Under the pieces are notes generated by a model. The model ran no database searches, was not told where the DNA came from, and was given only the letters and a program-made list of their open reading frames with translations. A program made the translations under genes and the position numbers. Shown here piece after piece: positions 1 through 64,000 of a stretch of 64,000 nucleotides of DNA. Each line of letters opens with the position of its first letter. Within the stretch, counting starts at the first letter, position 1. The DNA lies in the IMG/VR virus record IMGVR_UViG_3300028569_002417, positions 124,001-188,000 of that record, one strand, 5' to 3'.

Positions 1-558
1 AACTTCCCTGATATGGTCCAGCTTTGGAGTCGCTGCAAGATTGATCTGGCGTAGTGCTTCACTGTTACCAACGCCAACCCTTCCAGTCGCCTGAAGATCT
101 TGCTGCGCTTGTCGATCTAGACGAAGCTTCCAATAGCTTTCCTGAGCATTATCAATTTCTTCTCGTGTATATTTCTTGGGAAAACTTTGATAAATCTTAT
201 AAAGAGCATCCAATTCTCTTAAAGCGCCTAGCACGGCATAATCTTGTTCTTGAAGGTCAATTCTTTTCAAGTCTGCATCAATCTGATCAATTTCAGTTCC
301 CTTGTCTTCAAGTTCTTTAATTTGAATTTCGATCCTTCTTTTTCCTAGTTTCGCTCTTTTCAAATTAGCAACTTTTATTTGTATCTCAAGGACACACTGG
401 CTAAATTGCATTTCAATTGTATCGTGCTGACCAACTACAAATTTTTCAATTACATATGATGTTCTTGGCTGTTGGATCTCAAGAAATGATTGTTCCAATT
501 CCTCAATAGCTTTTACTGCTTCATTTACTCTTTCATCAATCGTAGTCAATTCGTTCAT
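1..558 (-). CDS. hypothetical coiled-coil protein, partial (runs off window start)
   Basis: Manual translation from ATG 558: MNELTTIDERVNEAVKAIEELEQSFLEIQQPRTSYVIEKFVVGQHDTIEMQFSQCVLE...RQINLAATPKLDHIREV; frame open at both ends read; SD-like GAGG upstream. Absent from the ORF track because it has no stop in the window. Confidence 0.8.
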   Translation of the reverse strand, partial: MNELTTIDERVNEAVKAIEELEQSFLEIQQPRTSYVIEKFVVGQHDTIEMQFSQCVLEIQIKVANLKRAKLGKRRIEIQIKELEDKGTEIDQIDADLKRIDLQEQDYAVLGALRELDALYKIYQSFPKKYTREEIDNAQESYWKLRLDRQAQQDLQATGRVGVGNSEALRQINLAATPKLDHIREV

Positions 559-571
559 TTTTAAGCCTCAT

Positions 572-600
572 TTGAAAAAATAAATCTATTACATTATAAT
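572..600 (+). promoter_or_regulatory. sigma70-type promoter for the glycosyl/methyltransferase operon
   Basis: TTGAAA (572-577), 17 nt, TATAAT (595-600). Confidence 0.6.
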
Positions 601-620
601 GTCAATGACACCATTGTCAA
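593..620 (-). promoter_or_regulatory. sigma70-type promoter for the leftward gene
   Basis: Minus strand TTGACA (620-615), 16 nt, TATAAT (598-593). Confidence 0.6.
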
Positions 621-638
621 AATAAATGAGATTCAATT

Positions 639-1292
639 ATGCCGGGATCATGGGAACTTATCAATCAAAATCGTGTCCTATGTTGCATTTTAACGAGAGA
701 ATATGCACCAGTTGCATGGGCTTTCGGACTCAGAAACCTGCAAATTCCCGGTGCAGTCACAGCACTCCAAGGAATGCCATATGACCATGCACGAAATACA
801 GGATGCTTAAAACTACTCGAACTCGGCTGGGAATGGCTATTCTTTCTCGATGACGATGTCATTCCTCCTCCTGATGCAATCATAAAACTAATGTCTCACA
901 AGAAACCAATCGTAAGTGGCTTGTACTACAGAAGATACGAACCACTTGCCCCTGTAATGTTGAGAGAATCAGAAAATGGTCCTCAATGGATTCAAGAATT
1001 TAATGCTCCTGACCTTCTGGAAGTCGATTATGTAGGAGCAGGATGCCTTCTCATACATCGTGATGTTATCAAACAATTACCTCCACTCAGCAATCGTTGC
1101 CAATGGTTTGAATGGCGATGCGATAGAACTGATCTTCCTCATCTTGAAAAAACAAGCGAAGACTTTACTTTCTGCAAACATGCCAGAAATCATGGATTCA
1201 AAATTTATGTTGATACCAGTGTGCAATGCCGACATGCAGGATTGGGACAAAGTGAAATTGGCGGATTCAAACCATTGGAGATCAGAGCCTGA
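639..1292 (+). CDS. GT-A fold glycosyltransferase (GT2-like)
   Basis: LFFLDDDV DxD motif, VGAGCLLIHRDV, SEDFTFC, IYVDTSVQCRH. Confidence 0.8.
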   Translation: MPGSWELINQNRVLCCILTREYAPVAWAFGLRNLQIPGAVTALQGMPYDHARNTGCLKLLELGWEWLFFLDDDVIPPPDAIIKLMSHKKPIVSGLYYRRYEPLAPVMLRESENGPQWIQEFNAPDLLEVDYVGAGCLLIHRDVIKQLPPLSNRCQWFEWRCDRTDLPHLEKTSEDFTFCKHARNHGFKIYVDTSVQCRHAGLGQSEIGGFKPLEIRA

Positions 1293-2350
1293 TGAAACTT
1301 ACATACTTGCCAACAACTCCAATGAAAAAGTTAAAAATCTGTGTCATATCCAGCACAGTCCTACATTGCCCCCCAAAGGGCTATTCTGGACTAGAAATGC
1401 TGGCTTGGCAAATAGCTGAAGGGCTTACAGCCAAAGGTCATGAAGTAATGCTTGTTGCACCAAGAGGATCAACAAGTAGTTGTGAAATTCATGAAACAAC
1501 ACAATATGAACCAGAAGGACAAGCCTACAGCGGTTATTGGCACAAACTACCAAGCTTTGATGTGATCATCGATCATAGTTGGGAAAAATGGAGCTACATC
1601 CTGAAAATGGAAGGTAAGCTTCCACAACCAATCCTTGGCGTTCTACACGCTCCTGTAGACACTATGTACAGCACAGCACCATCAGTCCCATTCCCATGCT
1701 TTGTTTGCATCAGCAAAGACCAATCAGATGGTTGCTCCGCACACCTGAAAGTCGCTTCCCGTGTCGCTTATAACGGAGTTGATGTTAATTTTTATAAAAA
1801 CACAGGATTAACAAGAAACGACCGTTATCTCTTCCTCGCCAGAATAAGCACAATCAAGGGTCCACATATTGCTGTTGATGTGGCCAATACTTGTAAAATT
1901 GGACTTGATCTCGTAGGAGATGACAGAATCACAGGAGAACCAGAACTTCTCAACAGTATTAAATCTAAATGCTCTGTATCGCCCAATCTTAGGTATGTAG
2001 GGCATCAAAACCGTGATGAGTGCAGTGTATGGTTTAATACAAATAAAGCCCTCCTACACCCCAACAAACACTTCCGTGAGCCATTCGGACTTGCACCAGT
2101 CGAAGCTCAACTATGTGGAATGCCTGTTATTGCATGGAATCATGGTGCCTGCAAAGAAACAATCAAGCATGGCGAGACAGGATTCCTTGTCAATAGTCAA
2201 GAAGAAATGGAAAAACTTATCAAAGACGATGCTGTTTCAACAATTAAATCAGAAAACTGCATTGAATGGGCAAATCAGTTTTCTTATGACAACATGATTA
2301 AAAGATATGAAGATCTTTGTTTTGAAGCAATAGACACAGGTGGCTGGTGA
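1292..2350 (+). CDS. GT4 (GT-B) glycosyltransferase
   Basis: PPKGYSGLE N-terminus; EPFGLAPVEAQLCGMPVIA (EX7E motif). Confidence 0.9.
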   Translation: MKLTYLPTTPMKKLKICVISSTVLHCPPKGYSGLEMLAWQIAEGLTAKGHEVMLVAPRGSTSSCEIHETTQYEPEGQAYSGYWHKLPSFDVIIDHSWEKWSYILKMEGKLPQPILGVLHAPVDTMYSTAPSVPFPCFVCISKDQSDGCSAHLKVASRVAYNGVDVNFYKNTGLTRNDRYLFLARISTIKGPHIAVDVANTCKIGLDLVGDDRITGEPELLNSIKSKCSVSPNLRYVGHQNRDECSVWFNTNKALLHPNKHFREPFGLAPVEAQLCGMPVIAWNHGACKETIKHGETGFLVNSQEEMEKLIKDDAVSTIKSENCIEWANQFSYDNMIKRYEDLCFEAIDTGGW

Positions 2351-3051
2351 AAATACATATTTCTTATACTTATGGCTGTCCTGATGAAACAATTCTTCGT
2401 GAATTGATGAGCTATGACATTCAATGCCCAGAATGCACAATTTTAGAGCCACATGAAAATGCTCCACTAAACTTTGAGGTTCCAACTAGCTTTACAAGTT
2501 TGCACTGGAGCAGACAATACGAATATCCTTGGGCAATTATGCATAGTAATTTGAAGCCAAGCGATGTTTGTCTTGATGCTGGTGGAGCATATGCTGTTTT
2601 CAAGTATGCAGTTGCCAAAAGATGCGCCAAAGTAGTCACGATTGATATGAATCAAGACTATCTTGACAAATCTATAAGGTCAGCAAAAAGACTTGGTTTC
2701 AAAAACATTGAGTTTTATAATTCTAAAATTCAAGATTATAGAAGTGAAGAAAAATTTGATAAAGTCTATTGTATATCTGTTCTAGAACACATACAGAGTA
2801 GTAGTGAAAGAATTGAATGTATTGAAAACATGATAGGAATGCTAAAGAAGGATGGAGAGCTTTATTTAACTTTCGATTTTATCATAGAAGAAGGTGAAAA
2901 TCAGTTTGATTTTTACATGGGAAAAAATGAAGCAGCAGAAATATTAAATTATTTTGGCGTATCTGAATTTAATGATGAAAAATATTATTCTGCGAGTTTC
3001 CCCGGTGGTTGCGTTCTTGCAACAATATGTTTGAAAGTGTGGGAAATATGA
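2347..3051 (+). CDS. class I SAM-dependent methyltransferase
   Basis: CLDAGG motif I, VVTID, FDKVYCISVLEHI, LKKDGELYLTFD. Confidence 0.85.
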   Translation: MKIHISYTYGCPDETILRELMSYDIQCPECTILEPHENAPLNFEVPTSFTSLHWSRQYEYPWAIMHSNLKPSDVCLDAGGAYAVFKYAVAKRCAKVVTIDMNQDYLDKSIRSAKRLGFKNIEFYNSKIQDYRSEEKFDKVYCISVLEHIQSSSERIECIENMIGMLKKDGELYLTFDFIIEEGENQFDFYMGKNEAAEILNYFGVSEFNDEKYYSASFPGGCVLATICLKVWEI

Positions 3052-3707
3052 GGATACCTGACCATATTATTCAAGAATATAAAACCTTTGATCCAGAATC
3101 AAGATTATTTTTTGCTGATTTTGATGAGCCACAAGGTTCAAAAATACTTGAAGTTGGATCTCAACATAGTCCTATAGCCAGCATGATGGCTAAGTGTGGA
3201 TTTCATGTTACAGGTGTTGATTTAAGAGATTCTGATCAAGAATTAAACTATAATCACATTACTGCTGATTTCTGCCGATTACCATCTTACTTCCTTCGTG
3301 AAAACATAGGAACTTTTGATGCTGCTGTTATTGTCTCTGCCATTGAACATTTTGGTTTGAATACTTATGGAGAAGGCAAGATACATGAATATTATGATGT
3401 TATTGCCATGCGATATATTTATGATTTATTGAAACCGGGAGGAACATGTTATTTGACAACACCTTTCGGTGGTAAATTTGTTGTACACAAGCCTCATTGG
3501 CGTGTTTATGATTGGGCTAATCTACTTGAACGAATTGTTCAAGACTTTAGAACAGAAGTGTTTAATCTTGGTGTTTGTGAAGAAATAACAATCAACGGTA
3601 AGGTTTTTCCTGTTGGAAGCCCAATATCAATGAACGAGGCTATACTGAATACAATTGGATTACCTCATGTTTCTTGCTATGTAAGATTAAGAAAACCATT
3701 GGATTAA
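3048..3707 (+). CDS. class I SAM-dependent methyltransferase (DUF268-like)
   Basis: ILEVGS, VTGVDL, SAIEHFGLNTYG, LLKPGG; start moved to ATG 3048 (ATGA overlap with upstream stop). Confidence 0.85.
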   Translation: MRIPDHIIQEYKTFDPESRLFFADFDEPQGSKILEVGSQHSPIASMMAKCGFHVTGVDLRDSDQELNYNHITADFCRLPSYFLRENIGTFDAAVIVSAIEHFGLNTYGEGKIHEYYDVIAMRYIYDLLKPGGTCYLTTPFGGKFVVHKPHWRVYDWANLLERIVQDFRTEVFNLGVCEEITINGKVFPVGSPISMNEAILNTIGLPHVSCYVRLRKPLD

Positions 3708-3710
3708 ATC

Positions 3711-4718
3711 ATGTTTTTATTTGTAACAAATGATAAAATCGGTTCAGAAACAGGAGGCGGTCAAGTAACCGCACATGAATTTGAAGCGTTAAATCAACTT
3801 GGTCCTGTTGATGTCATCAATCCCGCACCAACCAATAATCCTTTTGATTCAGAAAAGTCTATTCAAGAAATTGATTTCAGTAAGTATAAGCTTGCACACT
3901 TCTATGCTGGCACATTCCCAGAACTAACCACCAAATTAAAAGCAAATGGCGTAAAAATAACTTACACTGTTGCTGCTCATGATGTTGACATCAGCAGAGA
4001 AGAATTTTTAGGATTAGGTGCTTCCTTTGATTTTCCACACTTAAATGATCCAAATTTATTTCAAAAATATATAAGCTGCTACAAGAATGCTGATGTTGTA
4101 ATATGTCCATCAATGGTTGCAGAAAAAACCAATAATAAATATGGAATAAACAATACAAAAATAATTCCACATGGTCATGTTCCCGTCAGGAACAAGAAGA
4201 TTCCAAATAAGTTTGCAGTTGGGTATCTTGGTCAGTGTGGACCTGATAAAGGATTGAGATATTTGTTAGAAGCTTGGTCTATTCTAAATTACAAAGATGC
4301 CATATTGAATCTTGCAGGAATTCAAACTCCCAGATTGTTGCCTTTAATTAGACATTTTGGAAAAGGCAATATCAATATTCAAGGCTGGGTTAAATCGACA
4401 GAAGATTTTTACAATAGTTGTTCTGTTTATGTTCAGCCAAGCGCAACAGAAGGATTTGGCATTGAAGTTCTTGAGGCTATGAGTTCTGGCAGACCTGTTG
4501 TTGTTTCTGATGGTGCTGGAGCATCCGATTGCATTGAAGGTTGCGGTTTTGTATTTGAGAAAAAGAATGCTAAGCAGCTTGCACAAATGATCGACACATT
4601 GAAAAACAATCAAAATCTTTGTGAAGAGTTTGGCAAAAATGCGGAAACAAAAGCGAAAAATTACACTTGGGACAAGGTCAAAGAACAATACATCCAATTG
4701 TGGCGGGGCATGATATGA
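3711..4718 (+). CDS. GT4 glycosyltransferase
   Basis: DKGLRYLLEAW; EGFGIEVLEAMSSGRPVVVS. Confidence 0.9.
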   Translation: MFLFVTNDKIGSETGGGQVTAHEFEALNQLGPVDVINPAPTNNPFDSEKSIQEIDFSKYKLAHFYAGTFPELTTKLKANGVKITYTVAAHDVDISREEFLGLGASFDFPHLNDPNLFQKYISCYKNADVVICPSMVAEKTNNKYGINNTKIIPHGHVPVRNKKIPNKFAVGYLGQCGPDKGLRYLLEAWSILNYKDAILNLAGIQTPRLLPLIRHFGKGNINIQGWVKSTEDFYNSCSVYVQPSATEGFGIEVLEAMSSGRPVVVSDGAGASDCIEGCGFVFEKKNAKQLAQMIDTLKNNQNLCEEFGKNAETKAKNYTWDKVKEQYIQLWRGMI

Positions 4719-6289
4719 GTTATTCATTTCCATTTAGTCAAAATGATAAAGTAATTGAATTGGGAGGAGGAGATAGACCATATTTCCGCCCAAATCTCGA
4801 TGTTCGTTCAGGAACAAGCATTGACATAGTTGCTGATTTTAATGAACCATTGCCAATACCAGAAAATGAATACAATGGTGTATTCAGTCAATTTTGCATT
4901 GAACATCTTTCTTGGCGTAAAGTAAAACTATTCATCAGTGAAGTTTATCGTATTCTCAAGAACAATGGTAAAGTTGTTTTTATTACAGCTAATACCGAAA
5001 AGCAAATGCAATATGTTCTTGATCACGATGAGTGGAACGACAACTGTTCTTGTATTATTTTCGGTGACCAAGATTATCCAGAAAACACTCATCGCAATAG
5101 CTTCAGTCCAAAATATGCAATTAAGTTAATGACTGATGCTGGATTCACCAATGTTATTGTATTGCCTTTTGGGGAATTACAAACAGATATGATTATTGAA
5201 GCAACCAAAAAAACCAATAAAATTGATTTTGATAGAGAGTATTTTGATAATCCTCATTTTTATGGTGAGAATACTGGATTCTATCGTGATCATCCAAGCA
5301 ATTGGATTGTTTTCAATAACATCATGAAGAAGAATCCAACTTCTGTTTTGGAAATTGGTTGTGGTAGAGGATATTTGCTTAAAAGACTTGAAGTAAATGG
5401 TGTTCCATCCAGAGGATTAGAAATATCCAAGCATTGTTTTCTAACAAGAGTGAGTGATTCTGTTGCTGAATTTGATGTGAGGCAAACACCTTGGCTATTT
5501 GAAGACAATCAATTTGATTTGTGTGTGTCACATGGTTTTTTTGATTTTATTGAAGCTGAATATATTCCTGTTATTCTTAAAGAAATAAATCGTGTTTGTT
5601 CAAGAGGAATGCATGGAGTAAACACAAATAGTCTAAATCTTTCTTGGAGCAATCAGGAATTTATCGACAACAAGCATTTAACAGAAGGATCTCTTGCTCT
5701 GAATATACCTGCTGGAGATGGTAGGCTTAAACTCAATATTGGTAGCTTCACGGTGATGTTACATAATGGCTGGATCAACACAGACATTGTAAATCTGAAT
5801 GATTATGCTGCTCAAAATCAATACAAATTCCTTCAGATGGATTGTAGGCATCCGCTTCCATTTGAAAAAAGTACTGTTGATTTAATTGTTTCCAGTCACA
5901 TGTTAGAGCATCTTGATTGGAATGAAGGATTGAATTTTCTTAAAGAGTGTAATCGCATTATGAAACCAAATGCGACCATAAGGATCGCTGTTCCAGATGC
6001 AGAAAAATTAGTTAGTTATTATAAGGATAACAATCTTGAATTTTTAGATCAGATGAATGTTACTGCTGCTCAAAATAAAGCGCAATCATTCAAGTTATGG
6101 TCATTCTTATTTGATGGTCACAAGATTGCATATGATTTTAGTAGTTTAGAGCAGATTGGAATGGAAGCTGGATTCCGTGTTGAGAGAAGGAATTTTAATG
6201 AAGGTAATTTACAGATAATCAGGGAGACGATGGATTATCTCCCTGAAATTAGCATATATGTTGAAATGACTAAGAATTCCAATGTCTGA
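4715..6289 (+). CDS. protein with three tandem class I methyltransferase domains
   Basis: VIELGGG...IEHL...LKNNG; VLEIGCGRG...FEDNQFDL; KLNIGS...SHMLEHL...MKPNATIRIAVPD. Start ATG 4715 overlaps upstream stop. Confidence 0.85.
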   Translation: MSYSFPFSQNDKVIELGGGDRPYFRPNLDVRSGTSIDIVADFNEPLPIPENEYNGVFSQFCIEHLSWRKVKLFISEVYRILKNNGKVVFITANTEKQMQYVLDHDEWNDNCSCIIFGDQDYPENTHRNSFSPKYAIKLMTDAGFTNVIVLPFGELQTDMIIEATKKTNKIDFDREYFDNPHFYGENTGFYRDHPSNWIVFNNIMKKNPTSVLEIGCGRGYLLKRLEVNGVPSRGLEISKHCFLTRVSDSVAEFDVRQTPWLFEDNQFDLCVSHGFFDFIEAEYIPVILKEINRVCSRGMHGVNTNSLNLSWSNQEFIDNKHLTEGSLALNIPAGDGRLKLNIGSFTVMLHNGWINTDIVNLNDYAAQNQYKFLQMDCRHPLPFEKSTVDLIVSSHMLEHLDWNEGLNFLKECNRIMKPNATIRIAVPDAEKLVSYYKDNNLEFLDQMNVTAAQNKAQSFKLWSFLFDGHKIAYDFSSLEQIGMEAGFRVERRNFNEGNLQIIRETMDYLPEISIYVEMTKNSNV

Positions 6290-6437
6290 TGCAATTTGCC
6301 ATGACGAAACCACATGTGATAATGTTTATTATCCAAAAGAATGTGCGAATGATGGCTCCTATGTGACATTCAATGTCATCATACATTAAGTCGTCACCCA
6401 TGGCTTTACGCCAAATTGACCAGAATTTTTTCAACAT
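6270..6437 (-). CDS. small membrane protein (55 aa), resembles a small hypothetical protein common in T4-like phages
   Basis: Manual translation MLKKFWSIWRKAMGDDLMYDDIECHIGAIIRTFFWIINIITCGFVMANCIRHWNS; TAATG coupling to upstream stop; family match is from memory. Confidence 0.7.
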   Translation of the reverse strand: MLKKFWSIWRKAMGDDLMYDDIECHIGAIIRTFFWIINIITCGFVMANCIRHWNS

Positions 6438-6751
6438 TAGTCAAGAACACCTTGAGTTTTTCCAATATTACCAAGAACATCAACTGCATTCCATACGGCG
6501 TTGTAGACAGTTTCGTCTGTAGCGGTGTAAGAAAAAAGATCTCTCATGTGAAGTCTTCTTCTTTCTGTTGGATGAAAGTTTGGTTTTCCATTTTCATCTA
6601 GGTAGCATAATCTGTAGTCAACAACCAGAATTGGTTCTGGGCTAGAGGTGAGTGTTGCATCAAGAGTAAGGTTTTCGACCCACCAAACATTATAGATTTT
6701 TTCAATTGTTGCAGGCTCTATGATTGGATTTTCTTTTGTGATTAAGGCCAT
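6437..6751 (-). CDS. hypothetical protein
   Basis: 104 aa; SD AGGAG upstream. Confidence 0.75.
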   Translation of the reverse strand: MALITKENPIIEPATIEKIYNVWWVENLTLDATLTSSPEPILVVDYRLCYLDENGKPNFHPTERRRLHMRDLFSYTATDETVYNAVWNAVDVLGNIGKTQGVLD

Positions 6752-6766
6752 TTTTTCTCCTATACG

Positions 6767-6916
6767 TTATTTAATAAATTCACTTGTTTCGACGCATTCT
6801 TTTTGAGCTTGATTATATCCATTATAGTAACCTATTAGATAACCACACGATAAATAAATCATACTTAAAATTAAAAGCATGATGAAATAAGGTATTTTTT
6901 TCAAGAATGACATCAT
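6767..6916 (-). CDS. small membrane protein (49 aa)
   Basis: Manual translation MMSFLKKIPYFIMLLILSMIYLSCGYLIGYYNGYNQAQKECVETSEFIK; one hydrophobic segment; fills the gap in the minus-strand operon. Confidence 0.6.
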   Translation of the reverse strand: MMSFLKKIPYFIMLLILSMIYLSCGYLIGYYNGYNQAQKECVETSEFIK

Positions 6917-6923
6917 GACCTAT

Positions 6924-7610
6924 TTAGAGGATTTTGCCACAAATTCTTTGATCTTCAGCGGATTTATTTCTCTTTATCACTGATTCACTATTCTTTTTGT
7001 CATATGCAAAAATGCCATTTTGAATTTGAGTGAATATATCTGACCTCATATAAACATCTACGCTTTTGTTTATTCCTGTTACGATAACGCTTGATAAAAG
7101 CCTTCTTGCGATGAAGGGATCAATACTATAAGCGTGTGCTCTGCACAAACAGCGTAGTCCTTGCCATTGCATCATGATTGGAACAGGATTACAGATGAAA
7201 TTATTTTCAACTTGCTCATGGCTTCCTAAGTATATGATTGCGTTTATTGCTGAGTGTTGTGTGATTTTTTGTAAAAGTATTGCATCATGTTCAAGAATAA
7301 CAATTGGCTTATCTTGTTCGGCACACTCTGCCCAAAGGCTTATGTGTGTTAAAAAAATTGAAATTTCTGTTTTATCTAAGGTTGGATTTGAGCATTTGAT
7401 CCACTTCAGCCAATCTTTTCTTTTCAAGTGTTCTGGTTCTTTTATTTCATCGCCTGTGCCATCAAAAGCTGGCCACATTTTGTAAGACATTCCTACATCT
7501 TCACATGATTTGGCGCATTCATTTGCGTACTGACATGATTTTTCATTGTCGGGCAAATAGATGATATAAGCTGAATCAACTCCAATTTCATATTTGTAAT
7601 GTAAATTCAC
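6924..7610 (-). CDS. GT25-like glycosyltransferase
   Basis: AFDG, EISIFLTHISLW, IVILEHDA, AHAYSI. Confidence 0.8.
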   Translation of the reverse strand: MNLHYKYEIGVDSAYIIYLPDNEKSCQYANECAKSCEDVGMSYKMWPAFDGTGDEIKEPEHLKRKDWLKWIKCSNPTLDKTEISIFLTHISLWAECAEQDKPIVILEHDAILLQKITQHSAINAIIYLGSHEQVENNFICNPVPIMMQWQGLRCLCRAHAYSIDPFIARRLLSSVIVTGINKSVDVYMRSDIFTQIQNGIFAYDKKNSESVIKRNKSAEDQRICGKIL

Positions 7611-8287
7611 TTTTCTTTTCCTTTCTCTGGAATTGTTGATTCACTGGGAACATCCATGGCATATATCCCGAAACACAACATTGAAAAACGATTTAGACTT
7701 ATTGTTACATCAGCAGAAGAAAATATTCCTTTTTCCAATATATGGCTAACTAAATTTTTTGCCATAAAAGGATCAATGCTATAAGCATGTGTTCTGAGTA
7801 TGTGTCTATAATCTGGATTAAGTTGTGCATGAGGAGGAATGATACTCCAAAAATTATTTCTTACTTGTTCATTACATCCCAAATAAATGATCGCATTTAC
7901 TGCTTGATGTTCTGTAAAAGGCTGAAGCATCACAGCGTCATGTTCTAATACAATTAAAGGTCTGTTTTGTTCTATGCACTTGCACCACAAAGAGAAATGA
8001 CTTAACAAGCAGCATACTTCTGGCTTTGTCAATTCGTGATTTACAAGACGAAGCCATTTAAGCCATGTGGCTTCTTGGCAATGTTCTGGGACTTTGATAC
8101 CTTCAACATGAGGGTCAGTTCCATCAAAAGCATCGTAGATTTCGGCTTTTTGACCTACTCTTTTGCAAGATTCAAGGCATCGAGATGCTAATCTCTCTGA
8201 TAATTCATGACCACGAATGGTGATGATATATGCTTTTCCCACTGCTAAATCATATTTTGGATGAAGGGTTTCATTTAATATTTGCAT
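7607..8287 (-). CDS. GT25-like glycosyltransferase (paralog of 6924-7610)
   Basis: AFDG, EVCCLLSHFSLW, LIVLEHDA, THAYSI. Confidence 0.8.
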   Translation of the reverse strand: MQILNETLHPKYDLAVGKAYIITIRGHELSERLASRCLESCKRVGQKAEIYDAFDGTDPHVEGIKVPEHCQEATWLKWLRLVNHELTKPEVCCLLSHFSLWCKCIEQNRPLIVLEHDAVMLQPFTEHQAVNAIIYLGCNEQVRNNFWSIIPPHAQLNPDYRHILRTHAYSIDPFMAKNLVSHILEKGIFSSADVTISLNRFSMLCFGIYAMDVPSESTIPEKGKEK

Positions 8288-9078
8288 TAGTACACCAGAT
8301 TAAATTGATTATAATGTTCAGTCAAATATGGCCCAAGTATCTCATCAGGAGGAGTGCTTGTCTTCTTCAAAATTGTTCTAATCAAATGTAAATTTTCTAA
8401 TCCCCAAGCAGCATCTTTTTCTTCAGCGCAAAAATTATGAATGTTTTCATAAAGATGACCCAAATGATGAGGCAATCCTAAAAAGTCATAAATTTCTTTC
8501 AACACAATATCAGGTTTGTTTACCAAGTTTTCATATTCAACAATATGCAAATTATCTCTATAATTTTTCAAACCAAACTTCATGCTTTCATATGGAGATA
8601 TGATGTATTCTTCCCACAAACATTTAGCACGATTGCCAATGTTAATTGGTATTTTTTTTGATTTCAAATGATTGTCAATAAAGTTATCAGATTGTTTGTT
8701 TTTTTCAATTAATTTAATATAAGAAGCAATTATTTCTGAAACTGGACGAACAGTGCAAATTATTTTAGGTTCATCTGTTACAAATCTTTTCAAAGGAATC
8801 AAATTTCGTGGATGACCACGATGTTTATCTAAAATGTATTTCTTGTCTATATGCTTGTAAAAGCTTTCGATAATACCTTTATAAACATTGGCAGAAACCA
8901 CATCTTTATCATAAGTGTATTTTTGGTCCAACAAGTTGAAATTTTGGTTGGTGAAACAAAGTAAATCTAAAAGAGGACTAGTTGGAGTGACATGAAAATC
9001 TGGGTTTTGACCTATGATCGAACCTAAAAGTGTAGATCCAGATCTTGGAAGACCAGACAAGAAAAATATCGTTTTCAA
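8287..9078 (-). CDS. PAPS-dependent sulfotransferase
   Basis: GLPRSGSTLL 5'-PSB loop, ILDKHR, VRPVSEIIASY 3'-PB, VEYENLV. Confidence 0.85.
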   Translation of the reverse strand: MKTIFFLSGLPRSGSTLLGSIIGQNPDFHVTPTSPLLDLLCFTNQNFNLLDQKYTYDKDVVSANVYKGIIESFYKHIDKKYILDKHRGHPRNLIPLKRFVTDEPKIICTVRPVSEIIASYIKLIEKNKQSDNFIDNHLKSKKIPINIGNRAKCLWEEYIISPYESMKFGLKNYRDNLHIVEYENLVNKPDIVLKEIYDFLGLPHHLGHLYENIHNFCAEEKDAAWGLENLHLIRTILKKTSTPPDEILGPYLTEHYNQFNLVY

Positions 9079-10475
9079 TTCAAATCCCCTAACAAATCTT
9101 TAAGCTTTGCCATGGGTTCATCCCAATTTCTTGGTTTTATTTGCCTTAGCAGTGTTACATTTTCACCATACCAAGGGGTTTTCTCTGTTGAGTGACACCA
9201 AGTGTAGTATGCTGAAATTGGAATGAAAATATAAACCTTTTTGCCTTGTGATGCAGCCATATGAGCAATACTTGTGCATGATGTAATGACAATGTCAAGA
9301 TTACTGATTAGGGCAAAAGTATCTTCAATTGTTTCTAGCTTATCATTATAATCAACAATATTAGGGAAATCAACAGTTTCTTCTACTCCATCATCTCTTT
9401 GCAGACTAATGAAATGAGCATCAATATGACCAATATTTGAATAAAGCTGAGAGACAGGATAGGATCGATGTAGATCTTGTTCGTAATTCTTACTTCCCTT
9501 CCAACGAATACCGATTTTCGGCTTATCTGTTTCAATTTTCCATTTGTTCTGGAATTCTGGACAAGGTTTTAGATATGGTTCTTTCCATAAATCTGCATAT
9601 CCAAGATTCAAATAAATTGGTAATTGCATTGAATATGTCCACATGACATCAGGCATATGCAATGCTTCTTCCAAATCTTGAATGACAGGATAACCATTTT
9701 TTACAAAAAGGTCAGTTATTCCTTGTCTATCATTTTTTTTATTTTTCTGTGTAGCTTCATACCAATAGGCATTAATGCCACGTTCTTTCAAATGATTCAT
9801 AAATCGAATATTGATGATCTCATCGCCGATTCCTGCTTCGGCATAAACAACAAGGTTTTTTACATCTGGAGAACCTTGCCAAAATGGCAGATTCAAAGCA
9901 TTATTTTTTGCAAATATTGTTTGTGTATTCCAAAGTTTCATCTTGGCTCCACCCAAGAGAAATTGTCTCATTCCTTTTTGGAATTTATCTTCATAAAGAT
10001 AATATGTCCCCAAGTTGAATTCAATCTTATCACGAATTTCTTCAGGAATATCATCGCTCAACAATGCTTTTTCAAGTATTTTTTGAGCTTCAGGTTTTCT
10101 GTTTAGCAAATAAAGAGCATAAGACTTATGAAGTTCGATTTCACCAGATGATCCTGCTCCTTCATTGAAGCCAATGTATATCATTGCCTCTTCTGGCATA
10201 TTGGCGCTGTTGTAAACATTTATAAGATTGCTTCTTGTTACAAATACATGTTGTGCTGTTGGAGCAACAATTAAAGATGCCTTACCATGCTTTATTGATT
10301 TCTTATATTCTTTTATCTTAAAATAACATTTAGATAAATTATCATGTTGACCAAATAGTGAAGCTGATTCGGCAAAAGCATCAAGACATTGAACTGCAAG
10401 GTCTTTATGCCCAATTTTTTCAAGAGCAATTATAAATGGCTCTAGATCGCTTATGCCTTGTGGTTCTTGGCTCAT
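9075..10475 (-). CDS. TPR repeat protein with C-terminal GT9-like glycosyltransferase
   Basis: Helical TPR-like N-terminus; AEAGIGDEI, IGIRWKGS, FISLQ, NLDIVITSCTSIAHMAA. Confidence 0.8.
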   Translation of the reverse strand: MSQEPQGISDLEPFIIALEKIGHKDLAVQCLDAFAESASLFGQHDNLSKCYFKIKEYKKSIKHGKASLIVAPTAQHVFVTRSNLINVYNSANMPEEAMIYIGFNEGAGSSGEIELHKSYALYLLNRKPEAQKILEKALLSDDIPEEIRDKIEFNLGTYYLYEDKFQKGMRQFLLGGAKMKLWNTQTIFAKNNALNLPFWQGSPDVKNLVVYAEAGIGDEIINIRFMNHLKERGINAYWYEATQKNKKNDRQGITDLFVKNGYPVIQDLEEALHMPDVMWTYSMQLPIYLNLGYADLWKEPYLKPCPEFQNKWKIETDKPKIGIRWKGSKNYEQDLHRSYPVSQLYSNIGHIDAHFISLQRDDGVEETVDFPNIVDYNDKLETIEDTFALISNLDIVITSCTSIAHMAASQGKKVYIFIPISAYYTWCHSTEKTPWYGENVTLLRQIKPRNWDEPMAKLKDLLGDLN

Positions 10476-10777
10476 AGGTTCCTGATATATTGTTCGACTT
10501 TGTAGAAGTCTCCTACAATTCTACTGATACGGGAGTCTTTATCTTTTTCAACTAGTTCTTTTGATGGAACATTTTCACCCATATCTTGAATGAACTTCTC
10601 CAATCCAACTAAGTAAGACCAAAACCAATATTTTCTATTCCTAAGCCTTTTTTGAACATCCTTAACATATGTCTTCCAAGGAATTTTCCATTTTTTGAAA
10701 ATAACTACATATCTTTCCATCATCATGCGATTCTGTTCATCATAAAATTCAGGTTCAAAATCAGGACTGTCAAGCAT
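10472..10777 (-). CDS. hypothetical protein
   Basis: 101 aa; ATGA overlap with downstream gene. Confidence 0.7.
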   Translation of the reverse strand: MLDSPDFEPEFYDEQNRMMMERYVVIFKKWKIPWKTYVKDVQKRLRNRKYWFWSYLVGLEKFIQDMGENVPSKELVEKDKDSRISRIVGDFYKVEQYIRNL

Positions 10778-10836
10778 AAAATCCTTATTGATAAATTTAA
10801 CCCATTGCTATCTCGACACCGATATGATTTTCAATT

Positions 10837-11520
10837 CTAGACTTGCCATTTTTTTTTGTAAACACCCTTCATGTCATGAGTCATCTCATTTAATCTGTCG
10901 CCCATAAGTCTATGTGAGGCACTAAACTCATGATAAACATGGCTACCATTTACAAGAAAATGTTTTATATTCAACTTTTTCAAGGAATTAGCATAATCGT
11001 TGTCTTGATACCAGAATAAAAAATTCTCATCTAAAATTTTATTTTCACATAACATTTTTCTTTCAGCACAAATACACCAACCAACTAAATATTTTTCTAC
11101 TTCATATCCTTCCAAAAATTGTGATTTATATTCATCTGGAGTTAGTATTACCTTATGACGATTTGGCTCAAGAGGAGAAGCACTCTTCATATTATGAAGA
11201 ATCATGGTCTGAAGAAGAATCTCTGCTGAATTAGGACCAAATATCAAATCATTATTGCACATTAAGACAAAATCAGACTCGCAATATTGTAAACCTATGT
11301 TAAGGAATTTATTGTAATTAAAATCCTCACAAGGATGAATAACTTTACATCCATTATAGAAAAAAGAATCATTGTCTGAAGAACTGTTTGTTTCAACAAT
11401 TATTACATTTAACGACAAATTAGTATTGTTGCGAAACAAAGATGAGACACATCTTTGTGTAAGACCATAAAAAGACAAGTCTTTCGTGTAAGAAAGAATT
11501 ATAACATCTAATTTTTGCAT
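10837..11520 (-). CDS. GT2 glycosyltransferase
   Basis: VIILSY, FNYNKFLNIG, CNNDL, WYQDND. Confidence 0.85.
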   Translation of the reverse strand: MQKLDVIILSYTKDLSFYGLTQRCVSSLFRNNTNLSLNVIIVETNSSSDNDSFFYNGCKVIHPCEDFNYNKFLNIGLQYCESDFVLMCNNDLIFGPNSAEILLQTMILHNMKSASPLEPNRHKVILTPDEYKSQFLEGYEVEKYLVGWCICAERKMLCENKILDENFLFWYQDNDYANSLKKLNIKHFLVNGSHVYHEFSASHRLMGDRLNEMTHDMKGVYKKKWQV

Positions 11521-11523
11521 GAA

Positions 11524-12975
11524 TCAACCACCTAATTCCAACTCCTTAATTTCAACATTATGGCCTTCTTTCTTCAAAATATCAATTCTTTTGTTGCTAT
11601 GATCTTCCAGATAATCATTAATTTCAAAAACAAAGTCAAAATAATTCAATCTTTCTTTGTCATCTGCCGTTCTTAGTCCACGACCCATACGCTGAATAAT
11701 CATGTGATCAGCCTGACCACCAGCAGCGTTAATTAAATTGTTTGGATGGACGTTGATTCCAGTATTGAAAATTTGCTGAGTCGCAATTGCAATTAAATCG
11801 CCTTTAGCCTTCTGCAATTCTTTAATTACCGACTTTCTGGTAACGGCATTATCCTTGCCTTGAACCCAAAGACTATTGGGAAGAAGCTTATTTAGAGCAT
11901 CTCCATGGGCAATCCTATCAACTAGAATAAGAGTTCTTCCTCTTAGACTCTTAGCAAGACGAGTCACGACATCATGAAAATGAAAGCTTTCGGCAATTCC
12001 ACGAGTTACTGCATCGATATAAATATCATGTGGAATTTTTGGTTCACGGATTGGATAAAATATACACTTGCTCTTTGCCAAAATTCCACGGTCTTGCAAT
12101 TCAGAAGTAGTTAGAACTCCACCTTCTGCTGACTTAATCTTCAATATTGGCCCAAAGAAACCACGAACATAAAATTTTTGAACTTGATCTTTGCCACCAA
12201 ATTTGAAAGGTGTAGCACTTACTGCAACACGAATATCAGCAGACTTGAGACGACGATAAACAGCTTTTGGTAAAGCACTCATCATATCATGAATTTCATC
12301 GACAATAAGAACTTTTATTTTGGGTAATACTTTTTCCATTTTGGCAATAGATTGAACAGTTGCGACTGTGATCATACTGGGATTAACACTTCCTCCCCAT
12401 AATGAACCAACATTCGGCAATCCCCATTTAACAAACTCATCATAATTTTGCTGAGCCAAACTAGCTCTGTTCTGTAAAACCAATGTAGGTGTATTAGGAG
12501 CAATAGTTTTAAGGATACCGAGCATTACCAATGATTTTCCAGCAGAAGTAGGAGCATAAATCACACCTCTTCTGTGCTTAACAACTTGATTTATCATTTC
12601 AACTTGATAATCATAAAGTTCAAGAGACTTGATCTTGTCGCCAATACTGTTCGTTTCTGGAAGCCATTGATTAAGAAAAAGTTTGTCAACTTCTTGATAG
12701 GCGAAAAGGCTCTTAGTTCTTAAGTCTTCAACTGTATATTCTGTCTTGAAATGATTCAAAACAGCACTGACTTCAGGAAGCAAGCCAGTCAAAAATTTAC
12801 CTGTTTCTAATGCGAAAAAATTGATGAAGCCATCCCATTTCTTCATCTTATAAGCACGGTTGTGAAAATAATTTTTATCACGAAAACGCAATCTGTCCCA
12901 TAACTCTGTTCTAATTTTCATATCATCAGACAAGAAAAAAGAATAATCATTGTTGATTCGGAGGATGTTGGTCAT
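11524..12975 (-). CDS. uvsW: UvsW-like SF2 DNA helicase
   Basis: LYDYQ, APTSAGKS, VDEIH, SATP, QRMGRGLR; size and layout typical of T4 UvsW. Confidence 0.85.
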   Translation of the reverse strand: MTNILRINNDYSFFLSDDMKIRTELWDRLRFRDKNYFHNRAYKMKKWDGFINFFALETGKFLTGLLPEVSAVLNHFKTEYTVEDLRTKSLFAYQEVDKLFLNQWLPETNSIGDKIKSLELYDYQVEMINQVVKHRRGVIYAPTSAGKSLVMLGILKTIAPNTPTLVLQNRASLAQQNYDEFVKWGLPNVGSLWGGSVNPSMITVATVQSIAKMEKVLPKIKVLIVDEIHDMMSALPKAVYRRLKSADIRVAVSATPFKFGGKDQVQKFYVRGFFGPILKIKSAEGGVLTTSELQDRGILAKSKCIFYPIREPKIPHDIYIDAVTRGIAESFHFHDVVTRLAKSLRGRTLILVDRIAHGDALNKLLPNSLWVQGKDNAVTRKSVIKELQKAKGDLIAIATQQIFNTGINVHPNNLINAAGGQADHMIIQRMGRGLRTADDKERLNYFDFVFEINDYLEDHSNKRIDILKKEGHNVEIKELELGG

Positions 12976-13056
12976 CTTTTTTTAACTTCTCCTGAGATTG
13001 CTCTTTTGCACGAGACTTAATTAACCCAGATCTTGGGCCTGTAGTCTTCCTCTTTT

Positions 13057-13686
13057 TCACCTTTTTTCTTCCGCAACACATTCTTTATTTATCAACTTGT
13101 GTCTCAATAATTTAACCACTACTAAAGCATCTTCGATTGCTGTATGAGCAACTTCTCCTGCGATGCCTGCTCTTTCCATACACTTTTTCATGTCAGGAAG
13201 AGAATCATCATTTTCCAAATCAAAATACAATATAGCAGGATCTATAGAACGATTTAGAAAATAAATGCTTCCCCAATCCTTAATTTTTGATTTAAGGAAA
13301 GGAATGTCGAAAGAAGATAAATTCTTACCTGCTGGATTTATATAAATATTGCCATTTTTATCATTTTGATTATAACCATTTTTGAGAAAAAAGGCGGTAA
13401 GAGCAGTTGGTAAATGGTCTATCGCTATAAAATGAATGTCTTGATTTGGACAATATTCCATATTTTTCTTTTTAGCCATATCAATTTTTTTGAATATTTC
13501 CGAATGCATGCTTAAGGCAAATGGATTGCCCTTGTAGTTGTCCTGCATAAATATAGCTTGGAATCGAGGAAGTTCTTCAAGTGGCTTTGGGTTTTTCAAA
13601 TCATCTAAAACAACAGCAAACTGTAATATATCGCTGTTTTCCTGAGAAAGACCTGTTGTTTCAATGTCAATGCTAGCAAATTTCAT
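13057..13686 (-). CDS. DEDDh 3'-5' exonuclease (DnaQ/oligoribonuclease-like)
   Basis: IDIETTGL (ExoI), GKNLSSFD (ExoII), HTAIEDA (ExoIII). Confidence 0.85.
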   Translation of the reverse strand: MKFASIDIETTGLSQENSDILQFAVVLDDLKNPKPLEELPRFQAIFMQDNYKGNPFALSMHSEIFKKIDMAKKKNMEYCPNQDIHFIAIDHLPTALTAFFLKNGYNQNDKNGNIYINPAGKNLSSFDIPFLKSKIKDWGSIYFLNRSIDPAILYFDLENDDSLPDMKKCMERAGIAGEVAHTAIEDALVVVKLLRHKLINKECVAEEKR

Positions 13687-13721
13687 GATTTTGACCTCAT
13701 CAGAACGGTCTCCAAGTGCTT

Positions 13722-13750
13722 ATTGTACAGGAGTTTTTGGGAAAATTCAA
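13722..13750 (-). promoter_or_regulatory. sigma70-type promoter for exonuclease-uvsW
   Basis: Minus strand TTGAAT, 17 nt, TACAAT. Confidence 0.55.
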
Positions 13751-13772
13751 GAAGAATAAGTTTTGTGGCATG

Positions 13773-13784
13773 AAGTGCTAAATA
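13773..13784 (+). promoter_or_regulatory. candidate late promoter AAGTGCTAAATA
   Basis: Identical 12-mer at 20882-20893 (minus); TAAATA core like the T4 late promoter; followed by AAGGAG. Confidence 0.55.
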
Positions 13785-13804
13785 TATAAGGAGAAAAGTC
13801 AAAT

Positions 13805-14344
13805 ATGGCTGATGATTACACAATACTTAATCCCGGCGTTGGCGGGGATGTCATGGATGAATCACTTGTGGTTTATCCATCGTCTCCCACTAATCGCAAA
13901 AGACCCCGTGTTGTCATTACAGGGGAAGGTATTGATGATATAGTCCCAGCGCAAGTGACGAACCCTGTTGGAGATGAGTTCGGTTTAGTAACTAGACCAA
14001 TAGTTCCTAGCTACCCCGGAACTGAAGCAAATACGTTTGGAGATGTAGCTCTTGTTTTAACATCAACCGAAACAACAGTTGTCACTTATACTGTTCCAGC
14101 AAACAAAACATTTTATTTTATTGGATTTGTTGTTAGCGGAAATGCCAATGCTCTTTTTAAGCTTTATGTTGATGGAGTTGCAGTATTAGCTGGTCGTAGT
14201 TCAGTAGCAAATTTAACACTCAATTTGACTTACAGCTATTCTCCAATCAAAGTCCCAGAAGGAGTTACAATCGTTTTGAAAGTAACTCATGAGGTTTCTG
14301 TTGGTTGTGACTTTGAAGGAACAATACTAGGCTATATTCTGTAA
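13805..14344 (+). CDS. hypothetical beta-rich protein, probably virion structural
   Basis: V/T/G-rich 179 aa; late-type motif plus SD; adjacent to fibre genes. Confidence 0.7.
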   Translation: MADDYTILNPGVGGDVMDESLVVYPSSPTNRKRPRVVITGEGIDDIVPAQVTNPVGDEFGLVTRPIVPSYPGTEANTFGDVALVLTSTETTVVTYTVPANKTFYFIGFVVSGNANALFKLYVDGVAVLAGRSSVANLTLNLTYSYSPIKVPEGVTIVLKVTHEVSVGCDFEGTILGYIL

Positions 14345-14347
14345 AAT

Positions 14348-17300
14348 TTAGCCTTCTCTCCATCTACTCCAGAATGTATTATTCCTAACCATTTCTTCGT
14401 AGGTATGGGTTGCAAATCTCTTATGTGCAGCGCCAGCCCTTATTCCAGAAAGTCTTACTACGACTTCAATTTCATTGTCGATAATCTTATCACTTTCCAC
14501 ATCAATGATAATAAGATTGTCTCTCACATAAGCTCCGACACTAACTGGCATAGATGGAACAACACTTACAGGTTTTATTGTGTTAAAGGCACAAACTTGT
14601 AACAACCGATCATCAATAAATTTTGAAACATTTTCTGTTTTATGTCCTAATCCACCAACCTTGAATATGACGATATCCTCAAATCTAACTTCTGGCATTT
14701 CTACACAGATAAGTTCAACATATTCAGTTCCTTGTGAAGTAACAACAGGAAGAATCGCATACTTATCACCTTGTGGACCTTGAGGGCCTTGAGATCCTTG
14801 TAATCCATCTGCCCCAGCAGAACCTTGGAATCCTGCTCCTTGAGATCCTTGAGCTCCAGTTGGACCTGTAGGTCCAGTAGCGCCATTTGATCCTGCGGGT
14901 CCCGTAAATCCTATATCCCCTTGATATCCTTTTGTTCCACTTGGAACAAAAATTATGCTCAAAGATTCTTCGTTAAAAGGTGTTATTCCAGAAAGAGGTT
15001 GGACAACAATTTCATAAAAAACTCCATGATCTATTAAATAACCATTAACCGCCATTGTACAAATAGTTGATCCTGCGTTGTTGCCATTGATATAAATCAA
15101 ACCTGTAAAATTAGATCCATCATATAGATCATCAAAATAACTAATCCATAAACTTTGGTCAATACTATTAGCGTCAAATGCAGAAATATAAATTCTAGTA
15201 ACAGAACCTATCGAAAAATCGTTAAAACGAATTTTTCCACTACCGGGAGGAGTAGTTGGCGCATTAGTTACATCAGGATTAAATATATACTTTACACCAC
15301 CTTTATCTCCAATTCCTTGATTTCCTTGTAACCCTTGAAATCCGTCTGCTGGTCCTTGAAGACCTTGATTTCCTTGATTTCCTTGATATCCAAATCCTTG
15401 CAATCCTTGAAAACCTTGAAGACCTTGAAGACCTTGAAGACCTTGAAGACCTTGAAATCCTTGAAATCCTTGATGTCCTTGATTTCCTTGATTTCCTTGG
15501 TAACCTTGATTTCCTTGTTCTCCTTGAAATCCATCTGCTGGTCCTTGAAGTCCTTGATTTCCTTGATTTCCTTGGTAACCTAGACCTTGATAACCTTGAT
15601 TTCCTTGATAACCTTGATAACCTTGATAGCCTTGATTTCCTTGGAATCCGTCTGCTGGCCCTTGGAACCCTTGTCTTCCTTGATTACCTTGGAATCCTTG
15701 GAATCCTTGGAACCCTTGATTGCCTTGATTACCTTGATTTCCTTGGAATCCTGCACCTTGATTTCCTTGATTTCCTTGATTTCCTTGCTCTCCAACATCT
15801 CCTTGATAGCCTTGTTCTCCTATTCCTTGCCATCCTTGATGACCCTGTTCTCCCTGATGACCTTGTGGTCCTAATTCTCCTTGACTTCCTTGAACTCCTG
15901 TAGGTCCAGTATTGCCAGTATCTCCTTGGACTCCCTTAAATCCTTGTTCTCCTACACGTCCTTGACTTCCTTGATGTCCTTGTTCTCCTTGAGGCCCAAT
16001 CTCTCCTTGACGGCCTTGATGGCCTTGATAACCTTGATATCCACGATCTCCTTGATAACCTGCTCCTTGTCTTCCTTGATATCCTTGTTGACCTTGATAT
16101 CCTTGAAATCCTCTTGTTCCTTGAATTGGTCCTACGTTTTCCCATTGCGATCCGTCCCATATAATTCCATCTCCAACTTGTGCTGGGCTGGTATCTGCCC
16201 TAATTGGGGCAGGTACTGGACCAGATCCACAATCAGCATTTGCAGTATCAATCAAAATATACATGTCGCCAAAGCTTGGCGCTAAAATAACACAATTAAT
16301 ATATTGCCATGATTCAGAACCTCTTATTGCTATAGAAGGTCCAATTTCACCTTGATTTCCTTGATTTCCTTGATAACCAATATCTCCTTGATTTCCTTGA
16401 TAACCTTGTTCTCCTTGATATCCAGAACCTTGATATCCTTGATAACCTTGGTTTCCCTGATTTCCTTGATATCCTTGTTCTCCCTGATATCCCTGATCTC
16501 CTTTAGATCCTACTACTCCTTGATGTCCTTGTCTTCCTTGAAGTCCTATTGGCCCTGTATCTCCTAATTCACCTTGTGGTCCTTGTAAACCCGTTCTTCC
16601 TGTTGGTCCTTGTAGACCATCTCTCCCTTGTTGTCCAACACCTCTTTCTCCTTGACGACCCTGAGAACCCTGAGGTCCAGTATCGCCAATATCTCCTTGA
16701 CTTCCTTGACTTCCAATATCTCCTTGGCTTCCTTGGCTTCCAATATTTCCTTGATTTCCTTGATAACCAATATCCCCTTGATTTCCTTGGAATCCTTGAT
16801 TACCTTGTTCTCCCTGATTTCCTTGATTTCCTTGATAGCCAATATCTCCTTGATTTCCTTGGAATCCTTGATCTCCTTGATTCCCCTGATTACCTTGTTC
16901 TCCCTGATTTCCTTGATTTCCCTGATAACCATATCCTTGATATCCTTGATTACCTTGAGATCCTTGATCTCCTTGATCTCCTTGAGCGCCAATAACTCCT
17001 TGGGAACCTTGAGATCCTTGATTGCCTTGATAACCACGTTCTCCTTGATTTCCTTTTTCTCCTTGAGCACCAATTTCTCCTTGGCGACCTTGACGACCTT
17101 GATTTCCTTGTAATCCTATATCGCCCTTTTCTCCTTGAACTCCAATTTCTCCTTGGCGACCTTGACGGCCTTGATTTCCTTGATATCCTTCGCCTTTTTC
17201 TCCTTGTGATCCTTGCGCTCCTGTCAGTCCAAGATCACCTTGATTTCCTTGCAGGCCAATAATGCCTTGCAATCCTTGATATCCTGCTCCTTGTGTTCCT

Positions 17301-18094
17301 TGTGCTCCTGTTAGTCCAAGATCACCTTGATTTCCTTGATTACCTTGATTTCCTTGATATCCTGCTCCTTGTGTTCCTTGTGCTCCTGTCAGTCCAGCAT
17401 CACCTTGATTTCCTTGCAGGCCAATAATGCCTTGCAATCCTTGATATCCTGCTCCTTGTAGTCCTTGCAGTCCTTGTAATCCTTGTTCACCTTGAACTGT
17501 ACTTGGAGAACCTTGAGATCCTTGTGCCCCACGACCTCCTTGGCGACCTTGAAAACCTTGTAGTCCTTGTAATCCTTGAGTTCCATCAATTCCTTGATAA
17601 CCTATAACGCCTTGATATCCAGCACCTTGAAGACCTTGATATCCCTGAAGGCCAATAACGCCTTGATTTCCTATGATTCCTTGATATCCAGCACCTTGAA
17701 GACCTTGATATCCAGCACCTTGATTGCCTTGAAGTCCTTGATCTCCTTGATAGCCTGCTGGTGTTCCTTGATATCCTACAATTCCTTGTAAACCCTGATT
17801 GCCTTGAACTCCTACAATTCCTTGTAAACCTTGATTTCCTTGTGGACCCTGAACTGTACTTGGAGAACCTTGAGCTCCTTGCGAGCCTGCTCTTCCCTGC
17901 GGACCTTGAAGTCCTGTTGTTCCCGGAGTTCCTTGGCTACCTTGTGGACCTTGTTTTGATGCGTCAACTTGTGCGGAAACGACAAAGTCACGAATGTCTT
18001 GTGCGGTAATGCCACCTTCACTATTGTCGGCAAATATGCACAACAATTCTTCTTCTGTTCTTAGTGTTCCCGACTGGTTACATTGATTTGCCAT
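14348..18094 (-). CDS. collagen-like fibre protein 1 (Gly-X-Gln repeats with globular inserts)
   Basis: 1248 aa; hundreds of G-X-Q triplets; shares N-terminal cap and C-terminal EMPEVRFED domain with fibre 2. Confidence 0.9.
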   Translation of the reverse strand: MANQCNQSGTLRTEEELLCIFADNSEGGITAQDIRDFVVSAQVDASKQGPQGSQGTPGTTGLQGPQGRAGSQGAQGSPSTVQGPQGNQGLQGIVGVQGNQGLQGIVGYQGTPAGYQGDQGLQGNQGAGYQGLQGAGYQGIIGNQGVIGLQGYQGLQGAGYQGVIGYQGIDGTQGLQGLQGFQGRQGGRGAQGSQGSPSTVQGEQGLQGLQGLQGAGYQGLQGIIGLQGNQGDAGLTGAQGTQGAGYQGNQGNQGNQGDLGLTGAQGTQGAGYQGLQGIIGLQGNQGDLGLTGAQGSQGEKGEGYQGNQGRQGRQGEIGVQGEKGDIGLQGNQGRQGRQGEIGAQGEKGNQGERGYQGNQGSQGSQGVIGAQGDQGDQGSQGNQGYQGYGYQGNQGNQGEQGNQGNQGDQGFQGNQGDIGYQGNQGNQGEQGNQGFQGNQGDIGYQGNQGNIGSQGSQGDIGSQGSQGDIGDTGPQGSQGRQGERGVGQQGRDGLQGPTGRTGLQGPQGELGDTGPIGLQGRQGHQGVVGSKGDQGYQGEQGYQGNQGNQGYQGYQGSGYQGEQGYQGNQGDIGYQGNQGNQGEIGPSIAIRGSESWQYINCVILAPSFGDMYILIDTANADCGSGPVPAPIRADTSPAQVGDGIIWDGSQWENVGPIQGTRGFQGYQGQQGYQGRQGAGYQGDRGYQGYQGHQGRQGEIGPQGEQGHQGSQGRVGEQGFKGVQGDTGNTGPTGVQGSQGELGPQGHQGEQGHQGWQGIGEQGYQGDVGEQGNQGNQGNQGAGFQGNQGNQGNQGFQGFQGFQGNQGRQGFQGPADGFQGNQGYQGYQGYQGNQGYQGLGYQGNQGNQGLQGPADGFQGEQGNQGYQGNQGNQGHQGFQGFQGLQGLQGLQGLQGFQGLQGFGYQGNQGNQGLQGPADGFQGLQGNQGIGDKGGVKYIFNPDVTNAPTTPPGSGKIRFNDFSIGSVTRIYISAFDANSIDQSLWISYFDDLYDGSNFTGLIYINGNNAGSTICTMAVNGYLIDHGVFYEIVVQPLSGITPFNEESLSIIFVPSGTKGYQGDIGFTGPAGSNGATGPTGPTGAQGSQGAGFQGSAGADGLQGSQGPQGPQGDKYAILPVVTSQGTEYVELICVEMPEVRFEDIVIFKVGGLGHKTENVSKFIDDRLLQVCAFNTIKPVSVVPSMPVSVGAYVRDNLIIIDVESDKIIDNEIEVVVRLSGIRAGAAHKRFATHTYEEMVRNNTFWSRWREG
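17006..17182. repeat. 177-bp near-identical block, copy 1 (copy 2 at 19412-19588)
   Basis: By-eye alignment shows 2 mismatches. Confidence 0.85.
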
Positions 18095-18118
18095 TTTTTA
18101 TTCTCGCTCTTTATTAAG

Positions 18119-20509
18119 TCAGCTTTTTTTCCAACTATCCCAGAATGTATTGTTCTTTATCATGTTTTCATATGTGTGTTGTGCGAACCTTCTACCAGCA
18201 TTGCCTATTCTAATGCCAGAAAGTCGAATATTTACAGAAACAAATTCATCAATTAAACAATCATCTTTTGCCCTTACATATATTTTATTATTTGAAACTT
18301 CAGCGCCGATCAATATTGGTCTGGAAGGCATTGCGCTAACAACTTGTATTGAATCATATTCACAAACCTTGATAAAATTTTCATCTATGTTGAAAACAGA
18401 AAGTACATTATTTTTACCTTCTCTACCAATATTAACAACAATTAAATCTTCAAATCTTACTTCTGGCATTTCCATACATGCCAATTCAATATATTTTTCA
18501 GAAGATCCATCATAAACAGGCAAAATAGCATTTTTAGAACCCGGCTGACCAGTTTCCCCTCTTTCGCCCTGATCTCCTTTTCGACCTTGTTGCCCTTGTT
18601 GGCCTGTAGAACCTTGATTCCCTCTATCACCTTTATCGCCTTTTACTCCTTGACGACCTTGTTCACCTTTTGGTCCTTGCAGTCCTTGATTTCCTTGACT
18701 TCCTTGATTTCCTTGTTCGCCTTGTTGACCTTGCTCACCTTGATCGCCTTGTTCGCCTTTTTCTCCTTGATGTCCTTGGTTTCCTTGATTTCCTTGATGT
18801 CCTTGATGTCCTTGATGTCCTTGGCGACCTTGATGTCCTTGATGTCCTTGGCGACCTTGGTGTCCTTGATGTCCTTGATGTCCTTGGTGTCCTTGGCGAC
18901 CTTGGTGGCCTTGATTGCCTTGGTGGCCTTGATTGCCTTGGTGGCCTTGATTGCCTTGGTGTCCTTGATTGCCTTGGTGTCCTTGATTTCCTTGATTTCC
19001 TTGATTGCCTTGATTTCCTTGATGGCCTTGATTTCCTTGGTGTCCCTGATTGCCTTGGTGTCCTTGATTTCCTTGATTTCCTTGGTGTCCTTGAAAACCT
19101 TGAAAACCTTGAAATCCTTGATTTCCTTGAAAACCTTGAAATCCTTGGTTTCCTTGAAAACCTTGAAATCCTTGGTTTCCTTGAAAACCTTGAAATCCTT
19201 GTCTACCTTGAAAACCTTGTCTTCCTTGAAATCCTTGATATCCTTGAAATCCTCTTTCTCCTTGAAAACCTTGTCTTCCTTGATATCCTTGATATCCTTG
19301 ATGACCTTGAAATCCTCTTTCTCCTTGAAAACCTTGTCTTCCTTGAAATCCTTGATTACCTTGATTGCCTCTTTCTCCTTGATATCCTTGCCTTCCTTGA
19401 AATCCTTGGCGACCTTGAGATCCTTGATTGCCTTGATAACCACGTTCTCCTTGATTTCCTTTTTCTCCTTGAGCACCAATTTCTCCTTGACGGCCTTGAC
19501 GACCTTGATTTCCTTGTAATCCTATATCGCCCTTTTCTCCTTGAACTCCAATTTCTCCTTGGCGACCTTGACGGCCTTGATTTCCTTGTAGTCCTTGATC
19601 GCCTTTTTCTCCTTGTGGACCAGTAGTTCCTATTACTCCTTGTCGTCCTTGATTGCCTTGATTTCCTTGAAAACCCTGACTACCTTTTTCACCTTGATAT
19701 CCTGATCCTTGATTTCCTTGATTTCCTTGATTTCCTTGATTTCCTTGAAAACCTTGACGGCCTTGATTGCCTTGAAATCCTGATCCCTGATTACCTTGAA
19801 ATCCTATTGATCCTTGACGACCTTGAGATCCTTGTGTTCCAAAAGCGCCTTGAAGTCCTTGAAAACCCGCTCCTTGAGAACCCGAAGATCCTTGTCGTCC
19901 TTGTTGACCTTGAACTCCAGTTGTTCCTTGCTGTCCTTGAACTCCTTTTCCTCCCTGTAATCCTTGTAGTCCTTGAACTCCTTGTAATCCTTGAGAACCA
20001 TCAAGACCTTGCAAACCTTGATATCCAGCACCTTGTAAACCTTGTAAGCCTAGATTTCCCTGAAGTCCTTGATATCCAGCACCTTGTAATCCCTGTAAAC
20101 CTTGTAGGCCAAAGCCTTGTTCGCCTTGTTCACCTTGTTCTCCCTGATCTCCTTGCGATCCTTGATAACCTGCTGGAGTCCCTTGATAACCAATAATTCC
20201 TTGATTACCTTGAACTCCAATAATTCCTTGTAAGCCTTGATTGCCTTGTGGACCTTGAACAGTACTTGCTGATCCTTGAGAACCTTGAGCTCCTTGTGAA
20301 CCTGCTCTTCCCTGTGGACCTTGAAGTCCTGTTCCCCCAGATGAACCTTGGCTACCTTGTGGACCTTGTTTTGATGCATCAACTTGTGCTGAAACAACTA
20401 AATCACGAATATCTTGTGCGGTAATACCACCTTCGCTATTGTCGGCAAATATGCACAACAATTCCTCTTCTGTCCTTAGTGTTCCCGACTGGTTACATTG
20501 ATTCGCCAT
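18119..20509 (-). CDS. collagen-like fibre protein 2 (Gly-X-Gln repeats)
   Basis: Long G-X-Q tract; start placed at MANQCNQSG (20509) to match the paralog. Confidence 0.9.
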   Translation of the reverse strand: MANQCNQSGTLRTEEELLCIFADNSEGGITAQDIRDLVVSAQVDASKQGPQGSQGSSGGTGLQGPQGRAGSQGAQGSQGSASTVQGPQGNQGLQGIIGVQGNQGIIGYQGTPAGYQGSQGDQGEQGEQGEQGFGLQGLQGLQGAGYQGLQGNLGLQGLQGAGYQGLQGLDGSQGLQGVQGLQGLQGGKGVQGQQGTTGVQGQQGRQGSSGSQGAGFQGLQGAFGTQGSQGRQGSIGFQGNQGSGFQGNQGRQGFQGNQGNQGNQGNQGSGYQGEKGSQGFQGNQGNQGRQGVIGTTGPQGEKGDQGLQGNQGRQGRQGEIGVQGEKGDIGLQGNQGRQGRQGEIGAQGEKGNQGERGYQGNQGSQGRQGFQGRQGYQGERGNQGNQGFQGRQGFQGERGFQGHQGYQGYQGRQGFQGERGFQGYQGFQGRQGFQGRQGFQGFQGNQGFQGFQGNQGFQGFQGNQGFQGFQGFQGHQGNQGNQGHQGNQGHQGNQGHQGNQGNQGNQGNQGHQGNQGHQGNQGHQGNQGHQGNQGHQGRQGHQGHQGHQGHQGRQGHQGHQGRQGHQGHQGHQGNQGNQGHQGEKGEQGDQGEQGQQGEQGNQGSQGNQGLQGPKGEQGRQGVKGDKGDRGNQGSTGQQGQQGRKGDQGERGETGQPGSKNAILPVYDGSSEKYIELACMEMPEVRFEDLIVVNIGREGKNNVLSVFNIDENFIKVCEYDSIQVVSAMPSRPILIGAEVSNNKIYVRAKDDCLIDEFVSVNIRLSGIRIGNAGRRFAQHTYENMIKNNTFWDSWKKS
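19412..19588. repeat. 177-bp near-identical block, copy 2
   Basis: Matches 17006-17182. Confidence 0.85.
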
Positions 20510-20519
20510 TTTAGCCTTG

Positions 20520-20861
20520 TTATTTGAAACTACTTGCAAATGATACGTTGAACTGTTTGTTTGTTCCGCCTATAGAATCTTGCTTTGCATTTTGACATTT
20601 TCGATAAGCCTTTAGATAAGGAATTGGATATGAAACAAATGCTCCATCACTTCTATTGGCTACGCAAATCTCAATATTTTTATAAGGAGGACACGAAAAA
20701 TAAGACTCTGGCTTGAGACAACAATCAACCAAGCCTGCTGGAATTTGACAAAAATTAGTATTTATGTTTGCCATATTGTTTACTTGAGTTAAATCCTGAC
20801 CTTTTTCAATTTGTTTAAGAGCAACATCTGGTACTAAAGCACCTTTCAAATAAGTATCCAC
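20520..20861 (-). CDS. Cys-containing hypothetical protein heading the fibre operon
   Basis: GTG 20861 follows SD AAGGAGG; CTAAATA motif upstream. Confidence 0.65.
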   Translation of the reverse strand: MDTYLKGALVPDVALKQIEKGQDLTQVNNMANINTNFCQIPAGLVDCCLKPESYFSCPPYKNIEICVANRSDGAFVSYPIPYLKAYRKCQNAKQDSIGGTNKQFNVSFASSFK

Positions 20862-20881
20862 AACAACCTCCTTGATATAGG

Positions 20882-20893
20882 TATTTAGCACTT
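20882..20893 (-). promoter_or_regulatory. candidate late promoter AAGTGCTAAATA
   Basis: Identical to 13773-13784; upstream of the collagen fibre operon. Confidence 0.55.
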
Positions 20894-20901
20894 AAAGTCA
20901 T

Positions 20902-21195
20902 CTATTTTTTAGCCTCTTTTGCCATAAGCCTTATAATGTCTTCCAAAGTACCATCTCCACTCGATATTTTATCTTTCACTTGCATCTGAACATCATCATT
21001 CAAATCCCTAAACTCGCCCAAAACTTCAAGAGAACTAATTAAATTTTCTGGAGGTTTCCACATATTCAAAGACGTTGATATATCATATTTTTCAGATTTA
21101 TCATTAGAATTAAGCTTTCCAATCACTAAATCCTTATAAAACTCATAATCTTTCTGATCATCTTCGAGCCAAATTCTAAAAGATAATTTATTCAT
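20902..21195 (-). CDS. hypothetical protein with capsid-targeting-like N-terminus
   Basis: MNKLSFRIWLED. Confidence 0.75.
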   Translation of the reverse strand: MNKLSFRIWLEDDQKDYEFYKDLVIGKLNSNDKSEKYDISTSLNMWKPPENLISSLEVLGEFRDLNDDVQMQVKDKISSGDGTLEDIIRLMAKEAKK

Positions 21196-21243
21196 AATCG
21201 ACTTCCGGTAAATAGTATTGATGCTTGTTCATATATAGATTTA

Positions 21244-22056
21244 ATGAACAGATTGTCATTCTCTTACTGGCTAGTCAATGAAATGGCTGATTATGGATTT
21301 GAAGGCGTATCCAGTCAAATCATGGGCGGAACTGATATCATGAAAGGTGACGAACTTTTCAAAATAATCAAACCAAGCGTTATAATTAGTGAACTTTTGC
21401 AAATGCCTTCCTTAGGACAACTTGAAGGTGTTCAACTTTATAATGATGAAATTCAATGGGGAACTGAACCCGGAGCACTAAAAATACAAATGTCTCCTTT
21501 AGGTTCCATGAGAGTGGTAACTAGAAGATTAACCAAAGACCTAGAAGGCAATAATGCTTGGGTTTGCAAAAAAGTTCATCCAATTAACGATTATAAAGAC
21601 CAAGACCATGAATTAAAAATAGCAAATCATGTCTATGAGAACTTAACAAAAATTAATGAAGAAGATATTGATTCACCAGATAAAGATTACAACGAAATTG
21701 AACGACTTGCACAAAAATTGTGGTATACAACTAAAAAGCAACATCCTTCTTACATTATGTTTCCAACACAGTTAAGGAAACAGGATGAAAATTATTACAA
21801 GCTTGTCTATGAATTCAGAGGCCAAGGTGTTGGATCTCCATATAACGGAAAAACTGGAAGGGCTGAACAGTTCGACATTGATTTGATCTACTATCCGAAA
21901 AAAGGCATGATTAGATGCTTTGGCTACGATATTGACAGTAGCTCTAGAGAAAGAAAGTTTTATGTTCAGCCTTCTGAGTGGGATGAAATGTTTTCCCCAA
22001 AGCAAGAAGACAACGATATAGTTGAAAATATTGTTAAACTTTTCTTGCAGTACTAA
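21244..22056 (+). CDS. hypothetical protein with capsid-targeting-like N-terminus
   Basis: MNRLSFSYWLVNE; ATATATAGA 4 nt before ATG. Confidence 0.8.
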   Translation: MNRLSFSYWLVNEMADYGFEGVSSQIMGGTDIMKGDELFKIIKPSVIISELLQMPSLGQLEGVQLYNDEIQWGTEPGALKIQMSPLGSMRVVTRRLTKDLEGNNAWVCKKVHPINDYKDQDHELKIANHVYENLTKINEEDIDSPDKDYNEIERLAQKLWYTTKKQHPSYIMFPTQLRKQDENYYKLVYEFRGQGVGSPYNGKTGRAEQFDIDLIYYPKKGMIRCFGYDIDSSSRERKFYVQPSEWDEMFSPKQEDNDIVENIVKLFLQY

Positions 22057-22072
22057 ATTCTCAGCATATAAT
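22045..22072 (+). promoter_or_regulatory. sigma70-type promoter for pyrB
   Basis: TTGCAG, 16 nt, TATAAT. Confidence 0.45.
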
Positions 22073-22107
22073 TAATTGTCAAGCAAAAAAAATTACGAGA
22101 TGAACAA

Positions 22108-23040
22108 ATGCGTCATTTCCTGTCTATTTCCGACTTCACTAAAGATCAAATTGAAACTGTTTTAGAAATTGCGACAGACATTGAAAAGAATTGGGAATTT
22201 TGTCGCCAAATGAACAACAAATGTATTTCTTCGTTTTTTGCAGAACCTTCTACTAGAACCAGATTTTCATTCGAGAGAGCAATGCATTGGCTTGGAGGAA
22301 GATGTGTCACAGCTGCTGATGCATCTTCAAGTAGCAGTTTAATCAAAGGCGAAAGTCTCAAGGACACATTTCGCACTCTTGGTCAGTATTCTGACGCTAT
22401 CATTATGCGTCATGGTGATTCAAGCTGGCCAGAAATAGCAAGAGCATATTCTCGTGTTCCAGTAATTAATGCAGGAAGTGGATCTGGAGAACATCCAACA
22501 CAAGCACTTCTTGACCTTCATACAATTAAACAAAAATGGAAAGATGTCAGTAATCTCAAGGTTATGTTGTGTGGAGATCTTAAAAACGGAAGAACAATAC
22601 ACAGTCTTATTGAACTTCTTCACATTTATGGTTGCAAAATATATTATTGCGCTGCCACTGATCATGCAGATTGTGATTTGAGCATACCTGAAAAATACCT
22701 TGCAAATATTCCTTGTAAAAATGTTGAAATATGTGACGCAAATGACATTCTTCCAGAAATCGATGTCATTTATATGACCAGAATCCAAAAAGAAAGATTC
22801 AAAGGTGTCAGTGGTTCTCTAGATTTCTTTAAGATTGACAAAACCAATATCAATAAAATCAAAGAAAACGCTGCTATTCTTCATCCTCTTCCTAGAAACG
22901 AAGAAATTAGTGAAGATATAGATGATGATTCTCGTGCTGACTATCACGAAAGACAAGTCAGAAATGGTCTTTATATAAGAACTGCTCTTTTAGATTATAT
23001 TCTTTACACAAGTCCTTTACACAGATACTACAGATCATAA
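22108..23040 (+). CDS. pyrB: aspartate carbamoyltransferase catalytic subunit
   Basis: FFAEPSTRTRFSFE, HPTQALLD, GDLKNGRTIHS, YMTRIQKER, HPLPR. Confidence 0.95.
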   Translation: MRHFLSISDFTKDQIETVLEIATDIEKNWEFCRQMNNKCISSFFAEPSTRTRFSFERAMHWLGGRCVTAADASSSSSLIKGESLKDTFRTLGQYSDAIIMRHGDSSWPEIARAYSRVPVINAGSGSGEHPTQALLDLHTIKQKWKDVSNLKVMLCGDLKNGRTIHSLIELLHIYGCKIYYCAATDHADCDLSIPEKYLANIPCKNVEICDANDILPEIDVIYMTRIQKERFKGVSGSLDFFKIDKTNINKIKENAAILHPLPRNEEISEDIDDDSRADYHERQVRNGLYIRTALLDYILYTSPLHRYYRS

Positions 23041-23052
23041 TCATAAAAACAA

Positions 23053-23799
23053 TTAATTGTTTTCTAAAGGGAATAACTGACGGAATTTTTGCTCAACATC
23101 TTTGTTGATGCATGGCAAATAAACTTTGATGTCGAAATTAATTTTTTTATAATCATCTTCAGTGAAGATTGATTTCATGAATGGTGAAATAGCAATGTAA
23201 TATGGAGATATTTTAGCAAGGTTTATCCAACGGAAAATATTATTGTTGATATAACATTCTCGATATTTTTCAATTGTCAGTTCGGAACCGAATGTTTTAA
23301 CTAAAAATTCTTTTGTCTTTTCAATTCCATCAATTGCTTTTTGGAATCCGATTCCACTTGCAACAGATTCTGCTGGTTTATTTTTGACTGAATCGTATCT
23401 TTTCTTCCAAAGCTTCCATCTTTTCCAAGCTTTTTCACCAACTAGACAATTTGGGTCAATAAGAGGATGATCTTTGCCAGAATTGATATATTTGAGAACT
23501 TCTAACTGAGCACGGATATAAAGTGGATATTCATTATTCTCAAGAATTCCCTGAGTTTCTCTTGCAAGCTTATATGCTATTTTGAATATAAGAGACTTTC
23601 TAGGGTCACCCTTTCTCATTGTTGAGTGACGATAATCAGGAAATGTTTTTCTGCTTTGTTCAAGCCACATTGCAGAAAGATTGCAAGCTTTTGCCTCAAG
23701 ATCGTCCATATTGTACTTTTCAACTGCATCTAAAAGCCACATGTAGTCATCCTCTTTTTTTTCAGACTTCATGATACTCCTTTGAATTTGTGAAAGCAA
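23053..23799 (-). CDS. hypothetical protein
   Basis: 248 aa ORF filling the interval; no motif recognised. Confidence 0.8.
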   Translation of the reverse strand: MLSQIQRSIMKSEKKEDDYMWLLDAVEKYNMDDLEAKACNLSAMWLEQSRKTFPDYRHSTMRKGDPRKSLIFKIAYKLARETQGILENNEYPLYIRAQLEVLKYINSGKDHPLIDPNCLVGEKAWKRWKLWKKRYDSVKNKPAESVASGIGFQKAIDGIEKTKEFLVKTFGSELTIEKYRECYINNNIFRWINLAKISPYYIAISPFMKSIFTEDDYKKINFDIKVYLPCINKDVEQKFRQLFPLENN

Positions 23800-23811
23800 G
23801 GTATGTATTAA

Positions 23812-24699
23812 ATGAAAATAGCATTTTGCCCATTAGTTAGTCGTGATATGGACAAGGCAATTCGTGCCACAAATTCTTGTCGTAATCAATTTCCAACCGA
23901 ATCCATTGAAATAGAAACAGTTGCAATTATCAATTCTCAGAATCAAGAATTTGTTTCTCAGTTTTCAGAATGGTGTGAAAAAGAGAATGTCAAATATAAA
24001 ATTACTCAGTCAAATGGTACTCCGAGTAAGGGAAAAAATTCTGTATTAAATTTTTTACAAAACTCAAATTATGATGGTCTGAGTCTTACTGATGGAGACG
24101 ACCTATTTTACCCAACAGGTGCAATTCAAATTGAAAAACATATGAAACATCACCCCGGAACTGATGTTTTGATTGTTAAACCTGCCGATCATGTTTCAAA
24201 TGAAAAAACAAATACTTCTAAGGAAGTTGGAGAAAATAAATATGCAGTATGCTGGGGTATGAATGTTGTTAATCTTGGATATAAATATGGACCCGGAAAG
24301 CACGATATATTTACATCTGGACACAAAGCAGCAAGAAATTTAGGTGGACATGTCTTTTATAGCAAAAAATTAAGCAATATGATAAGATATGACGAAGAAC
24401 AGGTTTTAGGAGAAGATTTACTTCTTGAATTTAATCTTCTTAAACTTCATCAACAAAATAAAATATCATTTTGGTTAAGTTTTGCTAGTGATGTTCAGAT
24501 GTTAGACAGAACAAAGCAAGAAAGCATACAAAATCTTAAGAATGAAAGTTTAGGTAAAATTTGTTTTGAAAGATTGATTAAAAAAGTAAAAGAAATATTA
24601 CCTGAAGATAGAAGTTCATTTAATGAATTGCCAGTAGAGTTTCCCGAAATTATTTTTAATCATGATCGAAAAATTGAATGGTTGAAACAAGTCTTTTGA
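23812..24699 (+). CDS. GT-A fold glycosyltransferase-like protein
   Basis: SNGTPSKGKNSVL, TDGDD DxD-like motif, GEDLL. Confidence 0.7.
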   Translation: MKIAFCPLVSRDMDKAIRATNSCRNQFPTESIEIETVAIINSQNQEFVSQFSEWCEKENVKYKITQSNGTPSKGKNSVLNFLQNSNYDGLSLTDGDDLFYPTGAIQIEKHMKHHPGTDVLIVKPADHVSNEKTNTSKEVGENKYAVCWGMNVVNLGYKYGPGKHDIFTSGHKAARNLGGHVFYSKKLSNMIRYDEEQVLGEDLLLEFNLLKLHQQNKISFWLSFASDVQMLDRTKQESIQNLKNESLGKICFERLIKKVKEILPEDRSSFNELPVEFPEIIFNHDRKIEWLKQVF

Positions 24700-24723
24700 C
24701 ATTCCCATAAAAGATGGTATAAT
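24696..24723 (+). promoter_or_regulatory. consensus sigma70 promoter with extended -10
   Basis: TTGACA (24696-24701), 16 nt, TATAAT (24718-24723), TG at 24715-24716. Confidence 0.8.
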
Positions 24724-24729
24724 AGATAT

Positions 24730-25150
24730 GGCAGTCCCAAGCTTTGGCGTGAAAGGTCTCGTACTACCTTGAATGTTGAAGTTGCTAAACCTGTGAGGCT
24801 CTCACCAAGAGCGGGTCTTTGTAGTTGTTTCTACAACAAATGCTGTAACGGGCAGCATTGTTCTCACAAGCAACATAGGTCAAGCCAGATAGCATCGATG
24901 CTGACTTCTATGACTATAGTGTATCCCACTAGCAAACACTCATGTCATAGACTATCTGGTTTTAAGATTGTTGCAAAAGAAAGTACGCTACTCTTCATCA
25001 CCACTAATCTTTTTGCTGGAGTAAGTAAGATTAAAGAACAAAAACAAAGCTTAAACGCTAAATTTTTGCTCTACTAATCTTGTTTACTCAATAAGTCATT
25101 ATTCTTAATGATTTATACAGTAATAACCATTAGGGTCAGCATCCCGTTCT
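24730..25150 (+). ncRNA. candidate large structured non-coding RNA, class unknown
   Basis: Starts just after a consensus promoter; at least 9 nested helices plus long-range complementarities; no credible ORF; 3' end uncertain. Confidence 0.6.
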
Positions 25151-25296
25151 GGAATTTGATTGTAAATAAAAGTTTCTCAAAAATATTTTCATGTTGTTAA
25201 TGAAGAATTTGTTTAGTATGACATTTGTAAATCCGTTCATCAATGAATGAAGGGATAAGGCTAGAAGGCTCAAAATTGACTTAGGAGTGATTATCT

Positions 25297-26631
25297 ATGA
25301 ACTTTGAGTCTCTGGCCAAGTTGCTTACAGAAATCGACCACAAGACCCTATTCTTGCGATTTAATCCTGAGGTTCTTGATTTCACAGACAAGGAATCGTC
25401 TTGTGAGCTTCAGTTCTTTATTCCTGATGGTCGAATCTTCAAGATTGAGTTGAAAGATGAGACTATGCCTTTGATTCTAAGCTTCTTGGGTATATCTTTG
25501 TTTGAAAAAGATTGCAAAATATTTACTTGGAATTGGAAGTGTTTTGCTTCTTATGTTTTTGCTAAGAAGAACAAGTTTTATGACATAAAGGCTTCTATTG
25601 TTGATATCAAGATAATTGAGTCATTTAGCGGTATAAAGAAGAATGCTCCTGAAAGTTATGTTGAGGCTTTCAATAGAATAAAGAATTTAGTTTCTTCTGG
25701 TTTGTGGAAGGAAAGTGAGAATATTTACAAGAACATTCATCTTCCTTTGATGACAACAGTTATACCAGCATTGGAGAAGATAGGTATTGTTGATTCTTCT
25801 TTGCATTCTAAGGTTCATGCTTATTACGAGATTGATGGGCAGGACAATGGTCGATTGAAGTGTTTCGGTGCCTTCAAGAATTCTTATGTTCCTCACACAA
25901 TGGGATCTGAACTGAAAGAAGTTTTGAGGCCTGTTGGTTACGATAATTTTTTTATGAGTTTTGACTTTAAGGGGATGGAAGTATTTGTTTTGGCGCATTT
26001 GAGTAAGGATCGAAATTTATTGAGACTTTGCGATCAGGAAGACATATATCTTTCCTTGTATAGGGTTTTAATTGGACAGGAGAAGGAAAAAAATGATAGG
26101 GAATTGGCAAAAAAATGTTTTTTGCCGGTTATATATGGACAGTCAGCCCGATCACTTTCTTTGAGATGTGGTTTGGCGGCTGATGTGGCCGAAAAAGTGG
26201 TGGAACGAATTAGTTCTTTGTTTCCTGCTGCTATTTCATTTGTTGCCGATTGCGAAAGCAAAGTTAAAAAAGATGGATATGCAAAGGATTTCTTCGGTAA
26301 GAGAAGAACAAACTTTGAGGTTGGGAAGGAATACCTTGCCAGAAATTTTGCAGTGCAGTCTCCTGCTGCGACGATATGCCTAGAGAAACTTATCAGTTTA
26401 TATTTTTGTTTGCAAAAACTCAATGAGTCATTGAAAGATAAAGCTGAAATTGCTTATACTGTTCATGACGGATATGTTGTTTATGCCACAAAGGAAAACT
26501 GGAAGCAAGTTTACAAAAAATGTATGGATGCTTTGACTAGTGAATCTGAGTTGTGTCCCGGCCTTAAGCTGAAAGTTTCATGCAAAGGAGGACGCAATCT
26601 AAATGATCTAAAGGTTATAAAAAACGGCTAG
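25297..26631 (+). CDS. polA: divergent family A DNA polymerase, thumb deleted, exonuclease degenerate
   Basis: DNGRL, motif A SFDFKGMEVFVLAHLSKD, motif B RELAKKCFLPVIYG, NFAVQSPAA, motif C TVHDGY. Confidence 0.85.
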   Translation: MNFESLAKLLTEIDHKTLFLRFNPEVLDFTDKESSCELQFFIPDGRIFKIELKDETMPLILSFLGISLFEKDCKIFTWNWKCFASYVFAKKNKFYDIKASIVDIKIIESFSGIKKNAPESYVEAFNRIKNLVSSGLWKESENIYKNIHLPLMTTVIPALEKIGIVDSSLHSKVHAYYEIDGQDNGRLKCFGAFKNSYVPHTMGSELKEVLRPVGYDNFFMSFDFKGMEVFVLAHLSKDRNLLRLCDQEDIYLSLYRVLIGQEKEKNDRELAKKCFLPVIYGQSARSLSLRCGLAADVAEKVVERISSLFPAAISFVADCESKVKKDGYAKDFFGKRRTNFEVGKEYLARNFAVQSPAATICLEKLISLYFCLQKLNESLKDKAEIAYTVHDGYVVYATKENWKQVYKKCMDALTSESELCPGLKLKVSCKGGRNLNDLKVIKNG

Positions 26632-26642
26632 AGGATTAAGAA

Positions 26643-27194
26643 ATGCTTGATATTGTACACAATTTCCCCATTACTGAAGCTGAATTTTTTGATTTGGATA
26701 AGAAGTTTTCAAAGCTTTGCTGGCATGCTGCTCATGAATTGAAGAAAAAGAATACAAACAATAATTTTCTTGATGATGCAGAAGACATCAAACAAGAATT
26801 ACAAATGAGTATGCTTCGTGCTGGAAGTTATTATAAGCGTCAGGTTTATATCGAGAAATGCTTTGAAATTGCCAAGAATTATGTGAGTGATCAATTCATC
26901 ATGAAGGTTCTTAAAGAGCTTGAGAATCTTTGGAGCAATAGAACCAGACATGGTGCAAATAGGCAGAAGTATGGTCATTTCCAAGAAAAGATACTTGACA
27001 GAATAATTAACAAGTTTGTGCCTAAAGAACATAGGCCTAAGAAGGATGCTCCTTTGAAGATTGACAGTAAGTTTACAACATATTGCAAGGCAATTGTGTG
27101 GAACGGTCAGAAGAGCATGGGCAAAAAGATTACCCGTGAAAAATCGATTCGTAGCGGTATGGTTTCACTAAGCGAGTTTGATTTCTTACATTGA
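26643..27194 (+). CDS. sigma70 region-2-like protein, possible phage sigma factor
   Basis: DAEDIKQELQMSMLRA (2.1/2.2-like), SKFTTYCKAIVWN (2.3/2.4-like); no region 4 HTH. Confidence 0.5.
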   Translation: MLDIVHNFPITEAEFFDLDKKFSKLCWHAAHELKKKNTNNNFLDDAEDIKQELQMSMLRAGSYYKRQVYIEKCFEIAKNYVSDQFIMKVLKELENLWSNRTRHGANRQKYGHFQEKILDRIINKFVPKEHRPKKDAPLKIDSKFTTYCKAIVWNGQKSMGKKITREKSIRSGMVSLSEFDFLH

Positions 27195-27210
27195 GATTAA
27201 TATAATATCT

Positions 27211-27309
27211 TGAGCAGCATAGTTCGCCGTCCTGACCATATTTTATAAAATACATTTAATTAATTTACATAGTCCGATCTAATGGCTGAGTTTAACGGCG
27301 TGCTGCTCA
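27211..27309 (+). ncRNA. candidate ~100-nt hairpin RNA or origin-like inverted repeat
   Basis: TATAAT at 27201-27206; TGAGCAGCA/TGCTGCTCA and GCCGT/ACGGC arms; T-run after 27309. Confidence 0.45.
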
Positions 27310-27378
27310 TTTTTTTCAAATCAATCTGGATCATTCCATATTTTGTGCTATTCTGGTGTGAGCCTATAGGAATCATAG

Positions 27379-28908
27379 ATGCGTGAACTCACACCAGAAG
27401 AACAAGCCCAACTTGAGTCAATGACTGACCCAGAGGTGGTCAAATCAAAGTTTGCATGGGACGATACTTTTCAGCGCAGACTCTTAGCAATGCTTTTAAC
27501 TGATGATTACATGCTTATTCAGTCGATGGATAAAATAAAGCCAGAATATTTCAGCAATGAATCTCATATTCTTATTTGTCGAATTCTTTTGACTTATTTT
27601 ACCAAAGAAAAATTTAGACCTAAAGATTGGATCATATCTCAAGAACTTACCAATCTTCTAAAGGATCGTGATCGCACAATTCAGTTGCATTATCAGGCCG
27701 AACTCAAAAGCATATATGACTATTACGTTCCGGGAGTTGATTCCCGTGAATACTTGATCGACAAAGTAACATATTTCGCTAAAGTTCAAGCTGTAAAGCT
27801 TGCTTTCCATTCTAGTTTGGAAAAAATGCAAGAAGCTCCTGAGGATGAAAAGACATGGAGTTTTGTTTACGAAAAAATGCGTGAAGCAATGCTTATCGAC
27901 AGGAGCTACGAACCCGGTCTTGAATACTTCATGAACATTGATGAAATGTTTCGTCGTATGGACGATGTATTTGTCGGTAAAGACAGATTCACATCAGGTT
28001 TCCCAGCAATTGATAATGCTTTAACTGGTGGTGGATTATTTGCTGGTCAGATAGCAAGTTGGATTGGTTTGCCGGGAACTGGTAAATCATTAGCCTTAGT
28101 AAAGGCGGCTGTTGAAAATGTACTCTTGGGCCATAAGGTTCTTTATATCACGTTGGAAATGGATGAACTTGGCATTGTGCAGCGTTTTACAAGTCAGTTC
28201 GCAAAGAAGGACATCAATAATCTTCGTGACATGAAAGATGAAATCAAAGCAACTATCGAAGAATTCAAGAAGGACAAGGCAGATCCTAACCTTTTGCATG
28301 TCAAGCAGTTTCCCGGTGGTCAGATTGATGTTAACGGCATAAGAGCCTACATGGCTCAGTTGGAGCTAAGAGGATGGAAACCTAATGTTTTAATTGTTGA
28401 CTATGTTGGTGAAATGAAAGACGATCCATCAGTTAAAAAATATGAAAGTGCCTATCGTATTTTGCGTGATCTTCGTGGTTATGGAGTTGAAAAAGGTCAC
28501 TGCACTTTCACATGCGTTCAGCCAAATCAAACAGCCGCAAAGCTTGAAATTGGACAATTTATTGATGAGTCTAATATCGGCACAAGCTTTGATCAGTTCA
28601 AGCCTCTTGATGCTTTTTGGTCAATTAATCAGCAGGTTTTGGAGAAGGATGCTGAAGTTGGAAGGGTTTTTGTCATTAAGCATAGGAATGGTAGATCAAG
28701 GTTCGCATTCAAGATTGGCTTTGATTATAAGATTGGTACTCTTGATATGTTTGAAATATCGAAGGATACATATCGTGAAAGAATGAACTTGGTTCAAGAA
28801 AAGAAAGCTGAAGAAGTTACTATGGACAATGTAGGCGATGCTCCTTCGGGTAAGAGGCAGCGCAGTAAAAAGGGATTTGTTCCAGAAGAAGACACCTACG
28901 AGGCATAA
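27379..28908 (+). CDS. dnaB: replicative DnaB/gp41-like helicase
   Basis: GLPGTGKS Walker A, VLYITLEM, LIVDY, VIKHRNG. Confidence 0.9.
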   Translation: MRELTPEEQAQLESMTDPEVVKSKFAWDDTFQRRLLAMLLTDDYMLIQSMDKIKPEYFSNESHILICRILLTYFTKEKFRPKDWIISQELTNLLKDRDRTIQLHYQAELKSIYDYYVPGVDSREYLIDKVTYFAKVQAVKLAFHSSLEKMQEAPEDEKTWSFVYEKMREAMLIDRSYEPGLEYFMNIDEMFRRMDDVFVGKDRFTSGFPAIDNALTGGGLFAGQIASWIGLPGTGKSLALVKAAVENVLLGHKVLYITLEMDELGIVQRFTSQFAKKDINNLRDMKDEIKATIEEFKKDKADPNLLHVKQFPGGQIDVNGIRAYMAQLELRGWKPNVLIVDYVGEMKDDPSVKKYESAYRILRDLRGYGVEKGHCTFTCVQPNQTAAKLEIGQFIDESNIGTSFDQFKPLDAFWSINQQVLEKDAEVGRVFVIKHRNGRSRFAFKIGFDYKIGTLDMFEISKDTYRERMNLVQEKKAEEVTMDNVGDAPSGKRQRSKKGFVPEEDTYEA

Positions 28909-28910
28909 AA

Positions 28911-29084
28911 ATGGCTAAATATAAAGTTTTTGAAAATGTTCTGAATGAATATGTCAATCATCCAACTCAAGTTTTGGTTGACGAAGTTGAGGCTAATTCC
29001 CCAGAAGAAGCGGCTAATATTATCCGTATGATCCACCCAAATAAAGGTTCACTGACAATCAATGGTCAGCAATTCGAGGGATAA
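28911..29084 (+). CDS. small hypothetical protein (57 aa)
   Basis: Manual translation MAKYKVFENVLNEYVNHPTQVLVDEVEANSPEEAANIIRMIHPNKGSLTINGQQFEG; fits exactly between neighbours. Confidence 0.7.
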   Translation: MAKYKVFENVLNEYVNHPTQVLVDEVEANSPEEAANIIRMIHPNKGSLTINGQQFEG

Positions 29085-29086
29085 TC

Positions 29087-29821
29087 GTGAGAAATTTTGA
29101 AAAATCCATTTTCTCGCAAAGAGGACAAGATGGAATCAATGAGATCTTGGTTCATAGAATTTACAGTGACCCAAGATCTCATTTTTTTGTCGAAATAGGA
29201 ACTCAGGATGGAGGAGAATGCAATACACGATATTTTCGTGAAGCATATGGATGGAATGGATTGTTGATTGATGGAGAATATGAAAATCCTAAAATTAATT
29301 TACATAAACATTTTATAACTGTAGAAAACATCGTTGGTATATTGCAGAAATACAATGTTCAACGTGATTTTCAGTTGTTGTCTTTAGACATTGATCAAAA
29401 CACATTTTATATTCTTAAAAAAATCATGACATCTTTCAGGCCTGATATAATTGATGTTGAATACAATTCAACTCATAGTCCAGATGAAGACAAAGTTGTT
29501 TTTTATTATGATCATTCTAAGTGGGATAAAACAAATTATTTTGGTGGATCACTTTTAAGTTTTTATAATATGTTGAAACCATTAGGTTATTCGTTGGTTT
29601 ACACAGAAGTGACTGGAACAGATGCTTTTTTCGTCAAGAACGAAATAATCAGTAAGAAAAATTTATATTTTGAAAATATAAACGATGTTGCTAAAATCTA
29701 TAATAGTCCAAAATATGGACTTGGTCCTGATGGAGGTCATCCTCCAGATCAATTTGATCGTAGTTATTTTACCGCTGATCAGGCTTGTTTTTTTATTGGA
29801 GAATCATTATATGGCCAGTGA
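29087..29821 (+). CDS. FkbM-like methyltransferase-fold protein
   Basis: FSQRGQDG, FVEIG, GWNGLLIDG, LLSLDID. Confidence 0.75.
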   Translation: MRNFEKSIFSQRGQDGINEILVHRIYSDPRSHFFVEIGTQDGGECNTRYFREAYGWNGLLIDGEYENPKINLHKHFITVENIVGILQKYNVQRDFQLLSLDIDQNTFYILKKIMTSFRPDIIDVEYNSTHSPDEDKVVFYYDHSKWDKTNYFGGSLLSFYNMLKPLGYSLVYTEVTGTDAFFVKNEIISKKNLYFENINDVAKIYNSPKYGLGPDGGHPPDQFDRSYFTADQACFFIGESLYGQ

Positions 29822-30299
29822 TGCACCTTTGGAAAAAGTTCGAGTAACAGTTCAGGGTAAAGAGATCATTCTCGACCCTGATAACATGAAATATAATGAA
29901 AATAATCTCCCAGAATATATGAGTAAAGAATATGGATGGGTTGATTATTTGGGCAAACAACTGGAATATGCTCAGAAAGAATTATTGATTGCAGAAGTTG
30001 ATTCGGAAGCGATTTATAGTTTGAGATTCATTGAGTCAAAAGACGCTGGAAATTCAGATAATTATGCCAAGGCTTATTCAACAGCAAATGTTGATGTTGT
30101 TGCTGCAAAAAGACATGTTATCGATAGGAAAGAAGTTGTCGGGCATATTAAGGCTCATTTGAAAGCATGGGATAAGAATCATGAAAATGTACAAAATAGA
30201 GGTCATTCTTTAAGACAAGAAATGAAAGTTCTTAATCGTGATATTTATGATACTGATTCATCTAAAAATTCTTGTACATTTGAGGATTATCTGAAATAA
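29811..30299 (+). CDS. UvsY-like recombination mediator
   Basis: Helical 162 aa from ATG 29811; same window as SSB, UvsX and UvsW; LKAWDKNHENVQNRG segment. Confidence 0.5.
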   Translation: MASDAPLEKVRVTVQGKEIILDPDNMKYNENNLPEYMSKEYGWVDYLGKQLEYAQKELLIAEVDSEAIYSLRFIESKDAGNSDNYAKAYSTANVDVVAAKRHVIDRKEVVGHIKAHLKAWDKNHENVQNRGHSLRQEMKVLNRDIYDTDSSKNSCTFEDYLK

Positions 30300-30301
30300 G
30301 A

Positions 30302-30330
30302 TTGACATTTATTATTTTTTTTTGTAAAAT
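30302..30330 (+). promoter_or_regulatory. sigma70-type promoter
   Basis: TTGACA, 17 nt, TAAAAT. Confidence 0.7.
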
Positions 30331-30355
30331 AACTTCAGGCAAAAGGAGACAAGGA

Positions 30356-30880
30356 ATGTCAGAGTCGATTATGCGCTGGATGCGTCAAAGTGATATGCCT
30401 GAAATTGTTAAAATTGAAAACCAGTGTTTCCCCCATCCTTGGGATCGTGATGATTTTGATATTTGTCTTAAAAAGAAAGATCACATTGGAGTGGTCTTAA
30501 CCATAGACAAGAAAATTGTCGGCTATATGATTTTTAACTTTAATAAGAGTTCTTATAACATATTAAGCATAGCTGTTGACCCAAATCATTATAAAAATGG
30601 ATTTGGACGAAGAATGATAGAATACTTGAAGACAAAGATAAGGTCTTCAGCAGAAGGTCCAAAAGATAAGATTCATTTAATTGTTAGTGATCAGAATCTT
30701 AATTGTCACAATTTTTTGAAAGCTTTGAAATTTAAGGCCATTAGAATTCATAAGAGATATTTTGGACCAGAACATGATGCTTATGAATTTTTCCTTGACA
30801 TGAATGAGAATAAAGTCGAAGTCAAGAAAGTAAAAAATAGGAAACCAAGGAAAATAAAAGATGGCGACAGATTGGAATAA
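30356..30880 (+). CDS. rimI: RimI-like GNAT N-acetyltransferase
   Basis: MRWMRQSDMPEIVKIENQCFPHPW, IAVDP...GFGRRM, V..QN..C..F, DAY; SD AAGGA before ATG 30356. Confidence 0.8.
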   Translation: MSESIMRWMRQSDMPEIVKIENQCFPHPWDRDDFDICLKKKDHIGVVLTIDKKIVGYMIFNFNKSSYNILSIAVDPNHYKNGFGRRMIEYLKTKIRSSAEGPKDKIHLIVSDQNLNCHNFLKALKFKAIRIHKRYFGPEHDAYEFFLDMNENKVEVKKVKNRKPRKIKDGDRLE

Positions 30881-31289
30881 ATGGTTTCTTGGTCTTGCTG
30901 AATATGTTTCAACTGCATCAAAAGACCCTTCAACAAAAGTCGGTGCTGTGATAGTTGACGATGAACGCCGTGTGGTATCACTTGGATACAACGGTCTTCC
31001 TCGTGGAGTAGACGACACAGAAGAAAGACTTAACAATCGTGACCTTAAATATCGCATCATTGTTCATGCTGAGAGGAACAGCTTGTTGTTTGCAAGAGGT
31101 TCCGTTAAAGGATGTACAATTTACACATATCCCATGATGCCATGTGCTGTGTGTGCTTCTATGATTATTCAATCTGGAATTAAAAGGGTTGTTGCTCCAA
31201 GAAGCGATAACCCTCGTTGGCAGTCTGACATAGAACTTTCAATGCAGTTGTTTGGAGAGGCAGGAGTGGAAGTTGAATTTGTTGATTAA
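30861..31289 (+). CDS. dCMP deaminase (ComEB-like)
   Basis: SKDPSTKVGA, GYNG, HAE, PCAVC. Confidence 0.95.
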   Translation: MATDWNKWFLGLAEYVSTASKDPSTKVGAVIVDDERRVVSLGYNGLPRGVDDTEERLNNRDLKYRIIVHAERNSLLFARGSVKGCTIYTYPMMPCAVCASMIIQSGIKRVVAPRSDNPRWQSDIELSMQLFGEAGVEVEFVD

Positions 31290-31879
31290 GAAGACCAAAT
31301 ATTGATCTGTTTTTCAAATTTACATATTTGCTTTTTATAAAATAAATCAACTCTTTTTTTCAGTTGAGATTCCCAATCTTCTTGACATTCTGAAGTAAGA
31401 AGAAATTTCTTGTTTTTATCTTTTATTTGAAGTTGTCCATATCCAAGAGCTCCAATTGTGAGATTATTCCAGTCTAATTCACAAATATTAAAAACCTTTA
31501 CATCTAAAATTTCCACTAAATCTTTATTTCTTTTGTAATCAACAAAAATATAATTTAAGCTTTGGTTTTTGTTTTGGAAAAACTTTTTGAGTCTTTTTAC
31601 CGATATAAGGTTTGGCATCGAAAATCCAGCTTTTTCTTGGACATGATGTGTCTTGACATCGTAGAAAACATATTTTTTTTCAAATGGAATTATAAAGTCT
31701 TCTATTGATCTTTTGCTTTTGGCGGGGGAGAATCGTTCTTTGAATTGATATTCAACTATTTTAGAGCAAAGATTTTCTATCTTATCTCCTACAGCACGAT
31801 GAGAAAAAGTCTCGTCAATTGTGAAATTTTTGAGATTTTCAGCGATTATATTTTTTATTTCTAAATTCAAAATCATCAA
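31286..31879 (-). CDS. PD-(D/E)XK restriction endonuclease-like protein (HincII/EcoRV-like)
   Basis: RAVGDKIE, IEDF...YDVKT, PNLISVKRL, GQLQ. Confidence 0.55.
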   Translation of the reverse strand: MMILNLEIKNIIAENLKNFTIDETFSHRAVGDKIENLCSKIVEYQFKERFSPAKSKRSIEDFIIPFEKKYVFYDVKTHHVQEKAGFSMPNLISVKRLKKFFQNKNQSLNYIFVDYKRNKDLVEILDVKVFNICELDWNNLTIGALGYGQLQIKDKNKKFLLTSECQEDWESQLKKRVDLFYKKQICKFEKQINIWSS

Positions 31880-32883
31880 ATGATCTCTTCTTTTATCAAT
31901 TCTAAATTTGTAGATGAAATAAGTCCAGCGATAGGATATTTTCTTATGAGATTTTCAAAACCTTGAATAATTTGATCAGATTTAAGTTCTGTGATGCAAG
32001 GTTTTTGCATCTCTTTGCTTTTTGGGCAAACAATGCAAAGATAACATGGTCCGCATTCCCAATCGCCGTTATCACGATGTTTTTGCACAAGCTCAAAATC
32101 GTAATGTCTACCGTAAACCTTTCCATCAGTGAAAGAAAAAACACCAACTAGAGGTTTTTTTAACGCACCAGCAAGATGAAATGTTCCAGTATCAATTGAT
32201 ATTACATAATCTGCCGCTGCAACTAGCCCTTTCCAAGATTCAGGTTCAATTTTTATAAATTGTGGAATATTTATGCTTGTAAAAATTTCAAGAGGTTCAT
32301 TGTGAATGGTATAAACAAAAAATCCTTTATCACATAGTTTTTTGCATACTTCATATATTTGTGTGTCTGTTAAGCTTTTTGATTGTCCAAACATACATTT
32401 GGTTGATTTGGCCGCAACTAAAACCATTGGAAGCTTTTTAGTGTTTATTTCATATAATTTTTCAATATAAAATTCTTTTTCTTTGCATTCCATGAAGCAG
32501 TTATGGTTTGAAAGCTTAACACCACAATGATTGGCCCAGATATCGCTACGGTGAATGGTGTTTTTACCTCCCATTTTACTTTCATGCACACGACACACTG
32601 TCGTTATGTCATATGATGCTCCATATGTTCTTTCATTGATTTCTTCTATTGCCACTGTTTTTGCATAAGGATGATCTTTAGCAAATTCTAAATATGTTCT
32701 AGGACAGGCATATGTTAAATTAATTTCAGGCATTACCTTATGAAAATCTTCAAACATCATTCTTTGCATAATGATGTCGCCATATCCACCTGCTTTTCTC
32801 TTGATGAGGACTTTATTCCTTCTGAGAAAATGTTCTTTTATCGTGATTGGACAAATAGTTTTTTTCTTAACGTAAGGAAACAT
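31876..32883 (-). CDS. GT9 (heptosyltransferase-like) glycosyltransferase
   Basis: GGYGDIIM, ADYVISIDTGTFHLAGALKKPLVGVF. Confidence 0.85.
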   Translation of the reverse strand: MFPYVKKKTICPITIKEHFLRRNKVLIKRKAGGYGDIIMQRMMFEDFHKVMPEINLTYACPRTYLEFAKDHPYAKTVAIEEINERTYGASYDITTVCRVHESKMGGKNTIHRSDIWANHCGVKLSNHNCFMECKEKEFYIEKLYEINTKKLPMVLVAAKSTKCMFGQSKSLTDTQIYEVCKKLCDKGFFVYTIHNEPLEIFTSINIPQFIKIEPESWKGLVAAADYVISIDTGTFHLAGALKKPLVGVFSFTDGKVYGRHYDFELVQKHRDNGDWECGPCYLCIVCPKSKEMQKPCITELKSDQIIQGFENLIRKYPIAGLISSTNLELIKEEII

Positions 32884-33057
32884 ATATATCTTGTCTCTTT
32901 TTTACTACCTCAGTATTACAATTATACAAGTTCCAGCTGTCTGCATGGATGTTTGATCTTTATGTAATGCTTGAAACCCTAATGCAGGAAAAGGATGCTT
33001 CAAGGCACTTTTCAAAGGTAATTCAACTAAGTTTAATTGAAAACTTGAAATTGAGAC

Positions 33058-33089
33058 AGAGAGGTTAACCTTGTTGGTTCAACCTCTCT
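33058..33089 (-). terminator. hairpin immediately after the glf stop
   Basis: AGAGAGGTT/AACCTCTCT plus AACC/GGTT; no clear U-tract. Confidence 0.45.
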
Positions 33090-34212
33090 ATACAAATGTT
33101 CTAAACTTAGTTAATGCCGAAGCAATTGTCTGGTCGATGTCCAGATATTTATATTCACCAAGCCTTCCTCCAAAAGTAATTTCTTTGTGATTTGTTTTAA
33201 GATTGGCATATCTGTTGTATAAGTCACTGTTTTTATCATCTCTGATTGGGTAGTAAGGCTCAGGATGATCTTTGAATGCAACTGGGATGTCATAGGAAAC
33301 AACAGTTTCTTCTTTTGAATGTGGTTTTACTTCATAGTGTTTTGGAGCATTTTTGTAAAAATGCTTGTGTTCTATTGTTCTTATGTGTGGCACAGACATA
33401 TCTGTGTGGTTAAAAACAGCATTTCCTTGATAGTCACCATATATTGTTTTGTGTTCAAATCTTAAAGTGTTGTATTCCAAAGATCCAAACTCATAGTCGT
33501 AAAATTTATCTATCGGTCCTGTGTAAACCAGATGTTTGGCATAATCACGCCATTTGTTTCTAATTGTGAAAAAATCAGTGTTGAGTTCTGTTTTAATTCC
33601 ATCAAGCATATTTTTTATTGTTGCTGAGTATCCTTCATTTGGAATGCCTTGATATTTTGTTGTAAAATAATTTTCTTCATAAGTGAGTCTGATTGGCAGT
33701 CTCTGAATTATTGAGGATGGAAGATCTCTAGGTTCTTTCATCCATTGTTTTTTAGTGTATCCATAAAAGAATAATTCATAGATTTCCTTGCCAACTCTGT
33801 CTAAAGCCCATTCTTCAAAGTTTCTAGGATTTTCGCATGGTATTCGCACATCTTGTAGTTTGCGGTATGCTTCTTCTGGAGTGACAACTCCCCATAGTTG
33901 ATGAAGAGTCATCATGTTAATTGGAAATGAATAAACATTTCCTTGAGACAAAACTTTTGGTTTATTGATGAAAGGGTTGATTTTCGTGAATTTATTGATG
34001 AAATCCCATACTTCTTCGCTTTGAGTGTGGAATATGTGTGCTCCATATTCGCTTACAATGATGCCATTGTCCCATTTTCGGTCATATGTCGCACCAGCAA
34101 TGTGATTATTTTTATCAATTACAAGGCACTTTTTACCAGCATCTGCTGCTTTTCTTGCAAAGGTAGCGCCAAAGAATCCTGATCCCACAATCATGAAGTC
34201 AAATTCAGGCAT
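33088..34212 (-). CDS. glf: UDP-galactopyranose mutase
   Basis: IVGSGFFGA, HIAG, YGAHIFHT, YFTTKYQGIP, EPYYP, GRLGEYKYLD. Confidence 0.95.
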   Translation of the reverse strand: MPEFDFMIVGSGFFGATFARKAADAGKKCLVIDKNNHIAGATYDRKWDNGIIVSEYGAHIFHTQSEEVWDFINKFTKINPFINKPKVLSQGNVYSFPINMMTLHQLWGVVTPEEAYRKLQDVRIPCENPRNFEEWALDRVGKEIYELFFYGYTKKQWMKEPRDLPSSIIQRLPIRLTYEENYFTTKYQGIPNEGYSATIKNMLDGIKTELNTDFFTIRNKWRDYAKHLVYTGPIDKFYDYEFGSLEYNTLRFEHKTIYGDYQGNAVFNHTDMSVPHIRTIEHKHFYKNAPKHYEVKPHSKEETVVSYDIPVAFKDHPEPYYPIRDDKNSDLYNRYANLKTNHKEITFGGRLGEYKYLDIDQTIASALTKFRTFV

Positions 34213-35038
34213 TTTTACTCCCAGCTAGATGATCACTCAAACATCCTGCTAAGTATGCGTCACAGTATTCTTTTTGTGAACTCCAACCGTATTTGTAATA
34301 ATTCCTATTTCCAAGAAATCCAGTAACCCAAAAATCGATGTTATTTTCCATCCTATAGCCCCATGCTGTAAATGTTGGTATTTTTGCAGCAGGACCCCAT
34401 ATAGCACTCCAACTGTCACAAGCAAGAACAATATCAGCACGATAAATTGTAAAGGCTAATGCTTCTAATATCGACCAAGATCCAATTTTATTGATTGTTT
34501 TTTTAATGCTCTCTTTCTTCATTGTTCTTTCTATTGGATCATTTGGACCACCAACCATGTAAATGCTATAACCCTTTTCGTGCAATAAGTTTATACATCT
34601 GTCCCATATTGGTATATACCAATCTATAAATTGTTGTGGTTTTAGATCGATGCTTACTGGTTGAAGAACTGCTATTTTTTCAGTTTTTTCAGTTAAAGGA
34701 ATGTATTTTTTAAGGTCAACCCATGATTTCATGTCATTGTTTTCACGCAAAATCATTGGTTGAAGTATAGAGCAGTTGTGTTTTTTACTAAAATAGAAAG
34801 ATTCTCTGATGTCATAGTCAATGTCGTATTCTACGGATTTTATAAAATTACAAGATTTTATGATTTCTACGACATTTGGACATGATTGCTTTATCTTCCC
34901 GTGAGATTTGAAAATAGGAGATGTGTGAACAATAGCCGCATCATGTCCTAAAGCTTGCATTGCTATGTTTGCACGGCAAATATTTAGGCCAGTATCGCCT
35001 ATTGCTCCGGTTTCAAAATAAATATGTAAGTCTGACAT
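34205..35038 (-). CDS. GT9-like glycosyltransferase
   Basis: GAIGD, IYMVGG, ADIVLACDSWSA. Confidence 0.65.
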   Translation of the reverse strand: MSDLHIYFETGAIGDTGLNICRANIAMQALGHDAAIVHTSPIFKSHGKIKQSCPNVVEIIKSCNFIKSVEYDIDYDIRESFYFSKKHNCSILQPMILRENNDMKSWVDLKKYIPLTEKTEKIAVLQPVSIDLKPQQFIDWYIPIWDRCINLLHEKGYSIYMVGGPNDPIERTMKKESIKKTINKIGSWSILEALAFTIYRADIVLACDSWSAIWGPAAKIPTFTAWGYRMENNIDFWVTGFLGNRNYYKYGWSSQKEYCDAYLAGCLSDHLAGSKNA

Positions 35039-35052
35039 TACTCTTATTCAGT

Positions 35053-35685
35053 GTGAATATAAAAAATTATAATCTTATTGATTTGAAATGCAAGATTGAT
35101 TCTGATTTGCAAAAGCAAACCATAAGTGGTAGAGTTTTGCTTGATCGATTTTGCATGATTGATGAAACATCAAGAAAATCACCTTCATATACAGATCCAA
35201 ATTACGCTGGATTTTACTACCATTTTGGCAAATACATAGAACCAAATTCAATATTTGAATTCGGATTCGACCTTGGACTTTTTCCAGCAAGTTTCATGAT
35301 TTCATGTAAAACAGTTCAAAGATTTCTTGGTTTTAGAGAAAAAGATGGAGATTTTTTCTCTGAAAGAATAGGAGCGAGAAATATAAAAAAATCATTCAAA
35401 GGAAAATCTGATTATTACCATGGGACAATTTATGACAAAAAATTTGATAAATTTTTGATGAATTCTTGGGATATGATTATATTTGCCACTGAATATAAAT
35501 ATGATAAACAACTTGAATATCTTGATTTTATATGGCCTCATGTAAGTGATTACGGTATAATTGTTTGCGACAACTTAAACAGGCATTCTCCAACAAAAGA
35601 AGCTTTTAATGCATTCGCACAGAGTAAGAACAGGGAGCCTATTCTCTTTTCAACTCGTCACGGAACAGGATTGCTGCAAAAATAA
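35053..35685 (+). CDS. class I methyltransferase-fold protein
   Basis: IFEFGFDLG, WDMIIF, YGIIVCDN; start uncertain (GTG 35053). Confidence 0.6.
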   Translation: MNIKNYNLIDLKCKIDSDLQKQTISGRVLLDRFCMIDETSRKSPSYTDPNYAGFYYHFGKYIEPNSIFEFGFDLGLFPASFMISCKTVQRFLGFREKDGDFFSERIGARNIKKSFKGKSDYYHGTIYDKKFDKFLMNSWDMIIFATEYKYDKQLEYLDFIWPHVSDYGIIVCDNLNRHSPTKEAFNAFAQSKNREPILFSTRHGTGLLQK

Positions 35686-35728
35686 ATAAAAGGCAAGACT
35701 AATTTAAGTTGATGAACAGGAGGCTGTT

Positions 35729-36496
35729 GTGGGATTTGAATGTTGCTATTATTATCACGAAAAAGTAGATGGTGAATATAACAAAGAGGAGACAAAAACT
35801 TTCAAGAAGAAAGTTGGAGATCCTTTTGATGATGTTCCTCTTGAAAAAATAGCCGCATCAATCATGGCTCAGATGGCAAGAAGAGACATTTGGATCATTG
35901 ATGTTGAGATATTTGAGTTGAGTAAAAAACAAGTTAGTTTCAAAGAATCAAAGGGCGGAATTATAATCAAGAACAAGAAATTTTCCTTTGATGGTGGGGA
36001 AGATGTTTTTGTTGCCGTTGAAGAATTACCTCAGATATGTCAAGCCACTCCTTCCACGAACTCTCAATACACTGTTACGGAATTTCAGCAGACCAATTCT
36101 GTCAGTATGCCAGCACAACAGCTTTCTGCCGCTGCTCATCCCCACAATGTAAGTAAAACAGCTACTCGCAGGGTAGTTGATCAGATGGTTTTTTTGCCTG
36201 AACCTTTACATCTTCATCAAGCTAGACAGAAAAACATGAAGTTTACTGTTAATAAAAAGTATTTAATTTTTGAAAAGAGACTTGCTGCAAATGGAGTTGG
36301 TCAGGTTTTTGTAACACAAGATGATACAGGAAGAGATCAGATTGTGTCTGACATTTATTTTGTGCCAGCAAGTATAAATTTGGTTGCTGATAAAGAATTG
36401 AATTTTAGTGAAACCCCTGAAGAAAAAGATGGCGGTAATCTTTACTGGGGTAAAGCATCTAGTGAACCGGGAATGCCTGATCTTAGAAGGAGATGA
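35729..36496 (+). CDS. hypothetical protein
   Basis: 255 aa; SD AGGAGG before GTG. Confidence 0.8.
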   Translation: MGFECCYYYHEKVDGEYNKEETKTFKKKVGDPFDDVPLEKIAASIMAQMARRDIWIIDVEIFELSKKQVSFKESKGGIIIKNKKFSFDGGEDVFVAVEELPQICQATPSTNSQYTVTEFQQTNSVSMPAQQLSAAAHPHNVSKTATRRVVDQMVFLPEPLHLHQARQKNMKFTVNKKYLIFEKRLAANGVGQVFVTQDDTGRDQIVSDIYFVPASINLVADKELNFSETPEEKDGGNLYWGKASSEPGMPDLRRR

Positions 36497-36963
36497 CGAA
36501 AATGTCTTTATCTAGAAAAGAAATTCAAAAGCGTAAACAACGTCAAGAATCTGTGAGAAAAAAACTCACAGAACAAAGGGATGAAATACGCAAAGAACGC
36601 AAGTTAGTAGAAGTAGAAAGAAATAGGGAAAGAGAAATGTGGAAACTTGAACATGGAAGAACTCCTCCAGCTTTGCCCGGAAATCCTGAATTAGCAGCGA
36701 TTAGGCAGGCTGAAAGAGACAAGAGGATTTCAGAAAAATTAAATCATAACTTAGAAATTTTGAGAAATCTTGAGCAGGAATACGAGCGTGAACAAGCATC
36801 TCGTAAAGAAATCAATGATCGTCTTGAGTCAGAAGGCTATATGACAATGAAAGATAAGATGGATGCTCTTCACGAAAAAGCACTCAAAATGCAAAGAGTC
36901 GCAGACGATCTTGAAGAAGCAGCAAATATGAGTGATGTAAATAAAAATTGTGATGTAAAGTAA
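36493..36963 (+). CDS. charged coiled-coil hypothetical protein
   Basis: E/K/R-rich helical ORF; ATGA overlap. Confidence 0.8.
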   Translation: MTKMSLSRKEIQKRKQRQESVRKKLTEQRDEIRKERKLVEVERNREREMWKLEHGRTPPALPGNPELAAIRQAERDKRISEKLNHNLEILRNLEQEYEREQASRKEINDRLESEGYMTMKDKMDALHEKALKMQRVADDLEEAANMSDVNKNCDVK

Positions 36964-37020
36964 AAATAAAATATTTTTGTATTTGGGCTAAAGTTTTTTG
37001 TAGTTTCATGTGATAATAAT

Positions 37021-37048
37021 ACGGCGATGCCAACAAAGACATCGTCGT
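37021..37048 (+). promoter_or_regulatory. hairpin in the SSB leader
   Basis: ACGGCGATG/CATCGTCGT stem with a 10-nt loop, about 25 nt before the ATG. Confidence 0.5.
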
Positions 37049-37072
37049 ATTACTTTTTACTATGAGGCCACT

Positions 37073-38071
37073 ATGTCACTTGACTTTGAACCACTTGATC
37101 TGTCTGAGATTAACAAAGAGGCTAAAAGAGTCTCTGAAGAAGGCGCAGCCGCTGGAAACAGTGGTGATTATCTTGATAAATTCGTCAAGATGCCTGACCG
37201 TGATGGGTTTGTAATCATGCGTGTTCTTCCCCGCAAAAAGGGTGGAAGCGTATGGTGTGCAACTCGTGTACACACTCTCACTAATCCTGATACACGCAGC
37301 AAAAAGACCTACCATTGCCCACGCAAGTTGGTTGAAACCGACAAGGGTGAAAGATGGATGGGCGATTGCATTATTTGCAAGTATTACAGTGATTTGTGGC
37401 AGAAGTCTGAAAGTCTTTCTGGTAAAGCCCAAGAGGATCTTCAGAATCAAGCCAGAGCAATCAAGCCTGTAGAACGATATTACTACAATGTAATTGTTCG
37501 TTCTGAAAAGGACAAAGAAGGCAACATTAAAAAGAATGTCGGACCCAAGATATTCTCTTGCGGTAAGACAACCCACGCCAAGATCATGCTTGCCATGCGT
37601 GGAGACGAAGCAGCTGGTGAAAAGCCACTTGGAGACATCACTCATCCAAAGGATGGACGTGACTTCAGAGTCGTTAAGAAAGTTATCAAGGGTGGTGGAG
37701 GGATGGAATATCCCAACTACGATAACAGCAAGTTTGAAGAACCAACACCTGCTGGAAACCTTGATGAATTGAAATCATGGATGGAAAGCATTCATGATCT
37801 TCAGGCTCTTCGTGTGATCAAGACTTCAGATGAATTGAAGCAAGCACTTCGTGTTCATCTTGGCATGGTCAAAGAAGGACCAGCTGCCAATGATACAGAA
37901 CTCGATGAATTCAGGAAAGCAGGATCTGCTACTCCTTCCAAACCTAAAGCAGTTGAGACAATTCGTGAAGAATTAGTCGTCAGCAGCACTCCTCCTGTTG
38001 CTAAAGAAGAGTCAAAACCAAGCGATGATCTCGCCGATGACGACTTCCTGAAAGAACTTTCAGGCATGTAA
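37073..38071 (+). CDS. gp32-like single-stranded DNA-binding protein
   Basis: MRVLP, H...CP...C.IC Zn site, RYYYNV, GPKIFSCG, GRDF, YPNYDNSKF, acidic C-tail DDLADDDFLKEL; ATG 37073 after SD GAGG. Confidence 0.85.
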   Translation: MSLDFEPLDLSEINKEAKRVSEEGAAAGNSGDYLDKFVKMPDRDGFVIMRVLPRKKGGSVWCATRVHTLTNPDTRSKKTYHCPRKLVETDKGERWMGDCIICKYYSDLWQKSESLSGKAQEDLQNQARAIKPVERYYYNVIVRSEKDKEGNIKKNVGPKIFSCGKTTHAKIMLAMRGDEAAGEKPLGDITHPKDGRDFRVVKKVIKGGGGMEYPNYDNSKFEEPTPAGNLDELKSWMESIHDLQALRVIKTSDELKQALRVHLGMVKEGPAANDTELDEFRKAGSATPSKPKAVETIREELVVSSTPPVAKEESKPSDDLADDDFLKELSGM

Positions 38072-38079
38072 TCAAAACA

Positions 38080-38119
38080 GAATGGGTGTCCAGAGCATAA
38101 TCTGGACACCCATTCTTTT
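38080..38119 (+). terminator. rho-independent terminator
   Basis: Perfect 15-bp stem GAATGGGTGTCCAGA/TCTGGACACCCATTC plus TTTT. Confidence 0.8.
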
Positions 38120-38146
38120 CATTCTCTCAACATAAGGTGGTGTACT

Positions 38147-39364
38147 ATGGCAAAGAAAAAGATAAGCGAAGGCGTGGATGATAATTTTTTTGAAAATCTC
38201 GCAGAAGAAACCGGAGGCGATGTTCTTGATGCAATCGACTCAGTCAAGTATTTTGTTGACACAGGAAGCTTAGCACTTAATTATATTTGCTCAGGTCAGT
38301 TCATCACTGGAGGAATTCCCGGTGGTAAGTTGACTGAAATATATGGTCCAAACAGTTCATCCAAGTCTCTTCTTGGTGCCAATATTTTGTTTGGCACACA
38401 GAAAGTCAAAGGCATTCCTGTCCTCATGGATTGTGAAAATAGCGCCAACAAAGAATTCATTCAGATTGCAAGCCATTGTAATTTGAAGCGAATAGTAAGA
38501 CATACTCCAGAAACACTGGAAGCAGTTTTTTCAACAATGTACAGGGTTATTGAAAAAGCCCGTGAAAAAACAAGCAATGAAGTTCCTATCGTCATTGTTT
38601 ATGACTCGATTGGAGTAAGCCCCTCTGCCCGTGAACTTCGTGAAGTTGCTCTTCCAGAAAACTACACGAAAGAACAGTTCAAAAAGATTGTAGGGGGAAA
38701 TGAACAACCCGGTGAAAGAGCTAAAATTTGCTCAAGAGAATTAAGAAAACTCAACACGGTTATGGAGAAACATAACGCAACAGTTGTGATTCTTAACCAG
38801 ACTCGTGATAAAATTGGAACTTACATCCCCACCAAAACAACTGCTGGTGGTGGAAATGCCCTTCCTTTCTACGCATCTTGTCGTCTTGAAACCAAGACAA
38901 TGCAGAAAATAGAAAAGAAGATAAGCGCCAAAAAGAAGAAGATTCTTGGGATTAATGTGAAGCTCAAGAATGTTAAAAATAAGACTCACAGACCTTTTGT
39001 TGAGTCTGAGAATGTTCAGCTTCTTTTTGATAAGGGAATCAATCCAATTAGTGGACTTCTCTCTTGTTTATTAGATGCTGATAGGATTGAAATATCAGGA
39101 ACAGGATCATTTAAGGTTAAGCCTGCTTTTTCTAATGGTGAAGAAGTTAAATTCCGTGCAAGCATGGATCGCAATGATGTTCCTATGGACATTTTGCTAA
39201 AATGCCCAGCACTCATTGATGCCAGCACATCTGAACAGGTTGAGACTTATCTCGAACCTTATAAGCTGGCAATTGCTAGTAGAGCAGAAGATGATTCTGA
39301 TGTTGAATTGAGTGAAACTGATTCTTACGACGATGAAAACATCGACGAAGAATTAGAAGGATAA
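38147..39364 (+). CDS. recA: RecA/UvsX-like recombinase
   Basis: DTGSLALN, GGIPGGKLTEIYGP, IVYDSIG, ILNQTRDKIG, GGNALPFYAS. Confidence 0.9.
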   Translation: MAKKKISEGVDDNFFENLAEETGGDVLDAIDSVKYFVDTGSLALNYICSGQFITGGIPGGKLTEIYGPNSSSKSLLGANILFGTQKVKGIPVLMDCENSANKEFIQIASHCNLKRIVRHTPETLEAVFSTMYRVIEKAREKTSNEVPIVIVYDSIGVSPSARELREVALPENYTKEQFKKIVGGNEQPGERAKICSRELRKLNTVMEKHNATVVILNQTRDKIGTYIPTKTTAGGGNALPFYASCRLETKTMQKIEKKISAKKKKILGINVKLKNVKNKTHRPFVESENVQLLFDKGINPISGLLSCLLDADRIEISGTGSFKVKPAFSNGEEVKFRASMDRNDVPMDILLKCPALIDASTSEQVETYLEPYKLAIASRAEDDSDVELSETDSYDDENIDEELEG

Positions 39365-39372
39365 TCAAAAAA

Positions 39373-39404
39373 GTTTGAGGGGCATGAAAAAATGCCCCTC
39401 AAAC
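39373..39404. terminator. hairpin/terminator between convergent genes
   Basis: 13-bp stem GTTTGAGGGGCAT/ATGCCCCTCAAAC. Confidence 0.75.
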
Positions 39405-40430
39405 CTCTATCATGCTATATTCTTCATGTGTGAATTTGTCTTTTTGAAAAACAATAAGATTGTTGTGTACTTCATGTATGATTACGATCTTATTGTTTCT
39501 CACACACCAAAGACCAATTGTACGAATAAACTCTTCATCTTTTGAATTATCATCAAAAACTTTGATTCTATGATCGTCGCAAAATTCAACCAATTCTTTG
39601 TTTTCGTTGCTTCCAAATAAGAAAGTTTTATTTTTTAGTTCTTCGCATGGACTATCATTGTAAATTTCCATCCAGTCCATGAATTGTGGATTTTTATCTC
39701 TTCCAACCCAGTGAATGTGATTGAGATGACCACTGAAAATGCTATGATGACAAATGCTAGACTCATGTGTCAGGAATGGCACTTTAGTACCATAAATTTT
39801 ACACATGCGAAGACCATATGAAAGACCATGATCTCCATATCCTTCTGCAAATTCTTTTCTTATGTTAAAGTATTTCTTTGCATCGGTATTTTCAACGAGT
39901 CTGTTGATTGCAGCAAGGCTTGTTATCCCTACTTCTTGCTCATGTGCTGGAGCTTCCATGAACTCCGTTGATTTGCTTGTTCTGTACCACCATCCATATC
40001 CCATTTTTGTCAATATTCTTTGATCAGTGGCAAAGATGTCATATAAGAATCTTGATCCTAAATGGTATTCACGATTGTGATCGAAGTCTCTTTCAAGATT
40101 AGCCATCAATCCGCCAAGATCAGTGATGCTGTCCTCGTCCATTCTGATGTACCATTTGGCAAAATCCTTTTGTATATGCTTGCTGTAATAGTTGTAAATT
40201 CTTTGTGCTGTAAATGAATAAGGACATATTATGACATCAACATCAATATTTGATGGCCAATCATTTTTTAGAAAATCAGCACTTTCACCGCAATTTTTTG
40301 TGCCAAGAAATGATATGTGAATCCGCAAATCCTTAGTGTTCAAAAGACCATATTTTTTGAAGTCTTCTAATCTCATCTTGATTTGCGGACGTGTTGTGTC
40401 TGATGGTACTGCTATTTCAAAATCATACAT
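39399..40430 (-). CDS. possible GT-A glycosyltransferase (Fringe/GT31-like)
   Basis: WYIRMDEDS motif, GYGD, HIHW. Confidence 0.5.
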   Translation of the reverse strand: MYDFEIAVPSDTTRPQIKMRLEDFKKYGLLNTKDLRIHISFLGTKNCGESADFLKNDWPSNIDVDVIICPYSFTAQRIYNYYSKHIQKDFAKWYIRMDEDSITDLGGLMANLERDFDHNREYHLGSRFLYDIFATDQRILTKMGYGWWYRTSKSTEFMEAPAHEQEVGITSLAAINRLVENTDAKKYFNIRKEFAEGYGDHGLSYGLRMCKIYGTKVPFLTHESSICHHSIFSGHLNHIHWVGRDKNPQFMDWMEIYNDSPCEELKNKTFLFGSNENKELVEFCDDHRIKVFDDNSKDEEFIRTIGLWCVRNNKIVIIHEVHNNLIVFQKDKFTHEEYSMIEV

Positions 40431-40888
40431 TAGGCAATCCTATATGAATCTTTATCGACTTTGGCAAAACTAAAGCCTCTGGCTGATAGTTCAGCTTTAA
40501 TTTCTTTCATGTAACTGCAAAGATTCGATGAATTAATTCCATATTTTGAGTATTTTTCCTCAAGCTGCTTGATGTTTACAACTTTTTTGGACAAAAAGGC
40601 TCGACGTATTGAATTTTTAATTTTATTGGGAACGGTTTGTTTTAACTTTTTACTTGGCTTGGAAATTATTTTATTTTCAATAACGACATAATCATAATCT
40701 TGCTTTTTTTGTTTCTGATTACAAAGGACAGGCGCAAGTTCGTCTAGATCCAACAATTCGCCATTTTTAAGCTTTACTGTTGATAAATTTGCTTTGAAAC
40801 TGTTACAAAATTCAATCAACTGGTCAAAATTTTTCTCATCCGTGAAGAATTTTCTTTTATCCTTAAGTTCGATTAAAAGGCACTTCAT
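40430..40888 (-). CDS. hypothetical basic protein
   Basis: ATG 40888 after SD AAGGAG. Confidence 0.75.
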   Translation of the reverse strand: MKCLLIELKDKRKFFTDEKNFDQLIEFCNSFKANLSTVKLKNGELLDLDELAPVLCNQKQKKQDYDYVVIENKIISKPSKKLKQTVPNKIKNSIRRAFLSKKVVNIKQLEEKYSKYGINSSNLCSYMKEIKAELSARGFSFAKVDKDSYRIA

Positions 40889-40948
40889 TGATTGCTCCTT
40901 GTGTCTTGATGACACTTGTCTAAATAATTATAGGGAAATGCAAATAAA

Positions 40949-40977
40949 TTGCCACTCATCTTGGCTATTCTTATAAT
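40949..40977 (+). promoter_or_regulatory. sigma70-type promoter
   Basis: TTGCCA, 17 nt, TATAAT. Confidence 0.65.
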
Positions 40978-40996
40978 GTAATATGGAGGCATTTCG

Positions 40997-42019
40997 ATGG
41001 ATTCTTACAAAGAACATATCAACTTAAACTGCCTCCGCAGGTTTGGTTCAGAAATTGAAATCAATGCTTTTGATTTTCGCAATAGACCAGTAGGTCATAA
41101 TGAGGGCAGAATGCCCGAAGGCACACACTATATAGCAAACTTAGTGCAAAAGTCATCTGGTAAAATTGTAAAAATACACAAGTGGTCTTATGATCATAAC
41201 AACAGTAATTGGATTATAAAGCCAGATAGCAGTTGCGGAATTGAAATATGCACACCAGTACTTAAGGGCTGGGTAGGTCTTATGGAGACTTGTAGGGTAA
41301 TTGATGCCCTTGGGAACGATAATAAAGTTCATGCCGATGATAGATGCAGTTTTCATGTTCATGTCGATGTGAGCGATCTTAGCGAGCAAGAATTGGCAAC
41401 GGTTATCACATGGTGGATTAAATGTGAACCTGTTTTTATGGATTCAGTTCCAATCAACAGGAAGAGAAATCAGTATTGCCAGCTTTTGGGACAGTCTGAA
41501 ATATTTGAAAATGTTGAGGACGGATTCCATCCAAATGATTATCTGATCAGAAGACTTGGCTCTTGTAAGTATTACACGATTAATACTTATCATTATCACA
41601 ACAATAAGCGTAAAACAATTGAATTCAGAATAATGGATGGAGATTGCTGTCTTGATCCTTGGATAGCTAAAAATTACATCAGACTTCTTCTCCATTTTAT
41701 TGATAGATCATTGAAGTATGGAATGCCTAGTTCATATTATCCGGGTGATAAGTGGTCTGGTTATTGTTGGCTTGATCCAAGAGATGTGTTAGATTTTCTT
41801 GGATTTAATGAAAAACATGTTCTTTCACCTGCATGCAAACAGGTTCATGAATGGTTTTTAGATCGTTTGCATATGAATTGTAATTACTCTAATAATCATG
41901 GGATTATGGGAAATAATGCAAGAAGATATGCTTATAAGGAAATAGAAGATCTTTGCGCTGAATATGGTGATATAAACATAAATCATGATGATATATTCAG
42001 CGATAAGTTTCGCACATAA
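40997..42019 (+). CDS. putative amidoligase (COOH.NH2 ligase type 2)
   Basis: FGSEIE, KPDSS, GIEICTPVL, FHVHV, KYYTIN, TIEFR. Confidence 0.85.
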   Translation: MDSYKEHINLNCLRRFGSEIEINAFDFRNRPVGHNEGRMPEGTHYIANLVQKSSGKIVKIHKWSYDHNNSNWIIKPDSSCGIEICTPVLKGWVGLMETCRVIDALGNDNKVHADDRCSFHVHVDVSDLSEQELATVITWWIKCEPVFMDSVPINRKRNQYCQLLGQSEIFENVEDGFHPNDYLIRRLGSCKYYTINTYHYHNNKRKTIEFRIMDGDCCLDPWIAKNYIRLLLHFIDRSLKYGMPSSYYPGDKWSGYCWLDPRDVLDFLGFNEKHVLSPACKQVHEWFLDRLHMNCNYSNNHGIMGNNARRYAYKEIEDLCAEYGDININHDDIFSDKFRT

Positions 42020-42031
42020 ATTTAAGGTGTT

Positions 42032-42499
42032 ATGTATTTTTACATACAATCAAAACTAGATGATATTGTAAAAGAAATGAAATCTCTTGGTGAGGTTCTC
42101 GTTCCTTTTAACTATCCATTGAAACCGATTAGTAGTTGGGAAGACGACTTGGCAATTTTCAAAATGCGAGAAGTAACCATAGATGGTTATCAAATTTTCA
42201 TTCATTATCAAAAATCAGATTATACAGAATATTTGATTGAAACATTACAAATTCATAATATGAAACATCCATTTTTACCATTTTACATAGTTTCAAAGCT
42301 TGGTAAAAGGTTCTTTGGCAAAGATTATCTTTCGCTTATTGAAATTTACAAAGAACATCGAAAAATTTATATTTGGTCTGTTTGTTCAGATAGAAATGGC
42401 AATAAAGTGCCAATTCCTAATCAAACTGACACTGAAATGTGTGAATTTGAGGGACTTCAGTATCTTTATATGCAACCCAAAAATATAGATTTTTTCTAA
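42032..42499 (+). CDS. hypothetical protein
   Basis: 155 aa; SD AAGGTG. Confidence 0.75.
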   Translation: MYFYIQSKLDDIVKEMKSLGEVLVPFNYPLKPISSWEDDLAIFKMREVTIDGYQIFIHYQKSDYTEYLIETLQIHNMKHPFLPFYIVSKLGKRFFGKDYLSLIEIYKEHRKIYIWSVCSDRNGNKVPIPNQTDTEMCEFEGLQYLYMQPKNIDFF

Positions 42500-42565
42500 T
42501 TCGCATGGTGAATATATACCTCGTAGCGTCACTCTTGGCGCTTTCCTTTAACGAGGTGTCCAAAC

Positions 42566-42865
42566 ATGAAAAAACGAAAAATTCAGGCTCTCATCGTAGA
42601 GCATCTTCTGAAACATGGACAATTGGAAATTCTTCTCCCTGATGGAGTTAAGCTGGAAATAGGCACTACTCAGGAAAATCAGAATGGTAAACTTGTAAGG
42701 AAAGATGATTATTGTTGGGTTATTGCATCAAGAGACGATAGGTCAACAAGTCTAGACGCTTATAACATGGGTCTTAGATTTTCTGATGACGATAAGATAT
42801 TGGTTTTTGAAGATAAATTCATTGATCAGGATGGCGAAAACATTAGAAGACTTGATGTTGTCTAA
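42566..42865 (+). CDS. hypothetical protein
   Basis: 99 aa; SD GAGGTG inside a hairpin arm. Confidence 0.75.
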   Translation: MKKRKIQALIVEHLLKHGQLEILLPDGVKLEIGTTQENQNGKLVRKDDYCWVIASRDDRSTSLDAYNMGLRFSDDDKILVFEDKFIDQDGENIRRLDVV

Positions 42866-43188
42866 ATGATATTACCATTCATTGACATGAAATTAAATTG
42901 TCCTTGTAAATCCAAAAGAAGCTCCATAGTTCCCTCAACATAGTTGTTGGGAACTAGAGGAGCATTGAATTCAACCCATATAATAAAACCATGAGGATTA
43001 AGGCTAAACCTTGATAAGGTCATCTTTACACCTTTGTTTTTTATTTTTTCTGGGGATATAATATCAAGGCTGCTGGCATTTTCTTGTATTTTTTGTAATA
43101 CATAGGCCATCAGTTTTGAACTGTCCAGAAAGTGTGTCCAGTTGGCAACAAGGATTTTTTCCAATTTGTCAGCATCAAAAATATTCAC
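42862..43188 (-). CDS. hypothetical protein
   Basis: 108 aa; GTG start. Confidence 0.65.
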   Translation of the reverse strand: MNIFDADKLEKILVANWTHFLDSSKLMAYVLQKIQENASSLDIISPEKIKNKGVKMTLSRFSLNPHGFIIWVEFNAPLVPNNYVEGTMELLLDLQGQFNFMSMNGNII

Positions 43189-43212
43189 ACTCGTGTCTCT
43201 GTGAGGATTAAA

Positions 43213-43467
43213 ATGAAGAAACCTGAAGTATATCTAAGAGAGTTCTGTCTTAAGCTTTCCGACGACAATCTCCGTTCAATTCACGGAAGATTAAGTCAAC
43301 GTCTTGGTGGCGATATGGCAGAAGCTGTTGACTTTTTGAGCGGAACTCGTGAAATTGACAAGTGGCTATCGTCAGCTTCTGACTGCAATGAATTTTATGA
43401 CATGATTGACCTGATTTATTTTGCAGTCAATAAGGAGCACGAAAAGAGGTCTGGAGTTGTTGTTTGA
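43213..43467 (+). CDS. hypothetical helical protein
   Basis: ATG 43213 after SD GAGGA. Confidence 0.7.
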   Translation: MKKPEVYLREFCLKLSDDNLRSIHGRLSQRLGGDMAEAVDFLSGTREIDKWLSSASDCNEFYDMIDLIYFAVNKEHEKRSGVVV

Positions 43468-43685
43468 TTAAGTACGCATTACATTTAATTCCAATGAGCC
43501 TTGCTGGTATTACCTGCTTGGCTCTTGGATTTTGTTGGGGAAGATCTCACGGTTATCGTGAAGGCGCAGCAGACGCCATCATTATGTTTGATAGCTTTGA
43601 TCGATCAACAAATAGAAACGATGGACAACGATTCAAAGAGAACAAAAAAATCCTTGATATGTTCAATGATAAAATTCCATATTGA
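43464..43685 (+). CDS. small membrane protein
   Basis: N-terminal hydrophobic segment then GYREG; TTGA overlap. Confidence 0.55.
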   Translation: MIKYALHLIPMSLAGITCLALGFCWGRSHGYREGAADAIIMFDSFDRSTNRNDGQRFKENKKILDMFNDKIPY

Positions 43686-43709
43686 AAACCTTGATTGATT
43701 TGCTATAAT
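43682..43709 (+). promoter_or_regulatory. sigma70-type promoter with extended -10
   Basis: TTGAAA, 16 nt, TATAAT, preceded by TGc. Confidence 0.6.
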
Positions 43710-43731
43710 CAAAAAAAATCAAGAGGTCTTC

Positions 43732-45756
43732 ATGCCGCCCATCATCAAAGTATCAGATCAAGATGTTTGCGTAGCCACATCAGAATTTCCATTCGCCAAA
43801 TGGAAATTTGAAAAATTCAATCCTGTCCAAAGCAGGATCATGGACTTCTACAATCAAGACTGCAATACACTTGTCGCAGCAAGGACAAGTGCTGGGAAAA
43901 CCGTAATTGCAGAGCAGTTCCTCTCTCAAGAAATTCGTGAAAGAGGAGGAAAAGGAATGTTCCTTGCCCCTCTCAGAGCTTTAGCCCGTGAAAAGGTAAC
44001 TGATTGGACAAATCCAGAATATCACCTCTCTGACCTAAAAATAAGCATCTGCACAGGTGACTACAGGTTAACCAAAGAAAGAACTCAAGAACTTGATGAT
44101 GCTGATATTATCATCATGACAAGTGAAATGCTTAGTCATCGAAGCAGGTCACACAATTCAGAACAAAGTCAATTTCTTAAGAAAATTGGTACTCTTGTCA
44201 TTGATGAATTCCACACAATTGGAGTTCATAATCGTGGAGATCACCTTGAAGTTGGATTGATGAAATTCACTCAAATCAATCCAACAGCAAGACTTGTTCT
44301 TCTTTCCGCAACAATGCCGAATGTAGAACAACTTGCAGAATGGGTTAGTTATAGCCTTAATCAAAAGCAAACATTTGTTCTAAGGTCAGAATATAGACCT
44401 GTTCCTCTTACAATCCATTATGAAACATATGATGACAGTATAAGAAGATATGATCTTTTAGAACAAGAAAAAATCAATAAGGCAATGGATATTGTTGAAT
44501 GGTATAAAGATGATAAGTTTATCGTCTTTACTCATACCAAAAGAACTGGCGAAATGATGAAGAAAGAACTTCAATCAGCAGGGATTGATTGCCAATTTCA
44601 TAGCTCTGACCTTGAATCAGCAGAAAGAGCAAAGGTAGAAGATAAGTTCCGTAACGATCCAAAATTCAAAGTAGTTGTTGCAACAAGTACTTTGGCGGCA
44701 GGTCTTAATATGCCTGCTAGAAGAGTAATTATTTTAGGTGTCAATCGTGGTGTTGACGAAGTAGAATCTCATGAAATTATTCAGATGTGTGGGAGATCAG
44801 GAAGATATGGCATTGATCCTATGGGAGATGCTTACATTCTTGTCCCAGAAAGCCAAGTAAATTTATATAAGCAAAAATTCAATAAGCCTAACAGGATTGA
44901 GTCTCAGCTTCTTGAAAAATCTGGGAATAATCATAAAACATTAGCATTTCATTTAGTTAGTGAAATTTATTTTGGTGGGATCGAAACAACAGATGATGTT
45001 CGCAAGTGGTTTAAGAGATCATTGGCTTATTTTCAGAACAAGGTATTTGATGATAGTGTTGTTGATTCTACTCTTGAGTTATTGAGGAAGTGTGGGGCTA
45101 TTGGTTTAGATGATGATAAGTGGAATGCCAGAACAATTGGCAAAGTTTCCAGTATGTTTTACATGAGTCCTTTTGATGTAAGCGATTTGTATTTTAACTT
45201 TAAGTCTTTGTTTGATTCTGGAAAAGAGAATGATGATCACATTCTTTCTTTGGCATTAGGCAATATTGACAGTCAAAGGTGTAATATTGTCAATAAGGCA
45301 GAGAAAGATGAAATGAGTTTGTATGCGAATCAGGCTAGATTGAAGTTTACTGGTAAGTTTTTGGCTGATGGAGCTATTAAGGCTGGATACTGTTATTATT
45401 CACTTTTGAATGGTACTAATTCACAAGCTTTGGCTAGTTTTCAAAGAAATTTACAGTTTGATTTCAATAGATTATCTCAGATTTTGATGGCTTTGGATAG
45501 CATAGGAGGTTCTTGGAATCGTTCTGGTTGGTTAAAAACTCTTGAGGGAAGAATCGCTTATGGTGTTCCTGTACACTTGATTGATTTGTGTCGAATTCCT
45601 AATGTTGGAAAAGTTAGAGCAAATAAGCTTTATGATGCAGGAATAAAAAGCATGAAACAGTTTCAATCTTGTGAAATTGGAAAACTTAAATCTCTTTTGA
45701 ATATGAAAGAAGATGCAGTTAAAAAAATGTTAGAAAAATCCTCTGATTTGAAGTAA
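43732..45756 (+). CDS. Ski2/Hel308-like SF2 helicase
   Basis: FNPVQ, RTSAGKT, VIDEFH, LSAT, RPVPL, ATSTLAAGLNMPA, QMCGRSGR, C-terminal HhH IPNVGKVRANKLYDAG. Confidence 0.9.
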   Translation: MPPIIKVSDQDVCVATSEFPFAKWKFEKFNPVQSRIMDFYNQDCNTLVAARTSAGKTVIAEQFLSQEIRERGGKGMFLAPLRALAREKVTDWTNPEYHLSDLKISICTGDYRLTKERTQELDDADIIIMTSEMLSHRSRSHNSEQSQFLKKIGTLVIDEFHTIGVHNRGDHLEVGLMKFTQINPTARLVLLSATMPNVEQLAEWVSYSLNQKQTFVLRSEYRPVPLTIHYETYDDSIRRYDLLEQEKINKAMDIVEWYKDDKFIVFTHTKRTGEMMKKELQSAGIDCQFHSSDLESAERAKVEDKFRNDPKFKVVVATSTLAAGLNMPARRVIILGVNRGVDEVESHEIIQMCGRSGRYGIDPMGDAYILVPESQVNLYKQKFNKPNRIESQLLEKSGNNHKTLAFHLVSEIYFGGIETTDDVRKWFKRSLAYFQNKVFDDSVVDSTLELLRKCGAIGLDDDKWNARTIGKVSSMFYMSPFDVSDLYFNFKSLFDSGKENDDHILSLALGNIDSQRCNIVNKAEKDEMSLYANQARLKFTGKFLADGAIKAGYCYYSLLNGTNSQALASFQRNLQFDFNRLSQILMALDSIGGSWNRSGWLKTLEGRIAYGVPVHLIDLCRIPNVGKVRANKLYDAGIKSMKQFQSCEIGKLKSLLNMKEDAVKKMLEKSSDLK

Positions 45757-45763
45757 ATAAATT

Positions 45764-46768
45764 ATGAAAGAATATAAGATTAAGCTTCCAAGAAATTGTT
45801 GTAGAGGAAGTAAAATTTTGGAAAACAATCCTGTATTAAAATTGCAGAATGATCTTTTCGCTAAATTAAATAAAAATAAAGATTCAATAGAAAATAAAGA
45901 TTCAATAGAAAATAAAGATTCAATAGAAAATAAAGATTCAATAGAAAATAAAGATTCAATAGAAAATAATAGTAAGGTTCAAATTCTTACATCGTCTGGA
46001 CCAAGATATCCAATTGCTTGCTATACTGATGCGATACCTCCATTGCCGCCGGGTCAGTGTCAATATCAAAATACTTGCGATCAAGCTGTACCATATTTTT
46101 GTATTCAAAGTTGTTGTCAAAAATTCAAAACTAGAATTTATTATGACTGGCGTGGAACAGGTAGGCGAGATGTAGATACTGCGACTAAGGCATATTACGC
46201 ATTCCGTATAGAGGATGACGGTGGAGCAGATTATTTTCCAGAAGTAGTGGGTTATTCTTGTGGGGCAACGCCAAACAACGAGGGTCAGGCTCAATATTTG
46301 CAATGGTATGGAGACAATACAGGTACTGATGGTTATGAAATTGTTGATATTTATCAAAGTAAAGTTTACAGAGATGGTTTTTCTTGTAGATACAATCAAG
46401 GCTTGGGTGGTCATGTCTCTGTCGAATTGCATGCAGGGTTTTATCCTAGAGGAGTGTCATCAGGAACAATCAAATTAATAATTTACGCTAATGTTCCTGA
46501 AGATTATGGGAATGTTAGTGATATCGATACAACACCGCCGGGTGCAAGAAAAAAAACTTTTAATGATTTTTATATTAATTCTACATCTAGATGTTATGTA
46601 GAATCCCCTGTTTATGAGGGATTGCAAAATAACGGAAGCTATTTTACTTTATCAATTCCAACTAATATTTTTGGTGATAGGAGGGGTAAATTGATGGTGT
46701 ATAGAAATTTCGGAACTTTTGGCCCAAGTAGTCCTTATCCTTATGATTATGGACCTTGGCTTGTTTGA
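45764..46768 (+). CDS. hypothetical Cys/Gly/Tyr-rich protein with (NKDSIE)5 linker
   Basis: 334 aa; composition suggests an extracellular or virion protein. Confidence 0.75.
   Translation: MKEYKIKLPRNCCRGSKILENNPVLKLQNDLFAKLNKNKDSIENKDSIENKDSIENKDSIENKDSIENNSKVQILTSSGPRYPIACYTDAIPPLPPGQCQYQNTCDQAVPYFCIQSCCQKFKTRIYYDWRGTGRRDVDTATKAYYAFRIEDDGGADYFPEVVGYSCGATPNNEGQAQYLQWYGDNTGTDGYEIVDIYQSKVYRDGFSCRYNQGLGGHVSVELHAGFYPRGVSSGTIKLIIYANVPEDYGNVSDIDTTPPGARKKTFNDFYINSTSRCYVESPVYEGLQNNGSYFTLSIPTNIFGDRRGKLMVYRNFGTFGPSSPYPYDYGPWLV
45875..45964 (+). repeat. in-frame 18-bp tandem repeat x5 (AATAAAGATTCAATAGAA)
   Basis: Read directly; encodes NKDSIE. Confidence 0.95.
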
Positions 46769-46880
46769 ATACCACGACCTTAAAAATCGGTGTTTTTTGA
46801 CAAGTTAATTTATGAAAAACAATAAGCATGATCAATATTGATAGATGAAACTAATTGCATGTAAATAGCAAACAATTATT

Positions 46881-47144
46881 TCACTTTTCGCCGAAGAAAT
46901 CTTTTGGGTATTCTATTTTTACGACACCAGAACCTTCTACTTTATTTCCTTTTTCGTCTTCGACCCACCAGCGAACTTGTTGGACTGGAATATTTAGTTC
47001 ATCCATATGACATTTGTCACGAGGAAAAACAGGAAGGTGATATTCTTTTCCTTCTACTAGAACTGCAATTTTGCATTCTTTTTTTTCATTATTGTATAGA
47101 AGGCAGTTGCCACAGATTTTTTCTATTTCTTTTTTCTTAGTCAT
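46881..47144 (-). CDS. small Cys-containing hypothetical protein
   Basis: CGNCLLY...C...C.M; SD AGGAG. Confidence 0.75.
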   Translation of the reverse strand: MTKKKEIEKICGNCLLYNNEKKECKIAVLVEGKEYHLPVFPRDKCHMDELNIPVQQVRWWVEDEKGNKVEGSGVVKIEYPKDFFGEK

Positions 47145-47152
47145 GGTCTAGA

Positions 47153-47174
47153 CTCCTATAATCTATTATAGGAG
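47153..47174. promoter_or_regulatory. palindrome giving TATAAT and AGGAG on both strands between divergent genes
   Basis: CTCCTATAAT-CT-ATTATAGGAG. Confidence 0.6.
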
Positions 47175-47183
47175 TAAGGATTT

Positions 47184-47828
47184 ATGAAGGTAATTGCAGC
47201 ACTCTCGCAAATGGCTCATGGAAAAGATGTTTTCTGTGATTATCTTTGCGAATGTCTTAATGATATTTCTTCTAAAAAAGAATGGACAAGAAGCGCATTT
47301 GCGAATGCAGTTAAAGATACTTTCTGCAACGCTTTTAATGTAGATCGTAATTTTATTGAGAATTGGAAAAGAAATTCTGAGGCTCCTGATGGATTTCTCA
47401 TGCCTATTCGTCAGTGTCTTCAGTTTATTGGAGATGGATATCGCAAAATCCGTGAAAATATTTGGATTGAAATTGCACTTAAAGATAATGGCAAAAACAT
47501 TATCATAAGCGATGGAAGATATTTCAATGAAGCAGAAGCAGTCAGAGAAAAGAATGGATTGATGTTTTTAATTTACAGACCCGGATTTATCAATGATGAT
47601 CCTAATCCAAGTGAATCACAAGTAAAACCATTGCTTCAATGGGCTTCTGGAAATTTGAAAGAAGGTCCTGTTGATTATTCAAGCAACATAATGAGATATG
47701 GAATAACTGTCCCACATGAATTGAGATATTTTGATTATTTCATCAAGAATGATGGAAGCATTGAGGATTTGCACAAGAAGATAAGGGAAGATGTTGTTCC
47801 TTTTGTGCTGAAAAAAATTAAAGGATGA
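47184..47828 (+). CDS. deoxynucleoside monophosphate kinase (T4 gp1/T5 dnk-like)
   Basis: GKDVF, RQCLQFIGD..R...NIWI, IISDGRYFNE, IYRPG...PSE. Confidence 0.8.
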   Translation: MKVIAALSQMAHGKDVFCDYLCECLNDISSKKEWTRSAFANAVKDTFCNAFNVDRNFIENWKRNSEAPDGFLMPIRQCLQFIGDGYRKIRENIWIEIALKDNGKNIIISDGRYFNEAEAVREKNGLMFLIYRPGFINDDPNPSESQVKPLLQWASGNLKEGPVDYSSNIMRYGITVPHELRYFDYFIKNDGSIEDLHKKIREDVVPFVLKKIKG

Positions 47829-48313
47829 TTATTTTTGAAGAAAAAGATGATAGGTTTTATATTGCAGAATCCAAGATAAAGGGTGCTGGTAGGGGAGTTT
47901 TTGCTTCTAGGAATATTAAAAAAGACGAATTTATTTTTATAAGTGGAGTATTAGTTGAAATAGGAAGCGAGTCTGATTCGACTACTTGTTTTATGAATAA
48001 CTATAAATTTGCTGCTGATCCAAAGTGGAATGGAAATTCTGTTGATATAGGCAAGTATGTGATATGTCCTTTGGGTTATGCTGCTTTGGTTAATCATAGT
48101 AATAGTCGTGAGGAGCAGAATGTTGAGATTAGGTATTTGGGTGAGAATTCTAAAAAGAATCATCATGGCAAGGCTGTTTATTGGTTCTTGAGGGATGTTG
48201 AAAAGGACGAGGAGATACTTGGAAACTATGGACCTATATGGTCAGGTTTCAAGAAGAAGATAAGATGTTATCGTCCTTTTTTCAGGATTGTGGGCAAGAA
48301 TGGTTCCTTGTGA
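47825..48313 (+). CDS. SET domain protein
   Basis: SKIKGAGRGVFASRNI, LVNHS, RDVEKDEEILGNYG. Confidence 0.85.
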   Translation: MIIFEEKDDRFYIAESKIKGAGRGVFASRNIKKDEFIFISGVLVEIGSESDSTTCFMNNYKFAADPKWNGNSVDIGKYVICPLGYAALVNHSNSREEQNVEIRYLGENSKKNHHGKAVYWFLRDVEKDEEILGNYGPIWSGFKKKIRCYRPFFRIVGKNGSL

Positions 48314-48442
48314 ACTTTTGAACAGTTTCGTAGCCATTTTTGCCTTCGATTATTGTTCCCATTTCGGGATGTGCTCCTTGAAGCCAGCGTATTCCGCTTT
48401 CTCGAATTGAGCATTTGTATGTGACTATTTCGTCGAGGATTT

Positions 48443-49114
48443 TTATCGATGAAGATTTTTGATTCTTTGTTTCAGTTTGCCCATACCCACTTCCGTCAAA
48501 ACCATAAATCCTAATCCTCTCTGCTGGCAATACTGGTTGCATGCTGTCCATTTCGCATTATTCCTTGGCAATGTTGTTTGGTTTGCCGGTTTGATTTCCC
48601 AAATTTCAATTCTTCCGTCATCGAACATAACTTTTAGATCAGGGTTATATTCATGAATATTCCCTTCAAATGTATATTGGACTTTAAGTGGTTCCACTTC
48701 ATATCCAATAACTTCTGGCATTGCTTCCAAGCATTCGTAGACATCGCATTCCATCCCTGATCGATAATGCATTTCCTTGCCGCCGTTCTTGTTGGACATC
48801 ATGTATCCTTCTCTGAACTTCGGCTTGCGTTGTTTAAGTTTACCAGTTTTTGCGGACTGGTCTTTCCATATAATAGCCTTCATCTGTCCGTTTTTCGGTA
48901 TATTTTTTTCATGCGGGTGTTTCGCTCTGTAATGAGTTCGTACACAACGAACGGGACAACCACAACGAGCAAGAGGACATAAAATGTATTCTCTGCCTTC
49001 TTCATGAGATTCAATGATATGTGTTTTATAGTCTTCAAAATTTTCATGAACAACTCCACACACAAAGCATGTGTATTTTCTTAGGCCATTATCTTTCGGG
49101 AATGGTAGCGTCAT
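48443..49114 (-). CDS. TnsA/gp4-like endonuclease with two N-terminal C2H2 zinc fingers
   Basis: CFVC...H...H; CPLARC...H...H; YRSGME, YNPDL, WEIKP; start ATG 49114 (ATGA overlap). Confidence 0.75.
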   Translation of the reverse strand: MTLPFPKDNGLRKYTCFVCGVVHENFEDYKTHIIESHEEGREYILCPLARCGCPVRCVRTHYRAKHPHEKNIPKNGQMKAIIWKDQSAKTGKLKQRKPKFREGYMMSNKNGGKEMHYRSGMECDVYECLEAMPEVIGYEVEPLKVQYTFEGNIHEYNPDLKVMFDDGRIEIWEIKPANQTTLPRNNAKWTACNQYCQQRGLGFMVLTEVGMGKLKQRIKNLHR

Positions 49115-49779
49115 AATAATTTCTTTCTTCCTTCTTTCCATCTTTCAAAATCATGTGGATAATCGAAGTCTTCAGTCCAATCGTCGATATGTGCTACATT
49201 TGGATGATATTTTACTTCTTCTATATCAGTGCATCCTGCCAAGTCAATGATTTCTTTATTTGTGAGCTTGGCCATGAGGTGATAATTCGACAGTCTCATG
49301 ATCTTTTTTTCAATAATTTCATCGATATAATTTGATATTATTTTATTCATATCTTTTTTGAAAGACAGGGCGAATGTTTCTTTATATTCGCATCCTGTGA
49401 AGCTTGATGGTGACAATCTGGCAACCCATCTCCAATCTAGTTCGTGATTAAAAATAAGATCAATTGCATTATCGGTGTAGTAGGCATCACCAGCCATGAG
49501 AACAGTTTCGCTGTCATTTGACCAAAGGAATTCTGAAGATTTGAAAATTGAACAATCTTCCCAATTTGGGTCTTGATGTGGTATTAGTAAATTGCATCCT
49601 TCAATTTTATATTTTTCATCAGATCCTACGATGTGAATGTCGTTGGTGTATTTTTTAACTTGTCGAACAATTCTTTCGATTAAAATTTCGCCTTCTATTT
49701 CAATGAAATGTTTTTTAACACAGAGATAATTATCCCATCTCTTTCCGTCTCCTCCAGCTTGTATTATGATTCTTTTCAT
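49111..49779 (-). CDS. NTP transferase (sugar/choline-phosphate nucleotidyltransferase-like)
   Basis: IIQAGGDGKRW, KHFIEIEGE.LIER, GDAYYT. Confidence 0.8.
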   Translation of the reverse strand: MKRIIIQAGGDGKRWDNYLCVKKHFIEIEGEILIERIVRQVKKYTNDIHIVGSDEKYKIEGCNLLIPHQDPNWEDCSIFKSSEFLWSNDSETVLMAGDAYYTDNAIDLIFNHELDWRWVARLSPSSFTGCEYKETFALSFKKDMNKIISNYIDEIIEKKIMRLSNYHLMAKLTNKEIIDLAGCTDIEEVKYHPNVAHIDDWTEDFDYPHDFERWKEGRKKLL

Positions 49780-50168
49780 TTTTTCTTTGATTTCTTTTTG
49801 GAGAATTTTATCATATTATCAACAGCTTCTTCACGGGTGCAGACACTGATTTTCGGTAGATCTTTGATTCCGAATACACTTTCTGTTGATCTTTCTGGAT
49901 CATTACTTAAAAATTTAATTAAATTAAATGCAGGAAATCGTGCTTCTTGACGAAATCCGGGCATCATTGGGTCATCTTCAGTGTCCGTTTTTAGTTTCGC
50001 AAATACAACCCTGCTGTCTTCAGGAGCTCCGAAGTAGTCATCTCCTTTTTTGAAGAAAAGTATCAATTCGTGTTTGTCTAGAAGGTCGTTCATTGAATCA
50101 ATATTTTCAAGATGGATATCCCAGCGATCCATTAAGTCACGAAATGATGAAAAAGCAGGATATTTCAT
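49776..50168 (-). CDS. hypothetical protein
   Basis: 130 aa; SD GAGGA. Confidence 0.75.
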   Translation of the reverse strand: MKYPAFSSFRDLMDRWDIHLENIDSMNDLLDKHELILFFKKGDDYFGAPEDSRVVFAKLKTDTEDDPMMPGFRQEARFPAFNLIKFLSNDPERSTESVFGIKDLPKISVCTREEAVDNMIKFSKKKSKKK

Positions 50169-50211
50169 TTTTTTTATTCCTCATATGGTCTTTCAATACA
50201 TATATAGAATT

Positions 50212-50667
50212 ATGCGGTACAGTTTGAGTGGATTTAAGAAATTCTTTGAAGAGATGGACCCATCTCAAGAGAAAGATATTTCATCTAGCGGAGGCGGTAA
50301 AAAGCAAGATTATTGGGATTCATTGGAAGACGAAGAAAAGCTGACATGGGATGATATTAAGAATACATTCCAGTCAGAGCCATGGGTTTCATCTCACTTC
50401 CCTCTTGGTCAGGGAAAGAAAGAAATTAAATATAAGTTGCAACCATGGAAGATTGTGAAGGGTTCAATGGGGCCATCAGGAGCAGATATAGAACTTATTC
50501 ATAACCAAAACGATAAGAGTTATTTGAAGGGAAATAAATTAAATAAAGGTTATAGAGACACAAAGCGATATTTTGTAAAGAGAAAAGATTTACAGGATTT
50601 CCAGACAGGTGGTTGGCAACCAGCAGTTCAGGGAGCAGCAGGAGGCGGTGGCGCTCCACCGATGTAG
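50212..50667 (+). CDS. hypothetical protein with capsid-targeting-like N-terminus
   Basis: MRYSLSGFKKFFEE; ATATATAGA 3 nt before ATG 50212. Confidence 0.75.
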   Translation: MRYSLSGFKKFFEEMDPSQEKDISSSGGGKKQDYWDSLEDEEKLTWDDIKNTFQSEPWVSSHFPLGQGKKEIKYKLQPWKIVKGSMGPSGADIELIHNQNDKSYLKGNKLNKGYRDTKRYFVKRKDLQDFQTGGWQPAVQGAAGGGGAPPM

Positions 50668-50668
50668 T

Positions 50669-50842
50669 ATGAAATTTAGTGAATGGATTAAATTAAGAGA
50701 AGTTGGAACAAGCACAGCTAGTGTTGCGAATGTTCCCATGAGACTCTTTGGTGGTGCTGTGCAAAGGATGTACCCAGAGCCAGTCATTATCGGTGGAAGA
50801 GAAGTTAAACATAAGAAAAAGAAGAAAGATCATAATTCTTAA
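50669..50842 (+). CDS. small basic protein with capsid-targeting-like N-terminus
   Basis: MKFSEWIKLRE from ATG 50669; Lys-rich tail. Confidence 0.65.
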   Translation: MKFSEWIKLREVGTSTASVANVPMRLFGGAVQRMYPEPVIIGGREVKHKKKKKDHNS

Positions 50843-50855
50843 TGAAAGGTAAATC

Positions 50856-51275
50856 ATGAATTACACAATGCGCTACACACAATATTTATCTGGCATCTTG
50901 TCAGAAGCTGATTTTCATGAAATGAGCCCTGATCAAATGTCCAATGCGGCTGCACCAATGGCTCCTCAAATGGGTGGTCCTTCTCCAGTTGTTGATGATC
51001 AGGGTCTTGGTGATGATCAGGGTCTTGGTGATGATCAGGGTCTTGGTGATGCACAAGGTGGTTCAGAACCAATTGCGGGGCTTTCTAATACTACTAAAGG
51101 TCTTTTGGATAGATTGATTGCTCAGTTGTCAGCAGCTAAGAATTTACAACCAGTTGCTTCTCAAGAAATTCTTAATCGATTTATGAAAGCGTTGCCAAAT
51201 CTTAAACGTGATAAATCACTTGCAACAGTTCAAAATCGTTTCAAACCACTCAAACCATTCAAACCACTACAGTAA
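50856..51275 (+). CDS. low-complexity hypothetical protein, possible prohead core/internal protein
   Basis: YLSGILSE; acidic (DDQGLG)3 linker. Confidence 0.7.
   Translation: MNYTMRYTQYLSGILSEADFHEMSPDQMSNAAAPMAPQMGGPSPVVDDQGLGDDQGLGDDQGLGDAQGGSEPIAGLSNTTKGLLDRLIAQLSAAKNLQPVASQEILNRFMKALPNLKRDKSLATVQNRFKPLKPFKPLQ
50994..51047 (+). repeat. in-frame 18-bp tandem repeat x3 (GATGATCAGGGTCTTGGT)
   Basis: Read directly. Confidence 0.95.
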
Positions 51276-51294
51276 TCATTTAGAGATTACCGTC

Positions 51295-51323
51295 TTTACA
51301 GTTGAAATCAATTAGTTTATAAT
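51295..51323 (+). promoter_or_regulatory. sigma70-type promoter for thyX-hldE
   Basis: TTTACA, 17 nt, TATAAT. Confidence 0.65.
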
Positions 51324-51354
51324 TTGACAGGATCACATTTCAAGAGGTTCTGTC

Positions 51355-52263
51355 ATGTCTGACATTATGGATTCTGTTGTCAATAAGACAATTAATTGCC
51401 TTGATAAAGGGCATGTGACTCTAGTCGATGTAATGCCAAGGAATGTTCCTGAAGGTAAAACTGCTGATTATGCCATTGTTCAGGCTGCGAGAGTAAGCTA
51501 TGGAGATGGAACTAAAACTGTCAATGAAGACCGTGGACTTATTCGTTACCTTCTCAGGCACCAACATACCACTCCATTAGAAATGGTAACCCTGAAATTT
51601 CATTGCAAGATGCCTATCTTTGTTTGCCGTCAATGGGCAAGGCACCGTATGAGTTCAACAAATGAAATTTCAGGTCGTTATTCGGTTATGAAAGACGAAT
51701 TTTATTTTCCTCAGGCCACTGATCTAAGATCCCAGTCTCAAATAAATAAACAAGGTGGAGAAGGCACTGTTGAGGAAATAACAGCTAACTATTCAGCAGG
51801 TAAAATTGCCGATAATTGCAATTCAGCTTATGATTTTTATGAATATATGATTCATGCAGGTGTTTCAAGAGAACAGGCAAGAATGGTTCTCCCTCTCAAC
51901 TTATACACAGAATTTTATTGGAAAATTGATCTTCACAATCTTTTTCACTTTTTGGCGCTAAGAGCAGATAGCCATGCCCAAAAGGAAATCAGAGTTTATG
52001 CAGAAGCAATTATTGAGATTTTACGCCAAATTGTTCCAGTAGCACTTGAAGCATGGGAAGATTATCATCCTATGCGTGGAGCAATAAAACTCACAAGACT
52101 CGAAACAGAAGCACTAAAAAGCTACATCCAGAAATTTCAATCTTTTGCTCATGCCGAATTCCAACATGTTGTCAGCGACAACAAGCGTGAACAGTCTGAA
52201 TGGATTGAGAAAGCCAAGATTCTTGGAATCAATGTTCCTCCGATAAAACAGAATGAGGCTTAG
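51355..52263 (+). CDS. thyX: flavin-dependent thymidylate synthase
   Basis: AARVSY, HTTPLE, RQWARHR...NEISGRY, EQARMVLP, LRADSHAQKEIR. Confidence 0.95.
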   Translation: MSDIMDSVVNKTINCLDKGHVTLVDVMPRNVPEGKTADYAIVQAARVSYGDGTKTVNEDRGLIRYLLRHQHTTPLEMVTLKFHCKMPIFVCRQWARHRMSSTNEISGRYSVMKDEFYFPQATDLRSQSQINKQGGEGTVEEITANYSAGKIADNCNSAYDFYEYMIHAGVSREQARMVLPLNLYTEFYWKIDLHNLFHFLALRADSHAQKEIRVYAEAIIEILRQIVPVALEAWEDYHPMRGAIKLTRLETEALKSYIQKFQSFAHAEFQHVVSDNKREQSEWIEKAKILGINVPPIKQNEA

Positions 52264-52356
52264 GATCAACTAATTGAAAGCCATGACTGGCTATGATTTG
52301 TAATGTTAGAACAATCATTGTGATCATGGCTTTCTCCCTTGTGGACATTATAACAG

Positions 52357-53748
52357 ATGAAAAGCATTTTGCAATTTCTCGAAAGTGATAAAAAAGGCCA
52401 AACTCTTAATATTGGAGTAATTGGCGATGCAATGATTGATGAATACTATGATGTTAAAATTAAAAGAATAAGTCCTGAATGCCCAATTCCCATCATGCAT
52501 AGCAAAGAACATGAACCAAAAATTCTTCCCGGCGGAGCCGCAAATGTCGTTCATCAATTCAAGAATTTTAATGCTAAAGTCAATCTTGGTTGCTTGTTAG
52601 ATTATAAAGCGAAAAGTATATTTGAAGATGCAAGAATCAATACTGATTATTCAGTAAATATTGCTCATGATATTTCTAGAAAGAGAAGATATTACAGCGA
52701 ACATATTCAGGTTGCAAGAATTGATATAGAAAAAAATAATTATGGTTTTAATGATGATGATTTGTTCTTAAAAACCGAATCTTTGTTTGATAAATTTGTT
52801 TTGAATGATTTTCAGGCTGTTATATTTTCAGATTATGGCAAAGGAATATTTAATTTTTTCAAAAATGAATATCTTAAAAAATTCCCAATCACAGTTGTTG
52901 ATCCAAAAAATGGTGATTTGACTCGTTGGCGTGGATGTACTGTTCTGAAACCAAATCAAGAAGAAGCATTGAAATTAAGTGGTAAAGATAATGTTCGTGA
53001 TGCTGGTCTTTATTTATCAGAATTATTGGAATGTTCTGTTGTCATTACTCAGGCAGCACAAGGAATTAGTGTTTTTGAAAAAGGTGGAATAACTGAGATA
53101 AGACCAACAGTAAGTCCTGCTGTTGCCGAATCTGTAATTGGCGCTGGAGATGCCTTTATAACATTCTTGACAATGGCAATGTGTAGGGGATTTTCTCTTC
53201 AAGAATCTGCTGATATTGCATTTAAGGCTGGAACATTATACGTTTTGAATAAGCATAACAAACCTTTAGATAGATTTTCCATTATTCACTCTATTGATTC
53301 AATTGGTGCAAAGGTTATACCTTATGATGAAACTAATATGTTTTGCAATAGAGATTATAAATTGGTTTTTACTAATGGCTGTTTTGATATCATGCATATG
53401 GGGCATATTGATTGCTTGAAATTTGCCAAATTACAAGGCGACAAACTTATGGTTGGATTGAATTCAGACGAGAGTGTCTCAAGATTAAAGCCCGGAAGAC
53501 CGATCATGTCGGTTAAGGATCGTGCCTCTGTTCTTGCAGCATGTGAATATGTTGATTATATTGTTGTTTTTGATGATGACACACCATTAGAACTTATCAA
53601 AAAGATCAGTCCTGATGTTTTAGTAAAGGGTGCAGATTATAAGGAAGAAGATGTTGTTGGTTATGGAATTGTCCCAGAAATAAAAAGATGTCCTCTTGTG
53701 GAAGGCATCAGCACAACAAACATTATTGAAAAAATTAAAAAACTTTAG
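52357..53748 (+). CDS. hldE: bifunctional heptose-7-phosphate kinase / heptose-1-phosphate adenylyltransferase
   Basis: GDAMIDEY, GGAANV, SDYGKG, PNQEE, GAGD; FTNGCFDIMHMGH, GLNSDESV, KGADY, STTNII. Confidence 0.9.
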   Translation: MKSILQFLESDKKGQTLNIGVIGDAMIDEYYDVKIKRISPECPIPIMHSKEHEPKILPGGAANVVHQFKNFNAKVNLGCLLDYKAKSIFEDARINTDYSVNIAHDISRKRRYYSEHIQVARIDIEKNNYGFNDDDLFLKTESLFDKFVLNDFQAVIFSDYGKGIFNFFKNEYLKKFPITVVDPKNGDLTRWRGCTVLKPNQEEALKLSGKDNVRDAGLYLSELLECSVVITQAAQGISVFEKGGITEIRPTVSPAVAESVIGAGDAFITFLTMAMCRGFSLQESADIAFKAGTLYVLNKHNKPLDRFSIIHSIDSIGAKVIPYDETNMFCNRDYKLVFTNGCFDIMHMGHIDCLKFAKLQGDKLMVGLNSDESVSRLKPGRPIMSVKDRASVLAACEYVDYIVVFDDDTPLELIKKISPDVLVKGADYKEEDVVGYGIVPEIKRCPLVEGISTTNIIEKIKKL

Positions 53749-55004
53749 CGTCTCCTTCTTCTTTTCAGATTATCTTCTGCTTGTTCAATTGTCAAAACAC
53801 CAGAAAGAACTAGAAGCTGCTCACTCATGTTCAAGCCGGGATGGAATCTTCTTTCTAATTTGGAGCCTTGAGTAAGGCCTGTGCTAATTGACGTTGCGTC
53901 ATCAGGATTGACATTTACAATACCTCCTGACAACATAGTATCAAATTTGGTGTCACCAGTTTGAGGCATCGTTGTTCTTGTATTTGCTTGATCCGCTCCT
54001 GCTTTTAATTCTTTCACAATCATGGCATTTTTTGCAATATAATTTGCAACATCTTGTGGGCTTGCGGTTTTTGCATTAGGTAGTTTTTCTTCAGGAATGT
54101 TGTCTCTAAACATCTTCAAAATTGGTTGTTGATTTTTTGCAAGTGAACCTTTGACAGGTTTATTTTTTTCATCTCTTTCCATGGTTGCTGTTTGAGTGTT
54201 TTCATTGCCCAATAGTCTCAAAACATGTTGTGAAACTTGTTCTTCACTTAAATCAAATAGATTGCTTTTTGCATCGCCACCTTCTGATGGAACTGACCCT
54301 TTTTCTGCGGCAATAGCTAAATGTACTGCTTTCAATGACTTTAGGGCGCTTGGCAAACCACTTATTATTTTTGCGCTAATTTGTTGATCTGGATTAAAAC
54401 AACAGAATTGTGACCATCTATGATGTCCATCAATGATATGATATTTGTCTCCGACTTTTGAAACTATTATAGCTCCAGCAGCATTAGGGTTTGTTCCCTT
54501 GAGCATATCTGGCGTGCTTCCGTATTGGTCTTTTATTCCGGCATCAACTGAATTTTCTAGAAAAACTTCTGCTTGGGTTGGAACAACTGATCTAATACTA
54601 ACATTTGCACTTGTTACTGATAGCTTATCATTTTCGGAACCATCTTTAATTGTGGCTTGAAATTTTGGATTTGATATATACTTGTTAAGCTGTGACCAAA
54701 AGTTTCCTAAGTCGGTGCCATCATTCATCATATTCTTGAGAATTTCTAAATATTTTGGGTCAGCAGGTGCTTTTCCATAACCGCTGACAGAAGAACCGGC
54801 AGGTTGATTATTTGGTTGATTAATTGTTAGTGGGTTTGCATTAGCGGTAGAGGCTTTATTGGAAGTATTAGTGCCTGTAAAACTATATCCACTTGGAACA
54901 GAGCCGCTATTGTTTGGAATTTGGGTTATTGGCCCCTGCATAGATTGATTGTTTATTTCCTCTTCTTCTTTCATTTGCTGATAAAACTCAAAAAATGTCT
55001 TCAT
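53745..55004 (-). CDS. ParB/Srx-like domain protein with capsid-targeting-like N-terminus
   Basis: MKTFFEFYQQMKEEEE; VVPTQ, IIVS, IIDGHHRW. Confidence 0.8.
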   Translation of the reverse strand: MKTFFEFYQQMKEEEEINNQSMQGPITQIPNNSGSVPSGYSFTGTNTSNKASTANANPLTINQPNNQPAGSSVSGYGKAPADPKYLEILKNMMNDGTDLGNFWSQLNKYISNPKFQATIKDGSENDKLSVTSANVSIRSVVPTQAEVFLENSVDAGIKDQYGSTPDMLKGTNPNAAGAIIVSKVGDKYHIIDGHHRWSQFCCFNPDQQISAKIISGLPSALKSLKAVHLAIAAEKGSVPSEGGDAKSNLFDLSEEQVSQHVLRLLGNENTQTATMERDEKNKPVKGSLAKNQQPILKMFRDNIPEEKLPNAKTASPQDVANYIAKNAMIVKELKAGADQANTRTTMPQTGDTKFDTMLSGGIVNVNPDDATSISTGLTQGSKLERRFHPGLNMSEQLLVLSGVLTIEQAEDNLKRRRRR

Positions 55005-55016
55005 ATTATTTTCCTT

Positions 55017-55247
55017 TTATTTGCAAAAACAGTCTGTTTTTCCACATGATTCGCAGCAAGTGCAAAGATCGCAGCAAGAACCTTTTAATTCACAGCAACC
55101 TTCAACAGCACAACAGGAACAACCACATTGGCAAATGCATTTTTCGCACAAGCATTTTGTAGATGATTTTACAAAACCAGCGCAAATAAAACCTGTAATT
55201 ATAATTACAGCAATTGCTCCAAGTAACGAATCAATCCAATTAGACAT
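55017..55247 (-). CDS. membrane-anchored Cys-rich (metallothionein-like) protein
   Basis: 19 Cys in 76 aa by my count; SD AAGGAG; CTAAATA upstream at 55270-55276. Confidence 0.7.
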   Translation of the reverse strand: MSNWIDSLLGAIAVIIITGFICAGFVKSSTKCLCEKCICQCGCSCCAVEGCCELKGSCCDLCTCCESCGKTDCFCK

Positions 55248-55299
55248 GTTTGCTCCTTTAATATATAATTATTTAGGCTATTACAGTTATAATTACATT

Positions 55300-55551
55300 A
55301 TGAGTAAGAAAAAAATTAACAAAAAATATGTTAAGTTGTCTTATGGAAAATGCCCTTCTTGACTGCCACAAAATAATCGAAGGAAACAAGAAGGAAGGAC
55401 CGGGTTATGTGAAAGAAAATGTAGTTGTTTGCTGCGCTCTTTGTCACAGAAAATACATGCAAATATAATTAAAATCGATAGATATTACACAACAACTTTA
55501 GGAAAACAGATTTTGCACTATTGGCTCGATGGAGTTGAACATTGGGATTGA
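55300..55551 (+). pseudogene. disrupted small HNH endonuclease
   Basis: Three frames join as MSKKKINKKYVKLSYGKC / ALLDCHKIIEG...YVKENVVVCCALCHRK / IHANIIKIDRYY...HYWLDGVEHWD*. Confidence 0.7.
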
Positions 55552-55561
55552 TATATAGATC

Positions 55562-55750
55562 ATGCTTACTTTTCAACAATTTCTAGAATCTAGAAAAAGT
55601 GCCACAGGAACTTTTGGAATGGGTACTGGACAGAGTCCAGCAAAAATCATGGCCAGAGGAGCAGTTAGTCCTGCAAGTCCTACTCGTCCAAAATATCATG
55701 GATTAAGTGTTGCAAAATCTTATCCTGTTGCTAAAATTGGTAAGGTTTGA
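55562..55750 (+). CDS. small basic protein with capsid-targeting-like N-terminus
   Basis: MLTFQQFLES; ATATATAGA 2 nt before ATG. Confidence 0.75.
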   Translation: MLTFQQFLESRKSATGTFGMGTGQSPAKIMARGAVSPASPTRPKYHGLSVAKSYPVAKIGKV

Positions 55751-55780
55751 TCGGTAATGGCTAAAGATAGAGGGTTTTTT

Positions 55781-56191
55781 ATGCGTACATTTCATGAGTT
55801 TTGCGAGATTAAGAAAAATATTTTGAATGAATCTGATCTGGATCATTATGCACAAATTAGTGATGAAGCATTAGATAATGCTTACCATTATGGGCGTTCA
55901 AAGCCGGGCACTTTTGGCTACGAAGCCAACAAGGGAAGTGCTAAGTTTGCTTTAGATCTAATGAAAACAGGCGAGACAGATATAGAAATGATTGCAGATG
56001 CTATCCACAAAGGCTGGGCAAGTGTCGCAACTACATACGATGATCCAATTTACGCTGTCAAGCCTGAGAAAAAAGCCAATAGATTAAATTTGGCTGATAC
56101 ACATTATAGTCAGCTTTCTGAAGAAGAAAAAGAAAAGGATAGAGTTGTCGCAAGAGCGTTGTTACAGGCCTATCAAGCAGAAAATGAATGA
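55781..56191 (+). CDS. RyR-domain protein with capsid-targeting-like N-terminus
   Basis: MRTFHEFCE; AIHKGWA...YSQLSEEEKEKDRVVAR. Confidence 0.75.
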   Translation: MRTFHEFCEIKKNILNESDLDHYAQISDEALDNAYHYGRSKPGTFGYEANKGSAKFALDLMKTGETDIEMIADAIHKGWASVATTYDDPIYAVKPEKKANRLNLADTHYSQLSEEEKEKDRVVARALLQAYQAENE

Positions 56192-56222
56192 TGGAATTAA
56201 TATACAGGCACTATGTTAAGGC

Positions 56223-56816
56223 ATGGCTGTATCAAGTATTGGAAACGGACTTACTGTTGTAATTGAATGTGATTTTTTACCACATCATGAGTGGATGTCC
56301 TTTCTGGCATATTGGTCACTTAAAAATAACTTGCCAGAAGCAAAAGTGATAGTTACATGTGTCAGAAGGGACATGAATATTGATATATTAAATTGGCCAA
56401 GGAAGTGTAACGTCCCAATTCTCTTCCACAAGCCAATGGATCAAGATAATCTTAGTCATTTTGTTGCAACTCATCCAAAAATAAAGGTAACACAAGATTT
56501 TGTCTTTATAAAACCTACAATTGTTTTTCTTCGTGATTTTGAAGAATCTTCTACAAATCCTGATGTTTTTGAAAGAGGAAAAAATATTTCTGAAATACAA
56601 GGAATTGTCTCAAAAATAAATTCTGAAAATCCTACCATTTGCTGTGATTATTCTGAAGGATGGGGTAAGTTTGTGACTTCAGATTGGATAAATAAAAAAA
56701 GCATACCCTTCTCGTCAGTTAATTTTGTCGATGCAGATATGAGCTTAAACGAGAATAGGCTTGCTAGGCTTTGGAAGTCAGCTACGAAAATATACCCAAG
56801 TGTATCAAGGGGATAA
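56223..56816 (+). CDS. hypothetical protein
   Basis: 197 aa. Confidence 0.75.
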   Translation: MAVSSIGNGLTVVIECDFLPHHEWMSFLAYWSLKNNLPEAKVIVTCVRRDMNIDILNWPRKCNVPILFHKPMDQDNLSHFVATHPKIKVTQDFVFIKPTIVFLRDFEESSTNPDVFERGKNISEIQGIVSKINSENPTICCDYSEGWGKFVTSDWINKKSIPFSSVNFVDADMSLNENRLARLWKSATKIYPSVSRG

Positions 56817-56817
56817 A

Positions 56818-57096
56818 ATGAGACATTTCAATTACGACGACAATGATGAATTTCACGAAGACATTGATAAGTTTTTCGATAATGAAGATTCAGGCGGCTA
56901 TGACGATCTCATTAAAGAAGAATTTGCTCTTCAAGAAGCAAGACTTGATGTTCAACATCGTGAAATCAACTATAAGATGATGAGAACAGCAATCAGGTTT
57001 TGTGAAAAAACTTTTCTTTGGTCTTTTTATTCAATACCTACTCGTTTGAAGATGATCTCTGAAACTTATAAAAGACTTCGCAAATTAGAGGAATGA
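56818..57096 (+). CDS. acidic hypothetical protein
   Basis: ATG 56818 after SD AGGGG. Confidence 0.7.
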   Translation: MRHFNYDDNDEFHEDIDKFFDNEDSGGYDDLIKEEFALQEARLDVQHREINYKMMRTAIRFCEKTFLWSFYSIPTRLKMISETYKRLRKLEE

Positions 57097-57097
57097 A

Positions 57098-57433
57098 ATG
57101 CCAACTTATCAGTTTTCCTGTAAACAATGCAATACCGTTTATGAGGAACTTTGTTCACATGATCCTAAGGGCAAATATAAAGGCGTTATTTGCCCAAAAT
57201 GTAAAAGTAAATCAAAAACAAAATTGATGTCAGCTTGTAGTTATCAATTTTCAAACCCAGAAGGTACTGATCGCTGGAATAACGAATCCAGCGGTCATGA
57301 TTATAGATTCAATCATAATTTGCCCAAGGTTCTGTCAGAAAGACAACGTGCCGAAGAAGCTGGTAAAAATCCAAATCCCTATAATAATATCAATGATATT
57401 GCTAATAATGACGCTTGGGGCGATGTTAAGTAA
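57098..57433 (+). CDS. FmdB-family zinc ribbon protein
   Basis: MPTYQFSCKQC...CPKC. Confidence 0.85.
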   Translation: MPTYQFSCKQCNTVYEELCSHDPKGKYKGVICPKCKSKSKTKLMSACSYQFSNPEGTDRWNNESSGHDYRFNHNLPKVLSERQRAEEAGKNPNPYNNINDIANNDAWGDVK

Positions 57434-57437
57434 TTAT

Positions 57438-58526
57438 TTATTTTCTTTTCAGCAAGCGACTTTCCTGATAAAACCATTCTTTGAAATTTAACTTTTGTTC
57501 TGCCATTTTGCCTAAATTTCTCTGACCGACTAACGATCTTATTGATTTAGCATATCCTTCAGGATCTCTATTGTAACTGGGATTTGAGAATGGTAAATTT
57601 TCTTTTCTTGGCTCATTACTCATTGGAACGCCTTGAGTAGGATGATATCGTACTTGTTTAACTAAAGAAGCAGCACCACTCATTACGTCTTTTATTGGAA
57701 CAGTTCCTAAATCAGGTGTTGAAACATATACTTCTAACGATCTTTTTGTTTCTAAAAGTTTTCTTCTCTCTGCTTGCAGATTGTCTATGCTCTGATTGAT
57801 TTTTTCGTCAATGTTTAGACCTCTTGGGTCTTTTTTTCCTAATTGTTTCTCAAGATCAAGTACCCACTTGTCCAATTCACTAATTCTATCAAATTTGGTT
57901 CTGTCTAAACTTATAATTTGATCATATTCATTTTGTAAATTTTTTATACTTGATCTGATGTGTTCTTCGCTGTCGTATTTGAATTCTTTATTTTTTAATT
58001 TCTCTTCTTGAGAAGATATCCATTTTAGTAATTCTTGTGTTCTTATATATTTTTCTTCATCCAAACCTGATTTAATCTTATGATTATCTAAGCTTATAAG
58101 CTTTTCATTTATCAATGCGTTTAAGCAAGGAATTAGTTCTTTTTTCAACATGTTGCCAGAAGCAGATTTTTCGTCCCAAAAACTTACAATAATTTTATTT
58201 ATACTTCTATTACCATAGCCAATTCTTCCCATCACCATATGATCATATATGTCTTTATTGTTTCGATAGCTTGCTGCTAAATCTTTTTTTCTATCTTTTA
58301 CAGAAGCTAATCCTTTTTTTCTTAAATCTTTTTCAAGCTCATCTTCAGATAGTTCTCCATATATCTTTTTAAGTTCGTTAAGAATAAATTCATTATCTTT
58401 AATAATATGGACGTGAGTGTCGGAGGATATTTTACTGTAAAATAACCTATTCTTAAACCATATAAAAGTAATCATGTTGTCATAATCATTATGGTAATCA
58501 TACATTTCATCAGGACTTTTGTACAT
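57438..58526 (-). CDS. hypothetical protein, paralog of 58613-60007
   Basis: MGRIG...IIVSFW...LIPCLN; coiled-coil insert; C-terminal LNFKEWFYQES. Confidence 0.8.
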   Translation of the reverse strand: MYKSPDEMYDYHNDYDNMITFIWFKNRLFYSKISSDTHVHIIKDNEFILNELKKIYGELSEDELEKDLRKKGLASVKDRKKDLAASYRNNKDIYDHMVMGRIGYGNRSINKIIVSFWDEKSASGNMLKKELIPCLNALINEKLISLDNHKIKSGLDEEKYIRTQELLKWISSQEEKLKNKEFKYDSEEHIRSSIKNLQNEYDQIISLDRTKFDRISELDKWVLDLEKQLGKKDPRGLNIDEKINQSIDNLQAERRKLLETKRSLEVYVSTPDLGTVPIKDVMSGAASLVKQVRYHPTQGVPMSNEPRKENLPFSNPSYNRDPEGYAKSIRSLVGQRNLGKMAEQKLNFKEWFYQESRLLKRK

Positions 58527-58612
58527 AATTTTTTCCTTAAATTTCTCTTATACGATCTGGCGTTATAGCATAAATAACGGGTCCCAAATTTCTTCCTAAT
58601 TTATCTTTTCTT

Positions 58613-60007
58613 TCACATTAATGCTATCTTTTCTGGAGTAGTAATATGACCCTGAGCTCCTAGCAGATCGTTTGTGATAATTATTTGTTTTCCGTTAAAA
58701 ATGCCGCCGGATAATGTCCCATTCCTTTTCATTTCATAGAATGCTTTGAATTTTTCTTGAGAATAATTTCCGTAAAATGTGGCTAATGGCCTATTTTTAA
58801 GTTCTTTTGCGAGTTGTTCTTTATCACATTTTTTTGCAAAATCAGAATTTTCAATTACTTTTTCAACAGATAAGCCATCAGGAACAATTCTGCCAACAAT
58901 ATCTTCATTGCCCCCTCTTGATAGCGCATACCAAGCTTGCTGCGCTCTTTTTGCAGCACCATATGAAATTTTGTCAAGATAGGTGATGTAGTCGGAATGA
59001 CTCATATTATATCTGGGTGCTATTCCTAAACCATCAGTAGTTTTTTCACCGTTTATTTCCTTGTCGCCATTAAAGTAAAAAAATGATTTGTGAGAATTTG
59101 CCATCTTGCCATCAGATATTGCTGATGGATTAAGTAGTTGTTTTTTGAACAACTCTACAATAATTTTTTTCATATATGAGCTTATTTCCCAATCTTCCAT
59201 TTTTTCAAAATTTACTTTTTCCGTTTGAATATTATTGTCAGATGCAGGAATTGCACTAGGTGCGTAGCCAAGTTTTTTACCTAGTTCTTCTTTTTCAGAT
59301 GGCGTCATAACTTTTCCATTTGGCCATCTACCTTGATGAAAAGCAAGCATTTCTGCCGTTTTATCTTTTTCATCTTCTTTGTTATAAGTCATTGATCCGC
59401 CACCAATGTAATAAGTGATCGGACGCAATGGTTCATTTGGTATTGCAACAAATATATTTTCAATTTTACTAAAAAATACCTTGCCACCTTGATTAACCAT
59501 ATCGTTCAGGCAAGGTATAAGAAGAGTATCATATAGTTTTTTGCCCGTATTTCTCAATCCTTTTTTATGTAAATAGCCACTTTCTTTTTGCTGTTCATCA
59601 GAATTACTATTCCAAAAAGAAACAATTGTTGCATATTCTTTATTGTCTGCTCCTAATTTTGAAAGAGCTTTTAATATTGGTTCATTTTTTTGATAAGGAT
59701 TATCTTTTATATGCTTTTTATAATTTTCTAAAGGAAGATAAGAATATCTTCCAATTAAGCAAAATTGCATCAAATCATCATTAAAGTCAGCCCACAAATC
59801 ATCGCCATATTCTTTTTTTAATGATTCGTAATTGTAAGCCATGATATCTTGGTGCGTTCCTCCTTCATAGTATTTATTTCCTATGGTGTAAACAAATCCT
59901 TTTTTTCTCATTCCTTCTATATCAAAAGACAATGCTTCGAGTGTGTGAGGGCTTATATTGCTGCTTTCCTCACTTAACAACCATTTTCTAAAACTTAAAT
60001 TAATCAT
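58613..60007 (-). CDS. hypothetical protein with capsid-targeting-like N-terminus
   Basis: MINLSFRKWLLSEE; IGRY...IVSFW...LIPCLN. Confidence 0.8.
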   Translation of the reverse strand: MINLSFRKWLLSEESSNISPHTLEALSFDIEGMRKKGFVYTIGNKYYEGGTHQDIMAYNYESLKKEYGDDLWADFNDDLMQFCLIGRYSYLPLENYKKHIKDNPYQKNEPILKALSKLGADNKEYATIVSFWNSNSDEQQKESGYLHKKGLRNTGKKLYDTLLIPCLNDMVNQGGKVFFSKIENIFVAIPNEPLRPITYYIGGGSMTYNKEDEKDKTAEMLAFHQGRWPNGKVMTPSEKEELGKKLGYAPSAIPASDNNIQTEKVNFEKMEDWEISSYMKKIIVELFKKQLLNPSAISDGKMANSHKSFFYFNGDKEINGEKTTDGLGIAPRYNMSHSDYITYLDKISYGAAKRAQQAWYALSRGGNEDIVGRIVPDGLSVEKVIENSDFAKKCDKEQLAKELKNRPLATFYGNYSQEKFKAFYEMKRNGTLSGGIFNGKQIIITNDLLGAQGHITTPEKIALM

Positions 60008-60122
60008 GAATTTATGTATAGGTTTTCAAAAAAATATTCTCAGATTTGTTCTTGATTTGTTGTTATCTTATAATTAATCTGGGAAGCCGTGGAAACCCAA
60101 AAAGCCGACAATCGGAGTAATC

Positions 60123-62201
60123 ATGACAAGCAAACTTAAAAAAGCAATTGTAAATTTCAATCGGGATCAATTCCGTGCAATTAACACAGAAATGTCATTT
60201 GGCGAATATCTTGACTTGTGTTATGAAAATCCAAAACTTCTTCGTAACTCATGGCAAACCATTTATGACATGATTATGGATAAGGGCAGCTACACAATCG
60301 AAGAGTATCGCAAGACTTATGTGAATTATAAGTTTTTCGATGATCCAGATTGTCCAATCGTTGGCTTGGCTCCAATGAAAGATGCACTCGTTAAGTTCAT
60401 CAAGGGTGCAGCTGGAGGATATGGCACAGAACGAAGAATCCTTCTTCTCCACGGTCCTGTTGGCTCAAGTAAGTCCACAATTCTTCGTCTTTTTAAGCGC
60501 AGTATGGAGAAATATAGCCATACAGAAGAAGGATCTTGGTACAGCTTCAAATGGGTAAACCTACCTACAGGACCAGATGGCATTTATAATGATCCTGAAT
60601 GCGAATGCCCAATGCATGAACAACCTCTTAAACTTTTGCCTGTTGATATTCGTGGACCAATTCTTTTTGAACTAAATAAAATTCACGAACAACAGACATC
60701 AGAAGAACAAAGATCTGATATTTATACACTCAAGTGCGCTGATGAACTTGATCCTCTTTGCAAAAAGTTCATGACTGTTCTTCTCAAGAAGTATGACGGC
60801 GATATTGAGAAGGTCCTAGAAAATCACATCAGAGTTATCCGCAAAGTCTACTCAGAAGCTGATCGTTGCGGAATTGCAACATTCCAGCCAAAAGATGAGA
60901 AAAATCAAGATAGCACCGAACTTACAGGAGATATAAATTTCCGTAATATTGGTAATTTCGGTAGCGATTCTGATCCAAGAGCATTCAACTTTGATGGTGA
61001 ATTTTGTGTCGGCAACAGAGGAATCATCGAGTTTATTGAAGCTCTAAAGCTTGATACTGCTTTCCTTTATGATCTTCTTGGTGCTTCTCAAGAACAAAGC
61101 ATCAAGCCTAAGAAGTTTGCTCAGGTAAGTATCGATGAGGCAATCTGGTGCCATACCAATGATCCAGAATTCCAGAAGTTGAAATCAAATCAATACATGG
61201 AAGCTTTCCGTGATCGCACGACAAAGATTGATGTTCCTTACACTCTGAGGTGGAGCGAAGAGCTTAGAATCCTTGAGAAGGATTACGGTCCCGGTAAGGT
61301 TCGTCAGCACATCGCCCCTCACACTCTTGAGATTGCCGCTCTTTGGAGCATTCTCACTCGTCTTGCTGATGACAAAGATGGCAAACTCAGCTTGGTCGAG
61401 AAGGCAGAACTTTATGACGGCAAGCTTCTTCCCGGTTGGACAGAAGACAGTGTTAAAGAACTAAAGGACAAGTATCCTGATGAAGGTATGAACAGTGGAG
61501 TATCAGTTCGATACCTTCAGGATAAGATATCCAACTGTCTTGCGAATAATCATGATTATGTGAATATGTTCATGGTTTTGAACGAACTTCGTGATGGACT
61601 TGAAAATAGTAGTCTTCTTACCAATAAGGAACAGGTGAGTCGATACATTACATGTGTTGATTTGGCGGTGAAAAAGTTGACAGAAATACTTAAAAATGAG
61701 GTTCAAAAAGCTCTTGTCGGCGACAAGGAAGCTGTTAAGCGTCTTTGCACAAATTATATTGACAACGTGATGGCTTATATCAATAAGAATAAAATTAAGG
61801 ACCAAATCACTGGTCAAGATCGCAAGCCAGATGAAAGGCTTATGCGTCAAATCGAAGAAAAGATTCAAATCCCAGATACTGGATGCGATGACTTCCGCCG
61901 CCAAATCGCAGCTTTCATTGGTCATCTTGCTCATGAAGGCAAGACATTCGCTTGGGACAGTAATCCAAAGCTAAGGAAGGCTCTTGAGGCAAAGCTCTTT
62001 GAAGATGTCCGTGATACTATCAAGCTTTCTGCCTTGACAATGAGTGGAGCAGCAGTCGTTGATAAGGACTTGCAGGAAAAGATCGATGCAGTCAAGACAA
62101 GACTTGTTAAGGATTTTGGATATAACGACAGGTCTGCCACAGACGTTTTGGACTTTGTTTCCGGTATATTCTCCAGAGGCGACTTAGCCGAAGACGAATA
62201 A
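60123..62201 (+). CDS. prkA: PrkA/YeaG AAA+ serine protein kinase
   Basis: LLLHGPVGSSKST, CPMHEQPL, FQPKDEKNQDSTEL, DPRAFNFDGE, NRGIIEFIE, EAFRDR. Confidence 0.95.
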   Translation: MTSKLKKAIVNFNRDQFRAINTEMSFGEYLDLCYENPKLLRNSWQTIYDMIMDKGSYTIEEYRKTYVNYKFFDDPDCPIVGLAPMKDALVKFIKGAAGGYGTERRILLLHGPVGSSKSTILRLFKRSMEKYSHTEEGSWYSFKWVNLPTGPDGIYNDPECECPMHEQPLKLLPVDIRGPILFELNKIHEQQTSEEQRSDIYTLKCADELDPLCKKFMTVLLKKYDGDIEKVLENHIRVIRKVYSEADRCGIATFQPKDEKNQDSTELTGDINFRNIGNFGSDSDPRAFNFDGEFCVGNRGIIEFIEALKLDTAFLYDLLGASQEQSIKPKKFAQVSIDEAIWCHTNDPEFQKLKSNQYMEAFRDRTTKIDVPYTLRWSEELRILEKDYGPGKVRQHIAPHTLEIAALWSILTRLADDKDGKLSLVEKAELYDGKLLPGWTEDSVKELKDKYPDEGMNSGVSVRYLQDKISNCLANNHDYVNMFMVLNELRDGLENSSLLTNKEQVSRYITCVDLAVKKLTEILKNEVQKALVGDKEAVKRLCTNYIDNVMAYINKNKIKDQITGQDRKPDERLMRQIEEKIQIPDTGCDDFRRQIAAFIGHLAHEGKTFAWDSNPKLRKALEAKLFEDVRDTIKLSALTMSGAAVVDKDLQEKIDAVKTRLVKDFGYNDRSATDVLDFVSGIFSRGDLAEDE

Positions 62202-62217
62202 TAAAATAACTAATATT

Positions 62218-62261
62218 AAAAATAATTGACGGTAATGTTAAAGTTACCGTCAATTATTTTT
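62218..62261 (+). terminator. rho-independent terminator after prkA
   Basis: AATAATTGACGGTAA/TTACCGTCAATTATT stem with A- and T-runs. Confidence 0.75.
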
Positions 62262-62269
62262 AGCTAGGT

Positions 62270-62298
62270 TTGCTTTATCGAAATCAATGGTTTATAAT
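62270..62298 (+). promoter_or_regulatory. sigma70-type promoter
   Basis: TTGCTT, 17 nt, TATAAT. Confidence 0.6.
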
Positions 62299-62342
62299 TT
62301 GATAAAGGCCAATCTTTGGCTTATCCGCTAAGAGGAATTATC

Positions 62343-62558
62343 ATGCAAAACCATTGGTTAGGTACTGCCCAAAGCAGGCAACTCATGAAAGAAATTGATG
62401 ATGTTGCTTTGGATATTTGGGCTCAAGATGGCACTCTTGGCGATCTTTTAGCAGCACTTACTGATGATCATACTGACCTTTTATTCGCAATGAAAATTAA
62501 AGATTTTACAAGTGATTCAAATAATGTTACTTGTGGAATCGAACTTATTTCTCCTTGA
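62343..62558 (+). CDS. small hypothetical protein
   Basis: ATG 62343 after SD GAGG; 71 aa. Confidence 0.6.
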   Translation: MQNHWLGTAQSRQLMKEIDDVALDIWAQDGTLGDLLAALTDDHTDLLFAMKIKDFTSDSNNVTCGIELISP

Positions 62559-62599
62559 ACATTAACAAGTACTGAGAGCTAAAAAAATAGAGGTGATTC

Positions 62600-63826
62600 A
62601 TGCCAAGAAGAATAGAGGAGGATTGGTCACATTTTCGTGATGTTGTTTCTGGACGAATCCGTAAGGCTCTCAAGAAATTTATAAAAAGTGGACAAATTGT
62701 AAAAAATCGTGGGAAAAATGGCAAAATTTCCATCACAATCCCAAAGATTGATATCCCTCATATTGTCTACGGAAGCAACGGTGAAGGTGTTGGACGTGGA
62801 CAAGGCAAAGAAGGCGATGTTATCGGTAAAGATCCAAAGAACGGAAAAGGAAAAGGAAATAGCGCAGGACAAGGTGAATCAGAAGGAATCACCATCAACC
62901 TCGATCTTGATGAAGTCCTAAAATTCATGCAGTATGAGCTTCAACTTCCTAATCTGAAGAAGAAGCCTAATGAAATTTATGATGAAATAAAAATTAAATA
63001 TAACAATATTTCTTTGATTGGTCCTGAGTCCCTCAGACACAATCGTCGTACTCTTATGCAAACACTTAAGCGTCAGGCTGCTGAAGGAACTCTTGATAAG
63101 ATGAAGTATGTGGCAGGAGTCAAAGATCCTGTTCGTGTTCTTCAGCCAATCAATGAAGATAAGCGTTACAGACAGTTCAACGAAATAAAGATTCCAAGCA
63201 GCAATGCACTTATTGTTTTCGCCCGTGATGGATCTGGATCTATGGATCAAGCTAAATGTGAAATCGTAAGCGATATGGCTTGGTGGATTGATGTCTGGAT
63301 TCGTCGATTCTATGACAGAGTTGATCGCCTCTACGTCTGGCATGACAGCGAAGCAATGGAAGTAGATGAGCAAAAGTTTTATAAGTATCGATTCGGAGGA
63401 GGAACAACTTGTTCTTCAGCATTAAAATTTGTCACTAAACAATTTGAAAACAGATATCCTCCAAATAAATGGAACATTTATGTTTTCTATTTCACAGATG
63501 GCGAAAATTGGGGTGAAGATAATCAAATATTCATCAATTCTTTAGCTGAAGATTTCAAACCTCATGTAGTTAATTTTACAGGAATCACTCAGATTCTTGC
63601 TTCAAGTTATAATGATTCAGTCAAATTTCATGTTGATGAAGCAATCAAATCAGGAAAATTAGATAAAGAATGCGTTCGCACAGTTGCAATTGGAGGAAGC
63701 CCCGATGGAAAATCGATGTGGTCTGCCCCAGCTTTGAGCGAAGAAAATAGAAACGAACAAGTAATTGAGGCTATTCAACAATTATTGGGCAATTCAAATA
63801 AAATAGTTCAGGATTACAAGGATTGA
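62600..63826 (+). CDS. yeaH: DUF444 / YeaH-YhbH family protein (vWA-like)
   Basis: IPKIDIP...YG, GVGRGQG, RDGSGSM, WHDSEA, GGTTCSS, WNIYVFYFTDGENW. Confidence 0.92.
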   Translation: MPRRIEEDWSHFRDVVSGRIRKALKKFIKSGQIVKNRGKNGKISITIPKIDIPHIVYGSNGEGVGRGQGKEGDVIGKDPKNGKGKGNSAGQGESEGITINLDLDEVLKFMQYELQLPNLKKKPNEIYDEIKIKYNNISLIGPESLRHNRRTLMQTLKRQAAEGTLDKMKYVAGVKDPVRVLQPINEDKRYRQFNEIKIPSSNALIVFARDGSGSMDQAKCEIVSDMAWWIDVWIRRFYDRVDRLYVWHDSEAMEVDEQKFYKYRFGGGTTCSSALKFVTKQFENRYPPNKWNIYVFYFTDGENWGEDNQIFINSLAEDFKPHVVNFTGITQILASSYNDSVKFHVDEAIKSGKLDKECVRTVAIGGSPDGKSMWSAPALSEENRNEQVIEAIQQLLGNSNKIVQDYKD

Positions 63827-63835
63827 GGACTCATC

Positions 63836-64000
63836 ATGTCAAGTAAATTCTTTCACGGCTCAAGTCTTCTACTTGGTGATAACACCGTTCCCGGTGTTCA
63901 ATTATCAAAAGAACTTAAAGAGTATATCCCTGTAATTCTTAAAGCCTGCCGTGATTGGGGACTCGATTTCTATCCAACCGTTGTTCAACTTCTGACATAT
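63836..64000 (+). CDS. spoVR: SpoVR/YcgB family protein, 5' part (runs off window)
   Basis: MSSKFF...ILKACRDWGLDFYPTVVQLLTY; directly after yeaH. Confidence 0.75.
   Translation, partial: MSSKFFHGSSLLLGDNTVPGVQLSKELKEYIPVILKACRDWGLDFYPTVVQLLTY

What the first reader, a model, noticed from the sequence alone, without database searches (positions are those of the whole stretch)
25297..26631. Thumb-less, exonuclease-degenerate family A polymerase with altered motifs
Only about 8 residues separate LEKIGIVD from KVHAYY, where E. coli Pol I has roughly 100 residues of thumb (ERNGVKID...GRVHTSY). The N-terminal exo-like part lacks the ExoII Asp (FTWNWKCF). Both catalytic Asp remain (motif A DFKGME; motif C HDG instead of HDE). 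Motif B RELAKKCFLPVIYG places Leu at the 762-equivalent site with Pro next to it. A processive replicase is unlikely. Inference: a repair, primer-handling or nucleotide-modifying enzyme, or one subunit of a split polymerase; a stand-alone DEDDh exonuclease lies at 13057-13686.
Basis: partly seen in the sequence, partly recalled or inferred. Interest (0 to 1): 0.75.

Follow-up and report, generated by a model that had tools for sequence, protein, structure and literature searches.

The report
Thumb-less phage DNA polymerase A family
A huge phage carries a short Pol I-like DNA polymerase that keeps its catalytic core but has lost the whole thumb and its proofreading site; it is always paired with a small basic helical protein, sits in the replication-recombination gene cluster, and exists alongside a separate Pol III-type replicase.

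Summary
ORF 25297-26631 (444 aa) is a family A polymerase. E. coli Pol I has 104 residues between ERNGVKID and GRVHTSY; this protein has 5. A confident AlphaFold model (pLDDT 92.5) matches KlenTaq and Bst large fragments at Z about 31 and has no thumb hairpin. Catalytic and DNA-contact residues are kept. E883 is Gly and F762 is Leu. The N-terminal domain is a shrunken exo fold without the catalytic carboxylates.

This is not a local deletion. A profile search finds 245 cluster representatives at E<=1e-30. The 150 listed match the thumb-less profile essentially end to end; most are about 400-450 aa.

The genome is a 225-kb fragment of a huge phage. It also encodes a DnaE-type Pol III alpha in three pieces, so this PolA is probably an accessory polymerase.

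In 9 of 9 loci the gene is followed within -20 to +50 nt by a more conserved 183-aa basic helical protein. DnaB, a gp32-like SSB and a RecA-like gene lie nearby.

The closest published thing is 'divPolA1' (Virol J 2024): truncated thumb, dead exo, extra to a regular polymerase. Common descent with it is not shown. I rate this a new variant of a known kind, of moderate interest.

The parts
25297..26631 (+). Thumb-less, exonuclease-dead family A DNA polymerase, 444 aa
   Evidence: ORF. Pfam PF00476 at 102 bits, profile positions 101-379 only. AF2 pLDDT 92.5. VIA Z 30-31 to KlenTaq and Bst large fragments with 390-413 residues aligned. 245 representatives at E<=1e-30.
25297..25701 (+). Residues 1-135: reduced 3'-5' exonuclease-like (RNase H-like) domain without catalytic carboxylates. 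W78, W80, K81, D28, D103, K105 and E108 are invariant.
   Evidence: Secondary structure beta1-3/alphaA/beta4/alphaB/beta5/alphaC. Family invariants. No PF01612 match in the genome. Full-length structural alignment to Bst 304-876 includes this domain.
25771..25827 (+). Thumb junction: LEKIGIVD (159-166), then 5 residues, then KVHAYY (172-177). E. coli Pol I has 104 residues at this point (549-652).
25957..25980 (+). Motif A, SFDFKGME (221-228): D223=D705, E228=E710 (steric gate)
   Evidence: Alignment A2. Invariant in A1.
26098..26139 (+). Motif B / O-helix, RELAKKCFLPVIYG (268-281): R268, K272, L276 (=F762), P277, Y280, G281
26458..26472 (+). Motif C, TVHDG (388-392): H390, D391, and G392 in place of E883
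   Evidence: HDG is also present in distant members P0266 and P0289.
26643..27194 (+). p183: conserved 183-aa all-helical protein. Its C-terminal half is very basic and it has a conserved disordered tail ...SLSEFDFL. It is the candidate partner subunit.
   Evidence: Directly downstream of the PolA gene in 9 of 9 loci, with gaps of -20 to +50 nt. 63-71% identical where PolA is only 36-50% identical. At least 784 homologous clusters with no Pfam domain. AF2 pLDDT 80.7, all helices. No PDB fold match. pI 10.3 for residues 95-183.
27379..28908 (+). DnaB-like replicative helicase, 509 aa
   Evidence: Pfam DnaB_C at 5e-8, PHROG 19 at 3e-48. Follows PolA-p183 in 8 of 9 loci.
24696..24723 (+). Perfect sigma70-type promoter match TTGACA-16-(TG)TATAAT, at the start of the ORF-free leader
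   Evidence: 12 of 12 positions. This is a consensus match only.
24730..25180 (+). Conserved, probably structured RNA leader or ncRNA upstream of the PolA gene
   Evidence: An ORF-free stretch of 530-760 nt is present at this place in all six loci checked for it: window, L007, L008, L017, L018, L019. Conserved DNA blocks. RNAalifold finds 99 pairs, 29 with compensatory changes, in 4 sequences. No Rfam hit.
37010..38071 (+). gp32-like ssDNA-binding protein (same replication-recombination module)
   Evidence: Pfam gp32 at 5e-11. The same gene lies downstream in L008.
38147..39364 (+). RecA/UvsX-like recombinase
   Evidence: Pfam RecA at 2e-32.
13057..13686 (-). Stand-alone DEDDh (RNase_T family) exonuclease. 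Its partner is unknown and could equally be Pol III alpha.
   Evidence: Pfam RNase_T at 7.8e-8.

Best explanation
The gene encodes an active, DNA-templated, dNTP-using family A DNA polymerase derived from a Pol I/Klenow-type enzyme. It has lost the entire thumb (about 100 residues), the proofreading active site and any 5'-3' nuclease domain. It belongs to a large family confined to huge and jumbo phages. It is not the phage's main replicase; a DnaE-type Pol III alpha fills that place. Most likely it works as a short-patch, low-processivity polymerase inside the replication-recombination module (DnaB helicase, gp32-like SSB, UvsX/RecA-like recombinase), extending primers or invading 3' ends and filling short gaps. 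It probably acts as a two-protein unit with the co-transcribed basic helical protein p183, which I infer supplies the DNA grip or tether that the missing thumb would give.

Shown: the architecture, the residue conservation, the family-wide absence of a thumb, the presence of Pol III alpha, and the PolA-p183 gene linkage.

Inferred: catalytic activity, low processivity, physical partnership with p183, and the exact substrate.
For: Architecture.

Catalytic and DNA-contact residues are invariant across 34 members at 46-79% identity. These are D223, E228, R186, R268, K272, Y280, N350, Q354, H390 and D391.

Family-wide trait: 120 of 120 listed hits are 369-487 aa. There are 245 representatives at E<=1e-30. 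The 150 listed match the thumb-less profile essentially end to end apart from a few short, apparently partial entries.

Nearest shapes outside its own cluster are bacterial Pol I, TM 0.82.

A second polymerase exists: PF07733 in three ORFs of the same genome, and an intact 1183-aa copy in LR756511.1. There is no PolB.

Context: PolA-p183-DnaB, plus gp32-like and RecA-like genes in the window.

p183 linkage and properties.

Published parallel: divPolA1 has a truncated thumb and an inactivated exo, is encoded in addition to a regular DNAP, and has replication genes downstream (PMC11348598). The immuto phage locus shows divPolA1, two small ORFs, SSB, recombinase, 5'-3' exo and DnaB.
Against: There is no biochemical evidence of any kind.

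E883 is Gly throughout the family. From my own knowledge, E883 mutants of Klenow lose much of kcat, so activity may be low or altered.

No FEN (PF02739), RNase H1 (PF00075) or NAD ligase (PF01653) was found in this genome fragment or in LR756511.1. A self-contained Pol I-like Okazaki-maturation role is therefore not supported by context.

p183 has no detectable similarity to a thumb, an SSB or any solved fold. Atlas leads point weakly to sigma70 region 2, so it may be a transcription factor that is only a neighbour.

Co-occurrence with Pol III alpha was checked in only two genomes. The window's genome is about 52% complete.
Confidence: 0.55

Rival explanations
1. It is the phage's principal replisome polymerase. 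Processivity would be supplied in trans by p183, DnaB or a clamp, while the Pol III alpha is auxiliary or a repair enzyme.
For: The gene sits at the head of the conserved replication gene block. The Pol III alpha of this genome is fragmented and lies among unrelated genes. The divPolA1 paper makes the same point: the conserved replication context belongs to divPolA1, not to the 'regular' DNAPs.
Against: It has no thumb and no proofreading, and the genome is about 400-600 kb. No clamp was detected. LR756511.1 keeps an intact full-length Pol III alpha with a PHP domain. The intein-containing pieces here look like a spliced, functional gene.
Confidence: 0.13
2. It is a primer-independent initiator (primase) like the CcPol-MP / PolA-SSB primases or TV-Pols, with p183 delivering single-stranded template and DnaB as the cognate helicase.
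For: The gene order polymerase, small protein, helicase mirrors CcPol-MP-Cch2, and the exo domain is truncated and dead (PMC7581432 and PMC10061031). Loss of the thumb would open the site for an initiating nucleotide (inference).
Against: p183 is all-helical, not an OB fold. The relative LR756511.1 has a DnaG-like primase with a Zn ribbon and a Toprim domain. The minor-groove primer-terminus contacts (R668, N845, Q849, H881 equivalents) and the steric-gate Glu are conserved, as in primer-dependent DNA polymerases.
Confidence: 0.1
3. It is a polymerase specialised for non-canonical or modified nucleotides or templates. The Leu762 and HDG changes would adapt the active site, in a phage rich in glycosyltransferase, methyltransferase and deaminase genes.
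For: The motif B and motif C substitutions are family-invariant. Many sugar- and base-modification genes lie nearby: GT families, GLF, Amidoligase_2, and dCMP deaminase in relatives.
Against: Nothing links these genes to DNA modification. This rival does not explain the loss of the thumb.
Confidence: 0.08
4. It is a catalytically dead scaffold or DNA-binding protein derived from a polymerase.
For: The E883-equivalent carboxylate is lost, and so are the thumb and the exo activity.
Against: Both metal-binding Asp residues, the O-helix Arg/Lys/Tyr and the steric-gate Glu are strictly conserved over deep divergence. That is not expected for a pseudo-enzyme.
Confidence: 0.05
5. It is an assembly artefact or a recent local deletion in this genome.
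For: None.
Against: The same length and junction appear in hundreds of independent contigs, including 444-595 kb ones.
Confidence: 0.01

Closest known systems
divPolA1 of Flavobacterium phage vB_FspM_immuto and relatives ('DNA polymerase swapping in Caudoviricetes bacteriophages', Virol J 2024, PMC11348598)
   Same: It is about 441 aa, with a truncated thumb and the exo catalytic Asp residues replaced. It is encoded in addition to a regular DNAP of family A, B or C, and it heads a block of replication genes: small ORFs, SSB, RecA-like, DnaB. Its motif C also lacks the Glu (YDA there, HDG here).
   Different: There is no BLASTP similarity. Profile-profile comparison gives probability 92%, E 5e-7. 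That is weaker than this family against Klenow (97.6%, E 4e-12), so a common thumb-less ancestor is not shown. divPolA1 keeps Phe at B3 and has lost the steric-gate Glu; this family has Leu at B3 and keeps the Glu. The hosts are 155-190 kb phages there and 400-600 kb phages here. The small downstream proteins are unrelated to p183.
Bacterial DNA polymerase I large fragment (Klenow, KlenTaq, Bst LF)
   Same: It is the best sequence and structure match, with Z about 31 and 390-413 residues aligned, including the vestigial exo domain as in Taq and Bst. Motifs A, B and C and the minor-groove contact residues are the same.
   Different: The protein here has no thumb (104 residues reduced to 5) and no 5'-3' nuclease domain. 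E883 is Gly and F762 is Leu. The exo-like domain is about 135 aa.
CcPol-MP / PolA-SSB primases of SCCmec and Bacillota mobile elements (eLife 2020, PMC7581432; Front Mol Biosci 2023, PMC10061031)
   Same: It is a PolA catalytic domain with a truncated, inactive N-terminal domain. A small partner gene lies immediately downstream, followed by a helicase gene.
   Different: The partner here is helical, not an OB fold. The helicase is DnaB-type. A DnaG-like primase coexists in a relative. CcPol keeps a thumb, with only its last helix predicted to be shorter.
divPolA2 of barbaviruses (same 2024 paper)
   Same: It is an accessory PolA without a recognisable thumb, beside a regular polymerase.
   Different: divPolA2 lacks the exo domain altogether, has a novel N-terminal globular domain and resembles RNA polymerases. 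This protein keeps the exo-like fold, and its hits are DNA polymerases.

Membership tests
Family A DNA polymerase (Pfam PF00476) | Significant match to the DNA_pol_A profile above the gathering score | tested here: met
   102.1 bits against a cut-off of 34.3, E 4e-29.
Family A DNA polymerase (Pfam PF00476) | Motif A Asp, motif C Asp, and motif B Arg/Lys/Tyr | tested here: met
   D223, D391, R268, K272 and Y280 align to D705, D882, R754, K758 and Y766 and are invariant in 34 sequences.
Family A DNA polymerase (Pfam PF00476) | Right-hand fold with palm, fingers and thumb | tested here: not met
   Palm and fingers are present (Z about 31). The thumb is absent: 5 residues in place of 104.
Bacterial Pol I (full length) | N-terminal 5'-3' exonuclease/FEN domain | tested here: not met
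   The protein starts at the exo-like domain. There is no PF02739 match anywhere in the genome fragment.
Bacterial Pol I (proofreading type, Klenow) | DEDD carboxylates of ExoI, ExoII and ExoIII | tested here: not met
   There is no PF01612 match. F83 sits at the D424 position. The D355 and D501 positions are non-acidic, judged by position in the predicted strands and helices. No residue-level superposition was done.
divPolA1 (Virol J 2024) | Truncated thumb plus inactivated 3'-5' exo with an intact palm | tested here: met
divPolA1 (Virol J 2024) | Encoded in addition to a regular DNAP, with replication genes downstream | tested here: met
   Pol III alpha. DnaB, gp32-like and RecA-like genes downstream.
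divPolA1 (Virol J 2024) | Sequence-level kinship with immuto-type divPolA1 beyond generic PolA similarity | tested here: inconclusive
   BLASTP E 1.2. hhalign probability 92%, E 5e-7, which is weaker than the match to Klenow. No phylogeny was made.
CcPol-MP / PolA-SSB primase | Small partner protein with an OB fold encoded next to the polymerase | tested here: not met
   The partner gene is present, but its model is all-helical and has no OB-fold hits.
CcPol-MP / PolA-SSB primase | Primer-independent synthesis | not testable with these tools
   This needs a biochemical assay.
TV-Pol (Iyer, Abhiman, Aravind 2008) | Specific TV-Pol sequence signature and N-terminal domain | not tested
   The family was only read about. 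No TV-Pol sequence was compared.

The most novel reading that the evidence does not exclude
PolA and p183 form an obligate two-subunit polymerase. The co-translated basic helical protein would replace the deleted thumb in trans, or tether the thumb-less core to a clamp or helicase through its conserved ...SLSEFDFL tail. That would be a new kind of split family A holoenzyme, used by huge phages next to a Pol III-type replicase. It might start from the conserved structured RNA encoded just upstream, as a primer or operator.
Probability: 0.2. Interest if true: 0.75.

Novelty: new variant of a known kind. Interest (0 to 1): 0.55.

Why it matters
As far as I know, the thumb is present in every biochemically studied family A polymerase, where it sets DNA affinity, processivity and frameshift fidelity. 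A large natural family that has removed it completely but keeps every catalytic residue under selection is a ready-made experiment on what a thumb-less PolA can do. It also bears on how huge phages divide labour between a Pol III-type replicase and a second polymerase. The strict pairing with a more conserved basic helical protein gives a concrete, testable candidate for a new polymerase accessory subunit. The enzyme is compact (444 aa) and exo-minus, so it may also have practical uses. Part of the surprise is gone, because a similar architecture (divPolA1) was described computationally in 2024.

Tried and rejected
1. Local deletion or misassembly. Rejected: the trait is family-wide.

2. p183 as an MP/SSB-like OB-fold partner. 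Rejected: the model is all helices.

3. p183 as a detached thumb. hhalign against Klenow finds nothing. This is uninformative rather than negative.

4. p183 as a T4 gp55-type late sigma factor. The sizes are similar and so are the C-terminal tails (SLSEFDFL here, SLDFLYE in gp55). But there is no profile similarity and no Pfam or PHROG hit. The atlas gives only a weak lead to sigma70 region 2. Left open.

5. The small ORFs after immuto divPolA1 as p183 homologues. No similarity.

6. Clamp search (beta-clamp domain 3, T4 gp45), FEN, RNase H1 and NAD ligase in this genome and in LR756511.1. Nothing found. Divergent phage versions could have been missed.

7. DnaG-like primase in the window's own genome. 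Not found, but the record is only about half a genome.

8. N-terminal extensions of 80-120 aa in some distant members. No Pfam domain, so no fusion clue.

9. Rfam, tRNA and tmRNA scans of the upstream leader. No hit.

10. L007 and L008 whole records could not be searched for Pol III alpha.

I removed that row and sent the job again.

Full report
**Where the window lies.** The window is bases 124001-188000 of a 225,527-bp IMG/VR virus record. CheckV rates the record about 52% complete, which implies a phage of roughly 400 kb or more. The best GenBank phage match to the protein is the 595-kb uncultured phage LR756511.1. Metagenomic relatives sit on contigs of 444 and 513 kb.

**The observation.**
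- ORF 25297-26631 (+) is 444 aa and has a good ribosome-binding site.
- Pfam DNA_pol_A matches at 102 bits, but only over residues 166-435, and these match profile positions 101-379 of 381.
- I took E. coli polA from NC_000913.3 as a ruler. ERNGVKID is 541-548 and GRVHTSY is 653-659, so 104 residues lie between them.
- In the window protein LEKIGIVD is 159-166 and KVHAYY is 172-177, so 5 residues lie between them.
- A profile of 34 family members aligns to Klenow only from residue 169 onward, corresponding to Pol I 651-926 (probability 97.6%, E 4e-12).
- An AlphaFold2 model built on that alignment is confident (pLDDT 92.5, pTM 0.92). It runs from a long helix (136-162) directly into the palm strands, with no helical hairpin between them.
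- The model superposes on KlenTaq and Bst large fragments at Z about 30-31, with 390-413 of 444 residues aligned against chains of 538-581 residues.

**Residue mapping** (alignment A2; conservation from A1).
- D223=D705 and E228=E710, the steric-gate Glu.
- R186=R668.
- R268=R754, K272=K758, L276=F762 followed by P277, Y280=Y766.
- N350=N845 and Q354=Q849.
- H390=H881 and D391=D882.
- G392 stands in place of E883.
- All are invariant or nearly so across members that are 46-79% identical. HDG is also seen in far more distant members.

**The N-terminal domain.** The first 135 residues fold like an RNase H-like/DEDD exonuclease domain, and they are included in the full-length structural alignments. 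No DNA_pol_A_exo1 match exists. ExoII reads W-N-W-K-x-F, with Phe where D424 would be. The positions expected for D355 and D501 are not acidic. This last point rests on position within the predicted strands and helices, not on a residue-level superposition. The best structural matches, Taq and Bst, are themselves enzymes with a vestigial exo domain.

**Not an accident of this genome.**
- The word-indexed search returned 232 clusters at E<=0.001. The 120 listed are 369-487 aa, with a median of 439.
- An exhaustive profile search of 1.84 billion representatives gave 245 at E<=1e-30.
- The 150 listed are nearly all about 400-450 aa and match the 438-position profile essentially end to end. A few shorter entries look partial, and a few have an extra 80-120 aa at the N-terminus. 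That extension has no Pfam domain.
- No thumb-bearing member was seen.
- In the ESM Atlas the protein's own cluster (211 members, viral) matches at TM 0.97. The next shapes are bacterial Pol I at TM 0.82.
- BFVD has no twin of about 440 aa among its top 50.

**Other polymerases.**
- There is no family B polymerase in the record.
- Pol III alpha (PF07733) is present outside the window, in three ORFs at G000:C1 196713-197984, 202198-203517 and 204568-207087.
- These ORFs carry the PHP domain, the alpha NTPase halves, the finger halves, HHH and intein-splicing signals. Unrelated genes and a TnsA-like endonuclease lie between them.
- LR756511.1 has an intact 1183-aa frame matching the Pol III alpha profile. 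It also has a 337-aa DnaG-like primase with a Zn ribbon and Toprim_2, beside its own 428-aa thumb-less PolA.
- So the phage clade has a conventional candidate replicase and primase, and the thumb-less PolA is an additional polymerase.

**Context.**
- In nine loci (window, L007, L008, L010, L014, L015, L017, L018, L019) the PolA gene is followed directly by a gene for a protein of about 185 aa. The gap ranges from -20 to +50 nt.
- Two of these loci were reached by starting from the small protein, not from PolA.
- This protein, p183 (window 26643-27194), is 63-71% identical where PolA is only 36-50% identical.
- It has at least 784 homologous clusters and no Pfam or PHROG family.
- It is predicted to be all-helical (pLDDT 80.7), with two long helices (12-38 and 46-80) and a conserved but disordered tail.
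- It has no significant PDB fold match.
- Its C-terminal half has a pI of 10.3.
- A DnaB-like helicase follows in eight of the nine loci (window 27379-28908).
- A gp32-like SSB and a RecA/UvsX-like recombinase lie 8-10 kb downstream.
- FEN, RNase H1, NAD ligase, beta-clamp domain 3 and T4 gp45 homologues were not found in this record or in LR756511.1.

**How it most likely works.**
- Every residue needed for templated dNTP addition and for reading the primer-terminus minor groove is conserved, and so is the steric-gate Glu. This argues for an active, primer-dependent DNA polymerase.
- Without the thumb it should hold duplex DNA weakly and act distributively. From my own knowledge, even a partial thumb-tip deletion in Klenow lowers DNA affinity, processivity and frameshift fidelity. 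It cannot proofread.
- A Pol III alpha is present and the gene heads the helicase-SSB-recombinase block. I therefore think it is a replisome- or recombination-associated short-patch polymerase that extends primers or invading 3' ends.
- It probably works with p183 as a DNA-binding or tethering partner.
- The partnership, the substrate and the low processivity are inferences. A classical Pol I-like Okazaki-maturation role is not specifically supported, because no phage FEN, RNase H or ligase was found.

**Comparison with what is known.**
- The closest published description is divPolA1 (Virol J 2024). It has the palm residues kept, the thumb truncated and the three exo Asp residues replaced. It is encoded in addition to a regular family A, B or C polymerase and has a conserved replication gene block downstream.
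- The isolate example, Flavobacterium phage immuto_3-5A gene 1, is 441 aa. It is followed by two small ORFs, an SSB, a recombinase, a 5'-3' exonuclease and DnaB.
- The two families share the architecture and the context.
- By sequence they are no closer to each other than to Pol I: BLASTP finds nothing. Profile-profile comparison gives 92%, E 5e-7, against 97.6%, E 4e-12, for this family versus Klenow.
- Their motifs differ: F versus L at B3, steric-gate Glu lost versus kept, YDA versus HDG.
- The small downstream proteins are unrelated.
- I therefore file the window protein as working like divPolA1, with membership unproven.
- The CcPol-MP primases share the gene order polymerase, small protein, helicase. 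They fail on the partner's fold, and a DnaG-like primase coexists in a relative.
- The 19-cluster reclassification of PolAs describes 'broken' thumbs but, in the passages I read, no thumb-less subfamily.

**Verdict.** Its interpretation is partly supported. The feature is real, under selection and widespread in huge phages. Its general architecture has a 2024 computational precedent. This particular family, its Pol III alpha companion and its strictly linked partner protein are, as far as my searches go, undescribed, and none of them has been studied biochemically.

Noticed in passing
window 24696-25296 (also L017 2438-3000, L018 2296-3000, L019 2466-3000, L007 9245-10000): An ORF-free stretch of about 600 nt lies upstream of the PolA gene and is present at this place in all six loci checked for it. 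It begins with a perfect TTGACA-16-TG-TATAAT promoter match. It contains long DNA-conserved blocks and a multi-helix structure, with 29 of 99 predicted pairs showing compensatory changes in only four sequences. There is no Rfam, tRNA or tmRNA hit. It could be a leader or operator of the PolA-p183 operon, a new ncRNA, or a primer or origin RNA.
   Followed up: partly
G000:C1 196713-207087 (outside the window; locus L005 6713-17087): The DnaE-type Pol III alpha is split into three ORFs separated by unrelated genes and a TnsA-like endonuclease gene. Intein-splicing signals are found at the end of piece 2 and inside piece 3. This suggests split and contiguous inteins, that is, assembly by trans-splicing. 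The relative LR756511.1 has one intact 1183-aa gene.
   Followed up: partly
window 26643-27194: p183 ends in a strongly conserved tail, G-K-K-I-T-R-E-K-S-I-R-S-G-x-V-S-L-S-E-F-D-F-L, that is predicted to be disordered. Its last residues resemble the C-terminal tail of T4 gp55 (SLDFLYE), which from my own knowledge contacts the gp45 clamp. No profile homology to gp55 was found, and no clamp gene was found.
   Followed up: partly
window 14348-18094 (-) and 18119-20539 (-): Two very large proteins (1248 and 806 aa) consist largely of collagen triple-helix repeats (Pfam Collagen, E 1e-90 to 1e-103). They account for the local rise in G+C (0.41-0.44) and the strong negative GC and AT skew at 16-20 kb.
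   Followed up: no
window 22108-23040: An aspartate carbamoyltransferase (PyrB-like) gene lies just upstream of the PolA block. It lies at the same relative place in LR756511.1, L017 and L019. It is an auxiliary pyrimidine-synthesis gene conserved in this phage clade.
   Followed up: no
window about 27210-27320: The 184-nt gap between p183 and the DnaB-like gene holds an inverted repeat (GAGCAGCA ... TGCTGCTC) followed by a run of seven T. It is a possible terminator, which would make PolA-p183 a two-gene transcription unit.
   Followed up: no
window 31876-34212, 39399-42019: This is a cluster of sugar- and modification-type genes: GT9-like heptosyltransferase, UDP-galactopyranose mutase, a Fringe-like glycosyltransferase and Amidoligase_2. 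Similar genes, plus a dCMP deaminase, flank the PolA block in relatives. Whether they modify DNA or surface glycans is unknown.
   Followed up: no
proteins P0256, P0266, P0269, P0289, P0317 (distant family members): Some distant thumb-less PolAs carry an extra N-terminal segment of 80-120 aa with a conserved LPR(Y/F)K...KWVGKTKI(F/L)G stretch and no Pfam match.
   Followed up: partly

What the first reader, a model, noticed from the sequence alone, without database searches (positions are those of the whole stretch)
31876..53748. Dispersed ADP-heptose and galactofuranose supply with matching transferases
hldE (52357), glf (33088), an NTP transferase (49111) and three GT9-like proteins (9075, 31876, 34205) mean the phage encodes both donor-synthesis steps and transferases. 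Established: heptose is also put on proteins by Aah/TibC-type enzymes. Inference: fibre heptosylation on the Ser/Thr-containing GSQ/GTQ triplets, or LPS core editing for superinfection exclusion.
Basis: partly seen in the sequence, partly recalled or inferred. Interest (0 to 1): 0.6.

Follow-up and report, generated by a model that had tools for sequence, protein, structure and literature searches.

The report
Huge-phage heptose/galactofuranose glycosylation toolkit
A roughly 430-kb uncultured freshwater phage carries enzymes that make the sugar donors ADP-heptose and UDP-galactofuranose, plus matching sugar transferases, one set in a conserved three-gene operon; what they put the sugars on is still unknown.

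Summary
52357-53748 encodes a two-domain HldE with intact kinase and adenylyltransferase motifs. 33088-34212 is a bona fide UDP-galactopyranose mutase. 31876-32883 is a GT9 heptosyltransferase by HMM, fold and catalytic residues. 9075-10475 is a TPR-fused GT9, shown through two paralogs. 34205-35038 has a GT9 fold by structure only. 49111-49779 is only a weak MobA-like NTP transferase.

New findings:
- An HldD-like epimerase lies about 80 kb upstream. GmhA and GmhB are absent, so the phage tops up a host pathway.
- The order 34205-gene, glf, GT9 is a conserved operon in relatives, between gp32 and dCMP deaminase.
- The GT9 belongs to a family of more than 525 proteins, typical of a huge-phage clade, with four invariant cysteines recalling the TibC iron finger.
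- The window holds at least 11 glycosyltransferase genes.

The acceptor is unresolved. My best guess is cytoplasmic glycosylation of phage proteins (0.4). Host LPS editing (0.3) and DNA glycosylation (0.1) remain rivals. DNA glycosylation lacks any hydroxypyrimidine-forming enzyme. This is a new variant of virus-encoded glycosylation, of moderate interest.

The parts
52357..53748 (+). HldE-like bifunctional heptose-7-phosphate kinase / heptose-1-phosphate adenylyltransferase (463 aa)
   Evidence: PF00294 plus PF01467. The best NCBIfam hit is HldE NF008454, at 275 bits, below the cut-off of 521. It aligns to HldA 4E84 and HldC 5X9Q with the GAGD and HxGH motifs. About 100 columns are invariant across 5 phage homologs at 42-48% identity.
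33088..34212 (-). Glf, UDP-galactopyranose mutase (374 aa)
   Evidence: TIGR00031 scores 319.4, above the cut-off of 303.75; PF03275 3e-65. It always lies directly downstream of the 34205-family gene in relatives. Two short contigs from a lake metatranscriptome, 100% identical, lie at 33675-33967 (a weak hint only).
34205..35038 (-). GT9-fold glycosyltransferase with no sequence-family assignment (277 aa). Inferred to be the galactofuranosyltransferase.
   Evidence: No Pfam, NCBIfam or PHROG hit. The AF2 model has pLDDT 94. VIA Z is 13.4-15.3 to eight GT9 entries, against 10.9 or less for others. Atlas TM is 0.70 to GT9 clusters. hhalign to the GT9 family is weak (probability 16%, E 1.6e-3, in register over the C-lobe). 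It overlaps the glf start by 8 nt, and it co-occurs with glf in 23 of 23 relatives.
31876..32883 (-). Stand-alone GT9 heptosyltransferase with an invariant four-cysteine knuckle (335 aa)
   Evidence: PF01075 scores 30.4 against 22. VIA Z is 20.6-23.9 to GT9 structures. D36, K169, D231 and H236 align with WaaC D13, the phosphate-binding Lys, D261 and H266. C277, C280, C286 and C296 are invariant or nearly so in 109 homologs. The family has more than 525 members, on contigs of up to 602 kb.
49111..49779 (-). MobA-like NTP transferase (222 aa). Its link to the sugar pathway is unproven.
   Evidence: PF12804 scores 23.7, below the gathering score of 27. phrog_33187, function unknown. The Atlas look-alikes are viral clusters in which 50-72% of members carry PF12804.
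9075..10475 (-). TPR-fused GT9-like transferase (466 aa), one of three paralogs in the genome
   Evidence: It is a paralog of G000 98479-99909(-) and 47358-48923(+), both of which pass PF01075 and carry N-terminal TPRs. The Atlas look-alikes are TPR+GT9 clusters.
6924..8287 (-). Two tandem GT25 glycosyltransferases (228 and 226 aa)
   Evidence: PF01755 scores 39.3 and 52.7 bits, against a gathering score of 24.
8287..9078 (-). Sulfotransferase (263 aa)
   Evidence: PF13469 2.9e-17 and PF00685 1.1e-12; phrog_27463.
10837..11520 (-). GT2 glycosyltransferase (227 aa)
   Evidence: PF00535 scores 28.1 against 23.3.
1292..6289 (+). Plus-strand half of the glyco island: GT4 (1292-2350), methyltransferases (2347-3051, 3009-3707), GT4 (3711-4718) and a triple methyltransferase (4667-6289)
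   Evidence: PF00534/PF13439 and Methyltransf_11/23/25/31.
39399..40430 (-). Fringe-like putative glycosyltransferase (343 aa)
   Evidence: PF02434 scores 20.9, just below the gathering score of 21. It is conserved about 5 kb from the triad in relatives at 35-52% identity.
14348..20539 (-). Two collagen-like proteins (1248 and 806 aa). They are candidate acceptors for the neighbouring island only.
   Evidence: PF01391 3.5e-103 and 2.5e-90. Gln fills the Y position in 68-78% of G-X-Y triplets; Ser/Thr are at X in about 11%. They are absent from the three near-complete relatives.

Best explanation
This is a virus-encoded, cytoplasmic glycosylation system that partly supplies its own sugar donors.

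Steps shown by sequence or structure:
- HldE phosphorylates host-made D-glycero-D-manno-heptose 7-phosphate and adenylylates heptose 1-phosphate.
- An HldD-like epimerase elsewhere in the genome can convert ADP-D,D-heptose to ADP-L,D-heptose.
- The first step (GmhA) and the phosphatase step (GmhB) are not phage-encoded, so the phage boosts the flux of a host pathway.
- Glf converts host UDP-galactopyranose to UDP-galactofuranose.
- The conserved operon (GT9-fold protein, Glf, GT9) couples this supply to two soluble GT-B transferases.

Inferred steps:
- The Cys4 GT9 transfers heptose from ADP-heptose.
- The 277-aa GT9-fold protein, which has lost the His of the D-T-G-x-x-H donor motif and never occurs without Glf, transfers galactofuranose.
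- Together they build a heptose/Galf glycan on one conserved acceptor.
- The acceptor is most likely one or more phage proteins, probably virion surface proteins. They would be O-glycosylated in the cytoplasm before assembly, in the manner of TibC/AAH (the BAHT family) and FlmG.
- The three TPR-fused GT9 paralogs would use their TPR domains to hold protein substrates.
- The 11-kb island at 639-11520 (GT4, GT25, GT2, TPR-GT9, methyltransferases, sulfotransferase) would elaborate further glycans.

I hold the toolkit itself (donor supply plus transferases) at about 0.85. The stated confidence of 0.4 is for the whole statement, including the protein acceptor.
For: Donor supply:
- HldE has both domains with catalytic motifs, conserved in five relatives.
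- The HldD-like gene scores 202.5 bits on TIGR02197, against 94 for GalE.
- Glf is above the equivalog cut-off.

Transferases:
- GT9 membership of the 31876 gene rests on HMM, fold and the catalytic, phosphate-binding and heptose-binding residues.
- The 34205 gene has a GT9 fold.
- Operon conservation: glf follows in 23 of 23 relatives and the GT9 in 13 of 17.

Protein acceptor:
- Three of the four GT9 genes are fused to N-terminal TPR repeats. This is the architecture in which FlmG's TPR domain binds its flagellin substrates (PMC7591256).
- The stand-alone GT9 has an invariant C-x2-C-x5-C-x9-C knuckle, inserted in the C-lobe just before the C-terminal helix. This is like the four-Cys iron finger of the protein heptosyltransferase TibC, at C339/342/358/370 (PMC4358343).
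- TibC is among the best structural matches and has the highest identity, 18-19%.
- No enzyme has a transmembrane segment.
- No other LPS-core gene (WaaA) occurs in 18 records.
- In relatives the GT9 adjoins variable islands of sugar-tailoring genes such as PhyH, DegT, WbqC and methyltransferases.
- The window alone holds at least 11 glycosyltransferase genes, several methyltransferases and a sulfotransferase. From my own knowledge, this load resembles the autonomous glycosylation machinery of giant viruses.
Against: - No acceptor protein has been identified.
- WaaF and 3TOV score as well as TibC, with Z values tied within 2. Sequence profiles reach WaaC and WaaF but not TibC.
- The protein lacks TibC's N-terminal beta-barrel (335 aa; model).
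- The Cys spacing differs from TibC, and residue-level equivalence was not shown.
- The N-terminal half carries a net charge of +10. This would suit an anionic acceptor such as Kdo2-lipid A or nucleic acid.
- The operon lies among replication and nucleotide-metabolism genes (gp32, UvsX, dCMP deaminase, DnaB, PolA), not among structural genes.
- Collagen-like fibres cannot be the clade-wide acceptor.
- The genome held is only about 52% complete.
Confidence: 0.4

Rival explanations
1. Host envelope remodelling. The GT9 enzymes act, like WaaC, WaaF and WaaQ, on the host's Kdo2-lipid A or LPS core at the inner face of the cytoplasmic membrane. HldE and HldD sustain ADP-heptose during infection, and Glf with its partner transferase adds Galf. 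The changed LPS would block superinfection, or stop progeny from adsorbing to debris, or simply keep the envelope intact during a long latent period.
For: - All biochemically characterised GT9 members other than the BAHT enzymes are LPS heptosyltransferases (my own knowledge).
- WaaF and 3TOV are the top structural matches, and WaaC and WaaF are the only PDB hits by sequence.
- The N-lobe is basic, at +10.
- Dependence on host GmhA and GmhB implies a heptose-making, probably Gram-negative host.
- Heptosyltransferase I and HldE have been annotated as LPS auxiliary genes in huge phages and cyanophages (PMC10747093; S-T4 and others).
- GT25 is an LPS-associated family.
Against: - A host that makes ADP-heptose already has its own core heptosyltransferases, so the phage copies would be redundant.
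- There is no WaaA in 18 related records, and no Kdo-pathway gene except a CMP-sugar synthase in one record.
- TPR fusion and a Cys4 knuckle are not features of LPS heptosyltransferases (my own knowledge).
- The GT9 family is conserved across a clade from both lakes and the ocean, while its neighbouring tailoring genes vary.
- No flippase, ligase or membrane component was seen in the window.
Confidence: 0.3
2. DNA sugar hypermodification. The GT-B enzymes transfer heptose and galactofuranose to a hydroxylated pyrimidine in phage DNA, protecting the genome from host nucleases. HldE and Glf would supply the donors.
For: - There is a direct precedent for heptose. A phage gene cluster with a kinase/phosphatase, a cytidylyltransferase and a GT-B enzyme makes mono- and di-heptosyl-5hmC (bioRxiv 10.1101/2023.12.21.572611).
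- There is a precedent for Glf. A phage-encoded UDP-galactopyranose mutase is assigned to the glycosylated 5-hydroxycytosine pathway of Rhizobium phage RL38J1 (PMC13326640).
- Here the operon sits between gp32/UvsX and dCMP deaminase/DnaB/PolA. hldE adjoins thyX, and a dNMP-kinase-like gene lies nearby.
- The N-lobe is basic and carries a Cys4 knuckle.
Against: - No ThyA-type hydroxymethylase or 5-hydroxy-dCMP synthase, and no TET/JBP dioxygenase, occurs in the 225 kb held.
- Across 17 relatives only two have a ThyA. The one examined, in G001, keeps D169 and N177, so it is an ordinary dTMP synthase.
- Two relatives that are at least 98% complete have the GT9 but no ThyA. No record has a TET/JBP hit above the cut-off.
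- The known DNA GT-B enzymes resemble T4 beta-GT or GT4, not GT9.
- TPR fusions fit protein substrates better.
Confidence: 0.1
3. There is no common pathway. The genes are independently acquired auxiliary metabolic genes with unrelated roles (nucleotide-sugar pool maintenance, capsule or exopolysaccharide changes, small-molecule glycosylation), and the apparent matching is coincidental.
For: - hldE, the HldD-like gene, the NTP transferase and the TPR-GT9 paralogs are tens of kilobases apart, among unrelated genes.
- HldE and the HldD-like gene are patchy among relatives: 5 of 17 and 6 of 17.
- Cellular HldE homologs are at most 38% identical and scattered over many phyla, so they give no host signal.
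Against: - The GT9-fold gene, glf and the GT9 form a tightly conserved operon.
- Four GT9-fold or GT9-family genes occur together with two of the ADP-heptose enzymes in one genome.
- HldE is kept with intact motifs over 42-48% divergence.
Confidence: 0.12

Closest known systems
LPS core heptosyltransferases WaaC / WaaF (CAZy GT9; PDB 2H1H, 1PSW)
   Same: Same GT-B/GT9 fold (Z 20.6-23.1). The N-terminal G-D catalytic Asp, the phosphate-binding Lys and the D-T-G-x-x-H ADP-heptose motif are conserved. Size is similar, at about 330 aa.
   Different: Only 14-18% identity. The phage family has an invariant four-Cys knuckle and a conserved basic N-terminal tail, which WaaC and WaaF lack. It is encoded by a lytic-type huge phage with no other LPS-core genes. 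The acceptor is unknown.
Bacterial autotransporter heptosyltransferases TibC / AAH (BAHT family; PDB 4RAP, 4RB4)
   Same: GT9-type catalytic core that uses ADP-heptose on Ser residues of proteins in the cytoplasm. A four-cysteine metal finger is inserted in the C-lobe near the C-terminus (PMC4358343). TibC ranks among the best structural matches, at Z 22 with 18-19% identity.
   Different: There is no N-terminal beta-barrel and no evident beta-hairpin thumb. The Cys spacing is C-x2-C-x5-C-x9-C, against C-x2-C-x15-C-x11-C in TibC. There is no autotransporter substrate. The oligomeric state and the bound metal are unknown. TibC is not reached by sequence profile.
FlmG (Caulobacter flagellin O-glycosyltransferase) and OGT-type TPR-glycosyltransferases
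   Same: An N-terminal TPR domain plus a C-terminal GT-B domain, soluble and cytoplasmic. In FlmG the TPR domain binds the protein substrate (PMC7591256). The three TPR-GT9 paralogs share this layout.
   Different: The catalytic domain here is GT9-like, which predicts ADP-heptose as donor rather than a nonulosonic acid or UDP-GlcNAc. The substrates are unknown, and no homology to FlmG was tested.
HldE/RfaE-like auxiliary genes of cyanomyoviruses (for example Synechococcus phage S-T4, S-SSM7, P-TIM68)
   Same: Phage-borne heptose kinase and/or adenylyltransferase genes, annotated as LPS-related auxiliary genes.
   Different: Identity is at most 29% over the full length. Most cyanophage copies are the adenylyltransferase domain alone. 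None is reported together with a Glf/GT9 operon.
Phage DNA sugar-hypermodification gene clusters (heptosyl-5hmC; arabinosyl- or galactosyl-5-hydroxycytosine)
   Same: Phage-encoded sugar kinase/nucleotidyltransferase plus GT-B transferases, Glf in one lineage, and a position among nucleotide-metabolism genes.
   Different: There is no hydroxypyrimidine-forming enzyme (no ThyA homolog with D169N or N177D, no TET/JBP) here or in the near-complete relatives. The transferases here are GT9-fold, not beta-GT-like.

Membership tests
GT9 (Glyco_transf_9) - gene 31876-32883 | Pfam PF01075 match above the gathering score | tested here: met
   30.4 bits against 22, although only over profile positions 178-215. 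In the genome scan it scores 31 bits, over the cut-off.
GT9 (Glyco_transf_9) - gene 31876-32883 | GT-B fold closest to solved GT9 structures | tested here: met
   VIA Z is 20.6-23.9 (rmsd 3.0-3.4, 249-277 residues aligned) to 3TOV, 1PSW, 4RAP/4RB4 and 2H1H. The next non-GT9 fold scores 12.4. Foldseek E-values are 6e-12 to 7e-9.
GT9 (Glyco_transf_9) - gene 31876-32883 | Catalytic Asp in the N-terminal G-D motif, the phosphate-binding Lys, and the D-T-G-x-x-H donor motif | tested here: met
   GGYGD36 aligns with WaaC SSMGD13, K169 with WaaF's FGPAK, and D231-T-G-T-F-H236 with WaaC D261...H266. These positions are invariant or nearly so in 109 homologs.
GT9 (Glyco_transf_9) - gene 31876-32883 | Uses ADP-heptose as donor | not testable with these tools
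   Inferred from the conserved donor-binding residues only.
BAHT (TibC/AAH protein heptosyltransferases) | Four-cysteine iron finger inserted in the C-lobe | tested here: inconclusive
   C277, C280, C286 and C296 are invariant or nearly so. They lie in a coil between the last C-lobe strand and the C-terminal helix. The spacing differs from TibC C339/342/358/370. Residue-level superposition and the bound metal were not determined.
BAHT (TibC/AAH protein heptosyltransferases) | N-terminal beta-barrel domain (TibC residues 1-97) | tested here: not met
   The protein is 335 aa. The model starts the Rossmann-like N-lobe at residue 24, and only a short helix precedes it.
BAHT (TibC/AAH protein heptosyltransferases) | Dodecameric ring and a cognate autotransporter substrate | not tested
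   No oligomer prediction was run. No autotransporter is expected in a phage.
HldE (bifunctional heptose kinase / adenylyltransferase) | PfkB-type kinase domain fused to a cytidylyltransferase-like domain, with HldE as the best family | tested here: met
   PF00294 at residues 22-298 and PF01467 at 338-458. NF008454 spans 18-462.
HldE (bifunctional heptose kinase / adenylyltransferase) | Score above the NCBIfam equivalog cut-off | tested here: not met
   275.3 against 521. The domain models score 165 against 181.5 and 157.5 against 345. It is a divergent phage lineage, at most 38% identical to cellular HldE.
HldE (bifunctional heptose kinase / adenylyltransferase) | Catalytic and substrate motifs (ISPExP, GGAANV, GAGD; FTNGCFD-H-GH, ISTT) | tested here: met
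   Alignments to 4E84 and 5X9Q. The motifs are invariant in five phage homologs.
Complete ADP-L,D-heptose pathway (GmhA, HldE, GmhB, HldD) | All steps encoded | tested here: not met
   GmhA (TIGR00441, PF13580) and GmhB (TIGR00213) are absent from the 225 kb held. GmhA is absent from 17 relatives, including three that are at least 98% complete. The HldD-like gene is present at G000 43891-44814, with TIGR02197 at 202.5 bits, below the cut-off of 274.6.
UDP-galactopyranose mutase (Glf) | Equivalog-level match with an FAD-binding N-terminus | tested here: met
   TIGR00031 scores 319.4 against 303.75; PF13450 plus PF03275.
GT9 - gene 34205-35038 | Sequence-family match and the D-T-G-x-x-H donor motif | tested here: not met
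   No Pfam or NCBIfam hit. The motif reads C-D208-S-W-x-x-I-W-G, without the His. hhalign to the GT9 family gives a probability of 16%.
GT9 - gene 34205-35038 | GT9-type fold | tested here: met
   Eight GT9 entries lead the list at Z 13.4-15.3, against 10.9 or less for others. Atlas TM is 0.70 and 0.68 to clusters in which 100% of members carry PF01075.
GT9 - gene 9075-10475 | PF01075 match | tested here: inconclusive
   No direct hit. Two paralogs (BLASTP 8e-25 and 2e-15) pass PF01075 at 27.4 and 25.3 bits. The Atlas look-alikes carry PF01075 plus TPR.
Phage DNA sugar-hypermodification cluster | An enzyme making a hydroxylated pyrimidine (ThyA homolog with altered specificity, or C5-methyltransferase plus TET/JBP) | tested here: not met
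   No PF00303 or PF12851 hit in this genome. ThyA occurs in 2 of 17 relatives, and the one in G001 has canonical D169/N177. There is no TET/JBP hit above the cut-off in 18 records. This genome is only about 52% complete.

The most novel reading that the evidence does not exclude
The Cys4 GT9 that marks this uncultured huge-phage clade is a viral protein O-heptosyltransferase. It would be a minimal, barrel-less relative of the BAHT enzymes. It would prime a glycan on a conserved virion protein, and in this sublineage the glycan would be extended with galactofuranose by the first GT9-fold galactofuranosyltransferase. Phage HldE, HldD and Glf would feed the pathway. That would make it a bacterial-virus counterpart of the autonomous glycosylation machinery of giant viruses, and the first case of protein heptosylation by a virus.
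Probability: 0.22. Interest if true: 0.75.

Novelty: new variant of a known kind. Interest (0 to 1): 0.5.

Why it matters
Phage-borne heptose and LPS-like genes are usually filed as host-metabolism helpers, without any test. Four findings here give concrete, cloneable targets for learning what large phages glycosylate:
- a conserved operon of a GT9-fold gene, Glf and a GT9;
- a clade-wide GT9 with a metal-finger-like motif;
- three TPR-fused paralogs;
- partial ADP-heptose and UDP-Galf supply.

If the acceptor is virion protein, this would extend protein heptosylation, known only from bacterial adhesin systems, to viruses. It would also matter for phage-host recognition in lakes. If the acceptor is DNA or LPS, it would add a GT9-based route to DNA hypermodification or to superinfection exclusion. 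Either way, the 277-aa protein is a candidate new type of galactofuranosyltransferase.

Tried and rejected
- Megablast of 31000-36000 against GenBank phages found nothing.
- tblastn with the GT9 finds only one record, the unannotated 595-kb LR756511 at 39% identity. No cultured relative or annotation could therefore be used.
- Host inference from HldE failed. Cellular homologs are at most 38% identical and spread over Campylobacterota, Planctomycetota, Pseudomonadota and others. Cluster members carry no taxon names.
- PDB sequence searches for the 34205 and 9075 proteins, and for the profile of the 34205 family, gave only chance-level hits to PrfA, RapI and a ribosomal protein.
- Structure ranking could not separate TibC from WaaF and 3TOV, with Z tied within about 2. 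The choice between a protein and an LPS acceptor is therefore not decided by fold.
- The 197-aa gene at 31286-31879 has a weak HcgF-like match (E 0.001, below the cut-off). I took it to be nucleotide-metabolism-related and not part of the sugar system. It is also missing from many relatives that keep the triad.
- Collagen-like fibres as the universal acceptor were rejected.
- The thymidylate synthase next to HldE (ThyX here, ThyA in G001) was considered as a possible hydroxypyrimidine synthase. This was rejected for G001, whose ThyA has canonical residues. It was not tested for ThyX.
- Expression evidence is thin. Two short contigs from one lake metatranscriptome lie inside glf, which is too little to claim transcription.
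No alternative genetic code was used; the standard code gives 94% ORF coverage.

Full report
CONTEXT

The window is bases 124001-188000 of a 225.5-kb IMG/VR virus record that CheckV rates as about 52% complete, which implies a genome of roughly 430 kb. The standard code leaves 94% of the record in long ORFs, so no other code was considered.

The window carries T4-type replication genes:
- a gp32-like SSB at 37010-38071;
- a UvsX/RecA at 38147-39364;
- helicases;
- a DnaB-like helicase at 27379-28908;
- a DNA polymerase fragment at 25297-26631;
- dCMP deaminase at 30861-31289;
- ThyX at 51355-52263.

The only GenBank phage with related genes is the unannotated 595-kb metagenomic phage LR756511. 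Near-identical DNA occurs in lake and freshwater metagenomes from at least ten studies. This is an uncultured freshwater huge phage.

THE OBSERVATION

hldE (52357-53748) has a PfkB kinase domain and a cytidylyltransferase-like domain. Its best family by far is bifunctional HldE, although it scores below the equivalog cut-off at 275 against 521 bits. Residue-level alignments to the Burkholderia heptose kinase HldA and adenylyltransferase HldC show the ISPExP, GGAANV, GAGD and FTNGCFD..H.GH motifs. These are invariant in five homologs from related phages at 42-48% identity. I see no sign of inactivation.

glf (33088-34212) passes the UDP-galactopyranose mutase equivalog cut-off.

The NTP transferase (49111-49779) is the weakest item. 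It has a sub-threshold MobA-like match, and the Atlas look-alikes are viral clusters in which most members carry that domain. Its substrate and its link to sugars are unknown.

THE THREE GT9-LIKE GENES

31876-32883 passes PF01075, though only over the donor motif. A high-confidence model (pLDDT 94) matches GT9 structures at Z 20.6-23.9, while other GT-B folds stay at 12.4 or below. A profile of 109 homologs aligns its G-D36 with the catalytic D13 of WaaC, K169 with the phosphate-binding Lys, and D231/H236 with D261/H266.

9075-10475 has no direct hit. It is clearly paralogous to two ORFs elsewhere in the genome that do pass PF01075. All three have N-terminal TPR repeats.

34205-35038 has no sequence-family match at all. 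Its model (pLDDT 94) is nearest to GT9 structures, with Z 13.4-15.3 for eight GT9 entries against 10.9 or less for the rest. In the ESM Atlas it matches GT9 clusters at TM 0.70. However, this protein has lost the His of the D-T-G-x-x-H donor motif.

WHAT ELSE IS THERE

- An HldD-like epimerase lies at genome position 43891-44814. TIGR02197 scores 202.5 bits and is the best family by a wide margin, but it is below the cut-off.
- GmhA and GmhB are absent from the 225 kb.
- GmhA is absent from all 17 related records examined, including three that are at least 98% complete.
- Only weak HAD-type hits stand in for GmhB.

Among those relatives, full-length HldE occurs in 5 and a strong HldD-like gene in 6. 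The phage therefore tops up a host pathway rather than running its own. This implies a host that makes heptose 7-phosphate.

THE CONSERVED OPERON

The strongest new result is conserved gene order. Among 25 distinct genes of the 34205 family in IMG/VR:
- all 23 with enough flank have glf within 800 nt downstream, and usually within 33 nt;
- in 13 of 17 the Cys4 GT9 follows within 1.5 kb.

This order always sits between gp32 and dCMP deaminase, in relatives down to 43% identity. In one lineage the pair is separated from the GT9 by about 13 kb. The 34205 family has not been seen without glf beside it. This is the basis for inferring that it is the transferase that uses UDP-Galf.

THE GT9 FAMILY

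The GT9 is much more widespread than the pair. It has more than 525 homologs on contigs of up to 602 kb and 160 IMG/VR loci. It lies next to the dCMP deaminase-DnaB-NUDIX-PolA block. On its other side is a variable set of sugar-tailoring genes such as PhyH, DegT, WbqC, an ATP-grasp enzyme and methyltransferases.

The family has four invariant or near-invariant cysteines (C277, C280, C286, C296) in a coil just before the C-terminal helix. The protein heptosyltransferase TibC has a four-Cys iron finger inserted in the same lobe, needed for assembly and substrate recognition (PMC4358343). From my own knowledge, LPS heptosyltransferases do not have one.

THE SIZE OF THE GLYCO REPERTOIRE

Bases 639-11520 form an 11-kb island with two GT4, three methyltransferase genes, two GT25, a sulfotransferase, the TPR-GT9 and a GT2. 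It lies about 3 kb from two collagen-like genes. A Fringe-like gene at 39399-40430 is conserved near the triad. An FkbM methyltransferase adjoins another TPR-GT9. None of these enzymes has a membrane segment.

WHICH ACCEPTOR?

Three candidates were weighed.

Protein. Three observations favour this reading:
- the TPR fusions, given that FlmG's TPR domain binds its flagellin substrates (PMC7591256);
- the Cys4 knuckle;
- the absence of other LPS-core genes, with no WaaA in 18 records.

The scale and variability of the glyco repertoire also fit a protein acceptor.

Host LPS. The family's canonical role favours this reading, as do the sequence-level similarity to WaaC and WaaF rather than TibC and the basic N-lobe, at +10. 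But the phage copies would duplicate enzymes that a heptose-making host already has.

DNA. This deserved a serious test, for two reasons.
- Phage clusters are now known to make heptosyl-5hmC (bioRxiv 10.1101/2023.12.21.572611).
- A phage Glf has been tied to glycosylated 5-hydroxycytosine (PMC13326640).

The operon here also sits among replication genes. However, the required hydroxypyrimidine-forming enzyme is missing.
- This genome has no ThyA-type gene and no TET/JBP gene.
- ThyA occurs in only 2 of 17 relatives, and the copy examined in G001 has canonical D169/N177.
- There is no TET/JBP hit above the cut-off in 18 records.
- Two near-complete relatives keep the GT9 without any ThyA.

I therefore rank the acceptors as protein 0.4, LPS or envelope 0.3, DNA 0.1, and no common pathway about 0.12, with the remainder unassigned.

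THE FIBRE HYPOTHESIS

The collagen-like proteins are real. They have 274 and 196 G-X-Y triplets, with Gln at the Y position in 68-78% of triplets. GSQ occurs 16 and 10 times, and Ser/Thr occupy the X position in about 11%.

But collagen-like genes occur only in the closest sublineage (G009, G010, G014 and the near-identical G017). They are absent from all three near-complete relatives that keep the Cys4 GT9. They cannot be that enzyme's conserved acceptor. They remain plausible targets for the adjacent island. From my own knowledge, the GT25 family in that island also contains collagen galactosyltransferases. A P4H-type 2OG oxygenase lies near the contig end. Both points are leads, not findings.

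COMPARISON AND NOVELTY

HldE-like genes and GT9 genes have been annotated in cyanophages and huge phages as LPS auxiliary genes, so their presence alone is not new. What I could not find described is:
- the conserved operon of a GT9-fold gene, Glf and a GT9;
- the clade-wide Cys4 GT9 family;
- the triple TPR-GT9 expansion;
- the combination with phage HldE and HldD.

I file this as a new variant of virus-encoded glycosylation. It is a member of GT9 and not of the BAHT family, because the beta-barrel is absent. The acceptor is unresolved.

LIMITS

The genome is half complete. There is no isolate. Metatranscriptome evidence amounts to two short contigs within glf.

Noticed in passing
window 14348-18094(-) and 18119-20539(-): Two very large collagen-like proteins (1248 and 806 aa). 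Their G-X-Y triplets have Gln at Y in 68-78% of cases (GNQ, GLQ, GYQ, GFQ, GHQ, GSQ). This composition is unusual: proline-poor and glutamine-rich. The region has a strong negative GC and AT skew.
   Followed up: partly
window 639-11520: An 11-kb glycan-synthesis island on both strands: a weak Anp1-like gene, GT4, two methyltransferases, GT4, a triple-methyltransferase protein, GT25 x2, a sulfotransferase, TPR-GT9, a 101-aa ORF and GT2. It is separated from the collagen-like genes only by a helicase, an exonuclease and one small ORF.
   Followed up: partly
G000:C1:44858-46105(-) (L006:2438-3658): A 406-aa hyper-acidic protein with repeated 'GEMRLHHGDEDEDED' units, flanked by Lys-rich ends. It lies immediately downstream of the HldD-like gene, on the opposite strand.
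   Followed up: no
window 51355-53748; G001:C1:211855-213536: A thymidylate synthase gene lies next to the HldE-type gene in two distant relatives, but it is of different, non-homologous types. Here it is ThyX; in the complete 572-kb relative it is a canonical ThyA beside an ORF with only the adenylyltransferase domain.
   Followed up: partly
window 48443-49141(-): A TnsA-like / endonuclease I-like nuclease gene overlaps the 3' end of the NTP-transferase gene by 31 nt. It may be a homing endonuclease insertion.
   Followed up: no
window 40997-42019(+), 47825-48313(+); G000:C1:41469-42461(+): An Amidoligase_2 protein, a SET-domain protein and (outside the window) a phiEco32-like COOH-NH2 ligase. 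These are enzymes predicted to modify peptides or proteins, and they sit among the replication genes. The amidoligase is conserved in relatives.
   Followed up: no
G000:C1:223641-223979(+): A prolyl-4-hydroxylase-type 2OG-Fe(II) oxygenase (PF13640, 30.6 bits) lies near the end of the record. It may be relevant to hydroxylation of the collagen-like proteins.
   Followed up: no
window 31286-31879(-): A 197-aa ORF ends 4 nt inside the GT9 gene and has a weak HcgF-like (nucleotide-binding fold) match. It is present only in the closest relatives and is replaced or absent in others that keep the triad.
   Followed up: partly
window 33675-33967: Two short contigs (225 and 151 nt, 100% identical) from a lake-water metatranscriptome lie within glf. 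The same phage DNA is found in lake and freshwater metagenomes from at least ten studies.
   Followed up: partly
IMG/VR records G002-G005 and G015: Several related huge-phage records of 111-390 kb are classed as 'provirus' by IMG/VR, although they share the T4-like replication block. This is probably a misclassification caused by their many bacterial-like sugar and metabolic genes.
   Followed up: no

What the first reader, a model, noticed from the sequence alone, without database searches (positions are those of the whole stretch)
60123..64000. Phage carries the PrkA(YeaG)-YeaH-SpoVR stress/dormancy locus
All three genes of this conserved bacterial module occur in canonical order inside a clearly phage gene context; prkA and yeaH are complete with intact motifs and spoVR is cut by the window edge. 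Established: E. coli yeaG/yeaH act in long-term nitrogen-starvation survival; Bacillus prkA and spoVR act in sporulation. Inference: the phage reprograms host dormancy signalling, or uses the AAA+/vWA pair as a remodelling machine. I know of no functional study of a phage-encoded version.
Basis: partly seen in the sequence, partly recalled or inferred. Interest (0 to 1): 0.8.

Follow-up and report, generated by a model that had tools for sequence, protein, structure and literature searches.

The report
Phage-borne PrkA–YeaH–SpoVR starvation module
A large uncultured phage really does carry the bacterial PrkA–YeaH–SpoVR stress module as a conserved, vertically inherited part of its genome; other sequenced phages have it too, so its presence is not new, but what it does in any phage is untested.

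Summary
prkA (60123-62201) and yeaH (62600-63826) are complete. spoVR starts at 63836 and runs off the window.

Contigs identical to the window show the full spoVR. It has 932 codons because a 403-aa LAGLIDADG intein sits in an invariant SpoVR motif.

The join near 60 kb is not chimeric. At least seven assemblies link the trio to the same phage genes. The only difference is a 2.6-kb two-gene cassette (57438-60021) that some haplotypes lack.

The trio is present, in order, in all 74 assessable IMG/VR loci. On trees of all three proteins the viral sequences form one group apart from bacteria. It is under strong purifying selection.

It is not new as an occurrence. Thermus phages phiYS40, MN1 and Lalka27a/b and Ralstonia phage RsoM2USA carry it. 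In Lalka27a its first gene is a middle gene with its own promoter.

The "kinase / dormancy signalling" reading is outdated. PrkA is an AAA+ machine, and E. coli YeaG drives starvation-induced bulk proteolysis.

Best inference, untested: the phage uses the module to turn over host protein during infection.

The parts
60022..60082 (+). Promoter-like element upstream of prkA (TTGTTC-N17-TATAAT, with TATAAT at 60069-60074). It is conserved between haplotypes with and without the upstream cassette, whereas the 5' UTR that follows (60083-60113) differs.
   Evidence: Sequence read. Alignment of the window with L005. It falls below the threshold of the consensus scan and is not repeated elsewhere in the window, so its function is inferred only.
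60123..62201 (+). prkA/yeaG homologue, 692 aa. It has an AAA+ (PrkA-type) ATPase domain plus the PrkA C-terminal domain. GGAG sits 7 nt upstream of the ATG.
   Evidence: Pfam hits. phrog_22605 7.5e-104. PDB 9xip 'Serine protein kinase' E 3.4e-210 over residues 16-685. Walker A at 111-118, NRGIIEFIE at 298-306, HTND at 344. Zero amino-acid changes across 5-15 changed codons versus three ~99% haplotypes.
62216..62263 (.). Perfect 21-bp hairpin with flanking T/A runs just after the prkA stop. It looks like a bidirectional terminator and separates prkA from the downstream genes.
   Evidence: terminator-like site; MFE -25.8 kcal/mol, z -7.25, 0 of 200 shuffles as good.
62343..62558 (+). 71-aa acidic ORF of unknown function with its own Shine-Dalgarno motif (AGAGGA). 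It is conserved only in the closer phage relatives (35-55% identity; a 73-aa ORF at the same place in an 87% relative).
   Evidence: No Pfam, PHROGs, PADLOC or Atlas lead.
62600..63826 (+). yeaH/yhbH homologue (DUF444), 408 aa, with a vWA domain and MIDAS DGSGS at 210-214.
   Evidence: 55% identity to the LR756511.1 orthologue. All 6-9 nucleotide differences versus three haplotypes are synonymous.
63836..64000 (+). First 55 codons of spoVR/ycgB. The full gene (932 codons, L003:13714-16512) continues beyond the window and holds a 403-aa class 1 intein with a LAGLIDADG endonuclease at NEGWA|S.
57438..60021 (-). Context, not part of the module. A 2.6-kb low-GC cassette of two minus-strand ORFs (362 and 464 aa, no family hits). 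It is present in the window, L003 and L004 and absent in L005-L008. This is the only discontinuity near 60 kb.
   Evidence: No terminal repeats of note.

Best explanation
Shown. This is a complete, expressed-looking prkA - small ORF - yeaH - spoVR module in the genome of a large uncultured tailed phage. It was inherited vertically as a block within a broad lineage of large and huge phages. It is kept under strong purifying selection. Inteins have invaded it at ATPase and SpoVR core motifs. Inferred. The three proteins act together as in bacteria. PrkA is a hexameric AAA+ (clade III, pore-loop) unfoldase or remodeller. YeaH is its vWA/MIDAS partner or adaptor. SpoVR is an effector with a conserved His/His/Glu site. 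The phage makes them during infection, in the middle phase by analogy with Thermus phage Lalka27a. Their job would be to switch on, independently of host RpoS, the YeaG-type starvation programme of bulk cytoplasmic protein turnover. That would convert host proteins into amino acids and energy for making a very large virion and genome in nutrient-poor cells. It would be the protein counterpart of phage-driven host DNA degradation.
For: Identity: Pfam, NCBIfam, PHROGs and PDB matches. Integral to the phage: the exact PrkA occurs on at least 15 contigs, and seven loci from JGI, ENA, Logan and IMG/VR assemblies show the same flanking phage genes. An 87%-identity relative is syntenic on both sides, from ThyX and HldE upstream to DNA pol III alpha downstream. 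Conserved block: 74 of 80 IMG/VR loci have prkA-yeaH-spoVR in order, and none with at least 5 kb of room lacks it. Single origin: viral PrkA, YeaH and SpoVR each form one side of one branch against bacteria of many phyla (PrkA SH-aLRT 95 with a stem of 1.08 changes per site; YeaH and SpoVR 100). Selection: 0 amino-acid changes in PrkA and YeaH versus three haplotypes with 5-17 nucleotide differences per gene, and dN/dS about 0.04 versus 87-90% relatives. Motifs are intact. Inteins sit at sensor-1-like and Walker-B-proximal sites of PrkA in relatives and at the invariant IYEMVVN|T and NEGWA|S sites of SpoVR; this fits conserved, functionally constrained sites. Joint action in bacteria: yeaG, yeaH and ycgB show cofitness r>0.7 in six species (10.1101/072470). 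Activity: YeaG is required for nonspecific starvation-induced proteolysis of cytoplasmic proteins (PMC13684143). PrkA is an AAA+ protein with a pore loop (PMC13001217) and has reported ATP-dependent casein degradation (PMC9512850). Expression in a phage: Lalka27a gene 12 (the DUF444 gene heading the 12-13-14 trio) is a middle gene with its own sRNA-seq-supported promoter P12-M (10.64898/2026.04.20.719267).
Against: No experiment exists on any phage copy. The biochemical activity of PrkA is disputed: pure B. anthracis PrkA had neither protease nor kinase activity (PMC13001217). How YeaG causes proteolysis is unknown. The roles of YeaH and SpoVR in it have not been shown. The SpoVR fold could not be assigned (AF2 pLDDT 77.6; no Foldseek or profile hit in the PDB), so calling it an effector with a metal site rests only on invariant H73, E96, H123, H127 and E293. 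The host and its physiology are unknown. Bacterial mutant phenotypes of the trio differ between species (10.1101/072470). In Thermus phages the trio lies between portal/minor head genes and TerL, which could hint at another role. The bacterial sample in the trees is only the 80 most similar GTDB hits, and the trees are unrooted.
Confidence: 0.42

Rival explanations
1. Signalling takeover. The phage copy acts as a regulator (a kinase or a regulated AAA+ switch) that pushes the host into, or holds it out of, a dormancy or stationary-phase state. It would not degrade protein in bulk.
For: This is the historical annotation of PrkA/YeaG as a Ser kinase. Price et al. proposed a conserved signalling pathway from the cofitness data (10.1101/072470). 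B. subtilis and B. anthracis prkA mutants change expression of sporulation genes (PMC9512850, PMC13001217).
Against: Kinase activity was not reproduced in two studies (PMC9512850, PMC13001217). No kinase catalytic motifs were tested or seen here. The host is probably not a spore former (HldE-like gene; inference). The newest genetics ties YeaG to proteolysis (PMC13684143).
Confidence: 0.2
2. Targeted counter-defence or host shut-off. The AAA+/vWA machine recognises and removes specific host proteins (defence systems, regulators, nucleoid or ribosome-hibernation factors), not the bulk proteome.
For: vWA/MIDAS partners of AAA+ ATPases usually act as substrate adaptors (general knowledge of MoxR-vWA pairs). 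The middle-phase timing in Lalka27a would fit. A variable small ORF and inserted genes sit between prkA and yeaH in relatives.
Against: No PADLOC or anti-defence family hit for any of the proteins. The extreme conservation (0 amino-acid changes; dN/dS about 0.04) is unlike fast-evolving counter-defence genes. Reported YeaG-dependent proteolysis is largely nonspecific (PMC13684143).
Confidence: 0.13
3. Phage-directed chaperone or assembly factor. The module remodels phage proteins (capsid, portal or another large assembly), not host proteins.
For: In Thermus phages the trio lies between portal/minor head genes and the large terminase. AAA+/vWA pairs often mature large complexes (general knowledge).
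Against: Lalka27a gene 12 has its own promoter and is a middle gene, unlike the late structural genes around it. In the window and its relatives the neighbours are nucleotide, sugar and replication genes (ThyX, HldE-like, pol III alpha), not structural genes. The bacterial orthologues work without any phage.
Confidence: 0.12
4. Artefact. The trio belongs to a bacterial chromosome and was joined to phage DNA by misassembly or binning, or it is a decaying passenger.
For: GC is slightly higher at 60-64 kb (0.38-0.40) than at 58-60 kb (0.31). A structural polymorphism lies right upstream of prkA. One relative (L009) sits in a bacterial MAG bin.
Against: The same junctions appear in at least seven assemblies, with phage genes on both sides. 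GC of 0.38-0.44 occurs elsewhere in the window. Viral sequences are monophyletic for all three genes. Purifying selection is strong. L009 is a 546-kb contig that nests inside the viral clade, so it is most likely a misbinned phage. Read mapping itself could not be run.
Confidence: 0.02

Closest known systems
E. coli YeaG (SpdA) - YeaH - YcgB
   Same: Same three Pfam families (AAA_PrkA + PrkA, DUF444, SpoVR). Walker A and MIDAS motifs are kept. The three genes act together in bacteria (cofitness, 10.1101/072470). YeaG drives starvation-induced proteolysis (PMC13684143).
   Different: The phage PrkA scores only 213.7 bits against the NCBIfam YeaG equivalog model (cutoff 576). E. coli splits the genes into yeaGH and ycgB and puts them under RpoS. 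The phage copy has its own promoter-like element, a terminator hairpin and an extra ORF after prkA, and an intein in SpoVR.
Bacillus subtilis / B. anthracis PrkA - YhbH - SpoVR
   Same: Homologous trio. The PrkA Walker A lysine is needed for function (PMC9512850). PrkA is AAA+ clade III with a pore loop (PMC13001217).
   Different: In Bacillus the genes are sporulation-controlled in endospore formers. The phage YeaH reaches 201.7 bits against the YhbH equivalog (cutoff 468). Nothing suggests a sporulating host here.
Thermus phages phiYS40/TMA, MN1, Lalka8/27a/27b
   Same: Cultured phages with all three families. Lalka27a gene 12 is a middle gene with its own promoter.
   Different: Only 27-31% PrkA identity to the window. 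The gene order is rotated (yeaH-spoVR-(x)-prkA). The genomes are 69-178 kb and the module sits next to portal and TerL. phiYS40 lies on a very long branch outside the huge-phage clade, which probably means a separate acquisition.
Ralstonia jumbo phage RsoM2USA ORF30-29-28
   Same: Canonical order prkA-yeaH-spoVR in a cultured 344-kb phage (PMC8504454).
   Different: 25.6% PrkA identity to the window. Its proteins are of the proteobacterial YeaG/YcgB type (SpoVR 56% identical to a Vibrio protein, per the paper). The GenBank record labels them hypothetical.
Uncultured huge phage LR756511.1 (595 kb) and IMG/VR relatives
   Same: Same viral clade of PrkA, YeaH and SpoVR (66/55/about 57% identity) and same order.
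   Different: SpoVR there has no intein. The prkA-yeaH spacer differs. The record is not annotated.
PDB 9xip/9xiq/9xir 'Serine protein kinase' (692 aa)
   Same: The closest solved relative of the phage PrkA, aligned over residues 16-685 with E 3.4e-210. The Walker A, FQPKDEKNQDSTELTGDIN and DSDPRAFNFDGE blocks are shared.
   Different: The source organism and paper are unknown to me. The phage protein has an 8-residue insertion near residue 150, and F-G where the solved protein has Y-G before DSDPRAF.
SpoVR-like intein of Chloroflexus aurantiacus J-10-fl (InBase)
   Same: An intein in a SpoVR-family host protein is known (10.1101/2025.01.02.630785). Here four Chloroflexota loci carry an insert at the same NEGWA|S site, and in L019 it is 43% identical to the window intein.
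   Different: The published one is described with an antisense LAGLIDADG gene. The phage intein has an in-frame LAGLIDADG_3 domain. I found no phage-borne SpoVR inteins, or the second site (N100|T101), in the literature I could search.

Membership tests
PrkA/YeaG family (Pfam PF08298 + PF06798) | N-terminal PrkA-type AAA domain and C-terminal PrkA domain, both above the Pfam gathering score | tested here: met
   249.5 bits each against a cutoff of 25.
PrkA/YeaG family | Intact nucleotide-binding motifs (Walker A Lys, Walker-B-like acidic block, sensor-1-like HTN) | tested here: met
   GPVGSSKS at 111-118, NRGIIEFIE at 298-306, HTND at 344. They align with the same blocks in PDB 9xip.
PrkA/YeaG family | Equivalog of E. 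coli YeaG (NCBIfam NF011999 cutoff) | tested here: not met
   213.7 bits against a cutoff of 576. It is a family member but not a YeaG equivalog; it belongs to a subfamily nearer the 9xip type.
PrkA/YeaG family | ATPase, unfoldase or proteolysis-promoting activity | not testable with these tools
   Needs biochemistry. The literature on bacterial orthologues is contradictory (PMC9512850 versus PMC13001217).
YeaH/YhbH (DUF444, PF04285) | DUF444 domain above the gathering score, with a vWA MIDAS motif (DxSxS) | tested here: met
   215.5 bits against a cutoff of 27. DGSGS at 210-214. The NCBIfam equivalog cutoffs are not reached (314.2 against 388).
SpoVR/YcgB (PF04293) | SpoVR domain | tested here: met
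   Not detectable in the 55 codons inside the window. The full gene in the identical contig L003 scores 327.5 bits (1.3e-97) in two pieces around the intein, plus SpoVR_C.
SpoVR/YcgB | Family-invariant residues kept (H73, E96, N100, H123, H127, N292-E293-G294 in the numbering of the L121 orthologue) | tested here: met
   26-sequence alignment A1. The window/L003 exteins carry PHW, IYEMVVN, HATGHNDFFKNN and NEGWA|S.
prkA-yeaH-spoVR operon | The three genes adjacent, on the same strand, in this order | tested here: met
   Two departures: a terminator-like hairpin and a 71-aa ORF between prkA and yeaH.
Class 1 intein with homing endonuclease | Cys1, C-terminal His-Asn, +1 Ser/Thr/Cys, a Hint splicing domain and two LAGLIDADG motifs, inserted in frame in a conserved host motif | tested here: met
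   C297...HN699|S700. Intein_splicing 41.8 bits (cutoff 35.8) and LAGLIDADG_3 73 bits (cutoff 22.5). GYMIGDGHI and SYFDCDGYA motifs. An intein-free orthologue is colinear across the site. Splicing itself was not tested.
Tailed phage genome (not host DNA) | Phage-type genes on the same contig, viral classification, and reproducible junctions | tested here: met
   (phage-type single-strand DNA binding protein, UvsX-like, DnaB-like, PolA, collagen tail-fibre-like). (IMG/VR UViGs of 168 and 225.5 kb).. No terminase, portal or capsid gene lies inside the 64-kb window itself.
Known anti-phage defence systems (PADLOC) | Match to a defence-system protein model | tested here: not met
   No meaningful hit for PrkA, YeaH, SpoVR, the small ORF or the two cassette proteins.

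The most novel reading that the evidence does not exclude
A whole lineage of large and huge phages encodes its own RpoS-independent version of the bacterial starvation-induced bulk proteolysis machine and uses it to liquidate the host proteome for virion production in starved cells. SpoVR, whose two intein sites sit beside its invariant Glu/Asn and Asn-Glu-Gly motifs, would be the missing catalytic (metal-dependent) partner of the PrkA unfoldase.
Probability: 0.2. Interest if true: 0.8.

Novelty: new member of a known kind. Interest (0 to 1): 0.5.

Why it matters
The PrkA/YeaG-YeaH-SpoVR trio is among the most widespread bacterial stress modules whose mechanism is still unknown. Only in 2026 was YeaG linked to global protein degradation in starvation.

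Phages that keep the trio as a conserved, selected and separately promoted unit offer an independent handle on what the three proteins do together. Cultured Thermus phages and a Ralstonia jumbo phage make this testable at the bench.

If the phage copy does drive host protein recycling, it would be a new class of auxiliary function. It would do for protein what host-DNA degradation does for nucleotides. It would also help explain how very large phages replicate in nutrient-poor cells.

The intein sites in PrkA and SpoVR mark residues that are likely critical and worth mutating first.

Tried and rejected
I used independent assemblies instead.
- Megablast of 58-64 kb against the phage collection: no match.
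- SpoVR fold: the AF2 model was moderate, with a low-confidence stretch at residues 63-95. Foldseek against the PDB gave nothing below E 1. A profile search of the PDB gave nothing. I therefore make no fold-based functional claim.
- PADLOC: no defence link.
- The 71-aa ORF: no lead from Pfam, PHROGs, PADLOC or the Atlas.
- Cassette proteins and the downstream 1046-aa protein: no family or phage-database hit.
- Shared phage promoter motif: the prkA upstream element occurs only once in the window. Sigma-70-like sites in 57-64 kb are no more frequent than in shuffles.
- A third SpoVR intein site near residue 41/42, suggested by tblastn splits, proved to be an alignment artefact. The real N-terminal site is N100|T101.
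- Enterobacter phage LAU1 'YeaG/YeaH' lie at the very start of a 30.8-kb record next to tail genes. I take them as host flank of a prophage, not as a phage-borne module.
- Host identification: no tRNAs in the window and no close cultured-phage relative (RecA-like at most 30% identical). Cluster look-ups gave no organism names.
- The phiYS40 genome/virion paper (PMC1773054) is not held, so I could not check whether the proteins are in virions.

Full report
**What is in the sequence**

The region holds four forward-strand ORFs, each with a Shine-Dalgarno-like motif.

- prkA, 60123-62201, 692 aa.
- A 71-aa ORF, 62343-62558.
- yeaH, 62600-63826, 408 aa.
- The first 55 codons of a fourth gene, starting at 63836.

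PrkA matches both PrkA Pfam domains at about 1e-74. YeaH matches DUF444 at 1.8e-63. NCBIfam places both in the right families but below the equivalog cutoffs.

Motifs are intact:
- PrkA Walker A GPVGSSKS (111-118).
- PrkA Walker-B-like NRGIIEFIE (298-306).
- PrkA HTND (344).
- YeaH MIDAS DGSGS (210-214).

The 55-codon fragment has no HMM hit by itself. It is 49% identical to the start of a 537-aa SpoVR in the same position of the 595-kb uncultured phage LR756511.1.

A perfect 21-bp hairpin follows the prkA stop (-25.8 kcal/mol, z -7.25). So prkA may be transcribed apart from the small ORF, yeaH and spoVR.

**Beyond the window edge**

The exact PrkA protein is on at least 15 public contigs. L003 (JGI 3300028571, a 168-kb contig) and L004 (Logan SRR8441840) are 100% identical to the window over 13-14 kb and run past its end.

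There spoVR has 932 codons. Two SpoVR pieces (PF04293, 1.3e-97) flank a 403-aa class 1 intein. The intein starts with Cys297 and ends with His-Asn699, and Ser700 follows. It contains a LAGLIDADG_3 endonuclease. It sits in the motif TLNEGWA|S.

**Is the join at about 60 kb chimeric?**

It is not. Independent assemblies answer the question instead.

- Seven loci (L003-L008 and L089) from JGI, ENA, Logan and IMG/VR assemblies link the trio to the same upstream phage genes. Those that extend far enough also share the downstream genes.
- Four ~99%-identical haplotypes (L005-L008) lack window 57438-60021. This is a low-GC cassette of two minus-strand ORFs with no family hits. In those haplotypes prkA is joined directly to the preceding phage genes.
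- A promoter-like element (TTGTTC-N17-TATAAT, 60046-60074) is conserved in both haplotypes. The 5' UTR after it differs.
- A relative with 87% PrkA identity is syntenic on both sides. The order is SET, TnsA-like, ThyX, HldE-like, Zn-ribbon, prkA, a 73-aa ORF, DUF444, an intein-free SpoVR, a ~1030-aa protein and pol III alpha.

**Phage context**

The window encodes several phage-type genes:
- a DnaB-like helicase,
- a family A polymerase,
- a UvsX/RecA-like recombinase,
- a phage-type single-strand DNA binding protein (PHROGs),
- helicases,
- two collagen-repeat proteins that hit tail-fibre PHROGs.

The contig is in IMG/VR as UViGs of 168 and 225.5 kb. No terminase, portal or capsid gene lies within these 64 kb. 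No cultured phage is close; the RecA-like protein is at most 30% identical to any.

**How common is the module in phages?**

- tblastn finds PrkA in 17 phage records.
- Pfam confirms all three families in Thermus phages phiYS40, MN1 and Lalka27b, in rotated order, and in Ralstonia jumbo phage RsoM2USA, in canonical order. Lalka27a carries the same syntenic block in its annotation.
- PHROGs already has a family for each protein.
- In IMG/VR, 149 contigs encode close relatives. Of the best 80 loci, 74 have the full trio in order, and none with at least 5 kb of room lacks it.
- The 5.8-billion-protein search returned more than 120 clusters at 75-100% identity, on contigs up to 513 kb.

So the occurrence is known and widespread. 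I found no functional work on any phage copy.

**Origin and selection**

Among GTDB genomes the best true bacterial PrkAs are only 52-55% identical. They are spread over Calditrichota, Chloroflexota, Myxococcota, Bdellovibrionota, Planctomycetota and Acidobacteriota. The single 66% hit is a 546-kb contig binned as Bacteriovoracaceae.

In an ML tree all 58 viral PrkAs plus that contig form one clade on a long stem (1.08 changes per site, SH-aLRT 95). phiYS40 lies on a separate, very long branch. FastTree trees of YeaH and SpoVR give the same split with 100% support.

This fits one old acquisition of the block followed by vertical descent in this lineage, with separate acquisitions in Thermus and Ralstonia phages. 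Two caveats apply: the trees are unrooted, and the bacterial sample is biased towards the nearest hits.

Purifying selection is strong:
- Against three haplotypes, PrkA has 5-15 changed codons and no amino-acid change.
- All YeaH differences are synonymous.
- dN/dS is about 0.04 against 87-90% relatives.
- The intein evolves faster than the exteins, with dN about 0.016 against 0-0.005.

**Inteins as markers**

SpoVR has two intein sites in this phage lineage.
- NEGWA|S is occupied in 17 of 74 loci.
- IYEMVVN|T is occupied in 13 of 74 loci. The intein there begins with Cys, ends with His-Asn, and is followed by Thr.
- Nine loci carry both.

Both sites adjoin family-invariant residues (E96, N100; N292-E293-G294; alignment A1). 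Four Chloroflexota bacteria carry an insert at the first site. That agrees with the known Chloroflexus SpoVR-like intein (10.1101/2025.01.02.630785).

PrkA relatives carry inteins at three sites:
- DEAIWCH|TNDPE, which is sensor-1-like,
- FNFDGEF|CVGNRG, just before the Walker-B-like block,
- a site before FNFDGE.

Inteins typically lodge in highly conserved, functionally critical sites (general knowledge). They therefore flag these motifs as important.

**How it probably works**

Bacterial evidence:
- The three genes act together; cofitness is r>0.7 in six species (10.1101/072470).
- PrkA showed no kinase activity in two studies. It has been reported as an ATP-dependent protease (PMC9512850). 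It has also been reported as a pore-loop AAA+ clade III protein without intrinsic protease activity (PMC13001217).
- E. coli YeaG is required for nonspecific, starvation-induced degradation of cytoplasmic proteins, which feeds stress-protein synthesis (PMC13684143).

Evidence from a phage:
- In Thermus phage Lalka27a, gene 12 is the DUF444 gene that heads the 12-13-14 trio.
- It has its own sRNA-seq-supported promoter (P12-M) and belongs to the middle class.
- It nevertheless sits between late structural genes and TerL.

I therefore infer, at about 40% confidence, that the phage makes its own PrkA unfoldase, YeaH vWA partner and SpoVR effector to drive host protein turnover during infection. 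This would supply amino acids and energy when the host is nutrient-limited.

What is shown: identity, integrity, conservation, selection, and expression timing in one cultured relative. What is inferred: the substrate (host proteome), the benefit, and the roles of YeaH and SpoVR.

The SpoVR fold could not be assigned. The closest solved PrkA (PDB 9xip, E 3.4e-210) has no paper I could find.

**Rivals and verdict**

The rival readings are:
- signalling takeover,
- targeted removal of host proteins,
- a role in phage assembly,
- an assembly artefact.

They are weighed in the Rival explanations section, and the artefact reading is essentially excluded.

The finding is real and is a sound, testable lead. 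It is a new member of a known kind, not a new kind of system.

Noticed in passing
L003:14602-15810 (just beyond the window end; the spoVR start is window 63836): spoVR carries a 403-aa LAGLIDADG intein at NEGWA|S. Relatives have a second SpoVR intein site (IYEMVVN|T), and some carry both, giving ORFs of about 1370 aa. Four Chloroflexota bacteria share the first site.
   Followed up: yes
Proteins P0002, P0054, P0069, P0081, P0112 (relatives of window 60123-62201): PrkA orthologues at 82-100% identity carry inteins at three sites in the ATPase core: DEAIWCH|TNDPE, FNFDGEF|CVGNRG, and a site before FNFDGE.
   Followed up: partly
window 57438-60021: A 2.6-kb low-GC (about 31%) cassette of two minus-strand ORFs (362 and 464 aa). 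It has no family or phage-database hits and no terminal repeats. It is present or absent among ~99% identical haplotypes, directly upstream of the prkA promoter-like element.
   Followed up: partly
window 62343-62558 and 62216-62263: A conserved 71-aa acidic ORF of unknown function and a very stable hairpin are inserted between prkA and yeaH. In other relatives this spacer holds 0.7-2.7 kb of extra genes (for example a 552-aa ORF in L009).
   Followed up: partly
window 14348-18094 and 18119-20539 (minus strand): Two very large collagen-triple-helix-repeat proteins (1248 and 806 aa) hit tail-fibre PHROGs. The repeats cause strong GC/AT skew and many spurious overlapping ORFs.
   Followed up: no
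window 639-6289, 31876-34212, 52357-53748: A cluster of sugar-related genes: glycosyltransferases, a triple methyltransferase-domain protein, UDP-galactopyranose mutase, and a bifunctional PfkB kinase / cytidylyltransferase-like (HldE-like) enzyme. This suggests cell-surface glycan or LPS-type metabolism and hints at a Gram-negative host.
   Followed up: no
window 40997-42019; 47825-48313; 48443-49141; 51355-52263: An amidoligase-like protein, a SET-domain protein, a TnsA-like endonuclease N-domain protein and ThyX are encoded in the same window.
   Followed up: no
window 25297-26631: The family A DNA polymerase ORF (444 aa) matches only the C-terminal part of the Pfam model (positions 101-379). 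The polymerase may be split or shortened.
   Followed up: no
L009 (CALFYV010000090.1, 546 kb): A contig binned in a 'Bacteriovoracaceae' MAG of GTDB carries the trio and nests inside the viral PrkA clade. It is probably a huge-phage genome misassigned to a bacterial bin.
   Followed up: partly
L172 (Enterobacter phage LAU1, MN688132.1:1-3308): This record begins with YeaG and YeaH next to lambda-like tail genes. They look like host flanking DNA of a prophage rather than phage genes.
   Followed up: no
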